Assembly (NCBI RefSeq): GCF_001194135.2
Contig: NC_068983.1
Span: 142,902,264-142,966,263 of the forward strand
Source: Octopus bimaculoides
Lineage: Eukaryota
Reading direction: 5' to 3'
Length of the DNA: 64,000 nt
The notes below the pieces were generated by a model that did no database searches, was not told where the DNA came from, and was given only the letters and a program-made list of their open reading frames with translations. Made by a program: the position numbers and the translations under genes. Shown here in pieces: positions 1 through 64,000 of the stretch (positions are counted from its first letter, which is position 1; the number at the start of each line of letters is the position of its first letter).

Positions 1-800
1 AACTTGTGCTAATTCAATCAGTTGACTATCATTAGCAGTCTCAGTTTCTAGTTCAGCAACTTTTACATCACTTAGAAGAAGTGCTGGCAACAAATCAATT
101 TCATAGATCAGATAACCTGTCCCATGAGTAAGAAACTGGTTTTACGTTGTACAACTAAGTATATCACCAATTTTCATTTTTTTTTCTCCTTTACATATTT
201 TAAAGTGCAATTATAATATCTCCTAAGAATGACAAAGTATACATCATTTTCTGCAACCTCAGAAACCTTGTAAATGGGTTTATTCAGGATGTTCCAATGA
301 TCTATGATCTGTCTCCTCTAAGAATGACATACTATACACATACATGTGAAAGTGCTCAGCATCAAAAATTACCACTGTTTAATTGTTTTTTTATTTTTTT
401 ATATATAACTTCATATTTACTCAGTCTGAATAAATGACACATGCATATGTAATTGGATGGCCTGCTTGTAGAACAGCATCAGTTGTGGGTTTGTTGCATC
501 CACTGATATTGGCATAGATTTTGTTATATCAGGCCAATATTGTGGATGTACTAACTGCAATCCTGTCATAAGTGCACTACTAAGTGGCAATGGGACATGG
601 CCCACATGTGTCAGTTTAATGATTTGACAGACATAGTTTTGTAGTTTTGGACACACTAGTCTTTCATCTAGACAACATTTCTTTAATATGCAAATTCAAG
701 GAAACGGATAAACTATACCCACTGTATATACAAGGAGTTGAGAAAGTGAACAGGAACCCATGCTGTTGAATATGTTAGTATTCTCATATGTTCGAAAAAA
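1..800 (-). other. Unidentified coding-like sequence (short-intron exons or decayed ORF)
   Basis: Minus-strand stop-free blocks: 680-421 (KCCLDERLVCPKLQNY...HPQYWPDITKSMP...LHMHVSFIQT), ~315-240 (RQIIDHWNILNKPIYKVSEVAEND) and ~135-1 (FLTHGTGYLIYEIDLLPALLLSDVKVAELE...). They are separated by AT-rich stretches with possible GT..AG ends (e.g. 420-316). No family recognised. Confidence 0.3.
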
Positions 801-811
801 GAAAAAACAAG

Positions 812-985
812 CTAGTCTTCACATGTCCTCAGCATTCAGGGCCCCATGTCACACTACCGTGTAGCATTACTGTTAATCTGCAAGCATCTTACCTCTGCCT
901 TTCTCTGTGAGAGAGAAACCTCTGACAGCAAAAGGGCTAACATCTCTCTGTGGTTTCTCTAGCCTGTTCTTATTTTAGAAATCAT
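812..985 (-). mobile_element. Old RTE-clade LINE fragment (RT C-terminal region)
   Basis: Degenerate translation SKIRTG..REMLALL..GFSL.EKGR..VMLHGSVTW..AEDM, homologous to the RTE text at 1276-1445 but more diverged. Confidence 0.6.
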
Positions 986-989
986 ACTT

Positions 990-2378
990 TCAGGAAAACC
1001 TCCACCCTGCTTGATCTGTAGAAAAGGCATAGGTAGAAACCCTATAAGATGTACCCAGTGTAAGCTATGGACACATAAGAGGTGCAGCAATATCAAAAAA
1101 AGGCTAACTGGGAAGATAGTTTTTGTGTGTGGCAGATGCTCAGGAGCAATAAACACTGCAAATGTGCAGAGAACAACTTCTGTCACATTCCAGAGAGAAA
1201 AAACTAGAAGTAGTCGATAGCTTCTGTTACCTAGGTGACCAAGTCAGTAGCAGGGGTGGGTGCACTGAAAGTGTAGCTGCTAGAATAAGAATAGCCTGGG
1301 AAAAGTTTAGAGAGCGCTTACCTCTGCTGGTGACAAAGGGCTTCTTGCTCAGAGTAAAAGGTAGACTGTATGGCACATGTGTACGAACAGCCATGCTACA
1401 TGGTAGTGAAACATGAGCCATGACTGCTGAGGACAAGCGTAAGCTTGCATGGAATGAAGCCAGTATGCTCCGCTGGATGTGTAATGTCAGTGTGCATACT
1501 CGATAGAGTGTAAGTACCTTGAGAGAAAAGTTGGACCTAAGAAGCATCAGATGTGGTGTGCAAGAGAGATGACTACGCTGGTATAGTCATGTGGTGAGAA
1601 TGGATGAGAATAGCTGTGTAAAAAAGTACCACACCCTAGCAGTTGAGGGAACCTGTGGAAGAGGTAGACCAGGAAGACCTGGGATGAGGTGGTGAAGCAC
1701 GACCTTCAAACATTTGGCCTCAGCGAGGCAATGACTTGTGACTGAGACCTTTGGAAATATGCTGTGCTTGAGAAGACCTGGCAAGCCAAGTGAGACCATA
1801 ACCTGTGGCCAATGCCAGGAGTGTAACCAGCCCACTTATGCATACTTTCCTTCATTGGACAATAAACTCTGCTTGCAAAGACCTGTTGAGGCAAGTGAAA
1901 TCAAAATCAAATTCGATGACTGGCCTCCATGCTAGTGGAGAGCTAAGAGCACCATCCGAGCGTGATCATTGCCAGAGCAGCTGACTGGCTACCTTGCCAG
2001 TGGCACATAAAAAGCACCATTCGAGCGTGATCATTACCAGCGTTGCTTTACTGGTACTTGTGCTGGTGGCACATGAAAAAATATTCAAGTGAGGTTATTG
2101 CCAGTGCCACTGGATTGGCAGGTGGCACGTAAAAAACACCATTTGAGCATGGCTATTGCCAGTACTGCCTAACTGGCCCTCGTGCCGGTGGCACATAAAA
2201 GCACCCACTACACTCTCGGAGTGGTTGGCGTTAGGAAAGGCATCAAGCTGTAGAAACTCTGCCAGATCAGATTAGAGCCTGGTGCAGCCATCTGGTTCAC
2301 CAGTCTTCAGTCAAATTGTCCAACCCATGCCAGCATGGAAAGCAGACGTTAAATGACAATGATGATGATGATGATGAT
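990..2378 (+). mobile_element. 5'-truncated RTE-clade LINE (RT C-terminus with Cys/His Zn-finger-like insert, 3' UTR, (GAT)n tail)
   Basis: CRKGIGRNPIRCTQCKLWTHKRCS...FVCGRC, then ARIRIAWEKFRERLPLL...MLHGSET...GRGRPGR with stops and frameshifts; family 3' tail at 2200-2350 and (GAT)n at 2359-2378. Confidence 0.9.
1945..2205 (+). repeat. Degenerate ~55-70 bp tandem array of hairpin-bearing units in the RTE 3' UTR
   Basis: Repeated TGGCACRTAAAAAGCACCATTYGAGCGTG..TTRCCAG motif; each unit has an inverted pair such as GCCAG..CTGGC or TACCAG..CTGGTA. Confidence 0.8.
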
Positions 2379-2639
2379 GTTCTTATATAGAATTTTATAC
2401 TTGAATCTATCAAACCTACTGCAGTGAACTACTGATTAGCCTGATGGAACCCTACATCTAAAAGTGCTGTTATTCACAAATGAGTGCAGTAAAAAAATTC
2501 TAATATATGTGAACAAGTGTGAGGGACAAAAGAGAGAGTAGGCAAAATGCATTTTTAAGATTTTCATCTCAAAGGTCTTGAATTCTAATTCAATGTATAA
2601 CTTAATTTTATGTGCCTCATTCTATCTAGCTGAGGATAT

Positions 2640-3100
2640 TAGTTAAATGTCACTTATGATGGATTGCTGTACTAAACATATGGAGTTCTCTTTCATCTAT
2701 TTAATATCATAAACTGGGGCTGGTGGAATTAGATTGCAGGAACAGTAACTGGACTGCATCCTGATTTTCCCGTCCCAAGGTTACAAGTCTTTCATTTGAG
2801 ATGTAACCTGCAGTGTTACTTTCTCTAGTAACATTCTAGTGAAATCAGCATCAACCCAGGATTTGTCACCGAATGGGTGACATATCACAAGCTAATGAAG
2901 TACTAATCGCTCTTCTTTAGGTTTCTATTCCAAACTATAGTGGTGGAGATGCTTGATTTCTTTAACCCCTGATACAGTTTCATCAAGTCAGATTGCCATC
3001 TGCAGGAATAGCTCTGCAAGGTAAAATAGCTTTTTCACTCCAACTCTTGCCATTTGTTTACCAGGACTACAACCCATTTGCATGATTTTCAGTAATATAT
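2640..3100 (-). pseudogene. Unidentified decayed ORF
   Basis: Protein-like blocks across two frameshifts and several stops: KIMQMGCSPGKQMARVGVKKLFYLAELFLQ / WQSDLMKLYQGLKK / PKEERLVLH*LVICHPFGDKSWVDADFTRMLLEK...PWDGKIRMQSSYCSCNLIPP. GC content is above the flanks. Confidence 0.3.
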
Positions 3101-3333
3101 TTCAATACTTATGAAAATTTACTACATCTATGTTTTTTTTTATAAAGTCTTATTCAAACACACCGACTCAGATTTATAGAAGTGATAATAGCATGAGTAT
3201 TAATAACAGGTAGAGAAAAAAGGTATCAGAGCCGGGCACTTCTCTATATCTGTCTACTTTCTTTCTTTCTTTCTTTTTTATCAAAATCCTTGAATTTTAA
3301 CTGGAATTTATTTGCTGTTGTCTTCATAATTTT

Positions 3334-4257
3334 CATCATCATCATCATCATCATTTAATGTCTGTTGTCCATGATGGCATGGGTTGGAAAGTTTGACCAG
3401 GGCTGGCAAAATAGAAGGCTGATTTGGCATGGTTTCTATGGCTGGATGCCCTTCCTAAAGCCAACCACTGTGAGTGTGTATTGGGTGCTTTTACGTACCA
3501 CTGGCATGGGTGCTATTTGCATGACACCAGTATCTGCTACAACTGTGATTTAGCTCAGCTTGACGGGTCTTCTTCTGAAGCACAACATAAGGCCAAAGGT
3601 CATTGCCTCCATGAGGTCCAACACTCAAAAGGAGCTCAGCTACTTTGCCTCTATGAGGCCCAACACTTGAAAGGTGCTTTTTATGTACCATTGGCATTGG
3701 GTGCCAGTTACGTGACACCAACATCAGCCATGACTACAATTTCACTTGGCTTGACGGGTCTTCTTAAGCATAGCATATTGCCAAAGATCTCAGACACCAG
3801 TCATTGCCACTGTGAAGCCCAAAGTTTGAAGATCATGCTTCACCACCTCATCCCATGTCTTCCTAGGTCTACTTCTACCACAGGTTCCCTCCACAGTTAG
3901 AGATTGGCACTTCTTTACACAGCTGTCCTCGTCCATATGCATCATATAACCATAATAGTACAGTTGTCTCTCTTGCACACCACATCTGATGCCTCTTATG
4001 CCTATCTTTTCTCTCAAGATGTTTACACTCTGTCGAACATGCACACTGACATTGCACATCCAGCAAAGTATACTGGCTTCATTTCTTTCAAGCTTACGCA
4101 TGTCCTCGGCTGTCACAGCCCATGTTTCACTGGTATGCAGCATAGCTGTTCGCACACAAGTGCCATACAATCTGCCTTTCACTCTGAGAGAAAGGCCCTT
4201 TGTTGCCAGTAGAGGTAGGAGCTCTCTGAACTTTGCCCAGCCTTTTCTTATTCTCAC
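3334..4257 (-). mobile_element. 5'-truncated RTE-clade LINE
   Basis: ORF 3790-4257 (RIRKGWAKFRELLPLL...MLHTSETW...GRSRPRKTWDEVVKHDL); 3' UTR has an internal duplication (CTTGACGGGTCTTCT at ~3559 and ~3750); (CAT)n tail at 3334-3355. Confidence 0.9.
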
Positions 4258-4271
4258 AACTTATATTTAAA

Positions 4272-4338
4272 ATGCAAAAGAAAAGGCAAGAAACATGCTT
4301 CATAGCTCTAAAACTACTTTCTGCAGTGACAGAAGTGG
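4272..4338 (+). CDS. Candidate signal-peptide exon of an upstream WSC gene (gene A)
   Basis: ATG at 4272 gives MQKKRQETCFIALKLLSAVTE(V): basic N-region then hydrophobic stretch. Donors at GAA|GTGGGT (4335) or G|GTAATA (4339); strong polypyrimidine-CAG acceptor at 4410. Could be chance. Confidence 0.2.
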
Positions 4339-5335
4339 GTAATAACATACATTTTTAATATGGAGTTAAGCCTTGTTTTTTTTTCTTCTTTTTTTTTTCT
4401 TTTCCTGCAGCTTCTTTATCTTGATAGTGTCATAGGGAGCTTTGACAGGATTAGAGCACAGCAACAATGCTAAAATAGAAACCTTAGAATTTTTTTAGTT
4501 TTAATTTTTTTTTTAAGTGACAGGAACTAGGATTGAACATCAATACATATTCAGATCTTTTAAACCAAATGCTGTGTAAATATGAGAACATAAAATGTGC
4601 ATGAAAGTAAATAAAATGTAGAGGATATTTCATTAGCTTGATGTCCTTGGTAGTACACTAGGCATAATTTTATTTTGATTTAGTGATAGGTAAATTAAGA
4701 TTGTATTGCAAATATTTGTTTACAGTTGTTTATATCTTGATTAGATTAATATCTAAAAATCATTATCTTAGTGTTGTGCTAATCTAAATGTCTTAGTTAA
4801 CTTGTCCTTAATCTATTTATAATAAGCTATTATTGGAGCCTTTGTTCTTAATCAATTGACATAATGAGTTTGTGATGGAAACAAAGCAACACAATTAATT
4901 ACTGAAGTTGATTTTATATTTAGGTACAAACCATAACATTTCTATGGATGTTCTGACATTCATATGTTAGCCAAGGGTACAAAAAAAAAATACGCAAGTG
5001 AATTGAAATTAAAAATTGAAAATCAGTGAAAAAAAATATTAGTTTCCTTTGATCAAATTCAGGATCCTATTTTATAGAGGACGGGAATATTTAATATTGT
5101 GGCTGCCCTATTTTTGCCAAGAATACAAGCAACCTAAGTCAGCTTGTTGATTCTTGGTGAAAAGAGTTTCCATAAACAATTACTTCAAAATTTAATAACA
5201 GAATTGGTTTTGTATTTTAGTTTTATACATATTTAATAATTAATTGATGAATATAAGAAATTGCAGTTTCTCATGTTCATTTGCGGTACTGTGTTCTTGA
5301 ACAAAACTCTTATCTATCTATTTCCAGCTGTTTAG

Positions 5336-5358
5336 CTAGAAAAAATGTAATAACAACA
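5336..5358 (+). CDS. Candidate 23-nt micro-exon (gene A)
   Basis: TTTAG acceptor, xRKNVITT open in phase 1 to 0, strong GTGAGT donor at 5359. Confidence 0.15.
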
Positions 5359-5899
5359 GTGAGTCCCAAAGGGATAAATTATTATCAATTTAGTGTTTTA
5401 ACTTTCTAATTTTGAATTGTAGCAAGGCCTTTTATCTATAGTGGCATCACATAATTTAAAAACAAGAGTAGTATTCTGATGGTCAAATGCTAATTATTTG
5501 TCTTTATCTAACCACTTATGAATCAAACTGTACATGAGCAGAAAATCTTTTTTTTCTTTTAAATAATACAAACTTAAGCATAAACATTTTAAATAGTGTC
5601 ATGCAAGGGACCGCATCAATAACACTACAAAAACGAATACCATTTAATTTAAGAACATTTAAAGCATGTTATTTTTTTAACAAGATGCAATGTAAGCTAA
5701 AGTTTGAGAAGAATAAAATGTGGATTTAATGCTTGGTTGAGTTTCTGAAATTTCTCAAAATGGAATGACATCTACATGAGATTGAAACTAAGTTTTATCT
5801 CTTATCTAATAATTCTTCCCATTTTCTGACTATATAATCATGTAATTCACTGAATTTTAATTTCTATTCTCTGACTATTGAACCAAGTATCTCCTTTAC

Positions 5900-6482
5900 A
5901 TCAGCACACTTGTTTCTGGCCTCTTTCTTGTACCCCCCCCTCTCTCTCTCTCACTGGGTAACTATGTACCTTCTCTATAGTGAGACACCTATTTCTGTCT
6001 CTCTATTTCTCTGTCACACTCTAACCTTTCATCTTCTACTACTGAATCACCTCCTCTGTTGTGGCAAGACATCTGCTTCTGTCTCTTTGTCACATTCTAA
6101 CCTTTCGTCCTCTGACACAAGTTCCCCTTCTCAAATACCCTTGCCCCTCTCATAATTCCTTGTTTTGTGAGTTACTTGCTTACCCTGCCAGTGCTGGTGC
6201 CATGTTAAAAGCATCCAGTCCACACTAATGTGGTTGGCATTTAGAAGGGCATCCAGCTGTAAAAATCATGTCAAAACTAACCTCGCCTGTGCTAATGCCA
6301 CGTAAAAAGCTCTGAGTCCATTCTGCCGAGTGGTTGGTGTTTGGAAGGGCATCTAGCCGTAAAATCCCTGCCAAAACAGATACAGTAGCCTAGGGTAGTT
6401 ATTCTACCTGGCCAGCTCTTCTCATCCGTCCTATCCATGCATGCATGGAAGATGGACATTAAATGATGATGATGATGATTAT
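5900..6482 (+). mobile_element. SINE-like repeat with CT-rich body and RTE-type 3' tail
   Basis: Two copies of GTGGTTGG..T.GAAGGGCATC.AGC.GTAAAA (6223, 6330); tail CATGCA..GCATGGAAGATGGACATTAAA(TGA)n. Confidence 0.7.
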
Positions 6483-6699
6483 GACTTCTGCTTTTTCATG
6501 AATACCTTTATAATTGCTGCACTATGATTTAGTTCAATGCGGCTGAATTATTAAAACATTGAATAGGTTGCAATATTTGTTCAAGCTCTTTGTGCTCTTA
6601 ATTTAAATCCTGTGAAGGCCAACTTTGTTTTTTATACATTCAGAGTAAAAAAAAGAAAAAAATGAGTCTGGTGTAGGTGTAGCCCTCTCTTCTTCCAGT

Positions 6700-7480
6700 T
6701 GCCCCATCTTGACTGTTCTACTGGTTTTAAGCCTAAGAGGTTCATGAAAATGTCAGTGTGTCCTTGTGTCCTTATTGGCAAAAGTTGATGCTTCTGTTAC
6801 TCATTGTCATAGCATTCTTTGACTGTGCAGGTTGGCTGTATATAATGCTTTGTGTTATTGTTATATTGAGAAATTGCTGACCTTCCCAAATGACTCCTGG
6901 TCTCTGGAAGCATAGACTTCTCCATAATTTCTGAATAGAAAATTATGTTAAGTGTTCATGATGCCCTTGATCTGATGATGCATGGGAACATACCACACCA
7001 TGCTTAACTATTGGGTTTCATACACTTTGGGTAGAATTATTCTTCTGTATGACACTGGAGATGCAGACAACCATTGAAGCCAAGCCAATTAAATTTCAAA
7101 TCATCAGTCTGACAATGTCTGAGCAAATGGACAGTGGACATACCTGCTTTTCAGAGAAATAAATGACTTTTTATGTGAAACATGTTCCACAAGCCAAAAC
7201 ATCTTATGTCAATTTTGATGGTAGTCATTTCTTTTATTCTTCATCAGCAAACAGATGTACATCAGTCCTTTCTTTCATAAATTTTTCACAACTATCCTGA
7301 TGAAGGATGGTCACCAGTTTCATTGAAGATGTTCTCAATATAGTGATCACCAATTGTTGAAGAACCAACTTCTGCACTGTAGCTCAAAAAATGTATTTCA
7401 GTCTGTATAGTTGGACAGTTCTTAATTGCAACTCTGATCTGTTTTATTGTCTAAAGATGGAAGTGGAACACAATGGCTCC
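6700..7480 (-). mobile_element. Decayed Tc1-family transposase relic
   Basis: Degenerate translation DDLKFNWLG...YPKCMKP..KHG resembles Tc1 DESKFNLFG...PTVKHG; many stops; no TIR recognised. Confidence 0.6.
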
Positions 7481-8436
7481 AAGAAAAGAAATTAACAAAA
7501 TACTGGAGCAGGGGTAAGATTACTATTATGATCTGATCCTGTAATTATGAGATTGAGGATCTAAGGAAATTAAAGGAGTAATTGAGAATGTTGTGCTTGT
7601 ATTAGAAATTTAGTTGGGACAGTTTGTGTGATTGTGTGTAGATGAAGAATGCATGTGTCCCCTGCCATTTTTAGATTAGTAATAAATTTCGTCATTCACA
7701 TTGTCAATATGCCTAATGTGATGTATGTTTGTGTTTGTTTCTTTCTCTGCAACTGTGTGACTCCTTCGTTCCCGTCTATCTTGACTGCCTGACCATCTGC
7801 CTGTTGTTCACTACTCTTAAGCTGTGTTTAGCTTAGACTGATTAGTATTCAATAATTTTTGATCCATCGGTTTTTTGCTGATGTCAGTCAATGAGTTTGT
7901 TGTGTAACTGTTGAATGTCATTGGTTTTTCTCATGATATCAATTGTCAATTTGAAAGAGCCTGCTTGTGTTTACAAAAGCCTTATTGCAAAGAAAACAGT
8001 CAGGAGTTCAAATTGAGGCAGAGACTTGTTGCAAAATAACCAAGTAATTATTTAGTTCATCTTACTCTGGTAAAATGTAATAGTGAATATTAAAATTAAA
8101 ATACTTCTTTTCTACAATGTTCCAAAATTTACTTTGATTTTTCTAGCTTATTAATACTGGCACCATATTAATTATAATTTTCACGTTTAGATTAATCAAA
8201 AATTTTCTCTTGATTTATTTCTAGTTTGAATTGTGATTGATTGAATGGAAATAACATTTAATAATCAATGTACTCTTGTCTTTAAATTAAATGATGCTGC
8301 TGGACATATCTTATATTGAAATTTAATTAAACTTAAAATAATACAATCAATTTTTAATTGTATTAGTAGGAATATACTACTAGTGAGTAATACTAAATCT
8401 TATTTAAAATTGTTTTCTCTATGTACATATTTCCAG

Positions 8437-8482
8437 ATTTATAGTGAAATGAGATTGTGTGATGTTCAGGCTTTTCTCAAGA
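8437..8482 (+). CDS. Candidate exon preceding the WSC exon (gene A)
   Basis: TTTCCAG acceptor, IYSEMRLCDVQAFLK open from phase 0; weak donor A|GTATTA gives phase 1, compatible with 13922. Confidence 0.15.
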
Positions 8483-9156
8483 GTATTATTGATGTGAATT
8501 GGTATAGCGCCAAGTGGAAATAAAGTCTAAGTTGTTAATTTAACTCACCAGGAGCTTACTTCTATTTCACAGCATGCTTTTTTTTTGTTTTCTTTAATAG
8601 CTTCTGTTTTGTTTGTTATCTATACAGTATAACCAATTATTCTTCTGACATTGAAGTATAATGGAAATAGTTTCATAGTTTTGGTATTTTTATATTCTTT
8701 AATGTGTCACATTCTTTATTGACTTCCTTTAAGTTTTTTATATCATTATTTGTCAAAACTACTTGGAGTAGTACTAAACAAATGGTATATTGCTAGAAAG
8801 GTTCATAAAATAGAATGTTTGTAAGCTATGAAGAGATGAAAATTGAAACATTTTGGTAAAGACAAAACTGTTCATTTTTTCCCCTTCCATTGAAGAATCA
8901 GGCCAAAAAATTAGAATTTCTGTTTATGTCACACGGAGTGATTTTTGAAGATCATATCCCATCACTAGTTCTCACTTGACTTTGGTGCTATTCTTTCTCT
9001 TTTTCTATTATTATTCTGCTAATTTACTGTTTGACAATCCTAGTCTGGTATTAATGGTTATTTTACATTTATTACTTGTCAGCTGTCTAAATTGTACACT
9101 TCTTTTATATTGCCAACAATTGCTACTTATAGCTTGAACTCTATAGTTGGCTTATA

Positions 9157-9194
9157 TGTGTGTGTGTGTGTGTATACATATATATATATATAAT

Positions 9195-9241
<47 letters not shown>

Positions 9242-9310
9242 GTGTGTGTATGTGTTCATACATACATACATACATGAGTAAGTGAATGAATTAATGAATG
9301 AATGAAAATC
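9157..9310. repeat. Compound (TG)n/(TA)n/(CATA)n/(TGAA)n microsatellite
   Basis: Direct reading. Confidence 0.95.
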
Positions 9311-10013
9311 TAGGAGACTGCAATTAATATAAATTAAAGGGTGAGAAAGTCTTTATTTTTTACATTAGGATTAAGTAGGATTTTATTATTTATAATGTTA
9401 AAGGAATCTAGGTCATGCTAGGCAATCTTCATTCAGCTAAGGAGCTTAGGGTGCAACCATTCATTCTAGTGGAAGAGTAACTTATTCTATGCTTAATCAG
9501 TAGTTAAGCATATATTGTAAAGATTATTTACTTGTACACTTAGAATATTTTTAAATATCTTAATTATTCCTTGTGTGAAAAGAATATTGTTTTCCATATT
9601 ATGTATACATTTTCCTGAATATATATTTCCAGTATCTTAGATTTAAAACTGACTTCGAATAAAAGTATTGCTGTTGACATTACTTACTTTTTGATAATAA
9701 GTTTGTTCGGGTTTTAAAAATGATGGGACACAACATTCACTAGCACACGCACACACGCACGCACAAAATATCTACATACTAAGTTATTAGAATATTTTAT
9801 ATCACTTTCTCTTTCTCACCACTGTATTTTCTTGAACTTAGGAGGGAAAAAAGTTCAAGAAATCACAGTGATTAGAGAGAGAGAGTATTGATATAACTAA
9901 GCATATAATACCAGTTTTGATATAACCAGATTTTAGTGAAAAGCTATTATCTTACACCACATCAGTCGTCTCTCAACTTTGAACCGCATGAAAAAGAAGC
10001 TTTGATTGCTTAA

Positions 10014-12089
10014 CCTTCTTAAAATGGTTGATGTAAATTTATGCATGCAATGTATATGCTTTAAATCAGTCGACATAATTATTTGCTGCCTGACTTAAAA
10101 CCGCTTGCTTGAGTTAGTACCTATCTACTGATAAGGTGATTAGATGTTTCATGTAAATATTTAGGCTGGTCTTACCACTCTGGCTCTGTCAACTTCATTG
10201 TTGCATCCTGTTTTGTCGAATTTACGGTCGTTGCACCAAGCTACACCAAGCTTCACCATCTTACCAGTTGTTTCTTATGGTTTGGATGATGACTTGGGGA
10301 GTGAGTATTTTCTTAGTTCAGTGTCAGATGATTCCGATAGTGATGATGATATTCCAATGAATCAAAGGTACAGGTAGGCAGCAGTGGTGAGTGAGAGACA
10401 ATTTCATCCAACAGCATGGGTTTACTGGTACGCCTGGCATTAAGGCAAACCTTGAACATGGAAGTTTGCCTTTGGAAATCTTCCATGAGTTTTTGACAGA
10501 TGAAATGTTCCAATATATAACGGATGAAATGAATGACTATGCTGAAAGCCATCCCCAGTATGTCAGACCCACAGGGGATGAAATCAAAGTTCTGCTTGCC
10601 CTGCTGATACTGATGGGCATCATGAAGAAACCAACCCTGGCAACATATTGGAATTGGGATCCAGCCATGTTGACACCTTTCTTTCAGGAAACAATGCCAC
10701 ATGATTGATTTTTGGTACTTTGAAATCTACATTTCAACTCAGGTGAGAACCAGGACGACAGTCTGCACAAAATACATCCTATCATTGATGAAGTGGCTGA
10801 AAATTTCAGAACGGTGTATGTCACCACACAAGACATTTGTACGGACGAGAGTTTGTGGAAATTCAAGGGAAGGCTTTGATTCAAACAATACAACCTAACC
10901 AAACATGCCTGCTTTGGAGTCAAGGTTTATAAAGTATGCCAGTCAACTGGCAGAGCCTGTGGTTACATGTAGAATTACAAAATCTACACTAGTCAGGACA
11001 GATTGGATCTTCCAGTGTCTACTCTAGTGTCAACTGATGTCATGTTGTTGCTGAATGAAAACTTGTCTGACAAAGGCTACAATATTTATATAGACAATTG
11101 ATTTTCTAGCCCAGACCTCTTCCTGCAGCTTCAGGCAAGGAGGACTAATGCCTGTGGGTCTGTGAGGATGCACAGGAAAAACATGCTGCTCAATCTTCAC
11201 AGGATAAAACTTCAAAAGGGAGAAAGAGCATACCATTGAACCAATAGTGGCATTCTCGCTTTAGAGTGATGTGACAAGAGAAACATCTGCATGTTATCCC
11301 CAATGCATTCTACAAGCATGAAGGACACTAGGAAACAAGATGCGGATGTTTATGCCATAATGAAACCAATTGTAGTTGTTTCATACAATGAAGGGATGGG
11401 CAGGGTTGATCACTCAGATCAGCTGGTGGCAGCACACAAGTTGGTGTGAAAATTTGTGAAATGGTACAAAAAACTTTTCTTGTATATAGTTGACATGTGT
11501 GTCGTGAACTCACATTTGATTTGGCAGATGCATGGCAGTGTGGGGATGGACTGACATTCAGGAATCTATTGTTCCGTGAAATGATAGAAGCATCAGACCT
11601 GCCAAAGTACAGAATGTGTGGATGTCTCCACATCAGACTCTCTCCTCACCGCATGGTGAAGGGATGTGAACATTTTCCATGACTGTTTCCCTCATCGCCA
11701 AGAAGACAAATGCTTCAAAGAGATGCATAGTATGTAAAGCAAAAGGGAAATGTAAGAAAACTAGAGACCATTGTTCACAATGTGATATGCCACTGTGTGC
11801 GGTACCCTGTTTTGAAATCTACTTCACTCAAGTCAAGTTTTGAATTCACATGATTGTAAATACATGAAGTTGATCTGGCTTGTGCTGTTGAGTGATCTTA
11901 TTCAAGAATAATACCATGTGAGCATCCTGCCTAAGGATATAGTTTAGGTAAATAAATAGTACTTGCACTAAAGTGGTTGATGTCAATATATACCGAACCA
12001 TTGTCATGCCCTAATTACTGATCTCAGCTGAGATGGTTACCATCAATGCAACCTAGTTACTTGATAAAAAGAAAACCATTGTCATGGGG
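10014..12089 (+). mobile_element. Full-length fossil piggyBac (PGBD4-like) transposon
   Basis: TTAA at 10010-10013 and 12090-12093; right end AACCATTGTCATGGGG matches left end CCTTCTTAAAATGGTT at 11 of 16 positions as an inverted repeat; subterminal copy ACCATTGTCATG near 11998. Confidence 0.85.
10270..11843 (+). pseudogene. piggyBac transposase pseudogene (DDD triad and C-terminal Cys-rich domain)
   Basis: Acidic N-terminus, EIKVLLALLILMG, DESLWKFKGR, YIDN*FSS, MGRVDHSDQ, KRCIVC...CSQCDMPLCAVPCFEIY; multiple premature stops. Confidence 0.92.
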
Positions 12090-13774
12090 TTAAGATACAA
12101 AAAGCTTTTGGTAAAATTTGTCTGCCTATGGTCTATCTCTATCAGTATTTCATCTATTGGATTAGAAATAGCCAAACTACTCAATTATGGCCATTCTTGT
12201 AAGTTGTCATGCTATTTAGTGTTTATTCACTAAAACTCTATCTTTTAGTCATCTTAGATCTGGCAGTATTGACTACTAGGTTTGTCAGATTCTTTAACTC
12301 TTGCTGCCCATATTCTATTTTCAATTCATAAATTTTTTTTTGTGTCTCTCCCTTCTTTCTTAACAAAAATTAATCATTAAGCTAATGACAACAACAACTA
12401 TAATAATTTTCTTTAAAATATACAGCATGACAAACACTTTCAGATTATACTACCTGTCACTCATCAGTAACTTTTTCTGAAGAGGTATCATCTATATGCA
12501 ACTTAGACACATGTTAGACATGAATCAATTTCATGAAATATCTTTCAAAGAGGACACACATAGTAACCTAGTCTCCTACAGTTGCACCATAAAAATAAAA
12601 AAAACTACAGTTAAACAGAACACAAAATATTAAGCCCTCTCTACAGGTAGACGTGCAGTGAATAATACTCAGGATAAACAGTAGGCATTAACATGTCAAC
12701 AAAAGATTTTATCACTGAAACAATACCAAGCAAACTTCTATCATTTACAAAAGCATTAGGCAAATTATTCAAATCTATCAGATACTTACTTGTACACTTT
12801 CACTAGATACAAATAATAGCCAGTACAGGAAAACGAAAGAATATATTTATTTTGTAATACAGCTACATAATCACTCTTTCTCTTGCTCCAGTATGAAGTT
12901 TGAAATATTTTGATTATTTTCATACTTTTATGCTGTTAAAGCTGCTCTTCCTCAGCTGTTGCTTTTACCATATTTTCTCATGTTTTGACTTTTCTTCATT
13001 AGACAAATTATTAAATTTTTTCAGAGACTTATTGTCCACATTTGAAAATGATTACATTTCAAAATGAAATATGTCTCTTAAAATGAGTTCAATCACAAGA
13101 GGCAAGTAATGCAAATTGCAAACATAATAGCGGGCAGCTGCCTTGTTGCATTCTCTTAGATTTCCTTGTTTTGATTTTTCCATGTTTTGCGTGCCCATAA
13201 TGATTTCAGAAATTATATTTTCTTAAAATATTTATAAAATGTTTGAAAACAGATACAATATATTTTGTAAATTTTAAACATATTTGTTATGTCAAATTTT
13301 AAGTAGATGTAAAATAAATATATTCACTTAACAAAAGAAGAAACAGCATTTCCTTGTAGTATAAACATTAAACAGTAATAAAGTTCTGTTTCTTTATAAA
13401 ACTGTTTCATATACCTTTGCTTGTAAATTTAATCATAAATTATTTTGTTCAATTTCAAGTATAGATAGAATCTCTTTGATACTATCTCTACTTCGTTAAT
13501 ATAAACTATAAGATATGAACATAATTCAAAACTAATTTGGTTATAGTTAAAAGATGCATGTCAAAAGATAACTTTATTATTAATGAACAAATGTAAAAAA
13601 AAAATTTGTGTACTGATATCAGTGAAATTTACTGAACTGGAGATATCTAACTTGTAGTTATGAATGTAGCTAAGTAATATGAGTTGTAACTTTCTCTGAC
13701 TTGTAACTTGTTTTTACCTTCCCCAACCTCTTTTTCATCCTTTGGTTTATCAGTAAGATATGTATTTTTTTAGC

Positions 13775-13787
<13 letters not shown>

Positions 13788-13859
<72 letters not shown>
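13788..13859. repeat. (CA)n microsatellite
   Basis: Direct reading; ends about 60 bp upstream of the WSC exon acceptor. Confidence 0.95.
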
Positions 13860-13861
<2 letters not shown>

Positions 13862-13921
13862 AATATATACACATAAAAGATAAATAAATTACCATTAAAA
13901 TGGCTCTGACATTTCTTTCAG

Positions 13922-14054
13922 CAACTTATTTAGGTTGTTTTCGCAAGAATAAAGATAATACTTTTTTGGTCATAAAGTATTTCAGTGCAATGACACTAGA
14001 ATGGTGTCTCAACAGATGCAGAGAATCTGGAATCCAATACTGTGCCATCCAGGG
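13922..14054 (+). CDS. Internal exon encoding the N-terminal half of a WSC domain (gene A)
   Basis: TTTCTTTCAG acceptor, GG|GTAAGT donor, phase 1 to 2. Translation xTYLGCFRKNKDNTFLVIKYFSAMTLEWCLNRCRESGIQYCAIQG matches the WSC pattern YLGCF...MT.E.C...C...G..Y...Q. Confidence 0.85.
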
Positions 14055-15928
14055 GTAAGTACAACTTTGTATGTTTTTGTTTGTATTTTCATTTTTTTTT
14101 TTATCAAGATTTACAAACAATCATAAACGATCTTTTGATATTGTTTAAAGACTGGGTGAAAGAACATTTAAACACAATGTGTAATGATGATTTCAGGTTA
14201 ATTAATAGTGATTTAATTATTATCTGAATTAACTAATTTCTATGATTTGATGTTTTACTAATTTGTAACAGGTTCAGCCAATGTTTTCTTATTTATACCA
14301 ACTTGATTCCAATTTATACATTTTGGTATTTACTTCTGTTCACTATATTGTTTCTATGAATGAAAAGATTCCATATTAATCCATAATTTCAAATGTTTAT
14401 ATCTATATTGAATCGTATGCTCATATAATATTCTGATAGACATTTTCAGGGTAGAATAAGAATTATTCATGTATGAATATGAAGGCATATATTCATAAAT
14501 ACCATATCATATTTGCAACAGCTTATCTACAGCATCTTTCTTTGAAGTTACCATTAAAAAATAAAAGGTTGTATATATTTACATCCATATAGCATATACC
14601 TACCCTTCTTTCTCTCCATATAAAATTTCCAGCTGTAACAAATTATTAACTTTACAAAGACTGATTTTATACCCCCAAAACCAGTCAACAAAGTTTTTTC
14701 TTATTCCACCACAACTGTATTCTAGTTCTTGGCAAAATGAATTTTTTGACCCATTCTATCTCTTTCCTTCACTCCTCAACGATATCCAACCAACAAACTT
14801 ACTGCTTCTTTCAAACAATCTGGAAACTGTCTTCTCTAAGAAACATATTCTCACTTCATTTTGTCTTTTATCCTATTTTTGGATGGTACAACAAACTAAA
14901 AGTAATTGAGGGCTAATGAAAAAAGAAAAGAAAATGAAAAAGAAAAAAATTTTCCCTCTTAAGTTTTCTACTTATAACATATATTCTGATCTATTTCATT
15001 CTTTCTTATTAAGATATACAAATCTGATAGAATCCTAGCAAAAATCTTACTTAATCAGCATACTTCAGTGATAGCTCATGACATTTCCAAATAAATATGA
15101 AACATACCTCCTGTTCCTTACAAATCTAACCCCCACCCCACAAAAATAAATTGGGAGAAAATAACTTTCCCTAATTGACTTAATACTATTCATGTTCTTC
15201 TCCATATTGACTGTATTTGCTGTTAATTTTTGTTGAGGATTGAAATTACAGTATTTGATCCAGTTAATTCTATTCACAAATCTGTTCACAAATCATAGTT
15301 TGTCTTCTAATTGAGTATACCTTTGATCAAAGGTATAACAATTGTGACCTTTCAGTTTTTTTAGGCATTGTATATATTGGGCTACATCATGTAATATGTC
15401 CTTCCTTTTTTTAAGATAGTGAGGTTTGAAGGAAGTTAAGCTGTTATTTCTAACAGGTTGAGCAAACATATAAGGACTCTTGCACTGGCTCAAGTTTACA
15501 TCCTTTTTATTTTTAGTTCAAATTCCACCCATATCCACTTTAATCCTTCCTAGGTCTTATATAATAAGTATTGATATAATAAACTTTACCCTAGAAAGCA
15601 GTACCTCAGCAAAGTCACAACCCAACTACTGAAACCAATGTAAGAAAAAGATAGAAAAATGACATGAGGTGTAACAATAAGGTGTACATGTTTAATTCCA
15701 GCTTTATTTTCTCAAATCTTGGCTTTTGAAGAGCCAACTCTTTTATGTTTACTTTTTTTTTCTTTCTGACTAATGTTAATATTTAATTTGAGGAAAGTAG
15801 GTGGAGTGGTAGAAATTGAGCAGCAGACTAAACAGCCCTTCTTCCTTGGCTTCGTTCAGTGTAGGAGAACTTTCGTCTCCAAGTTTGTACACAGTCAATT
15901 TCTTCCAGAGAGAGAAAGAGAGAGAATA

Positions 15929-16075
15929 AACCCTCAGTACTTGACTGGTACTTCGTTATTGATCTCATAAAGATGAAAGGCAGAGTTGAATTTAGCAGGA
16001 TCTAAACTCAGAGTGTGGAGAGCCAGAGTGAATGTTACAAAGTATTCTATCTGATACTCCAACAACTCTGCCTAC
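15929..16075 (-). mobile_element. tRNA-derived SINE (CORE-like), degenerate
   Basis: Reverse complement resembles CTGAGTT.A.AT.C.GC..A..TC.ACT.TGCCTTTCATC..AAGTACCAGT of the copy at 16639. Confidence 0.6.
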
Positions 16076-16269
16076 TTGCCACTTACATATATATTACAAT
16101 ATTTAATTTTGATATTAAGAATTCCAAATTTAAACAGCATTGGTGTTATCTTCACTTTCATTCCTCTAGTTATATGCTGGATTTGATTATACTCCTTCTA
16201 CCCCAAATGTGTGGTCTTGTGTCAATGTAAGAAATTATTTGATTTGAGATCTACTTCTTCTTCAGTTTA

Positions 16270-16308
<39 letters not shown>

Positions 16309-16638
16309 GACAGTAACCAGATTTATATTTTACCAATTTATATAATATTGAAAGCTTACTTTACCATATACTCCTTGTAGTGAAAGTTAAATTTCAAACA
16401 AATGTTCTTGAAAACTGTAGCTTCTAACATTATAAAAATGGTGACTAAAAAACAGTATGAAAGATATCAGTACAAGCAATATAAGTACTCTGTTTATTGA
16501 AAGTGTTTTCTAAGCAGGTTTTACATTGGGTTTTCTATAGATTAAAGGTTCCATTATATAATTTTATTGCATAAATGCTACTGAAAAGCAAAAAATTTCA
16601 TGCTTAAAAGTTCTCGTATTATACTGTTTTATTACATA

Positions 16639-16812
16639 AGGTAGTGTGCTGGTAGAATCATTAGTGCATCAGATGAAATGCCTAGTGATATTTCTTTTGA
16701 CTCATTATGTTCTGAGTTCAAATCCCACTAAGGTTATATTTTCCTTTCATCCTCCCAGGTGTGATAAAATAAAGTGCCAGTCAAATACTGGGATGAGATA
16801 GATTGCTGACCA
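16639..16812 (+). mobile_element. tRNA-derived SINE (CORE-like)
   Basis: A-box-like TGGTAGAATC, B-box-like GAGTTCAAATCC, then CCTTTCATCC..GATAAAATAAAGTGCCAGT. Confidence 0.75.
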
Positions 16813-16829
16813 CAACATTCAAAATTTTT

Positions 16830-17004
16830 TTCTCCATGTTTTTCTCGTTGTGTTTCTCCTTATTCTTTCTGTTGAAGAGCGTAGCTCGAAACGTTAAAGA
16901 CTTTCTCTATTACCGAGTGTTAAACTAATACATCCTTTTGTTGCTTACACCACCTGTCCTCGTCTGTTGTTTTTTTCGTAAATTCTCCCATATATATATA
17001 TATA
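16830..17004 (+). mobile_element. Small repeat with minimal hammerhead-like motif, ending in (AT)n
   Basis: TCTTT-CTGTTGA-A-GAGC-GTA-GCTC-GAAA-C-GTT-AAAGA at 16864-16900; homologous copy at 50340-50441. Confidence 0.6.
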
Positions 17005-17229
17005 NNNNNNNNNNNNNNNNNNNNNNNNNNNNNNNNNNNNNNNNNNNNNNNNNNNNNNNNNNNNNNNNNNNNNNNNNNNNNNNNNNNNNNNNNNNNNNNN
17101 NNNNNNNNNNNNNNNNNNNNNNNNNNNNNNNNNNNNNNNNNNNNNNNNNNNNNNNNNNNNNNNNNNNNNNNNNNNNNNNNNNNNNNNNNNNNNNNTATAT
17201 ATATATATATATGAATATATATGATGACT

Positions 17230-18130
17230 GTCTACTTGTGCCTGAGGGAGAACCAACAACAACTATCAAAATAATAATTCTTTCAAGAGACTCTTTAAAC
17301 TTGCTTAACTCTTACATATCTTTTCACAGACCTTGCAAACAAACCTGCAACATATACATGCTTAAGTATATTCCAGTGTATAACACTGTGTCTTTTTAAG
17401 CCCTCAATAGATTTGCAAACTTTTCCATATGTACTGCATGTTGTGCAATGTTTTGTTGTGATCATGTAGTAGATATATGTATAGAGTAGATATCATGCAG
17501 GAACATACAGCCAACTTTTTGCCTCACCTGATGACTTTGTTGGCATCTAGTAAGTCTGGCCTTGGGAAAGTGCTTGGAACCACAAATATTGCATACCACA
17601 CTTACTCCATCAATTTCACACATTTATGTAACTTGTTTTTATGTAACTTGCTTGGATTCTGCATGAGATATGCATGCTTTTTCGAAAATATCCTTTATCA
17701 CTCTTCTCCTAAAGTGATGATTGAAAGCATTTCTTTCACAGCTGGCCTCACTTATTTCAAATGTTTTCAAAGAAACTATTACACAGTTCTTAAATTGCAA
17801 CTTTGCTTTATGTTGTAATTTTTACATAACTAGTTCACCATACAATGTCTACTTTTGAGATCCTCTAATAAGTTGTCCAGTCTGAAGTAAACAGTGCTTG
17901 TGTACCATTGTCTTAATACCCCAGACTTTGGATCCCCTCAAAACCTCTGTATTTGTAGTCAAAATGTTTTAAACATCTCTGATGGCATTAAAGGGTGTTT
18001 AACGATGTTTGTACAAGCCCTATGTTTCACATGAGTAAATAATGGAATAATTAAATAATTCATGATGAACTGGGAGCATGAGTGGGATCCATTCCTGTAG
18101 GAAATTTTCAAACAAAGTGACATCTTTGTT
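17230..18130 (-). mobile_element. Decayed RTE (BovB-like) LINE 3' region with three C2H2-like zinc fingers
   Basis: YSCET..LYKH..HQRC..TNTEVL..TLYGEL, then VCNICGSKHFPKARLTRCQQSH, CSTYGKVCKSIEGLKRHSVIH and VCKVCEKICKS*ASLKS. Confidence 0.75.
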
Positions 18131-18139
18131 CCTTCTCTC

Positions 18140-18840
18140 TCTGTTCATTGTATATTGCTATCACTTTCACAAATGCTTTTGCTGTTGATTGCTCTTTTGA
18201 GATAAATGTGAGAAACTGATCTTCTGGTTGTCTCTTCAATTTGTAGCATTTTGGTGCCAGGGTGGAAGTCTTTCAATTCTTTATTTGTGATTTCTTTTAT
18301 GCCAATGACTTGATGGTAGGAATAAATTCCAAAGTGTGATATAACAAATGAAGGCAATGAGTTGCTCCCTAGATAATGCAGTAGCACCAATATGGTCATC
18401 GATGTAGTAACTTTGATACTTAAGACCTGGGCCACAATATTACCCACAAAAGAGGTTGGTAGAGCTGGGGCTTATCTTAGTATCCAGGGTTAAGTGAGTC
18501 GTAGAAGTAAAAAATGTTTAAGGACTAAGAGCCTATTGTTGTGGGAGGAGTGATAGTGTGTAAGGATTTCACATCCATGGGGAATAGTTGTGAGGATCCA
18601 GAAGGTAGGGAAAAGGAGTTTAGAAGGTTAAAGGTACAGTTAATATTCTGATATGCAAAAGTTGAGCTGCAACAAAGATGATATGAATTTATCAAGGTAG
18701 TTAGAGAGCTGTTCAGTAAGACAACTATAAACAGAAGCAACGGAGTGATCAGAATGCATAGATTTGTGCAGCTTAAGAAGAAAATAGATTGTAGAGGTAT
18801 GAAGTTACTTCATACAGAAGTTTGTTGCAGTGCAAGGGAT
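18140..18840 (-). mobile_element. Penelope-like element reverse transcriptase relic
   Basis: LKLHKS..SC.TEQLSNYLD, LFPMDVKSLHTITPP (PLE motif MDVxSLYTxIP) and GTKM. Confidence 0.7.
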
Positions 18841-19261
18841 TGTAGATGAAGAGATTAGTGTTTTAATGGTTTGAGATTACAGTTTTTGGTTCTAGATTGT
18901 ATGATCTTTGGGTAAATTCTGATTAAAACAAAAATGAAAAACTCACAGGCATTAATGAAAATCTTTTGTTCTTCTAATCTATCTTGATTCCTTCCCTTAC
19001 TTTTTATCTCGCTCCTGACATATAATAACAGCTATTAATGATCCTCCACCTCTCTTCACTGTATACATTACTTTATATATATGTGTATTTGTGTTTTTTT
19101 ATGTTTGTATGTCATTATGTACATGTGGGCATATATATATGTTTGCATATTATTTATGTGTGTGTTGTGTGTGTGTTTGTGTGTACTTATATAGACAAGT
19201 TTGTATACATATGTCTGGCTAGACATATATATGTAGTGTATACAACTATATGTATATATAT

Positions 19262-19465
19262 TGGTTTCAAATTTTGGTACAAGGCCAGCAACTTTCAGAG
19301 AAGGGGTAAGTCAATTACATTACCCCAATACTCAACTAGTGCTTATTTTATTGACTCTGAAAGGATGAAAGATAAAGTTGACCTCAGCGGAATTTGAATT
19401 TGCAGCATAAAGACAGATAAAATGCCGCCAAGCATTTTGTCTTGGTGTGTTAATAATCCTGCCAG
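19262..19465 (-). mobile_element. tRNA-derived SINE (CORE-like)
   Basis: Reverse complement contains CAAATTCCGCTGAGGTCAACTTTATCTTTCATCCTTTCAGAGTCAATAAAATAAGCACTAGT. Confidence 0.75.
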
Positions 19466-19480
19466 TGCACAACCTTTACA

Positions 19481-19513
<33 letters not shown>

Positions 19514-19521
19514 GTATATAA

Positions 19522-19681
19522 TGCCAACTACTCTCTCAGAGTGGTTGGCATTAGGAAGGGCATCCAGCTGTAGAAACTATGCCAAATCAGATAGGAGTCT
19601 GGTGCAGCCTCTCAACTTGCCAGCCCTCTCAAACCATCCAAACCATGCCAGCATGGACAACGGGCGTTTAATGATGATGAT
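19522..19681 (+). mobile_element. RTE-type 3' tail fragment
   Basis: GAGTGGTTGGCATTAGGAAGGGCATCCAGCTGTAGAAAC...(GAT)n. Confidence 0.85.
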
Positions 19682-19727
19682 ATAGCTTTAGTTAAGCTAT
19701 ACACAAAAAATTAATGGAGACCCAGAA

Positions 19728-20723
19728 TGTGTTAGTGAAAGATTTATTTTGTTGAGCACATGAGGGTGATAGCTGCTTCTCAACTCCTGCTTCATAGAAG
19801 CTCACTTAATCGGAAGTCAACTTCGCTGCAGACCAGCTCCCTAGCTAGCCTGCAGTGAAGTTCCTGTCTACAGTTTATCTGTTATAAATCCTTGAGCAGT
19901 GTCCGACATATAACTCTCTCCCCACCGAACTGTTGACTGTCATTGGAACTAGGAAGACGTTTTAACTGTCCTGTCTATGCTTGTGATTACTTGGCTCTTT
20001 GGTGACTATTCCTTGGCAAGGGTTGATGTGATTTGCTTGGGGCAGCTCCTGTTTGGTGACCATGCTGACTTCTGTTCCTGTCTCGATTAGGAACCTACAT
20101 TCAGAGCTCCGATTGCAGACATAGAGGAGCAGCTGATTGTGTTTTCCTGCCACCAGGGTATTCAATGGCGATTGGTCCTGGAGTTTCCCTGGGCTGATTG
20201 CCAAGATTTCCTGAAGCTACATGGTTGTCTGCACTTCATATCCTTTTTTTCTGGACTTTGTGTGGTAAAAGCACAGGTTGTCTTACTTAACTCTACCATG
20301 TCTTGGGGCTGGCCCTAAGGCATTAACCATAAAACCACTTGATAAAAAATCTTTGTCAGCTGCTTTTGCTAACTGCCACAGGCCCTTGATCTCGGTCTGA
20401 GTTATGAGGGCCTGGACCTGGGGCAGTAACTTGCAGAGGAATATTTCCCTAAACAAAATGAAGGGGACTCATCTGGGGGAACTAATGCCAACATCTTGTC
20501 TATCAACTCCAATGGCTTGGAATTGCCTAATTCTTCCTGCTGTATCTTGGCTGTCACTTCCCAGTCAATCTGCCAGAATGTATCCACCAGCCTGTCTTTT
20601 AACGTGGTGTATTTGCGTGTTGCTGGGGGTTGGGTTAAAATGTCCAGCACTCTCATTGCTGTGTCCTCATTTAGTGCCGCTATGTACGAATATTTCTTTA
20701 GGTTTGAAGTTATTTTGCATACA
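19728..20723 (-). mobile_element. Gypsy-type LTR retrotransposon relic (gag, protease, PPT, putative 3' LTR)
   Basis: gag-like KYSYIAALNEDTAMRVLDILTQPP..KYTTLKDRL..LGNSKPLELIDKML; protease-like LLYVCNRSSECRFLIETGTEVSM; purine tract at 19926-19914 followed by TG at 19908, AATAAA near 19745 and a CA end near 19728. Confidence 0.75.
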
Positions 20724-20778
20724 TATTTCATGTTATTTGCACTGCTGGTGACATCCTGTACCCATTTATGCATGTATG

Positions 20779-20861
<83 letters not shown>

Positions 20862-21540
20862 TATATCATTTATTATTATTTAATTGGACATGACGCATTC
20901 ATTTCCATGTAAATTTATCTTTACCTTTTGATGCGACTCTCTACTCTCTACTGTTTTCTTCTCCCATCCTTCTCTAATTCCCTTTTTCTCCCCTCCTTCC
21001 TTCACCGTTTTTTATCTGTCTTTCTCTCTCTCTCCATCTCTTTTTCTTTTTCTCTCTCATTGCTTACACGTGACCATCGTCCATCTTTTTTTCCTCATGT
21101 GACCATCTTTCTTTACCTGCACAGATGTTTAAAGGAACAGACGTGTTTTCTCTCTCTCTCTTCTATCTTTTCTCTTTTCAAAAAAAAATGTTTCTCCCAG
21201 CATTCACTATTTTTCTCTCGTTCTGGTCTAATGACCCTCTATGTTTGTTTTCGTTCGGTTTCCTTGTATGTCTCCACTGTCATTTTTTTTGTTCCCAACT
21301 TTGACCCTCCATAAATCCTGAATATTATTTTAGAATTTATGGGAGCAACTGTCTTTGAAGACACATATTGTTGTTGAATGCTTGAAATGAGTAGATAGAC
21401 AGCTGACAACTGATGAAGGGTCTTTTCTCTGTGTTGTCCTTTCTCCTTGTTCATGTAATTCACTTGTTTTTCCCTCATTTGTTTATGTATTTCATGTTAT
21501 TTGCACTGCTGGTGACATCCTGTACCATATATGCATGTAT
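20724..21540. mobile_element. Unclassified element bounded by ~54-bp direct repeats, with internal (TA)n and CT-rich body
   Basis: TATTTCATGTTATTTGCACTGCTGGTGACATCCTGTACC is identical at 20724-20762 and 21488-21526. Confidence 0.65.
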
Positions 21541-21732
21541 CATCATCATCATCATCATCATCATCGATTAACGTCCGCTTTCCATGCTAGCATGGGTTGG
21601 ACGATTTGACTGAGGACTGGTGCAACTGGATGGCTACACCAGGCTCCAATCTAATTTGGCAGAGTTTCTACAGCTGGATGCCCTTCCTAACGCCAACCAC
21701 TCAGAGAGTGTAGTGGGTGCTTTTACGTGTCG
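21540..21732 (-). mobile_element. RTE-type 3' tail with (CAT)n
   Basis: Near-identical to 39896-40085. Confidence 0.9.
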
Positions 21733-21921
21733 TCCCCTTCATTATCTTTTCCTCTCAGTGTTTTTCAAATCTGCTAGCATTGTCTTGGTTTTGACCATTG
21801 CACCCCCAATAAAAACACTTGTTACCTTTCTCTCCTCTTCATTCTGCATTGCTAAAAGTATTCCTTACTCTCCTTAATCATAATGTTTATCTTGCAATAC
21901 CAATGCACATTTCATCTCTCT

Positions 21922-21950
21922 CTGATGAAGAGCCTGTCTGAAACTTTAAA
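21922..21950 (+). ncRNA. Degenerate minimal hammerhead-like motif
   Basis: CTGATGA-AGA-GCCTG-TCT-GAAA-C; stems I and III are not recoverable. Confidence 0.3.
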
Positions 21951-22692
21951 CTTCTTCCTTATGGTATAACTTTAATTCCACTGTTTGAACTCTTTGTACA
22001 ACCATATTACACTGCTTACAATATGAATTGATTTACAATTAAATAATTGTTATGTCTGACTCAGTTTTCTTTATTTCAATTAACATAGACATCTTGCATT
22101 TTGTTGATTTCCATCAAGAGAATAGAATTTGATAAGAATTCTAGAGTAGATTAGTGCAAAAAAACTTTTTTCTTTGTTTTTCTAACACAAGACTGCTGTT
22201 TACTGATTGAGAGTTTTGTATAGATTAAATGTTATATTCAGAGTGTTATGTACAGTTTTATTAGTTTGTAACTATATAGTGTTATAGCTATAAAACCAGC
22301 TTGAATTCTTTTGAGTTTCTTGATAAATAGAATATTCTTTAGATTCTATTTTGAGAAGAGCACTGATAAAAAATACAAAACACTTTTCTAGTTAAATGAA
22401 TATCATTGGTTTGACTTGGCTCTGCCAAATATCAAGCTGAATGCCAACCAGATACAATAGAAGATTAAATTACAAGGGAGCCAAGTTGCTTTTACTTTCT
22501 TTCTTTCTTACCCCTTTAACATCACAATATAAGTTCAGGCTGACAGTATCAAATCAGAAATACCAACATATGTTATTATGTATGATGTCTTAAACATAGT
22601 TGTGAGATTTATAACTGAATTCTTACTGAGTGGAGAAATTCTACAAACAAAAAACAAGAAAATAGAAATATAAAAGAAAGAGAGAAAGTATC

Positions 22693-22757
22693 CCACCACC
22701 ACCACCACCACCACCACCACCACCACCGCCACCGCCGCCGCCGCCGCCGACGACGAC
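22693..22757. repeat. Compound trinucleotide repeat (CAC)n(CGC)n(GAC)n
   Basis: Direct reading. Confidence 0.95.
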
Positions 22758-22967
22758 CGGCTATAAAACAGAAAATTTGGTGACCATCTTCTAAGGATGA
22801 GAATAAAATATGAAGAAATAGTATCAATTTCTATTTATGGCTGAAAATAGGTAATTAGGTTATTTAGAAAATGGCAAACCTTCCACCTTAAGAAAATATT
22901 GTGGCAATAAAAGAAATCTTTTCGGGAAAATTATTATTATTTAATGATTCTCTTTTTTTCTACTTAG

Positions 22968-23134
22968 GTTATATAAATATCAGACATTTTCTTTCAAAGT
23001 TAGGTTTTTGTTTTCATCTGTGCCTGGCTTTAAATATAATTATGATGGTGTTGATAGATTTTTAGCCTGTTCTTCAGTATTTTTGTAAAGGCAATGCAAT
23101 GCTATCCTGTGAAGTTGAAAAGATTGAAATTGTG
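22968..23134 (+). CDS. Candidate exon pair 22968-22998 and 23078-23134 with a 79-nt intron
   Basis: Strong acceptor CTCTTTTTTTCTACTTAG, donor AAA|GTTAGG, acceptor TCTTCAG, donor GTG|GTGAGT. One open reading is LYKYQTFSFK + YFCKGNAMLSCEVEKIEIV, starting in phase 2 (compatible with 14054). No homology recognised. Confidence 0.2.
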
Positions 23135-23829
23135 GTGAGTTGTTTTGAAATTTATCAATAAAATTTTTTGAATTTACTAGTCAGGAAGGGTACTTTATCA
23201 AGTTGAGAGTATGCTTTCTTTTATTTCTATTGATTATATTGTTCCAAAAGACTAAAAGCCTTTCTAAAAAATATTCATAACCTTCAATTTAAGTAGGGGA
23301 AAAATTAAATGAGATATTTTTTTTTATTATTTAACTATCACAGCTGAGTTGCATGTTGGACTAGTAGCTTATGAGCTAGCAGTTTATATCTCAACAGTAC
23401 TGCACTATACCTTTCTAATCAAAACATCCAACATTCAGTGGGATAATTCATTTAATCATAATAAGTACTATGAAAAGGACAGTTACAAGTGTAAGTAGTA
23501 ATAGAAACAATTAATTGACAAGTGCCTCAAATGAACTCAGATCGTCTCATAGCTACGTGTTAGAGATACAATGGCTTCATCAAACTGACTTGCTCTAATC
23601 ACACTGCATAATGACCAAAGCCTAAAGTGTCTCAATTATTCAAATAGTTACATAACATTCATTTTATTACAGATATTTTAGTTCTAGCATTCACTGCAAT
23701 TTGTTCTGCTAACATAGTCTTCAAGCTAAATTCGACAATTTGCAAATAAGGAAAATAAAACACAATATCTCATCTAAAAGTGAAAGCATTTTAAAAAAAT
23801 CAAAAAATATCAACTAGATTATGTCTGGG

Positions 23830-24976
23830 AGATAGCAGTTTCCTCAAAGTAGTGATCCTCAGGTTCCACCACAGCCTCAAGACAGCTCTGGAACCTGGTG
23901 CATGTGTTCCATACTATGTCCCTGGGAAGATCTTCAACACCTCTATGGCCTTAATATTGCAGTATTGTATGCAGAGCAGTTGGTGTCTTTCTCAACTGTA
24001 GCCCCAATACATAATAATCCATGGGATTACAATTAAGGGAATTTGGAGGCTGAAAATTGGGGCTGGTAAAGTTGTGGAAATTCTCTGACAAACACAACTG
24101 ACACTTTCTGGAGGTATTTGCAAAGAGCCAAAACCTGCTGCCATACATATGGCCTTCCAGCAGCAACCCTCTCCAGCCAGAGTTTGACCACAGTCTCTAG
24201 CAGATTCACAGAACTGTCTGAATTGAGCCTAAGGCCCTATTGAAAGATGTGAGGCGGCATGACTTCATAAAGACTGGAGACACATGGAAAGACCATCACA
24301 GTTTGGGGGAACTTGCTTTTCATGATATGTGAGACATCATGTGAATTGTAGATAAGTCACCTGTTATTCTGGGTGTTGTGCAACTGACCTTGGCAGAAGT
24401 TATTTTCATCTGAGAAGAACCAGATCATCCTAGGCTCAACAGGATGCCTCAGCTTGTTTAGGAGCTTCTTTGCTTTCATCAATCAGTTCTCCTTGGCCTT
24501 GGCTGTCAGAATTTATCCCTTGTATGAGTGGTAGTGAGGGTCCTCATCCAGGGCCAGCTTCATGGTGGCAACTCCAATACCCATCTCTCTCACCAAAGCC
24601 TAGATTCCCTTACTTGGATCTTTCATGACCTTGTCCTGCAGTTGTTGAATGAATTCAGGCGTGCGTATGCAATCAGAACATCTGTTGTGTTCCTTCCTGT
24701 TGGCCAGGCTTTGTAGTCTCCATTGCAGTTGTACATGTCATGTCTTACAGCATTTACAGTGTTCTCTGAGCATTGAGCAACAGTTATGATGTTGACATTT
24801 TAATATCCAGCACAAATCTTCATGATACAGGTAATTATTTTCTAATATTCAGATTACTTCCAGCCTTCCATGTCAGCTAACTTTTTCTCAACTACAACTT
24901 TAGTCTTTATGCTCTTTAACACCTTTTCTGAATATAGGAGACATAAAGAATTGACAAATTTAGCCTGAACACCCTG
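23830..24976 (-). mobile_element. Decayed DD37D (maT-type) Tc1/mariner transposon
   Basis: TA-CAGGGTGTTCAGGCTAAATTT end at 24978-24956; PQTVMVF..VSS..VMPPHIF, GRPYVWQQ, SENFHNFTSPNFQPPNSLNCNPMDYYV. Other TIR not found. Confidence 0.85.
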
Positions 24977-26679
24977 TATTTTATCCAAATCTTTTTATAG
25001 TTTTTGTTGATTCTTGACATCTCAATTCATAGTTTATTCAGATTCTATTTTTTAACTGACAAAAAAAACTTTTTTTGTATAGTTGGTATAGATAGACATA
25101 AACTTTTAGTATAATTCACTTGAGAATTAGCAATCATAGGAGAAAATGAAATTTTCATTGGTTTAAAGAGGATTTTTCTTTCTGGGTTTGGATATTTTCT
25201 GCTCAAATTGTACTATTATAGTATATGCTAACAGAGATCTCTTTAATACATAATCTGTCTATTAAGTTTAATCTATCTCAATGTTTAATAATGTTTCCTA
25301 TATTCTTTCTTCTGTCACACACATCTTTACTCTTCCTGTCATCCTTATTTGTTTCACCTCCCCAGACCCTGTACTAAACACTCTTCTCAATACTTCTTCT
25401 CTAGACCCTTGGAAAGTGTTCTCCACCAATGTTTTTTCCTATAGACATTGACCAATGAATGTTCAAGTTGAACATCAACTGCACCAATTTCACCAGTCTG
25501 GAAGAACTTGCAAAGATCATGATTACTGTTGCACTAATTTCATCCAGTTATTGTTATGCTTTTGCACTGCACCCCTTTCTCTGACCCTCCACATACACAC
25601 AGAAAAACACAAGCACATTATTTAGTGTACAACTTAAAAGCAAAAAGTAGTTTATTGTTTGATTAAGCACAAAAGCTTGCACTGTCAGACTTAGAAATTA
25701 AATTTAAAACATTTCTCTTTATTGTGTCTGGATATTAATTTGTTAACTTGCTTTTAATATCTTGTGTAATGAAACAATACCATGACACCACCTTTAGATT
25801 AGTAAGCAGCTGAAGCTTTCAACCATAAATGTTTTCATCATTATCATCATCACTACAATGATAAATACGTACTTACTAGAAAACCTTCTGTAATATCATA
25901 AACTTGTTTACCACAAAAGTTTTTGTTAATATTTCTCATTGAGTGCATATACTTGGAAGTGAATTGTGATTTATTATCTCTTACTACAAGACAATTATTT
26001 GTTAATTTGTTAACATAAACTACTTCCCTTGTGTAATATTTTCTAGGAAATTTGAATTGTAAGAGATTCTTGAAGCAGATTGAAGATAAAATCTTTTCAA
26101 AAACATTTGCATTTATATACTTTCATTTCAGTCTCAGTTCAGTTCAATTATATCTAGGTTATATCACCAAAACCTTTAAGTTATCTTATTTTCCTACATC
26201 TTCATCTCTCTTGTTTTTTAAAATTTTATCGACTTCCTTTTCATCTGGGCAAGTAACATAAATGACACTTAAAGCAATTGTGTGGGTGTAAGCAATAAAT
26301 AATTATCATTTCATCTAAGAAATTACTCAGATATAGGGTGAGAGTTTACAATTCTTATCTAAATGTGATGAGAGAATTGCAAAAACTAAATCTAACCAGA
26401 TGTAGTTATTATTAGAATAAATCAGATATAACAGAATTGTGTAACATGAAACGGAAATCTTTAAAGCACTAACTCTTTTTGCTTTTTGTTTCCATTTTGT
26501 CGGTGATTGAATTTTTTGAACTGTCATCTAAATTTTTAAATAAGACTTGATATTTTTTTTGAAATGTTTCTTTTTTTATTTATTGGCCATATCCATAGAT
26601 AGTGCATATAGATCACAATGGTGGAGATAAATGATGTTTTGTTTGCTCTTATTGGGCATACCTTTAACACAGAGACTGT

Positions 26680-27560
26680 AAAATGCTCGAGAACAGTGCT
26701 TAGGTTCGGCACGGTAGGCTGACATGCTTCAGTTTGTTATGAGATTACAGTATATACTCCATGACTATAGCTGGTTGTGTGAGGTGAAGTGTGGCTGTCA
26801 GAGGATGTGTCTCTTTGATTGTACATTTTGTTCATATATATTTCAAGGCTTTGAGAGAAACCAAAGCAGAGGCTTGCTAAGTGGATATGATAAGTGTATA
26901 ACAGTATAACAGCTTTAATTTCATGAGATTTACTAGCATAGAGAATATACCTAATGAAGTAATTAAGGCCTCTCTAAACTAGTGAGATCAGTGTAGGTAA
27001 TGTCCAGTTTGACCATTTGAGGTTATTGCCTATATGGCAGTCAACATGGCAGAATCTATGTAAACTTACATTTGTAGACTGATATCTATTGGAAAAAATA
27101 TGTTAGAGGGATTCCAGAGGGCTGTAGTTCTGAGGAGGAATGATTTAGGCAAAATGTTTAGTACAATGTAAGTAGGAGTGCTCAGTAGTGATTATGAGAA
27201 GAGGAGGGAAATGAGCACAAGGGGGAATTAGTATGCATCTTACTAGTTTAGAGGAGAGTTGCAGAGGCCATTGTAGTAGTAGAAGAAGCAGTGCATTTGT
27301 TAGCCAGTGGTTGTAATCTGTTAGTCTGCAAATTGCTGCCAATCATCTGAAGAACCTTCTTTTGAATGAGGTCTAGAATGTTTGTGTAGATGCTGTAGTA
27401 TTACTTTTCTACATATTGGAACAACACTCTAATGGGGATCCTATACTTTGTAGAAGGTCAGGTTGTGATCAAGATAGAAGTGTTTTCTGACCCTACAGAA
27501 GAAGCCAAATCATTTCTGTGCTGTTTCATCAGTGTTAAATACATGAGAGATCATGAGAGA
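26680..27560 (-). mobile_element. Decayed CR1-like LINE 3' fragment
   Basis: Degenerate translation aligns to a CR1-type RT tail (..PLE.CS.., WLTN.L.., SKL..IL.P.AHFP, ..WNPSNIF..). Confidence 0.6.
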
Positions 27561-27720
27561 TTATAAGGGCTAGTATTTGAGGGATTTTAATTGTATGTTG
27601 TTCATACATAGGGAGTGTATGTTACAAGACTTGATGGGTTCATTTGGTCTGGTTACACTTGTAAAAATTAACACTTCCTTCTCCAAGCCTAGATTCGAAA
27701 CAGAATCTAAGAATCCTCGG

Positions 27721-27910
27721 GCGCGAAAGCAGGTTTTCTTTGTCCTGTCAAAAAGTGATTGATCATCTCCCTTTAACCTTCGACCTTATAGATGTCAGGC
27801 GAAGTTCAACTGGACAGCAACTGACCTACTTAGGTACTAAGCCTGCTGCAGCATGTCCATCCTTCTAGCTGCCACGATTCTTATAAATAGAGTGGTCAAC
27901 AAGACATCAG
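27721..27910 (+). promoter_or_regulatory. Candidate core promoter of gene B (TATA box, Inr, CpG retention)
   Basis: TATAAATA at 27882-27889; TCAG Inr-like element with A at 27909, 27 nt downstream; E2F-like GCGCGAAA at 27721; CpGs retained over 27690-28050 in CpG-poor surroundings. Confidence 0.55.
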
Positions 27911-28306
27911 GAGACAGACAGATGGAGACTGTGATGCGCGCAGACCGACCAAGTGCTCTGCTACTATCAGACAGAGATCTTTTGCCGTGCCACTCAAGAT
28001 GAAAGAACGAACAAACACACACACACACACGAACATATGTAGTCTTCGGATACATCAACTCCAGATGTATCCTGGTTCCATTTTTCTAGCAACTCGAAGC
28101 AAGTTGCCAAAATTGAATGTAGTGGCAAATAATATTTACTAACACCAGCAAATAAAAAAAATGTTATAGTTGAACCAGTTATCACTTTGTTATTTCACAG
28201 GCAAATACATGCCTATCACACCGACACGATAACAAAAACATACCACATTTTGATGACACCACTACACACTGTCTAAAGACAAAAGACTTCTGTGGTGTCA
28301 CAGTTA

Positions 28307-28379
28307 ATGACTGAGTTATTTCATCACAGATCTTTGATGTGTGTAGTAATTGTACTTTTATGCTATTGGAGGATACCAG
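28307..28379 (+). CDS. Gene B first coding exon (signal peptide)
   Basis: MTELFHHRSLMCVVIVLLCYWRIP(G); donor CAG|GTGGTC; a 78-nt intron leads in frame to the next exon. Confidence 0.6.
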
Positions 28380-28457
28380 GTGGTCATGTTTCTTTTGAAA
28401 GTTGTTTTCATAATATTTATTCATGAAGTTTGTTCAGGTCTTATATAAAATTTCTAG

Positions 28458-28481
28458 GTTGCATGTATATGATGCAGAATG
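28458..28481 (+). CDS. Gene B 24-nt micro-exon
   Basis: TTTCTAG acceptor, G|GTAAGT donor, phase 1 to 1, (G)CMYMMQN(G). Confidence 0.55.
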
Positions 28482-29164
28482 GTAAGTGCGAGTGAAGGGT
28501 GATTTGCTTAAATCACATATAATAGTAATTTCATAAACATATAATAGTAATTTCACAACAATGCAAATGTGATGAAGGTTGTGGTCACAAACCGGTTGTC
28601 ACCTTTAAATTTTTTTAAGTCCTAAATTTAAGGACTTTGTGCCTTAATGGTTCTATATTAATTTTCATTGCTTAGAAACAATAAAATGTCTACAGATGAT
28701 CTAAACGTATGAATACTGGATTGGTAACACAACTCTTTATCTACTCAAGTATTTCATCCCATTAAATTTACTATAAAAGGGAGATCTACACTGAAAAGGA
28801 TATTTGTGATATATTTTTTTCCAATTATATTTATTGAGCATGAAATTCTTGTTATATACATTAAACCTATTAAACATTTTTCCAGTTCTCCTAAAACTAT
28901 TAAACATTTCTCCAGTTTTGCTAAATACTGGATATAAAGTTTAGTAATCACTAAGATGGAGCAGACAATCCTTCTCATAGAAATTCTAGCCTCATGATTC
29001 TTCTCATATGACAAGTATCAAGCAGATTAGATTACATTCAGCTGCATTTTAACCAATTTTTGTTTATTCAAGGCAAGTTATGTACAGAAATGAAGCTTGT
29101 GGCAGGTCAATCAGTGAATTTGTTTCAGTTTCTTCTCAGTTCAATTTAATTATATTGTTAATGA

Positions 29165-29250
29165 GTGGAGGCACAATGATCCAGTGGTTAGGGCAGCAGA
29201 CTCACAGTTGTAGGATCATGGTTTTGATTCCCAGACCAGGCATTGTGAGT
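29165..29250 (+). mobile_element. SINE tRNA-like head fragment
   Basis: Same head as 30698-30610 (GTGGTTAGGGCAGCAGACT..CCAGACCAGGCATTGTG). Confidence 0.7.
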
Positions 29251-29382
29251 GTTTATATATTGAAGTTAATTCAGTCTATTATACCTTTTTACTACAAAAA
29301 TATCACTTTGTGTCTAATGAAAAGAAACTGTTTATTAATCAGAAACCAAATTATTGTAGAAAATTAATAAATCTGTCATATA

Positions 29383-29837
29383 CAAGTAAATACCCAAAAA
29401 TAACTGGAAATGTTCTCTGTGGGACAAGCCCATTGTAGTTCAGGCTTCTTCCACTAGAAGCCACTTGATACGGCCCTTAGGCATTAGCCTGCTAACTGGT
29501 GGTGTCTTCTGTAGTTATACTGCCCCCTTGTTCATCAATTTTTGCAATGGCTAAAATGAAGGAACAGCATGCCTCTATAAAATTCTGTTTTCTGCTGGGG
29601 AAAATTTCTGGTGGCTGAAACAGTTGTCATGCTTCAAGCAGCTTACAAAGACACTGCCATGAGCAAAACACAAGTTTATGAGTGGTTTTCACACTTTAAG
29701 AATGGTTACTTGTCGCTTGAAGCCCAATGCATTGCTTTAAATGGAGAATATTTTGAAGGCAATTAAAGTGTGAACATGTAAAACTAAGTGAATAAAATAA
29801 CATTGCAAAATTCCGGTTTCTTTTGGGTACACCCTTG
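29383..29837 (+). mobile_element. Internally deleted mariner element (MITE-like)
   Basis: TA duplications at 29381 and 29838; 27-bp imperfect TIRs (CAAGTAAATACCCAAAAATAACTGGAA vs CAAGGGTGTACCCAAAAGAAACCGGAA); transposase N-terminus MAKMKEQHASIKFCFLLGK..SKTQVYEWFSHFKNG joined to C-terminus CIALNGEYFEGN*. Confidence 0.88.
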
Positions 29838-30119
29838 TATCTGGGCACCCTTGTATCTGGGCATTGCATAAAAATGTCTCTCCATAATGATTGCATAAAT
29901 TTTAATTAAAATGAATTTTTTCTTAAATTTAGACATTTTAAATATGTGTTTCATTAGTTGATTGTTTCAGTTGAAAACAGTTTAAAACAAAATTGTTATT
30001 TGAAGAAAATGATGTTATTTTAATAAAGAGACACATTAAATTTTGATACCTTTCTGATATAGGTCTCTGTGAAACCAATGTGTAAAATTCTAAGACACAT
30101 GAAAGCATTTTTTAGAAGA

Positions 30120-30255
30120 TATGTCTGTGTGGTTAAGAACCTCACTTCACAACCATGTGATTTTGGGCTCAGTCCTTTTGTGTGAGCAAGTGTCTTATGC
30201 TATGGCCTCGACTGACCAATGCCTTGTGAGTGAATTTGGTTGATGGAAGCTTTTG
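30120..30255 (+). mobile_element. tRNA-derived SINE fragment
   Basis: GTGTGGTTAAGA..GGCTCAGTCC..GAGCAAGTGTCTT..GCCTTGTGAGTGAATTTGG. Confidence 0.65.
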
Positions 30256-30383
30256 ATGTTTGATCTTCAGCTTTAACTTCAACTGCATTGACATCACCCA
30301 CCTACGAGAGCCTAGAAAAGAAATAGGTACTCTAACTAGCTTTAAAAATATTCCTTTTGAAGTGAACTTTAGATGTCAGCCTT

Positions 30384-30698
30384 TTTATTATTTATGCGCC
30401 CTTTCAAAGCCTAGCCAGGCTCATGGGCCCGGTTTCCTGGTTTCTATGGCGTATGTGTTCCCCTCCAACTGGACGGGACGCTAGTCCATCACAGCATTAC
30501 TCAAGAAACAGGAAGAAAGAGTGAGAGAAAGTTGGGGTGAAAGAGTACAGTAGGGGTTGCCACCACCCCCTGCCAGAATCTCGTGAAGCTTTAGGTGTTT
30601 TCGCTCAATAAACAGACACAATGCCTGGTCTGGAAATTGAAACCTTGATCCTCCAACAGCAAGTCTGCTGCCCTAACCACTAGGCCACTGCACCTCCA
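30384..30698 (-). mobile_element. Complete tRNA-derived SINE (V-domain-like core) with 14-bp TSD
   Basis: TSD TAGATGTCAGCCTT at 30370-30383 and 30699-30712; tRNA-like head and GATGGACTAGCGTCCCGTCCAG core. Confidence 0.85.
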
Positions 30699-32359
30699 TA
30701 GATGTCAGCCTTATGGAATCAATAAAAGAATTTTTATATATTTGTGTCAAGTGAGTTGATTCAGTAAAAGAGTTTCTTTCATATTGAGAAATTATTTTTC
30801 AAAATGATGAAAATGATTTTGATATAGGAAGAGATAAAAATCAAAAGTAACAGATATCCAAAATGAAAACTACTATGACAAAAACAGCAACACTGTCAAT
30901 AATGATTAATTTAATTTGATAATTGTACTCTATTATTTATTTTTAGAGTTTAATTTATCATCAAACCACCTAATCCATTCTTCTACCCACCTCGTAGCTT
31001 CCTCTCCAACTTTTTACTACTCAGCTGCAATCTTAAATTCTACTTGACCATATTATATTTGATTTTCTTTAATTGTGGCAGCTAATGGAACTTAGTAAAA
31101 AAGTTTTTCTGAATGTGAGAAAATTCTCACCTGCCATTTCCAGTCTTAATATTATTGACTCTTTTGTTAGAAATGGAACCTTTTTTTTCTATCAACTATC
31201 AGCGATATCTCCTTCATTCTCCTTTCCCTCCTGACCACTATTATTGCTGTATTTTGTCATCAGGATCTGAAGCATGTTTAGGGTGAATAGTTTATTCACT
31301 ATGACAAGAGAAAACAATGAGCTGCTGCTGTATCAGCATTCAAACTTATTTTGTGGCCTGGTTAAATTGCTGGGGTTTTCTCAATTGAAATGCAAGCTAT
31401 ACATCTTTTATGAGCTTGAATTAGATGAGACAAAAATATAATATATTTACTTCTCAGAGTGGCAATATCTTTCCAGCTGTTCTTTTGTCTTGAAGTCCTG
31501 GTAGCCATTATAATAAAAAGGTCAATATTGTTAAAAATAATTGAATAATTGACAAGTAACCAGGTGATCATCTCTTATTATGCTCAAAGGGTTTCATTTA
31601 ATAATTATTTAAGCAATTAGTACTTGCCATTTCATTAAAGATACTTCAAATAAACTTTGACATTTCTGTCAATGCAGGCTATATCAATAGTTTCCTCAGA
31701 CTAATTTTTTTCCTCTTCATGAAATACACTGACTGAAATTGTTTCCAAACAAGAACTTGTTAGCAACAATGACAGAAATTAATACAACCAGCCTGAAACT
31801 AATTTGAACTTAATAATTTAAAATAAACTATATACCAAATATGCATGTGTTACTTTGGGTGCAACAACACTCTGTGTGCATGTATATCCATTCCTGAGCA
31901 GATAGGAATATGCATGTGTATAAACATGGGAAATATGTCTGAAGAAATGTTTTTATCTGTGGAAGGAAATGATGACAATATTACTGTTGATTATGACAGG
32001 GCAATATGAAGGCATATCACTCAGTGGTTAGAGTGTTGGGTTCACAATCATGAGGTAGTGAGTTTCATTCCTGGACTGGGCTGTTTTTTGTGTTCTTGTA
32101 ATTAACTTGCCTCTCTCTCTCAGAATTGTTGACCTTGTGCCAAAATTTGAAATCAATATTACATATGTAATATCTATTCAACTCATTTTATTCAGCCTCT
32201 ACATAGCTTCGTCATTCAATGCTTGTGTCTCACTATAATGCAATATCAAACATGCTTGGTGAAGTTTGTCTCAGTGGCAAGTGTAGAGAAACCATTGGTT
32301 TTTGCTTAAAGGTGGTTATCACAAATACATTCATGATAGCCACCTCATATAATCAAAAC

Positions 32360-33590
32360 AATTTAACATCCATTTTCCATACTGACATGGATTGATTGGT
32401 TTGACAGGATCCGATGTGCTGGAGGACCATGTTGTGCTCCAGTGTCTGTTTTGGCATGGTTTCTGCAGCTGGACGCCCTTCCTGATGTCATCCACTTTAC
32501 AAACTATACAGGGTGCTTTTTCTTAGCACCAGCATTGGGTGGGGGTCCTTGCAGTTTGTAGGGGCCCTTATAACTGAAAGCGAAGTGAAGAGAGGTTGCT
32601 GTAATTCTTGGTGGAGTGATGAGAGAGAAGGAAGTATCATGAGAGTAATAGATTTATAGTTGTGAGAGGATGGTACTGGAGGTGGACTGTAGAAGGGACA
32701 GGCAAAAGGGAAAGGATTAATGTCAAGGGTTAGTGATAAAGTGGGGAACTGAGAGGCAAGATTGATGAGGGGGATTGTGGAGGGGATCCATGGCTTTACC
32801 ACATTATAAGGATGAGTATGGATGGAAGATGTGAGGAGAAGGGAACATGGAGAAAAATAGATAAGAGTGGTGAGGATTTAGAGTAGCCACTGAAATAAAG
32901 AGAGATGATGAAATCATAGGGGTAGGCCAAAGAGGGAGAAGTGGGAGGGTGTGGAGGAGGTAGAGAAGTTGTGGGGGAAGGACAGTGAGAGAAAACAAGG
33001 CTGAGGGAGCAGTGGATGAGTGCAGTGACAGTAGTGAAAGAAAGAATGGCTGAAGGGTACAATAGAAGTAGGGGGAAGAACAGAGCATGAATGCAGAGAA
33101 AGTATTACAAGTGAGGAGGCTGTGGAGAGAGCAAGTTAAGAAAAAAGGCAGTGGGAGCAGAAAAGACTAGAGAGCAGCCTAGACATAGGGAGAGTAAAGG
33201 GTGAATGCAATGAGAGCGAGATTGGAAGGTGGGGGTGCAGTGAGAGAATGAAAAACTAGAGGGCATCAAAGAGGTGGGGTGGAATAGAGGAAGAAAGTAG
33301 TGAAATCATCCTTTGTGGGGAGTCTGAAAAGATAGGCAAGGAAAAGCAGAGAACAAACGCAATGAAAGCATCCCATGTAGGGAGACTGAAGGTAGTGGAC
33401 GTGGAGAGACAGAGATGTGCATGAATGCAGCAAAAGCCATCAACACTCCCCTTGTTAGCATTCTTTGTGCTACGCTTGTTTGAGAGTGAGTTTCCTCCAG
33501 TACAGCATGTCACCAAACAATGAGTTCCTACCTGCTCTCTTTGTAAATATTTATTAAGGCTTTTCCTCTTTTTGTACTCTTTGTTCATTC
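32360..33590 (-). mobile_element. Unclassified retroposon with RTE-type tail and ~0.8-kb CT-rich body
   Basis: Tail motif CAGCTGGACGCCCTTCC at 32468; strongly purine-biased plus strand over 32560-33350. Confidence 0.5.
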
Positions 33591-33975
33591 ATTTAACATC
33601 TGTTTTCCATGAGGTTAGATAGGGAGTTATTTGAGACTGGATTTTAAGGTGAGATACTCATCCTATTGTCAAGCCTTGCCTGCTTTTCAAGTAATGGACT
33701 TTTGTTGTTGTAGAAAGTGCAGAGTGATCAGTCTCAGTGTCAACAAGGAATGTTGATAGTCAAACATTTGTGCACACTACACATGCACACACATGTACAT
33801 GCACATGTGAGCATGTACACATACATGCATGCACACACACTGGTTTCTTGCAGTTTCTGTCCACTAAATTCACTCGCAAGGTTTTCATTGTTCAAGATAC
33901 ATGTTGGAACCAAACCTGAAATCACATGGTTGTGCAGTGAACTTCTTTACCATTCAGCCATGTCTGTGCCTATCA
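33590..33975 (-). mobile_element. tRNA-derived SINE, degenerate
   Basis: CAGTTTCTGTCCACTAAATTCACTCGCAAGG..ACCACATGG-type segments; related copies near 38560-38750, 50000-50300 and 58060-58280. Confidence 0.6.
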
Positions 33976-35268
33976 TATCATAAACAACATTTAGGATTGT
34001 TATGTGACTAATTAGCATTGTTTTTATTTTATTTTATTTGTTTATACATATAATTGGAGTTACATAGTGAAACCTGAACTCTTTGACTAGCTGAATCAAT
34101 CAGCCTATCATTCAAAGGGTCAATGGTTCATATTCCATCACTGGCTTTAGACTAACCATGCAAAATATATTTAAATCACAATGACTATTATTAAACACTA
34201 AATATGCAGCACTGGAGATACAGCTAACCCCTATAACCAACAAAGGAGTTGCACAGTTGATGGATATTACTGTCCTATCAAAGGAGAAATGTATTTCTGA
34301 TTTACTAAAAACTTAAGAACACAATCGATGGATTGTTAAGATTCATATCAAGATTAACTCCACTTGTCAAAAGACCAGTATTGATTGCATGCCCATTTAT
34401 GATTTATTAAAATCACATAATCTAATTAAGATAAAACATATAAATAAAACAAAAGTACAAAATTTCAAACCTGATTTCATAAATCTGGGACAGGTACCTT
34501 ATCACTTTTTTTTATCACAAGTTTTTATTTAAAAGAAATTTTTTTTACACATATAAACAATATTAAAAGGCTTTAAAAATTGTTTATTGATTTCAAAAAA
34601 AGGTGTTTTAAAATCTGTTAAGTTATATTGAAATACAAATTGGCAACACTAAATTGATTCTCTATAAAGTAACAAATATGAAAGAACACTATCTTCATTT
34701 TGTTTGGTTACCTTTTGTGAAGCGATCACTTAAGATAATTATTAGGTATAAAGCCAGCAACTTTACAAAAGAAATCCTTTTTCATAAAAAGAGCATTGAT
34801 GGTATTTTAGGTTTTAGTGGAATATATGATTACTAGCAAAGTAGTAGTTGCTCACATCAATATATGTATAAATTGTCGAACGTTTTATCAAAATACTTAA
34901 TAAATTAAAGGCTATAGAGAAATAATACTGTCAAATATATTGAAATTTTAAGCTTTTATATTAAAATCAATATGAACATGATTTTATAAATTTCACTTAA
35001 TAGCAAAAAAATAATAAATTGTTGAATATTAAATTATTACATTTATGATATTTTGTATAATTTTTTTTAATAACTAGAGTAACAAAGACAAGTATTATTA
35101 TGTTAAGTTGGAGTTGGTAGATTTAAATGATATTAACATTATAATTACCAGGTTGAGATATAAAAACAACAACTGGGACGTGAACTGCATTTCTTTTGCT
35201 TGTCAAGTGATAAATGACATTATCAGTTTATATAAAAAGGTGGCTGTTATTTTCTTTCTTTCAATTAG

Positions 35269-35291
35269 GTATTATAACCATGGAACTATTT
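35269..35291 (+). CDS. Gene B 23-nt micro-exon
   Basis: TTTTCTTTCTTTCAATTAG acceptor, GTAAGT donor, phase 1 to 0, (G)IITMELF. Confidence 0.5.
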
Positions 35292-38200
35292 GTAAGTAAA
35301 TAAAATACTTTTCCAGGTAAAATGATTGTTAAAATAGCAAAAGAAATCATAAGATAGTAACTAATTTGAGAAGGAAAAGGTAGATATTCTGTAGTGTGAT
35401 AATGTGGTTGTCCAATAAGATGATACATGATTCCCATTGGTTTTTTTTTCTTTTTTTTTGTTTGTTTCAAGTGGGTATTCATAATGTCTAATATCAGTTT
35501 TAGTAAAATATTAGAGGTTAATTCATTAAAAAAAATCTCTTTAACTGTTTATAGGGATCATTTTAATAACAAAATATCAAGTAGATAAAATACTAAACTA
35601 ACAGTGTATGGAAAGCTGCAGATAGCCAAATTCATGCAAGAGGTCAGTGGTCTGTATCTTGATACCTAGATTGTGTCAAATTTAAGGAAACCTCTACATA
35701 GTTGCTTGATAATGAAAATTAGCAGCCAAATCTCCTTCATATCACTCACTTTAAAAAGGAAGATCCACTGCAGTTCTAATTACACTTTGTTCAATTAAAA
35801 GATGGGATAGTCATGACTAGAATGCCTTTGGCCATAATCTGTACAATCAGTATTGACCTGGAGTTGAACAGTAACTTAGCTCCCAGTAACTGAATCTATC
35901 TGGTTGTGAGAATAGACTGCAATGGTATAATTCACAATACAATGTGAGCAGAATAACACCAGAACTTGCAGTGTTGGCTTGTAGTGCTGAATTCAGTTTC
36001 TCTCACAGAAAAAGTTATATTTGTAACAGTCTAGCATCCTATCAAGGAGAAAGAAAGGACTCATTAAGAGGAACACTAAATTAACAGGAAATTGATAAAT
36101 AGCTTGGTAGTTTATGCGTTCAAAATCAAATTCTTTTACGTGAGAAGATATTCAGTGTTTAATAGAGTATATAAATTATAAACTTTGTCATGTCACAAGA
36201 AATAAACAGTAATTTTGTTACTTTATATTCTGAGTTTAGTAACTTTGTCTTTCATCTTTCTAAGACTGGCTTTAATAATTTATAGATTTATTCCTATGTT
36301 CAAAATCAATATAATATATAAATGATAGCAATTATCAAACTAAATACAGAAATAGATTACTTAAATCCAGTGATGAATCAAACCTAACTTCAACATGACA
36401 ATTTTTGCACCCATTTAATAACAAGAAGAGGAAAAGTTGCTTTCTTTTGTCTTCATTATTATTTTGCTCTGATTGACTGTTGATAAAATTGATTTTGTAT
36501 TGACATACTCATGAAACCTTACCATTCATAGAGACAATTTACGCTTTTTTTCTCTCATCACAGTATGTCCGACACTAAAGACACCTCTAATAATCACTAG
36601 AATTTTAAGATTAGTGTTGCATTGGTAAGAGTCAATGTTGTAGAGATATGTTATTACCTTGAAGGGAGTAAATATATATTTCAAACAGATTACTTTATTG
36701 AAAATGCAGAGTACATTATATTCTATACTCTGAAATTCTCTACAATCAATAGTTTCTCTCTGTTATTGCAGTGATCCCTGACTGCTACTACAATTGTTTC
36801 AGCTCATCTGAGCTTATTGATTTTATGTTACCTTTTACACTCACTCAAATATGCCCACATTTTCTCATCCTGTCATTTCAACTATAATCTTGAAGCTACA
36901 TAAATCTTCCTTGCCCAATGGAAAGCAATGAAGTGAAGTATATTGGTGTAATGTGAAAATAAAAAAATATAATAATTTAGGCGAGGCTCTTCTCTTCAAA
37001 ATAAATGTACCCAGATATTTCTACTTTTCAGGACACTCAAAATCATACTTCATTTTTTGTTGTTTCTTTTTGAAGACATGACAATGTATTCTAATAGTTT
37101 CCTGAGATTTTTGATGGGATTATCTTCATTTTTTACTCAGAACTATATTCCTCAACCCCTGATTTAATTTTCCCTTCAGTTTTTTTTATATTTTCATTAG
37201 ACAATTTACATAGAACTGTAACTGTACTAATATGACACAGCTAACTGTACACTCCAATCTGGATTTCCATAGAAAAGATTTAGGTACTTCTACTGCTCTT
37301 CTTTAGATTAATCCCTCACAAATCAAGAAAGGGGAGGAAGTAACTATTAGATTATTGCCAAGATTAGTGGGTGCTGACATGGGTGATTATTTGAAAAAAT
37401 TATCTAAATACCCACCACATGTTGAAAATATACCAGTCTGAAGATAGAGAATAAAATATATTCATCAAATATAATCTTACCCCATGAAGTATCCAAAAAA
37501 GATTCAGGGAGAAAGTAATTTCCTTTTTATTGTCAACATACCCAAATCATTATGCCTTCTTTTTTTATTTGTGACATCTTTCTTTTGTTGTTCTTCCCCA
37601 CTCCCAGTCTCTTGTGTTCTTTGTCCTCTTACCATCCTCATTTGCACATAACACAATCTCATTGTATAAACATGCGTTCTCACTTCTCTCTGTCTGGTAC
37701 ATTTTCTCTTTATTACTATTATTTTGTTTTCTCTTTCTATTCTATTACTGTTTTTTTATCCTTTTCTTCAAATTTCATGTTTACTTTATTTCAGTGTTCC
37801 ATCATTATATAGGATGGGTTTTGTCTGGGCTGTAACTTATTCATTCTAACACTGAACCGATCAAAGTCTTCATTATTTCTTCTTTTTATGCAGCTGTAAG
37901 AATTTGATTCTTAGAGATATACTCTAGAGTTTTACACTTGCAGTGTTTTTTTTTCTTTTAATATTTATTTTATATGTATGTGAGAAGCCTAAAGCTTGGC
38001 CATCACTCACAAGCAAATTTAATCTGATAGTCTAATCATGTTTTCACTAATTATTTTAGGTGCCTATGTAATTGCAAGCATTACAGACACCCTTTTGGCC
38101 CACTCATCTCGATCCAGCTAAACAATCAGGACGTGAACAGTTGGAGGGTGAAAAGATGGTACCAGCACTCAGCTGATGTTTATTTTCAACTGAGTTGAAT

Positions 38201-39895
38201 GGATACATTAAAAAGCAAAATGCTCTGCTCAAGCCCATAGCTGGTACTTGGTCTAAAAAACAAACTCATGACCTTATGATCGTGAGCTCAAGACCCTAAC
38301 TACTAAACCATGTACTCAATCATTTCTTTACATTTGTGAGATCATATCACGGATTAACAATCCCTAGAACTACCACCTCTTTCATATTTGCTTTGGAATA
38401 TTCTTTTTCTGGTTTCAGTCATTGGATTGTGTGGGTATGCTGGGACATTGTCATCAAGTGTTTTTAGTTAATCATATCAAACCCAGCATTTATTTTGTCT
38501 TATGCTTATCGGTATTTATTTCTTAGCTTGTCCACTTGACACACTAGTTTACACTTGTTAACATAAACAGACACATATACATGCATACATGATACATTGT
38601 GTGTGAGTGTATATGTATATGTACTAAATGCTGGTCAAAAGCATTGGTTCATCTAATGTAGAAGATATCTGCCCAAGGTGTTGCACAGTGGAATTGAACC
38701 AGAGGCTACTGACTGTAAAGTGAACTTCTGAACCACATGGCTCTGCTTGAATCTAGATGTATCTCTTTTTTTTTTATACTAAGTATAAATGTTTTTTTTT
38801 GTGTTTCTAAATCTCAGTCAATATTTTCTCCAGATATATCCACACAGATAGGGATAGGATTGACTCCTAGATCCTTATTTCTAATTCAGGATTTCAAGGA
38901 CCTTGTCCTCTGTGCAGGCAAAACAATAATAGACATGTTACTGAATTAGTAAAATAGAAATTGTTTGCTTCCTTATAATAATACAAGAAAAGTTGTTTTT
39001 AGTATTTAACCCCATAATAACTGATCCAGCAGAGCTTGGGGTCAAAGGCGTTCTAACCATGCACAGCTTATCTTTTTTCCTGGTACAATGTATCTAGGAT
39101 TACAGAATCCAATGTGCATTTCCTTTTTTAATATGATAACATTGAAGGAACTTTTGCTGCTGTTTCTAACATGTTGAATAACTATGTAAAGATTCTTTGG
39201 CTTAAAGAGAAGGATTACCATTATTTAGATAAATTTTATGGGTAAAATTTTTGTAAAAATTTTTATAGCAATGGATTTAATGTGGAATAAAAAACAATTA
39301 TATTGAATCTAGAACAAAAAGTTGTGAAAAGTATCACATTTTTGTAATGCTTAAGTGACACTTACAATGGAATACTGCTTATATGTGGGTTGATGCTGCT
39401 GCTATACGTACAAATAACTTAGAACACACTCAAAGAAGGACATGCAAAATATAGTGACCTCTAGCTATACCTGTCTCCTCACTATACCTATTCTACTGCT
39501 ACTTCAACAGCCTCTGCTTTTGAGAACTAGTAAATTACATACTGCTTCTACAGAGGACTACCTGAGACACATTTGTCATCACTTGTTCTGAATCTTGATG
39601 ACCCCAAGTCCTTACTAAGTACTGTTCCCAATCTTTTCTTTCCAGAATGTTACTTCTCTGGAATTCCTTTCTAGCTTCTATGTTTTTACTACAGACATAA
39701 ACTTGGCCATGTGTACTTAATGAAATATACTGTCAATGTTTCAGTTTTAATATTTTTTTAAAAATAACCAGGAATTCAAAGGGTTTTAGTGAAAGATAAA
39801 AAGAAAAAGAAAAAAACTTTCTGCATTATTAACCTGCCATTTAGGACATTACTTAACAAATGGTTCTAACATAAAATTATGACACATGACTTAAA

Positions 39896-40930
39896 TCATC
39901 ATCATCATCATCATCGTCGTTTAACGTCCGCTTTCCATGCTAGCATGGGTTGGACGATTTGACTGAGGACTGGTGAAACCGGATGGCAACACCAGGCTCC
40001 ATCTAATTTGGCAGAGTTTCTACAGCTGGATGCCCTTCCTAACGCCAACCACTCAGAGAGTGTAGTGGGTGCTTTTACGTGTCACCCGCATGAAGGCCAG
40101 TCAGGCGGTACTGGCAACGGCCATGCTTGAAATGGTGTCTTTTATGTGCCACCCGCACAAGAGCCAGTCCAGAGGCACTGACAACGATCTCGCTCGAAAA
40201 CNNNNNNNNNNNNNNNNNNNNNNNNNNNNNNNNNNNNNNNNNNNNNNNNNNNNNNNNNNNNNNNNNNNNNNNNNNNNNNNNNNNNNNNNNNNNNNNNNNN
40301 NNNNNNNNNNNNNNNNNNNNNNNNNNNNNNNNNNNNNNNNNNNNNNNNNNNNNNNNNNNNNNNNNNNNNNNNNNNNNNNNNNNNNNNNNNNNNNNNNNNN
40401 NNNNNNNNNNNNNNNNNNNNNNNNNNNNNNNNNNNNNNNNNNNNNNNNNNNNNNNNNNNNNNNNNNNNNNNNNNNNNNNNNNNNNNNNNNNNNNNNNNNN
40501 NNNNNNNNNNNNNNNNNNNNNNNNNNNNNNNNNNNNNNNNNNNNNNNNNNNNNNNNNNNNNNNNNNNNNNNNNNNNNNNNNNNNNNNNNNNNNNNNNNNN
40601 NNCGTCTCTCTTGCACACCACAACTGATGCTTCTTATGTTCAGCTTTTCTCTCAAGATACTTACACTCTGACGGGTATGCACATTGACATTACACATTCA
40701 GCGGAGCATACTGGCTTCATTCCTTGCGAGCTTACGCATGTCCTCAGCAGTCACAGCCCATGTTTCACTGCCATGTAGCATGGTTGTTTGTACACATGCG
40801 TCATACAGTCTGCCTTTTACTCTGAGTGAGAGTCCCTTTGTCGCCAGCAGAGGTAAGAGCTCTCTAAACTTTGCCCAGGCTATTCTTATTCTAGCAGCTA
40901 CACTTTCAGTGCACCCGCCCCCACAACACT
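39896..40930 (-). mobile_element. Young 5'-truncated RTE-clade LINE spanning a gap
   Basis: (CAT)n tail, 3' UTR with hairpin units, and after the gap ARIRIAWAKFRELLPLL..MCNVNVHTRQSVSILREKL..VQER; CpGs largely retained. Confidence 0.9.
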
Positions 40931-41775
40931 TTAAAACAAACTGTTCCGTGCCATTGAACCAGGAGTGATCTCAGGCAGATTGATGTTGGAATGGTTAAAG
41001 ATGTTCAAACTGAAAAGTAACCATATCAATTTTACCAGTTTTGGAAGGCTTGCTAAGGTTATTAAGAACTGCCTGTTCCTTTCAATTATCAAATCATTAA
41101 AAAGTATAGGAAATGCTTGTAAAAAATTTTTTTCGTTAATACAAAATAGTTCAAAATTTCTTTTTAATAGAGCATATTTTATCAATTTAGTTAGAAATAA
41201 AATTATTTAAAATTTATTACCCATGAATATTGTAGTTCATAAACTGCTGATGCAATTAGATAATAAACATATTTTTAAATGCACAAAGCATTTATAAGTT
41301 TTCCCATGTGCTTTGAGATAAGATTTTATGGAAGATCCATCATTTTCTTGCAAAGTAATTACATGGTTATACAAAAGATAGTAAACTAGTTTCTTTTGTA
41401 GATAAATAACTTTCTGGTTTAACTCACTAAGGAGTTGCATGTTACCTACTGTTCTAATCTTAAACCCCTTTGCTGCAGCACATTTATAAGACAATCTACA
41501 ACAATCAAAACAAAACCAAAAGAAAAAACAGCTAAATAAACAAATTGTAGAGTAATACTTTCATATATGAATAATATTGAAGCCATTCTTGATATTTCTT
41601 ATTGTTTTGGCAGTTTATGGTCTTTCATGCACTTATATGTTCATTAGTATTGTTTCAATTAACATTCTAGTTGATTGAACAGCAAATATTCAAATAAATG
41701 GAAAAATACAAAAAAATATATATATATCTACAGTTCTATATTTAAGAGATGAGGAATTCTGTACAATATTTACAC

Positions 41776-41884
41776 TATTTACATTATTTACATTCGACTG
41801 ATATTTGTCCTCATCTTGTTTGTTGTTAACACAACGATTCCAAGCAGTGACCTGAACACTAATAATAATAATAATTATAATAAT

Positions 41885-41927
<43 letters not shown>

Positions 41928-42069
41928 TCGAAAAATACCTTAGGAATGAGAACCCAAGTTCTAAATTTTCCCAAAACACCTCAAGAAGGCTGGAGGGTAT
42001 ATCAGCCAAAACGTGTTAACAACAAACAAAATGAGGACAAATATCTGTCGAATGTAAATAATGTAAATA
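41776..42069. mobile_element. Small element with 57-bp inverted arms, internal (AAT)n and decayed hammerhead motif
   Basis: 41776-41832 and 42013-42069 are reverse complements at 55 of 57 positions; CTCAAGA-A-GGCTG-loop-CAGCC-AAAA-CGT at 41980-42014. Confidence 0.7.
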
Positions 42070-42409
42070 ATGTCAAAAATATCTGTTAATAATGTGTGCA
42101 TCTTCATGTATATGTGTGTGTGTGTGTGTGTATTGATTGAAAGGGGAAGTGTAGATAGAAGGAATGGGGAGAACTAAACTGGAATCAAATCTACATCTTT
42201 GCTAGTAGCATATTACCAATTTGCTACCATATATATGAGATCTGAAAAGGCTACTCAGAAGGCCTCCATGATGATGGAAAGATGATTTAGATGATTGAGT
42301 TAAACAATTTGGGCCAAGAGGGAAAAAAAGGTTGCAATCGAAAAAGAAATGGAAATGCATTGTATAACAACATCTGACAGTCTGTTTGATACAGTGATGT
42401 ATGTGGGTG

Positions 42410-42625
42410 TATATATATATATGAATCAAACAGTTTGATTCAAATTCCTTGGTACTTCGAGTTTCAAGCGTGATGTCTGTCTTCAGTCATTGGAATTAGA
42501 ATGAGATGTTAATAGGAGAAAGTCACTGTTTATTACTGGGTGTTAGCCTGCAATTGGTCGAGAAGGTCACACAGTGTCACAGTTTGATGTTGGCATTTCA
42601 GGGACAACAATTACTTGGAAAATGC

Positions 42626-42668
<43 letters not shown>

Positions 42669-42691
42669 TTCAACCACGGTAGTGGTTGAAT
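42410..42691 (-). mobile_element. (TA)n-flanked small repeat with terminal hairpins and hammerhead-like motif
   Basis: Perfect hairpins at 42423-42441 and 42668-42691; minus-strand CTGAAGA..GAAACTCGAAGTA at 42486-42453. Confidence 0.5.
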
Positions 42692-43134
42692 ATATTCTTA
42701 AGTCCATCAGTTCGTCAATCACAGTAGCTTCCAAGTTTCACCACTAATTCAGTTCTCAACCTAAATTACAAAAAAAGAGGACATCTCCTCAGCTACACTT
42801 TGGCATAAATAGTTTGAGATTTGGTTCAGTAGTAAAAAAGTTACATCAAAATATCTGTGACCTCAAGGGGGGCAGTAAGGCACTTATTCATCTTCAATTA
42901 ACATAAATTTTATTTTAAAATAAAAGTATACTTTTCTTAGGTTTAAATAATAGAAAAATGCATGAGGAATTCAGAACTGTTAGTTGCATTGAACAAAAAT
43001 TAGTAGAAAAAAAGTTATGAGGTGAAATGTAATGAAATTTATTGTCAGTAAGTGAGGAAGTAAGAAGTAATGCCCCAAGCTATAATGTTAAGATAAGAAT
43101 ATATTGCTAAAATGAATATTTACATCATAATGTG

Positions 43135-43237
43135 GTGAGTTGGCAGAAACATTAGCGCACTGGGTGAAATGCTTGGAGTTATATTGTCTGTCTTTTCGTT
43201 CTGAGTTCAAATTCCATCAAGGTTGACTTTACCTTTC
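43135..43237 (+). mobile_element. tRNA-derived SINE (CORE-like) 5' fragment
   Basis: TTGGCAGAAACATTAGC..CTGAGTTCAAATTCC..GACTTTACCTTTCAT. Confidence 0.7.
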
Positions 43238-45599
43238 ATTTATTTTATTTTTTAATTAAGTATTTAATAAAGTTATTTTTAATATGTTGTTGAATTAGGG
43301 TAAGTTTAACTTTTATTATTAATTTTCTCTTTCATCTTTATTTAACTTGCTTTCTGCTTTTCTTGCTTAAGTGCTTTCCTTTTCTTTTTAGTTAATTATT
43401 TAATCAGGCCAGTTCATTAATGTGTTATATGCTTCAGATATGTGCATCTAAATTTATTGAGGCAGGAATATAGTCATTTTTGGCTGTGTCTCTAGGGGCA
43501 GATCTGAAGGCATGTAGTAAGGCTGTCCAGAAAAGGCATTGGTTAAAAGTGCTAATATTCTAAATTTACTTTTTAAATTTCAAAATGAATTAAAAGGGAT
43601 TTTTCATATATCAAATTTATATTAATGGGACATAGGTAATTTTGACTTGTGTCTATCTGATATGCTTTTATAATTACTTCTGTATTGAATAATTATTGAT
43701 AGATCTAGATTAGCAGCAGTCAGTGCTATTATACCAAGCTCAAAATCTAGGTTACTTAAGGTGAGACTGGTAACTGATGGTTTTGGGATCTTGTTGTTCG
43801 TAACTTTTGGTTAACCATGGTACAACCAACAACATGGTAAAAATCTCTGCCATTAATTTGGTGTGGATGGGTAATATCAAATAATTCAATCACAGCATAT
43901 ATTTAAATTAAACATGGAAAAATTGAAATATTATCATCACTTACATCGAAAAATTGAAATATTATCTTTCAGTATTTTATAAGTTAAAATCTTAAATTAT
44001 TAATTGACACATTATTAATTATCTTATAACAGCAATGCCTGGAAAAAATCATGGATTATATGGAAAAATGCGAGCATGAAAAGTAATATTCTTAAGATTA
44101 TAAACCTGGAAAAGTACAGGACAAGTTATTACACCTGGAAAAGTATAGGACAAATTATTACTTCTAGTAAAGTAAAGAATAAGAAACATCCAGCTGTAGA
44201 AACTCTGCCAGATCATATTGGAGCCTTTATAACATCATTAAGATGTAATGCAATATTGTGGTATCCATCATTTAGAATATCTACTGTTAACTAAAGTTGA
44301 TACCTTCCTCAAATAACAATAGATGAAAGCTCTAACAATTTGTAGGAATAATAAACAATTTTCTTTTTTCACTTTTCTGATATTTTCAAACCATGAATTC
44401 TTAAAATTTTACTCCAGTTAATCAAATTCATAATAAAAACAAGAGAAGCTAGTATACTAATTTCATCCAGTACTCTTATCCCTCAAAACTAATATATCTT
44501 CTTTAACTCTTTTCTGGCACAGCACCTTGAAGCAATTATTTAAAACTGAACTTTTAATATCTATTTAAGTAAAGAAACACTTTTTTATCTTTTTGATTAG
44601 GAGACAATGTTTTGCTACTGCTGAAAGCCCTAAACATCATAAAAAACTTAGTTCTCATTGTGATCAGAGATGTCCTGGAAATGAAATGCAGTATTGTGGC
44701 TCTCAGCCTTCAGATTCTCTTACCTTTTTACAAGTTTATTGTGAGTAACTTGGATACCTCCTAAATATTTCCCTGAAATCTTTTATCTTTTTAATGTTTC
44801 TAATCTACATATGTTTGTTGTTACTTAGCCCTAAACCAGCCATTACTGAGCAAATTTATAATCAAAGGTATCTGTGACAATTGCACCTTTTTAGTTTTGA
44901 CAAGGATAGTGTACCCTAGACTACATTATTCAATACAGAGTATAAGTTGGAGGGAAATTTGGCTGCAGTTTCTACCAAGTTGAGTGACCATGCTAAGGAT
45001 CCCTTATTGGTTTGTTTTAATAGTTATTTTGAAATAATATATCATCTTGTTTTTTTAATGTTTTATTATGAGAGAAAATGATTGAGGATCTAGTCTTTCT
45101 CATTTACAAAATGAGACCCCCCCCCCCCCCNNNNNNNNNNACGATTAACCAATTACAAAAAATCTCATAAATTAAAGAATCTGATGTTATTTGGAATTAA
45201 AGTTGGGAAATTTGGGTAATTTTAGCCAATCAATAGACAGTGTGGCATTAGCAAATTGTTACGATGACAATCCCATGCTGTGTTGTGGTTCACTTTTGTC
45301 TGTGCCGCTGTTGTCTATGTTGATTTCTCACCCTTGATTCTTCGCACCATGACATTCTTTTCACCCATGTGTTTTGTTTTAATCTTTCTGTGTGTTAGTA
45401 TATTACATATTTTTCTGTGCTTTTGTGTGTTAGTATTCTTACATATTTTTCATTTCATATATTTTTGGGACTCATTGATTCAGCTGGATTTATGATTTCA
45501 CTAGGTTAATTCTATTCATAAAAATTTTAATTAGGAGTATTTCTTAAACTGTTAGCTTCACATTTCAACAGCTTAACTGAAATTTAGCCCATGTAACAG

Positions 45600-45696
45600 A
45601 AACTGAGAGGAATATCGTGGAGCAGAGAAACTGTGGGTGATACAGATAATTTGACATTATTTTTGAATTCCACATGCAAAAACGTATTAGATACAG
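45600..45696 (+). CDS. Gene B 97-nt exon (linker before the WSC domain)
   Basis: TAACAG acceptor, AG|GTATTC donor, phase 0 to 1; KLRGISWSRETVGDTDNLTLFLNSTCKNVLDT(G) has two N-glycosylation sequons and joins in frame on both sides. Confidence 0.55.
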
Positions 45697-45828
45697 GTAT
45701 TCTTTTCCTTGGGACAAATTCTTTGTCAACTAATGTTATTCTTATTGTAATTTACAAACCCAAGCATGAAAACGTTATTTAACTTTGGAGTTTTGGAGAC
45801 AGACACCCCTTTTTCATGCACACACACA

Positions 45829-45873
<45 letters not shown>

Positions 45874-46769
45874 ATATATTAATGATGTACACAANNNNNN
45901 NNNNCACACACACACTTATATATTAATGATGTACACAAATACATGACAAGTATACATAATACTGAAATATGCATAAAGTAAACAAATGCAGACAAATATA
46001 TTAATATAACAAATTTTTAAAAATGATTAAAAAAATATACAATCAATGAAGAGACAAAAGAAGCAGTAAGATGATACATGTTGATTTTATTAGATGTTTC
46101 TGTTTACTTAGAAACCCACAATGAAATTAGGTATTTCTGTTTATTTAGGAACCTGCAATTAACAGGTCAGGCACTAAACTATAAATTTCACAGGGTACAT
46201 CCTTAAAATTGACACTGCTTCGCTAAATGCAAAAAATTTCTGTCTTGCCATTGGCTAAAAATACCCAGTTTTGATTTTTAAACCTCTGTAACTTTTTTCT
46301 TCAATTTTTTTTTCTCCACAACATCATACCTTCAAAGCAATGAGACTGGAAAGCTACATTATTATAGCTGATTTTCAGATTTTATACTTCCTTTTAAAAA
46401 ATGCATATTTTGTGAATGAAAAAACTAGATCCATGATTGATTTTGCATCAGTTTTAGTTATTATTCTGTTCTTTAAATTGATTTCAGTTATTCATTATTA
46501 TAGCAGGATTGGTAAACAGAAGATAAACAATTTGTCCTTACTTTAATTCTTGTAATTTCAACTGCAGCTTCTCTGCTAGTTTCTCTCCAAATAGCTGCTC
46601 AACCAGGTCAGAAGTGAATTGGGCGATAATTTGTCACATTCACCACCAACTACTTGCAATTGTTTCTTATTCAAATATCTTCTCTCTCATTCACACTCAA
46701 CTTCTAACCACTTTCTGAACACTCCTTTGTGACATTGGGTCAATCTTTCTAGTCAAAAACAGTGTTCTG

Positions 46770-46865
46770 TATCATCATCATCGTTGTTTAACGTCCGCTT
46801 TCCATGCTAGCATGGGTTGCACGATTTGACTGAGGATTGGTGAAACCAGATGGCTACACCAGGCA
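46770..46865 (-). mobile_element. Short RTE-type 3' tail
   Basis: TTAACGTCCGCTTTCCATGCTAGCATGGGTT..GGCTACACCAGG. Confidence 0.85.
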
Positions 46866-47168
46866 AACACATTCACCAGTTCCTCAGTCTATCTTACTAT
46901 TCCCTGCTTGCTGTAGGTCACGGATGCTCTTTCCATAAAAACTTCCTTTAACCTGGCTTCTCTTCTTCTTGCATCTAGCAAGGCTTCTTTGCTCATTTCT
47001 AGATATTGTGTCAACACCAGCCCCTCTAGATAATAAAACTTGTGAAATTGCTAACTCCCTGCAGTTTTGTGACCAAACTAACCATCTTCACCTGTATGAC
47101 TACAATTCACTCATCACTAAATGGTCTTATCACATTGCTAGTGATTTTCACTTTGATATGTTCACACA

Positions 47169-47448
47169 GTTATGAGCCGAAATAGCTTGTAGCAGGGATT
47201 AGGCAATTGGATGTAAAACAATTTGTCCTTACCTTAACCACAGGAGAAAAAGACAGTAGGTTACACTGCAGAAAGGAAGTAGAAGGAAAGACTACCTTGT
47301 GTGGAAATCTTTTTCCTTTTTCTCCCTCGCTCTTCACTCTCTCTCTCCTGGCACATTGGCGACACCTGCTTCCGCCAAGAAAAGGAACAACAGCCACACA
47401 CAGCTTGTCACCTCTGTTCCCACTTTACTTGCTGTCTCAGCTCATAAC
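47169..47448. mobile_element. ~280-bp element with 18-bp imperfect terminal inverted repeats (MITE or solo LTR)
   Basis: GTTATGAGCCGAAATAGC vs GCTGTCTCAGCTCATAAC, 15 of 18 complementary; no clean TSD. Confidence 0.5.
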
Positions 47449-50339
47449 ATCACAATTATTTTACCTCTCTTCATGGGTATCTAGTACTTTTACTATTTGA
47501 TATATTTACTTTCAAACAACTGGCTATTTATATAACTTATTTCTAAACTGTCATCCACCCATTAAAACATCCCATCACCTGCAAAACTTTTATCCTGCTT
47601 TATCTTTAGTAATATAAGTGTTTCCAATAGCTGCTGGCAGTAACACTCTGATTGATTCATTTCAAATGTAAATAATTAATGGGAGAATTGCAAAGAATAA
47701 TGATGAGAACATATAATATTAGAAAGAATAATTTTTTTTTTTTTATAATTCAAGCAATTTCAATGGTGTTGATAATGTGGTTAATGTTGATGGTAGTTGA
47801 AGCCTGTATTTGCTGACAGATACTTTTATACCAATGAAAGATTTCTCTATTCATAGAATAGACCGTTTGAACAGTGTATTGTGCACTAGAGGTTATAAAT
47901 CTAGTATCATTGAAAATTCTGGCTGATTAAGATTAGGGGAAAACATGAGAATAATGTTTATTAAATGTATATAAATCTAAGGTAAAATACAGTTTTGTAG
48001 ACTAAGAAGGTTTAAAAACGAACAAAAGTTTTAAAAATATTATTTACTAAACTGAACATAGTATTATTGACATATTATGAGAATGAATTTGGGAAATTAA
48101 GGAAGCAAGTATAATTAATATGTAGATAGAACAAAGGAAACTAACAATTTAGTTAAGGCTAATGAGCTGATACTAATAGAGACAGTTAAATTCATATACT
48201 GCTCAATAGCATGGATATCAAGCATAATGGAATAGCTGGTTAGATGATAAAGTTACTGGATTTACTATTCTTATTTGGTTAGTTTACAATCAATTTTTAA
48301 GAAAATAATGTATTTACAAGGACAAAAAGCTGAAAACAAAATGTCTGAAACAAAAATTATTGATTTAACTAATTTTTACTCACATATAAGAAATATATTA
48401 AAATCAAATTTGAATGTTAATCATTAATTATATGTAACAAATTCCTATTTAGTAAACAGTATTTGTTTAGTAAATATGGGAATTCATCTGTGAAGCAAGT
48501 TAGTAAAATTCATCTTTTCATAAAATACAGACAGCCAGATAGTGAAAAATTAAGATATATTAGAGTTAAGGTATGAGATGCATCTCTTAGATAATATTTC
48601 ATTGTCTATTGCTAGTAAATTACTCAGAAAGTTCTGGTACTTATTCATCAGGAAAATTGTTAACCTTATCTTTAGAAAATGTTATTACTCTTTAGAAATT
48701 AGGATTTCTAAATGAAATCTAATCTGTTACTTTGTACACACCTAGGAATAAAAACAAAACCACCATCAAAACATAGTATAGATGTAGATACTGCCAAAAA
48801 AATTATTCATCTTTAAAAATGAGGTTAATAGTTCAAAAACTTATAAAGTTACTAACAGTTCATTTCACACATTTAGACATTAAATTTAGTAGGTTTTGTA
48901 AATCTAGACATTAAATCTAGTAGGTGATGTATGTAAAAAATTTCTTATGGCATTGAAATTTGTCCCTTAGAAAAAGACATTTAATTTGTCTTATCCAGAG
49001 ACACTATGAAATATATGTTGTGACAGAACAAGTGACCCATACAAGGACTAATAGTTTAATAGCTTTTCTACCTCACTTTTCCCTTTCCAATAAATGTCAC
49101 ATAATATTTCTTATGTATCTAACTTTTTTATCTCATAATGATGTTCATTAAAAAAAATTTTAATAATGCTAAGTGGGTGAAATAAAATTTGGATAAAACT
49201 GAAAATTGTCATGTTGTTATCAACATTATTATATGAATAAGAGAATAATTTAAGACCCCTAATTTTTCATAAACATCATGTAAGCAAATCAAATTAAATT
49301 TGTTTTTGTTTTTCTGGTAGATAGATATTGTAAATAGTTTACAATAAATAAATGAATAAAGCTTAATTGTAAGATAATTATAGTTTAATATGATATAGTA
49401 ATATAGTTAGCTCATTGCTTTCTTCTGTAAAAGATGGGGGAACATATGTTAAATGATGATGATTAAATATCAGCTTTGGCTTGCCTCATATATACTATGG
49501 AAAGACAGAAAGAATTTAAAAAATTCAAATTTAGTTGTTGGAAACAACACCTAAGCTATTTAAGATATTGTTTGGAATGTGACAGAAGGGTTTCCAAGAT
49601 CCTGTTTTTATGATGAAGCAATGTTAATAATAAATAAATTCAAGTGTGGAAATAAGTAGCCTTAAAATCACACTATAAAAAATTATTTTTCTAATTTAAT
49701 TATAATAATATATTTTCTTCATTTTTAATTGGAAATAGGGATCAAAACCCCAAATCAGTTTTATTCACCAAATGGTAAGAATTTCTCTAATTTTGTTGTT
49801 TATTATGATTAATTCCTTGTAAGAATGTTTTACTCTATATTCTTGTAAAAGAAACTGTTGCTGTTATTTAACATCAGTGATTTACCAAAATATCCTAATA
49901 TGCTATTGATATACTTGTTTTCTAATACTAACATAGTCTGATTAATGTATCATTTTTGTTGATCCAATTTCCCAACAAGACTAAATGCATATGAATTATC
50001 ATTATTCTAACATCCACTTTTCCATGCTTGCATGGGCCAGATAGTGTTTTACTGTAGCAGATACTCTATGGCCAGAAGCCCTTCTTGTCAACAACCCTCG
50101 CCTGTTTTCAAATAAGAAAATATTTTTCCATGACCAGAAATGTTTCTCACAGAAAACTGGAAAAGAACAACATCACTTGTATGATGATGATGCTCATTTA
50201 CAACCATTGTGTGATGTCTAGGCAAGAGTACACACACGCACACACATACATGATGGGTTTCTTTCAGTTTCCATCTATCAAATCCACTCTTAAGGCTAAC
50301 TCAACATGTTTTTTTCATTCTCTCTCTATTTATTTCCTC

Positions 50340-50441
50340 TTATTCCTTTCTGTCGAAGAGCGTAGGCTCGAAACGTAAAAGTATTTTCCTTTTTTCCTGA
50401 GCATCAAACTAATACACTTGCTTATTGTTCCTACACCTGTC
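50340..50441 (+). mobile_element. Second copy of the minimal hammerhead-like repeat
   Basis: CTTT-CTGTCGA-A-GAGC-GTAG-GCTC-GAAA-C-GTA-AAAG at 50346-50381; followed by a gap and (TA)n. Confidence 0.6.
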
Positions 50442-50451
50442 NNNNNNNNNN

Positions 50452-50500
<49 letters not shown>

Positions 50501-51487
50501 AAAATAAGCAACACAGATTTTAAAGATGATTGCAGTACGCACGTTTCATGCTACTCCATTTATATGCTACTCCATACTATATTCTGGTGCCTAAACATAA
50601 GTACCATATTCAATTATGAATCTAAATCTAAACCTATATATATGTAGTCACACCCTATACTGTATTAGTTCTTTAGTAATTATTGGCACACCTTGTAGCA
50701 TTATGCAAATGATTCACATCCTTAACTAACCTTATTCAGACAGAAGGCACTTAACTACGACTACCTCAACTCACCTAGTTATAAAATACTATGTGGGAGT
50801 CATTGGTAGCCAGTTCTTTAACTTTGTGCCAAGTTCAAATCCTACATTAGACCAAACTTACATGAAATGACATCCTATGCAGTGGTTAAGGTGTTGCACT
50901 CATGGTTGCAAGATTGTGGGTTCAATTTCCAGATCAGGCGTTGCATTGTGTTCTTGAGCAAAGCACTTCATTTCACAAACTATATTATTCCATCATGGTT
51001 TATACTAGTGTCTACTTGGGTAACCAGTCTCTTCTCAACAAATAACAAAGAACTTAGAACAGAACCTTTTGCATTACCACTGGCTGCACACTGATCACAC
51101 CTTCAAATCACCTATACAATGAAACAAAAACATTTAAACTGAGATTACTTGGACATGTGAGAGACAGTTTATTGTTGCAGCAAGCGCCAGCCTTCACTGT
51201 CCCTGGCACAAAATGTATAACTATCACTTAACACCAGAACACCTTAAAGTACAATTACGTTAAGAACACCCATTCCAGGCAACCATAAAAGCATGTACAC
51301 ACTAAAATACCTGTAGCATCAATAGTGCCATTATCTCTAAACACTAATGATAAATACAAAAGGACAATTGTTGTGCTCTAATTGAGTGTACCTTGCTGGC
51401 CTCCACTGTGGTCACACAAGATGTAATAGGTATACAATAACAAACTGGGCAGTAGAGAAAATTTAATAGGCTCAACTTCTACACTCA

Positions 51488-51735
51488 ACTCATCATCATC
51501 ATCGTTTAATGCCTGTTTTCCACGTTGGCATGGGTTGAATGGTTTGACTGAGGACTGGAAAGCCAGCGGTTGCACCAGGCTCCAATTTGATCTGGTGATG
51601 TTTCTACACCTGGATGCCCTTCCTAACGCCAACCACTCCAAGAGTGTAGTGGGTGCTTTTAATGTGTCACTGGCACAAGAGCCAGTCAGGCAGCCCAGGC
51701 ATCGATCACGTTTGGATAGTGCTTTTTACGTGCCA
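51488..51735 (-). mobile_element. RTE-type 3' tail with part of the hairpin array
   Basis: (CAT)n, CTGGATGCCCTTCCTAACGCCAACCAC, GTGTAGTGGGTGCTTTT. Confidence 0.85.
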
Positions 51736-52039
51736 TTCCGCACAATAAACCATAGCATGCTGGAGTGCATACTATGGTTGTCAAGGAACTTATAGATTAT
51801 GTGCTATCATTTGATCACTTACATGCCATAGGTTTTACCAGTTAATTCTATAGTGGGTTGTCTGAAAAATGGCATACCAATACCAGAATATTAGTTGAGT
51901 AACTAATGTTGCAGCCATAGCCATCCAGACAAATCAACACTTCAGACTAAAATGTTGTAGTATTCCAGTACCAAATACTTATATATAAGTCATATATAAA
52001 GAGACAACACAAATCACTAAACAAAAACTCAGAATGGAT

Positions 52040-52660
52040 TACAGTATCAGTATTGTACCCCTAAAACACTTAAGACCAGAAAGAATTATTGCACTCACTA
52101 ATATCTTCTCATCCTTATGCCTTCATTGCCAATTCCTCAGAAAGGCTAATAATCACAGGTTTACAAACAAAACTGAAGCAACATTATACATAACCATCAC
52201 TCTCTGATGTACATTCATAAAAATTGTAGAAAAATTCATTCCTGTTATAAAACTCTTGTATTTCTTGTTTCAATTCAAAATATGATTTCAGAGAACAATA
52301 TCCAACCACTGCACAATTGACAAATCTATACTGAGGATGAATTTATTGACAAAATTCCCCAACATACACTATTCTGACCACCATTAACATTAGCAAAATA
52401 TTTGACTCTATTGTTTGCTATCCACTCATAAACAAAGTCATAAACTATGCATTAAGAAACAACAAATTTTGCCTTGCAAAATATTACTCAAGTTGCCAAG
52501 CCTATGTGGAGTATGACGGTAACAAATCTAAAAGTAATTTCATTATACACCACAAGGCTGTATCTCCTCACTTAATCTCTCTAACTTGGACTTACATCTT
52601 CCCACTACTAACAATTGTACACACAACTTAAATAGATGACCTTAGAATTACCTCCTCTCA
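52040..52660 (+). mobile_element. Decayed I/Jockey-like LINE RT fragment
   Basis: ALTNIF.., TILTTINISKIFDSIV..LINKVIN..LAKYYSSCQAYVEY resembles the RT motif D.SKAFD.V..LI.K. Confidence 0.5.
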
Positions 52661-54012
52661 TAATTTCCTTGTGTGTAGCTACACAATAACTTCAAATATT
52701 TTTCTCTTTCTTACTAGCAACACTAAAGAACATAAAATACAACAATCACTACACTTAACAACATGAACCAATAAGGATATGTGGTCACTTGACTTTCTAG
52801 AAGTAACAGCAAAATCTCCCTCAAAGCACACTGTACTGTATTAAAAATATAATATATTGGACAATGTAGTTTGAGGTATGCTAACATCTGAAAAACAGAT
52901 GAGATGGTCATGGCTAGAATGTCTTTGGAGTCTGCTTGATAAGGGTTAACTCCTTGGTTTTGAAGGCAAACTTGACAAATACCTTAACTTGTTAGGTTTT
53001 TTTTTTAATATTTTGATGTAAAACTTGTGTTTAGATTGCTTTATTTTTTTTTTGTGTGTGCCAGTACTGTTTTGCTTGGTAATGTTTGCATTTATTCAGT
53101 ACGTGTTATTTCAGGTGAAGCATATAAATGGGGAGAAATTATGCAAGAGTGTAGTTTCTCTAGTTCTATTGGAGTCAATTGATGAAAATGTTTGAACAGC
53201 TCTGTGTTAATATAAGAAAGAATCTTTTCAATGATTTGAGTCATCACCTATTGTTAACTACCAGATGCTGCTTGGATTGCTGTTATAAAGGAGACATTAA
53301 AAAAAATTATCAGCGAAAATTAGGTTCAAATTCGCTTTAGTATTTACTTTTATTGAAAGCTTTTCTAAATGCTAACACTTGAATTAAAACTAGGTAATTT
53401 AAAAACCTATTTTATGTTGTAACTGTTCAGAACAAAGAAGTGAAATTAAAACAAAGAATTATAATATAAAAGTTATATATCATATACTTTTATGAGAGAG
53501 AGCGAGTACTTTAGCTTCAAAATCTGCCATTTGAGATATAGTGGTTTTTAATTTGCTATATATTTTAAGGCAACTATGAGCATGCAGAATGGTAGCAAAT
53601 ATCTCACAGTTTGTATTAAGATAGATGTCTTTGTGAAGCAATGTCTATTTCTCACATTAATTCTGAGACGTAATTTGACAGCCAGTAGATTTTTCTTTTC
53701 AGCCTCCTGTCATTTTACTGTGCATAAAATCCATCAAATATCTGGGAAAAAGTGTGAGAAAGCATATTACGGGCTCTGAGTGCAGTTAAAGTATTCTTTT
53801 AATGTTACTCTGGTGAAAGAAATACATTTATTTGTATCTTTAGTTTCAGATGGGTCCAGGTATGGTGCTGAAATGCTTTTGTATAAATTAATTGCCTAAG
53901 CATTTGTATCACAGTAAGAAACCTGTATAACCCACATGAGTATGTAACAAAAGCAAAAGAAAAGTTGTTGATCTTTCATGTTTGTAACTGAAAATCTGTA
54001 CATATTTTCTAG

Positions 54013-54154
54013 GAACCTTTGTTGGCTGCTTTGAGGGAAGAATTGGTGCTCTGCAACAGATGAAAAAAATATTAAAAAGTCGATTTGTCAGTATTGATAT
54101 TTGTCTAAAAGCTTGCTATTTCAGAGGATTTCAGTTTGCTGCTTTGGAAACTGG
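54013..54154 (+). CDS. Gene B exon encoding the N-terminal half of a WSC domain
   Basis: TTTTCTAG acceptor, GG|GTAAGA donor, phase 1 to 2; (G)TFVGCFEGRIGALQQMKKILKSRFVSIDICLKACYFRGFQFAALETG. Confidence 0.85.
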
Positions 54155-55814
54155 GTAAGATTATCTCTTCTGTACAGATTTTTATATAATTTTTCTGTCA
54201 GAATAAGAAATTAACTTTAAACATAAAGCAAAAAACAACAACAAACAAATAAAACATGTCAATTAGATACACAATAAAAGAAATAGGGTGACATGTAATA
54301 AAATTATTGAAAAAAAAAAACTTGTAAATAGAATATATTAAGTTATATTTTGGCTTCATAATTGTCTAACTGCATAATCTGGACGACAGGGATTTTAGAG
54401 CTGGAAGCTCTTCTTATTGTCAACTGTTAAGATAAAATTTCTTAAATGTTCTGTGTGGTATCTGATGGATATAGCACTGTTAAACCTTTCAAAAGTGGTT
54501 CTCTAGTTCATTTAATCCCTTATGAAATTTAACTTTATTTAAGAGAGAAAAAGATTACTAAAGATATGTAATAAAATTTTTGTAATTTCCCTGAGATGTG
54601 TATTTCAAAGGTTCCACAAGAATTAAAACTTTGGGAAATGCTGCTCCAAACTGTTTGAGATTTCTTTATCCAAGGAAATGAGTGAAAACAACTGCATATT
54701 TTGCTTTTATGACTCTTCTCTCATTTCTACTGTTATGAAAACATTAGTCTATAATTAAAACACCTCAGTTTCTCTATCTCAAAAGGTGAGTCACTTCCTA
54801 TATCACAAATAATTCTTAAGTTTAGAATGTATGAAGAGAATGTTATTTTTAGAATCACTCATTCATCCCTTTCAATTTAATTTAATAAAAATGGATTTGA
54901 GAGTATTGAATTGTCTGTGTAATTGAACATAATTTGAAGCAATGCATGCTGGATTACAGCAATAAGCAGCAAAGGAAAGAGAAACAATGACACACACTCT
55001 CTCCTCTTTCCTCTCCTCCAATTTTTATCCATACTGCCAATTTGAAAAATTCTCCTCAAAGTACACACTGCAAATAAACATTAGCTTGGCTTTTAATAGA
55101 AAAATTATATTCTTAACATTTGGAAATTTTTACTTCCTATTTAAGAAGCTCATTAGTACTGAGCAGCTGCTAAACCACTGCAAAACTGAAACTTTCCACA
55201 CCCTAGATTAGACTCCTGCACAGAGTTTTTGAGTTGTTATTATCAAGTATTTTGTTGATTACCAAAAGCTGCTTTATTGATAACCTTTGACCTCTAAATC
55301 AATATCAAACAATATTCTTTACCCTTTGTTTCATCTACTAATACAACAACAGTCTCTACACAAGAACTGTGTTTAAACCCATCTCCTCTAAAAGTATACC
55401 CATCTTTTCATATGAAATTCTCTTTCTCTTCTTAAAGAGATTTTTTCTTTATGTATGTGTTTTCCCTATAGTGACTGAATATGACAAAGAAATAATAGAT
55501 AAAGACACAAACTTGGCAATCACAAAGCAACACACAACTTTCTAGTTAAAAAAACAACGACAAAACAAACCTTTTCTTAAATTCCTATATTACTAGGTTG
55601 TTATATGAAAATCATAACTGGATAAATGTACATGTGGAGCTTTACCTCCAAAAAATATATTTCATCAATATATGTTTTAAACAATGTTGTTTGCAGACAG
55701 TCTTGTAGAATGTAACTCATACACATATTTATATATATATATGTGTGTGTGTGTGTAAATGTAAACATATGTGTGTATTGAGGTAGTCAGTGTCTGTGAT
55801 TGAATATTTAAGCT

Positions 55815-56795
55815 TAGACTAGTGCTGCAACATGGAATAGCAACCATTATCTCGGCCTATGCTCCTCAGCCAGGGCTACCTGATGACCAGAAAGACCGAT
55901 TTTATTACACCCTCTTGCAGACTACCTTGTTGACAAATGACAAGGACCTTATCTTTGTGGCTGGCGACTTCACTGGGCATGTTGGACAACATCAGAGGAA
56001 CTTCCATAGTATGCATGGTGGCAATGGATTTGATTCCTGCAATGAGGAGGGAACCAGGCTGCTGGAATTCTGTGATGCCAGTGATCTTATGATTTGTAAT
56101 ACTAACTTCAGGAAACCTGCCAGTCAACTATTCACCTACTAGTCCGGTGTGCACACTAGTCAGATTGACTACATTCTCATCAGGAAATGAGAAAGACTGC
56201 TGCTTATAAATGCCAAAACCTTTCCCAGGTGAAGAATGCAGCCCACAAAATAGGTTAGTTGTTAGTGACTTCAGGATCAGGGCTAAATGCCTGCCAAGAA
56301 AAGGAGGGTCTGGAAGCTTAAGGATTCTCTGAATAGACAGAGATTCAGAGATGTATTGCTTGAAGCTTTTGACAAGAAAGAGGAGGATATAGCATTCTAT
56401 AACATGGAGGACAGCTGGAGGTTCCTATGGGACAACCTGTTGAGGGCTACTGACCAAATCTGTGGCTGGTGCAAAGTCCCCTCTCAACCTAAAGTGACAT
56501 GGTGGTGGAACAATGTAATTGACAGGGTCATTAGGGAAAAGAAACAAGCCTGGAAGGACTGGAAGTGTGGTGGTAGCAGAGAATTGTATCAGATAGCCAG
56601 AAGGGAAGCTAGGAGACAGGTTTACTTAGTCAGAGAAGAAGCAGAAAAGAAGAAATTTGCTAATGTTCTGCATTGCGAGGACTAGAGACTTGACATGTTT
56701 TGAATTGCAAGACAGTGTGTGAGAGAAAATCACAATGTCATAGAAGAGAAATGCGTCTGCATGGATGATGTCTCTCTTTGCATTTAATGATGCTG
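55815..56795 (+). mobile_element. RTE-clade LINE fragment: APE endonuclease and linker
   Basis: ISAYAPQPG, FVAGDFTGHVG, NEEGTRLLEFC, NTNFRK, SQIDYIL, then WKLK..TWWWN; few stops. Confidence 0.92.
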
Positions 56796-58746
56796 TATTT
56801 AGCATAATTTCACTAACTTATGATTAGATTTTATTAAATTTTCATTAAATAAAAATAATTTCTGTTTAACAGGTATCACATTGAAACCTATTAAATTACG
56901 AAGTGTTTGTGTTCTATATAATAAACTTTATTTTACATTTCTTGCCCACAAGAGATTATGTCCTATCTTTAGCATACTTCTGGTATGTCTTCTCAAATCA
57001 CGATCATAGGAAAAGTTATTGATAATTCTTATCAACAAAAACAAAGCTGATAAATATGCACAAGTGTTGCAAAATAAGTTTAATTACCAATAAACATCAG
57101 ATGACACTTTACTCAACTGACAGAGGAAGGTGACCAATCAAACTGATTATGTAAACAGAATCAAAAGTGTCTTCTTGTCTCAAGCTCTGATTTTTTGCCT
57201 ATTCTTGTTGGAACCTTTGATACGGAGTATTGAAATTTTAATCCCTTTCACACTTATAAAATGTCAAGCAAACTTAAAAGTTTGTCATTATCATTTTAGC
57301 CAGAAGACCAAACTGATAGTTTGGTAACCTGCTCAAGTAAACATTAAAAATTAAAAGGAGAAAATAAACAGCTTTGCAAATTTAACTCTGTTTATTGAAC
57401 AAGGGAAGTGCAAAATTTAAGAAGCAGCTTGTTAGAATATGCATGTCTGTGAGAAGACATAAACAAGAATAGCAAAAATTTACTATACCAAAAGAACTGG
57501 TAATACATACATTACAAGTGTTCTATGAAGAGAACATAAGATTGCTGCATAATTCAACATGAATGTGAAATGACATTAAACATCATATAAGGTAAATGAA
57601 GGTTTCTGTAGGAATGCTAAGTCATATTCACTTAGTGAGTTTACACGCACAAGAATGAATTATGATGATGTCGTTGGTGATGTTGGCGGTGATGAATTTC
57701 ATTGTTCTAATGCGGAGAAAGTGAGCAATAGCTTCCTGGAAGCAAATACAAGGTAGACTTCTTAAGCAGAGCAAAACTGATCTAAGGAAATTGCTGGGCT
57801 CCATTGCGATAGGTGGAAACTCCAAGCAATGCAAAATATGGCCCGGACCGTGATTACCAGCATGAACATCAAACTTCAAAAAGTAGTTAACCATTTAATT
57901 GTTTTAAGTAAATTTATACAGAAAAAGTAAGCATTATACTGTCCAGCATAAATAAAAGTCAACTTTTTTGCAAAAAAAGTGCGTAAATTACATGGGTTTT
58001 TATGGTATTTGTTTTCTAAGCCTTGTACTTATTTTATCCATCATTTTTGCTAAACTGCTAAGTTATAGAGACATAGACATACCAACAGTAGTTGTCAACC
58101 AGCACAGACACACACATTTATATGATGGGCTTCTTTCAGTTTCTATTTTTATCAAATACACTAACAAGGTTTTGATTGGTTCAAGGCTATAGGAGAAATC
58201 ACTTGCTCAAGGTGCTATGCAGTGGGGCTGAACTTGGAACCATGTAGTTGAGAAATAAACTTTTTATCACACAACTATATATAGATATGTATATGTGTAT
58301 ATATCTATATCTATCTAATTCCAAGAGAGTTAGACGTGAATCCAACCAACTAAGGGATAATATCCATCCAAGACACTGCTGGTAGAATACCCAATTATTA
58401 ATACATAAGTGTTTTTTTTTTACTCGATAAACAAAAAGTAATGGAAAATAATAAAGTACCTTGATTAATACCCGGAAATTTATTACTTTTAGTACCGACT
58501 AATATCACAGGTATTAATATAAACTCTAACCCACTTATTGTAGACTGTTACCTCAAGCCCTCAATAGAATACATATCGCATGTTTATATGTATATATATA
58601 TGTTTATGTATAATTATTATAATTATATAAAAAGAAAAATACAAACTACTACAGTAATCCTCCCTTTTCAACACAGGAAATATATATGTACCTATGGGTG
58701 TGTTTGTACGTAAATATATATATATGCATATATGTGTGTGTGTGTA

Positions 58747-58789
<43 letters not shown>

Positions 58790-59084
58790 CTCAATTATAT
58801 ACCTTTTCATTCCAACATAACTACAATAATCTTAAGATATATTAATTATTTAAATTTCACTATTATTTCTCTTTTGATAATTTTTCTTCCCTCTGTTTAT
58901 ACTTTATCTAATAAGAATAATATAATACACCTAATAAGAATAATAATAATTTATTCCTTTGTATGCATATACATATACATATAAATGTATAGATATGTAT
59001 TTATGTATATGTATGTATGTGTAAAAGTGTGTATATATATGTATGTATTTATATTTATAACTTAACCTTATGAACTTTCTAAAC

Positions 59085-59206
59085 TCTCTGATGAAGCCCA
59101 GAGGCACACCTAAGTACCTTAATCTTATCTACCAAATACTTCAGTTCACTGAAGGGATGGTAGCAAAGTGGGGTACTATGGCCTCTTGGCTGAAACAGCT
59201 GTAAGA
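59085..59206 (+). ncRNA. Type I hammerhead ribozyme candidate (Penelope-type) with long stem II
   Basis: CTGATGA at 59088-59094; stem II AGCCCAGAGGC/GCCTCTTGGCT (10 of 11 pairs); GAAA at 59191-59194; palindromic ACAGCTGT stem III; GTA cleavage triplet at 59200-59202; stem I TCT/AGA. Confidence 0.7.
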
Positions 59207-59450
59207 TACTATTCTACTTTCTATGCTCTACATTATATATTTTAATAATTACTGGTATTTTTATATTTTATATATTATATATGTAAAGCATAATATGTTA
59301 TATATGTATGTATATTGTTATAATTGTTTTTTAAAAAATAAATAAATAGACATAATATAATGTCTAAAAGTTGATGAATGCCACCCCTTGATCCCCTCCA
59401 TTTTCTTATTGCTGTATATATATATCTATATATATATATGTCTCTGTGTG

Positions 59451-59499
<49 letters not shown>

Positions 59500-61108
59500 N
59501 NNNNNNNNNNNNNNNNNNNNNNNNNNNNNNNNNNNNNNNNNNNNNNNNNNNNNNNNNNNNNNNNNNNNNNNNNNNNNNNNNNNNNNNNNNNNNNNNNNNN
59601 NNNNNNNNNNNNNNNNNNNNNNNNNNNNNNNNNNNNNNNNNNNNNNNNNNNNNNNNNNNNNNNNNNNNNNNNNNNNNNNNNNNNNNNNNNNNNNNNNNNN
59701 NNNNNNNNNNNNNNNNNNNNNNNNNNNNNNNNNNNNNNNNNNNNNNNNNNNNNNNNNNNNNNNNNNNNNNNNNNNNNNNNNNNNNNNNNNNNNNNNNNNN
59801 NNNNNNNNNNNNNNNNNNNNNNNNNNNNNNNNNNNNNNNNNNNNNNNNNNNNNNNNNNNNNNNNNNNNNNNNNNNNNNNNNNNNNNNNNNNNNNNNNNNN
59901 NNNNNNNNNNNNNNNNNNNNNNNNNNNNNNNNNNNNNNNNNNNNNNNNNNNNNNNNNNNNNNNNNNNNNNNNNNNNNNNNNNNNNNNNNNNNNNNNNNNN
60001 NNNNNNNNNNNNNNNNNNNNNNNNNNNNNNNNNNNNNNNNNNNNNNNNNNNNNNNNNNNNNNNNNNNNNNNNNNNNNNNNNNNNNNNNNNNNNNNNNNNN
60101 NTATATATATATATATATATAAGTTTATATTCATATATATGTATATGTCTGTTTTTATGCATATATATATTTTTGTATAATGTATATATGAATGTTTGCA
60201 TGTATGTATATATAGAGATGCGTGCACGTGTGTATACACATATTGTTGTACCCATAGAAGATACATATTAACTTACAGATGTATCCACATGCAAGATATA
60301 CTTTTACTCATTCACTTCTACACATATGCAACTATTTGTCTGTGTATATGTGCTTGTTGTCATTATATATTCATATAGGTACTATAAAACTTTTCATCAT
60401 TTAATGAAGCTAATGAATTGCAGAAAATAAAGGAATCACATTAACTTAGGTAAAACCATAAAAAGGTTTCAGTTTTTCCCATTTTCCAATTCCAGAGAGT
60501 AAATTCCTTTAGTTGTGTATTTTTTATTTTTTATTTATTTCTAAACAATTAAAGTATAGTAGAATTTAATTGTGATGAAATAGGGGAAAAAAATTACTAA
60601 AATAAACAAACAAAAACAAATTCTTAGTTGAGAAGTGTTTGCTACTCTTGAATTATTTTTTAATGTTTTCAGGAGAGTCCACATGGCTAGCTGTCATCAG
60701 TTTCTTGTGTTCAAAAGGCACAATGAGAATTGCATGGGCTATCAGTATTCAACAATAGCTTAGCCAATCTAGCAGATTAGCATCTGCTGGTAGCAGCTGG
60801 TCGCCATGCAGCTGCTAATATATAATCTAACAAGAGCAGTGACAACCCCAAAATCATTTTTTTAAAAATATTTATTTATTCATTTATTTATTTATTATTT
60901 TTAGTCTCTCGTTTACTTCCTCTGTTTAGCAATACAATAGCAGTAAAGCTAGGAAAATATAACATCTATATGAAAGAGAATTCACGTGTGTGAATGTGCG
61001 TGTATCTGTGTATGCAATTTAAAATTGTGTGTGTTTCTCCGTGCATGTATACCAACATGGCAAGTTGTGCATATAAATGGAAATATATGTATTTACACAC
61101 ATGCATAT

Positions 61109-61144
<36 letters not shown>

Positions 61145-62959
61145 TGTACACAATATACACATTCCTACAAAATAATTAGCAGTTTTATTTCATTTCAGTA
61201 GTTTTGTTTCTGTGCTTGTAGATTCCTATGATTTATAATCATGCTAGTGTGTGTGTGTGCATACATATATATATATATATATATGATGATATATATATAT
61301 TGGTTAAAAAAAAAAAGAATTGGCAGCTTGATAATTCCCTCCATATTTTGTCCTGAGTGAACATTTTATTAAAGTCTTAAACAATATTTAACACAACAGC
61401 AGTAGAATTATTGCATGACAGGTGTTGTTGGACTTATTCCTTTAGCCTACTGGCTGTCATATAGCACAAGTAAATAGCAACTGTTTCTTAATATCTTTTA
61501 TACTTCAGTCCAACCACCATTACCAAATTCTCATTTGCTTTTGTGCTGACAATTTTTCAATCTATCATCTGCAAATTTTCCTTATAAATTATACATTAAA
61601 GAAAAGAGTACATATCCTTTTATTGTATCTCCCTAGCTAATATCCATCAAAGTTATTATTTTAGCCTTCCTTAAGAAGCCTTGGATTCATAGTTACTACA
61701 ATGTTGTCTGATCTGCTGACCCCCACTACAAATAATGGTAGATAGTATCATGGAGTTCTATTTTAACCTTGATCTTTTGTTAAAACTATTTCTTTCATCA
61801 CAGCAACTTGTGCAAAGAATGGAATACTTTTTATTTTTTTGTAGTCTGCCAAGGCTAGGCTGGCTAGTTTGCAATATTCAGATAAGTTTTCAGTAAAGTA
61901 GTTGATGACATAGAAATGGTCCATTGTTGAAAGCCACTCATAAAGCCAGCAGGAACATTTGAATATCCTATCTTTGAACATGTGATTGTTTCCTATTTTT
62001 ATGTCTTTCTATGCCTGCTGATAAAAATTTTTGGTTATAAGATTGTTTTGTTATCTCTCTTTTTTTCTTTTTATTTGTTCAAGCAGCATATGCTGTCACC
62101 TGTTTGTACTTAATTGGGGGAAAACTGCTTCAAGGGGCACATGATAAAGATTCCTTCCATAAACATTTCTATCTCCTGTGTCCTTTTATAGTATTTAGAA
62201 ACTCTTCTGATAACTTAAATGAATTAGTTAAATTCATATTTAATGTAAAATTTTGGCACCTTTTCTTGAAATAAAGTGAGGAAAATCTCCAGTTTAATTT
62301 AACTTAATAATATTGAGTGATATCCTTATTTAGTTAATTTTAAACTCTGTCTCTGCTTATCTACACAAGAAAGGACTCCCCAACACATACAAATAGTCAT
62401 ACTGTTTCTAAATTTTATAACAGACTTGCACACTGTAGGCAACATGTAACATACTGTATGTAACTCAGTGTGTGGTCTGTAATGAATTTGGAAATAATAT
62501 CTAATTGTAACAAAATAACAGTTCGTAGTAAAAAGAAAAAAAGGAGGATGTTCTGTAGACATCTGAGTATGAAAAATCAAAACCTGAATCCTTTTTTTTT
62601 GCTTCTCTTTTAATCATAATTCAAATCTAAGACAAAGTAGAAATATTTCAAGCATAAATTTACATTTTTTTGAAAATGTAATATAGTTTGCATTAATTTT
62701 TGCCTTAAAGTAATATGACATCAACAACCAGGCCAGATTTATCTTATAAAAGTTCTTACCATTCTTTCATTAAAATTTCAAGTGTGAAGCAGTTTTACTT
62801 TGAAAAATAGTTCTATTAGGGGAAAAACCAAAAGCTGTATTCAAATTTTCATATGTAAAAAAGCCAGAAAAGCCTTTAGCTGTCACTTGCAAGTGAGTAT
62901 GGCATCATAGCATGTACCAGGCTTTTGTTAATTGTTTTTGGCTGTCTGTGTAGATATCA

Positions 62960-63180
62960 ATATTGATACTCTCTTGGCTCTCTCACACTTCACTGAACAG
63001 AACATCCTTGATGTGACAGCAGGAGGCAGAAGATGCTGGTATTCTTTTATTGCTGAGCAAACTGGAGCAATGTGAAATGAAGTGCCTGGCTCAAGGAGAC
63101 AACAAGAACACAATAGACCACCTAGTCCAGGAATCAAACTCACATCATAATGATCTTAGGTTCAATTCCACTAGGCCACT
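62960..63180 (-). mobile_element. tRNA-derived SINE, degenerate
   Basis: ACTGGAGCAATGTGAAATGAAGTGCCTGGCTCAAGG and GGAATCAAACTC segments. Confidence 0.6.
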
Positions 63181-63617
63181 ACCTAATTAATATATAGTTA
63201 CCTAAGTATCTAAATGATATATAGGTTATAATATAAAAAGATATGACTTGTGTTTGCTTAATTTGTGTGTGCATATGTGTGTGAATCTTTGCATTGATAC
63301 TGTTTGTTCAGTGGTGATATTACTTATGTCCTGCATAAACGAAATGTCCAGAGGCTCAGTAATTTGATATGCTAAGATGTGGAATAAAATTCTTTCATGA
63401 AAATAAGGGTTAGCATCAGAAAGGGCATCTAACCAAGGAATATTGCCTCAAGAAGTGTTGTCCAACCCATGTCAGCATGGACATAAAAATGAAATTATGT
63501 TATCAACATTATTTTACATTCACTTTCCATATTGGGTTGGGTTGGATGGGTTGCTGTGATACGAGTCAGTTCTTATTCAGAGTTACAGGCCTCCTAGATG
63601 GTTCATGGAACCACATC

Positions 63618-64000
63618 TGGATCTTTTTTAAAACGGGGGCCACATTTTTCATTAACGAAACACTTTGAAACTTGGAACACTGGTAGAATGTGTCATATAA
63701 AACATCTTTTTCTCTTAGTCTTCTTAAAAAAAAAAGAAATCCATAAGTTATTCCATGTTAAAGTTGTCGTATTTCTGTAATTTCAACCAATCACTGACGT
63801 CCATTCAGCCGATATACATTAAGTGCCGACTACATAAACAAACGATTCTGAAACAATTAACCCTAACCCTAACCCTAATCCTAGGGTTAGGGTTAGGGTT
63901 AGGGTTAGGGTTAGGGTTAAAGCAAATTTAAAATGAAAAAAGCAAATAAAACGAAGGTATGGAGATTAAATACGCTTTACATCGCTTAATCAGCCAAAGG
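63618..64000. mobile_element. Young non-autonomous DNA-type element, truncated by the window end
   Basis: Abrupt CpG retention and CCAATCACTGACGTC motif; no ORF; hosts the telomeric palindrome. Boundaries and class are inferred. Confidence 0.45.
63857..63920. repeat. Inverted telomeric repeat array: TTAA-(CCCTAA)3-TCCT|AGGG-(TTAGGG)5-TTAA
   Basis: Direct reading; symmetry axis between 63882 and 63883. Confidence 0.95.

What the first reader, a model, noticed from the sequence alone, without database searches (positions are those of the whole stretch)
13922..54154. Two WSC half-domain exons separated by a new promoter and signal peptide: alternative 5' cassettes sharing downstream exons?
Seen: both exons encode only the first three Cys of a WSC domain and have identical phases (1 to 2, ending GG|GTAAG). 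Between them lie a TATA/Inr promoter and a separate signal-peptide exon. I found no acceptor-flanked CxCG..C..C.G..CGG second-half exon in 14055-27880 or 54155-64000. Established: WSC domains have eight Cys and bind carbohydrate. Inference: either (a) alternative promoter cassettes, each supplying a different half-domain spliced to a common exon beyond the window, as in variable/constant gene clusters; (b) tandem paralogs where gene A lost or diverged its 3' part; or (c) I missed the exon.
Basis: partly seen in the sequence, partly recalled or inferred. Interest (0 to 1): 0.7.

Follow-up and report, generated by a model that had tools for sequence, protein, structure and literature searches.

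The report
Missed exons of octopus five-WSC gene
The two "half-domain" exons are ordinary internal exons of one already annotated Octopus bimaculoides gene for a secreted protein with five WSC (sugar-binding) domains.

Summary
Both exons are real. A (13922-14054) and B (54013-54154) each match the first half of Pfam WSC, and both end GG|GTAAG in the same phase.

The headline interpretation is wrong. A WSC second-half exon lies at 44601-44740 (+), between the supposed promoter and B. Its motif is degenerate (CFAT for CxCG, CGS for CGG). A 36-nt linker exon lies at 49739-49774.

Joined A-C-D-B, the four exons translate without a stop, exactly to residues 270-418 of XP_014782949.1 / A0A0L8G9U9. 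This is Octopus bimaculoides LOC106878286, a "WSC domain-containing protein" of 584 aa with five WSC domains, from a gene spanning 132.6 kb. O. sinensis has a gap-free 584-aa orthologue, 91% identical.

All five assembly gaps in the finding fall in introns. The real signal peptide and the other exons lie outside the window.

The TATA motif at 27882 and the signal-peptide-like ORF at 28307-28379 are intronic, and such patterns are common in this AT-rich sequence.

The equal phases reflect an old internal duplication of a split WSC unit. Exon A carries an extra Cys and exon C lacks the usual fifth Cys, so each first half is matched to its own second half.

Verdict: already known, ordinary.

The parts
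13922..14054 (+). Exon A, 133 nt. First half of WSC domain 3 of LOC106878286 (protein residues 269/270-313). Includes the non-canonical Cys309 (IQYCAIQ). Starts with 2 bases that complete a codon and ends with GG.
   Evidence: Pfam WSC positions 1-45 of 82, E=2.6e-6; exact match to P0001.
14055..44600 (+). Intron of 30,546 nt between the two halves of WSC domain 3. Contains assembly gaps 17005-17195 and 40202-40602, TE debris, the TATA motif at 27882 and the signal-peptide-like ORF at 28307.
27882..27889 (+). It is intronic, and there is no evidence that it is used.
   Evidence: 231 TATA-like octamers on the + strand, and this site was not picked by the strict TATA+Inr scan. GC is 0.41-0.42 and CpG o/e 0.5-0.6 here, slightly above the surroundings.
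28307..28379 (+). ATG ORF MTELFHHRSLMCVVIVLLCYWRIP(G) with a phase-1 GT. It is not part of the annotated protein.
   Evidence: one of about 40 such ORFs; no Pfam hit; hypothetical isoforms that use it are not in the 15-billion-protein collection.
44601..44740 (+). Second half of WSC domain 3: (G)RQCFATAESPKHHKKLSSHCDQRCPGNEMQYCGSQPSDSLTFLQVY(W). Acceptor ttgattag|G fits the GG| donor of exon A. Donor TTTATT|gtgagt is phase 1.
   Evidence: (WSC positions 49-81 of 82, E=1.6e-4; A+C 55.3 bits).
49739..49774 (+). Exon D, 36 nt. Inter-domain linker (W)IKTPNQFYSPN(G). Acceptor ggaaatag|GG, donor CAAATG|gtaaga.
54013..54154 (+). Exon B, 142 nt. First half of WSC domain 4 (residues 372/373-419). Its second half (IFCVCGQVYDNL...CGG) is not in the window.
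   Evidence: (WSC positions 1-47 of 82, E=8.7e-4).

Best explanation
The 64-kb window lies entirely inside one 132.6-kb Octopus bimaculoides gene, LOC106878286 (XP_014782949.1 / UniProt A0A0L8G9U9, "WSC domain-containing protein"). The gene encodes a 584-aa protein with an N-terminal signal-peptide-like segment and five tandem WSC domains.

The window holds four small internal exons separated by introns of 30.5, 5.0 and 4.2 kb:
- A, the first half of WSC3.
- C, the second half of WSC3.
- D, a 12-residue linker.
- B, the first half of WSC4.

Ordinary constitutive splicing A>C>D>B rebuilds WSC3, the linker and the start of WSC4.

WSC3 and WSC4 are cut by a phase-2 intron at the same conserved Gly. 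The five-domain array arose by old internal duplication of an already split WSC unit (the repeats are now 23-30% identical to repeat 1). That is why A and B look like twin "half-domain" exons with equal phases.

Shown here: the exon coordinates, the splice sites, the exact translation match, the five Pfam WSC domains, the orthologue and the gene span.

Inferred from established knowledge of WSC domains (yeast Wsc sensors, fungal glucanases and lectins, KREMEN1, polycystin-1): the mature protein is a secreted, multivalent glycan-binding (lectin-like) protein. Its ligand and tissue are unknown.
For: -: an exhaustive HMMER search with the A+C peptide gives P0001 at E=2.3e-75.
- P0001 contains the peptides of A, C and B verbatim, in that order, with WIKTPNQFYSPNG between C and B.
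- tblastn places P0001 residues 268-313, 314-359, 361-372 and 372-419 at 13918-14055, 44602-44739, 49741-49776 and 54012 onward. Apart from exon A's alignment, which runs two residues into the intron (95.7% overall), the coding parts are 100% identical.
- the four exons joined (451 nt) translate without a stop to P0001 residues 270-418. All four have AG|...|GT, and all gaps are intronic.
- identity and names of P0001 and its O. sinensis cluster mate.
- the gene spans 132,589 nt in GCA_001194135.2, and its product hits only PF01822.
- the O. sinensis orthologue is 584 aa, 91% identical and gap-free, including all junctions and the odd Cys pattern.
- the O. sinensis gene spans 149 kb.
- Pfam WSC 225.8 bits, 5 stretches, no other family.
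- A+C gives a full-length WSC (positions 1-81 of 82, 55.3 bits).
- the five repeats align, and the intron falls at the homologous Gly in repeats 3 and 4.
- exon A's extra Cys and exon C's missing Cys5 co-vary across WSC domains.
- the closest solved structure is the WSC domain of KREMEN1.
Against: - No transcript reads could be inspected. The mRNA structure rests on computed gene models. The same 584-aa sequence is held under a RefSeq and a UniProt accession, and there is a RefSeq model in a second species.
- The O. bimaculoides model was built on this same assembly, so collinearity of the exons with the scaffold is partly circular. O. sinensis DNA could not be fetched because the gene range is too long.
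- The function is inferred from domain family only.
- Signal-peptide status was judged by eye. No predictor was available.
Confidence: 0.93

Rival explanations
1. An internal alternative promoter near 27.9 kb drives a first exon ending at 28379 (MTELFHHRSLMCVVIVLLCYWRIP-G). This exon splices in frame to exon D or B and gives a short secreted isoform with only WSC4-WSC5. This is a weakened form of the reader's option (a).
For: - TATAAATA lies at 27882, in a patch slightly richer in GC and CpG (GC 0.41-0.42, CpG o/e 0.5-0.63 against 0.3 or less nearby).
- The ORF at 28307 has a hydrophobic core and a phase-1 GT, which would be in frame with D (G+GG) or B (G+GA).
Against: - TATA-like octamers occur 3.7 times per kb, and hydrophobic ATG ORFs about 40 times, on this strand.
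- The supposed 5' UTR of about 400 nt contains an upstream ATG ORF (27922-28002).
- The donor CAG|GTGGTC is mediocre.
- A frame match has a 1 in 3 chance.
- Neither hypothetical isoform exists in the 15-billion-protein collection.
- The cluster of P0001 holds only the two full-length 584-aa proteins.
Confidence: 0.03
2. Two tandem genes. Gene 1 ends in exon C by reading through the donor into the stop TAA (…LQVYCE*, 44746-44748). Gene 2 starts between 44.7 and 54 kb and contains D and B.
For: An in-frame TAA lies 6 nt past exon C's donor, so an unspliced or intron-retaining transcript would end just after WSC3.
Against: - GTGAGT is a strong donor.
- Exon D has good AG/GT sites and matches the linker exactly.
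- Models in two species join C-D-B with 91% identity and no gaps.
- No AATAAA or ATTAAA is found within 420 nt downstream of the stop (first at 45171).
- No start or signal-peptide exon was found for a "gene 2".
- The truncated 361-aa product is not in the collection.
Confidence: 0.02
3. Scaffolding artefact. The contigs carrying A, C, D and B are misordered, and the true genome has A and B as neighbouring mutually exclusive exons upstream of a single shared second half, C.
For: - Each exon is on a different contig, separated by N runs.
- A and B have lengths not divisible by 3 (133 and 142 nt) and equal phases, as mutually exclusive exons do.
- B+C also scores as a full WSC (54.8 bits).
Against: - The protein contains A, C, D, B and a separate canonical second half for B (IFCVCG...CGG) in one chain.
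- O. sinensis, from a separate assembly, gives the same order.
- B+C would have 7 Cys. A+C has 8, with the compensating Cys pair.
Confidence: 0.01

Closest known systems
Octopus bimaculoides LOC106878286 (XP_014782949.1 / UniProt A0A0L8G9U9, WSC domain-containing protein) and O. sinensis LOC118762590 (XP_036357263.1)
   Same: It is this gene. The window's four exons translate exactly to residues 270-418.
   Different: Nothing differs. The window holds only 4 of its exons. The signal peptide, WSC1-2, the second half of WSC4 and WSC5 lie outside it.
WSC domain of KREMEN1 (PDB 5FWS, 5FWW, 7BZT, 6SNW)
   Same: Closest solved structure by sequence (E=5e-9 to WSC2 of P0001). Same Cys framework and same YxGCY...C...C...YAG..G..CxCG...C...C.G...CGG layout.
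   Different: KREMEN1 has one WSC domain between a kringle and a CUB domain and is a membrane co-receptor. The octopus protein is five WSC domains and nothing else that Pfam recognises.
Multi-WSC proteins of fungi and marine invertebrates
   Same: Tandem arrays of WSC domains. Examples are P0002 with 22 WSC stretches, fungal WSC proteins P0153-P0156 and a Diadema setosum protein P0158. WSC domains are described as putative carbohydrate-binding modules, and glycerotoxin of the bloodworm carries two of them (PMC5336659).
   Different: Only 23-28% identity. The only relatives above the word-index search's 1e-10 cut-off, other than the O. sinensis cluster mate, are these distant WSC proteins. No other cephalopod was found, so the gene looks lineage-restricted in the data available.
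   Same: Only superficially similar: repeated homologous exons with identical donor phase.
   Different: In those clusters each variable exon is a first exon with its own promoter and no acceptor, and all splice to shared constant exons. Here A and B have acceptors, sit in the same mRNA, and each has its own partner exon.

Membership tests
WSC domain (Pfam PF01822) | Score at or above the curated gathering threshold (27.8 bits) over the full model | tested here: met
   A+C gives 55.3 bits over positions 1-81 of 82. Whole protein P0001 gives 225.8 bits in five stretches. Exon A alone gives 28.0 bits and exon B alone 19.9 bits, first half only. Exon C alone gives 22.3 bits over positions 49-81.
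WSC domain (Pfam PF01822) | Eight conserved Cys (four disulfides) | tested here: met
   By reading the sequences, WSC1, 2, 4 and 5 carry the eight canonical Cys positions (one search lists seven Cys columns invariant in all five repeats). WSC3 has eight Cys, but Cys5 is Ala and a new Cys sits at the Ala of the YAG motif. The actual disulfide pairing was not determined.
WSC domain (Pfam PF01822) | Carbohydrate binding | not testable with these tools
   Needs recombinant protein and glycan arrays or pull-downs.
   A and B both have polypyrimidine-AG acceptors and begin mid-codon. In the annotated protein, 269 residues precede A and 372 precede B.
   A and B are in the same protein. A joins C (44601-44740), which lies upstream of B. 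B joins a different second half (IFCVCG...) outside the window. This rests on gene models, not on reads.
Secreted protein (classical signal peptide) | N-terminal signal peptide with a hydrophobic core and a cleavage site | tested here: inconclusive
   P0001 starts MTHYQVLLATAVYIQYVLVNS|EKRK, which looks like a signal peptide by eye. No predictor was available. This exon is outside the window.

The most novel reading that the evidence does not exclude
Besides the constitutive five-WSC mRNA, the intronic TATA-containing, slightly CpG-enriched patch at 27.5-28.3 kb could be a genuine internal promoter. Its first exon (28307-28379) would supply a second signal peptide and splice in frame to exon D or B, giving a short two-WSC isoform. 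That would be a domain-number switch by alternative promoter use. Nothing here supports it beyond motif matches that are common in this sequence, but transcript data were not available to exclude it.
Probability: 0.03. Interest if true: 0.3.

Novelty: already known. Interest (0 to 1): 0.08.

Why it matters
It matters mainly as a correction. What looked like an exotic alternative-cassette locus is a normal, already annotated multi-exon gene with very long introns. That is typical of the TE-rich octopus genome: 451 coding bases in 64 kb.

Lessons for the scan:
- Do not stop the search for a partner exon at an assumed promoter.
- Allow for degenerate motifs. Here CFAT stands for CxCG and CGS for CGG.
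- Expect 30-kb introns in cephalopods.

One small positive by-product: WSC3 shows a Cys relocation (Cys5 lost, new Cys at the YAG Ala) that recurs in a few unrelated WSC domains and co-varies perfectly in the sample examined. This fits a C3-C5 disulfide and is a modest point for people who model WSC folds.

Tried and rejected
- **Word-index searches.** The search for homologous proteins with exon A and with exon B alone reported no candidate. These were false negatives for 44-47-aa queries. The same database holds P0001, which contains both peptides verbatim. I first took this to mean the exons were unannotated. That was wrong.
- **Whole-frame Pfam scan.** I packed ORF pieces for pasting but dropped this once regex found exon C.
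- **CTCG at 55627-55638.** I considered it as the start of B's second half. Rejected: no AG acceptor in the right phase, a stop after 20 codons, and a LINE next to it.
- **ENCFKG at 62114-62188 and the piece at 63414-63665.** Weak resemblance only. They are not in P0001.
- **C....CGG at 14705-14734 on the minus strand.** Wrong strand, on the same contig as exon A. Chance match.
- **Direct C>B splicing.** It would create T+GA = TGA. This led to the prediction, then the finding, of exon D.
- **Fetching the whole locus.** No DNA was returned for either species because the gene ranges exceed 100 kb. Intron positions of WSC1, 2 and 5, and conservation of the 27.9-kb patch, could therefore not be checked.
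- **Rfam and tRNA scans of the window.** Nothing found.
- **Literature.** No paper names this gene. The only paper holding both "WSC domain" and "Octopus" is about the bloodworm's glycerotoxin.
Full report
**What the sequence shows.**
- The window is AT-rich (33.7% GC) and full of microsatellites and transposon debris. It has six N runs.
Both have polypyrimidine-AG acceptors and GG|GTAAG donors.
- Read from their third base, they give TYLGCFRKNKDNTFLVIKYFSAMTLEWCLNRCRESGIQYCAIQ(G) and TFVGCFEGRIGALQQMKKILKSRFVSIDICLKACYFRGFQFAALET(G).
- Pfam places them on positions 1-45 and 1-47 of the 82-position WSC model, with E=2.6e-6 and 8.7e-4. Only a few thousand ORF pieces exist in the window, so this is far beyond chance.
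- One detail is off. Exon A has four Cys, not three.

**The missed exon.**
- A relaxed Cys-pattern search of all six frames found, on the + strand at 44.6 kb, RQCFATAESPKHHKKLSSHCDQRCPGNEMQYCGSQPSDSLTFLQVY.
- The DNA shows the acceptor tttttgattag|G. This supplies exactly the one base needed after a GG| donor. A strong donor follows: TTTATT|GTGAGT.
- Alone, the exon matches WSC positions 49-81 (E=1.6e-4). Joined to exon A it gives a full-length WSC (positions 1-81 of 82, 55.3 bits, E=8e-15).
It searched only 14055-27880 and 54155-64000, having assumed a gene boundary at the "promoter". The motif is also degenerate (CFAT for CxCG, CGS for CGG).

**Identification.**
- An exhaustive HMMER search of 1.84 billion representative proteins with the A+C peptide returned P0001 at E=2.3e-75.
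- P0001 is 584 aa and contains the peptides of A, C and B verbatim, in that order. WIKTPNQFYSPNG lies between C and B.
- It is XP_014782949.1 / UniProt A0A0L8G9U9, [quoted passage not shown] of Octopus bimaculoides. Its only cluster mate is XP_036357263.1 of O. sinensis, which is 584 aa, 91% identical and gap-free.
- tblastn of P0001 against the window located the linker exon at 49739-49774. It found nothing for residues 1-267 or 420-584 (sequence).
- Joining 13922-14054, 44601-44740, 49739-49774 and 54013-54154 gives 451 nt. These translate without a stop, exactly to residues 270-418.
- The gene spans 132.6 kb in GCA_001194135.2 and 149 kb in O. sinensis. The whole window therefore lies inside the gene.
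- Pfam finds five WSC domains and nothing else.
- The true N-terminus, MTHYQVLLATAVYIQYVLVNS..., lies upstream of the window.

**Assembly gaps.**
- All five gaps listed in the finding are intronic. Two lie in the 30,546-nt A-C intron, two in the 4,998-nt C-D intron and one in the 4,238-nt D-B intron.
- Every residue from 270 to 418 is accounted for by sequenced bases, so no exon of this stretch is hidden in a gap.
- The four exons sit on four different contigs, in mRNA order and on one strand.
- This is partly circular for O. bimaculoides, because the model was built on this assembly. The O. sinensis model gives the same protein order.

**The supposed promoter and signal peptide.**
- TATAAATA at 27882 is real. 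However, TATA-like octamers occur 231 times on this strand, and a strict TATA+Inr scan did not select this site.
- The region is slightly richer in GC and CpG than its surroundings. I cannot explain that.
It is one of about 40 similar hydrophobic ATG ORFs.
- Its phase-1 GT would be in frame with D or B, which has a one-in-three chance.
- An upstream ATG ORF precedes it.
- Hypothetical isoforms that use it, and a truncated product ending in exon C, are absent from the 15-billion-protein collection.
- I rate an internal promoter at about 3%.

**Why A and B look like twins.**
- The five WSC repeats align over their whole length at 23-30% identity to repeat 1.
- In repeats 3 and 4 the intron falls at the homologous Gly, in phase 2. 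This fits an old internal duplication of an already split WSC unit.
- The other three repeats could not be checked, because their DNA is outside the window and could not be fetched.
- The halves are not interchangeable. I extracted 753 WSC domains from the 151 proteins retrieved.
  - Cys3 and Cys5 are both present in 680 and both absent in 47.
  - A Cys at the Ala of the YAG motif occurs in 6 domains from 6 proteins. All 6 keep Cys3 and lack Cys5.
- WSC3 of the octopus protein is one of these. Exon A carries the new Cys (C309) and exon C has Ala at the Cys5 position. Both species share this.
- So A and C are co-adapted (4+4 Cys). B (3 Cys) goes with its own canonical second half, IFCVCG...CGG (5 Cys).
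- That a C3-C5 disulfide is replaced by a C3-C' disulfide is my inference from this covariation. It was not shown structurally.
- The sample is biased, because it consists of the best hits to WSC3 itself.

**Mechanism and function.**
- Shown: ordinary splicing A>C>D>B within a long-intron gene.
- Inferred from the WSC family: a secreted protein with five lectin-like modules, probably binding a glycan multivalently. The family includes the yeast Wsc sensors, fungal glucanases, polycystin-1 and KREMEN1. Background is in PMC5336659, and the closest solved structure is the KREMEN1 WSC domain.
- The ligand, tissue and role are unknown. No paper mentions the gene.
- Apart from the O. sinensis orthologue, the nearest relatives found are fungal and echinoderm WSC proteins at 23-28% identity.

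**Verdict.** The headline interpretation (alternative 5' cassettes) and the tandem-paralogue alternative are refuted. The locus is already annotated and ordinary.

Noticed in passing
window 13922-14054 and 44601-44740 (P0001 residues 301, 309, 318): WSC3 has a relocated Cys. Cys5 of CxCG is Ala, and a new Cys replaces the Ala of the YAG motif. Among 753 WSC domains from 151 proteins, all 6 domains with that new Cys lack Cys5 and keep Cys3. Cys3 and Cys5 are otherwise both present (680) or both lost (47). This suggests a C3-C5 disulfide replaced by C3-C'. The sample is biased towards relatives of WSC3.
   Followed up: partly
window 44741-44748: An in-frame TAA lies 6 nt past exon C's donor (TAT T|GT GAG TAA). 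Intron retention would give a protein that ends right after WSC3 (…LQVYCE*). The first ATTAAA is 420 nt further on (45171). No such product is in the protein collection.
   Followed up: partly
window 27501-28250: A patch with GC 0.41-0.42 and CpG o/e 0.5-0.63, against GC of about 0.3 and CpG o/e of 0.3 or less around it. It contains the TATAAATA and a short ATG ORF (27922-28002). The cause is unknown. It could be TE remnant, unannotated TSS or chance.
   Followed up: partly
window 13778-13859: A (CA)41 microsatellite ends 62 nt upstream of exon A's acceptor. Many (TA)n and (CA)n tracts lie elsewhere, several of them next to assembly gaps.
   Followed up: no
window 10391-10705 (+), and about 11.3-11.7 kb: A piggyBac-type transposase fragment (Pfam DDE_Tnp_1_7, E=6.8e-15). 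A Cys-rich tail (CIVCKAKGKCKKTRDHCSQCDMPLC) appears in the + strand ORF pieces. It is interrupted by stops, so it is probably a dead copy in the intron upstream of exon A.
   Followed up: partly
window 55804-56682 (+); 20405-20869 (-); 1253-1670, 3866-4261 and 40604-40921: Retroelement debris in the introns:
- a weak, below-threshold match to LINE endonuclease (Exo_endo_phos_2, E=0.0045, 17.3 bits against a 27.4-bit cut-off) followed by a 132-aa ORF;
- a DUF7041 ORF on the minus strand (E=4.5e-7);
- three copies (81-91% identical) of a retroelement-like tail with no Pfam match.
   Followed up: partly
window 3417-3499, 21542-21731, 39895-40083, 51480-51667, and inverted copies at 2146-2378 and 19524-19609: A dispersed repeat of about 190 nt, possibly a SINE, with 81-100% identity between copies (…GGATGCCCTTCCTAACGCCAACCACTC…). 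At least six copies lie in the window, all intronic. ARAGORN finds no intact tRNA.
   Followed up: no
tool behaviour: The word-index protein search returned "no candidate" for the 44-aa and 47-aa exon peptides, although the database contains a protein (P0001) that includes both verbatim. Short-query negatives from that tool should not be read as absence.
   Followed up: yes
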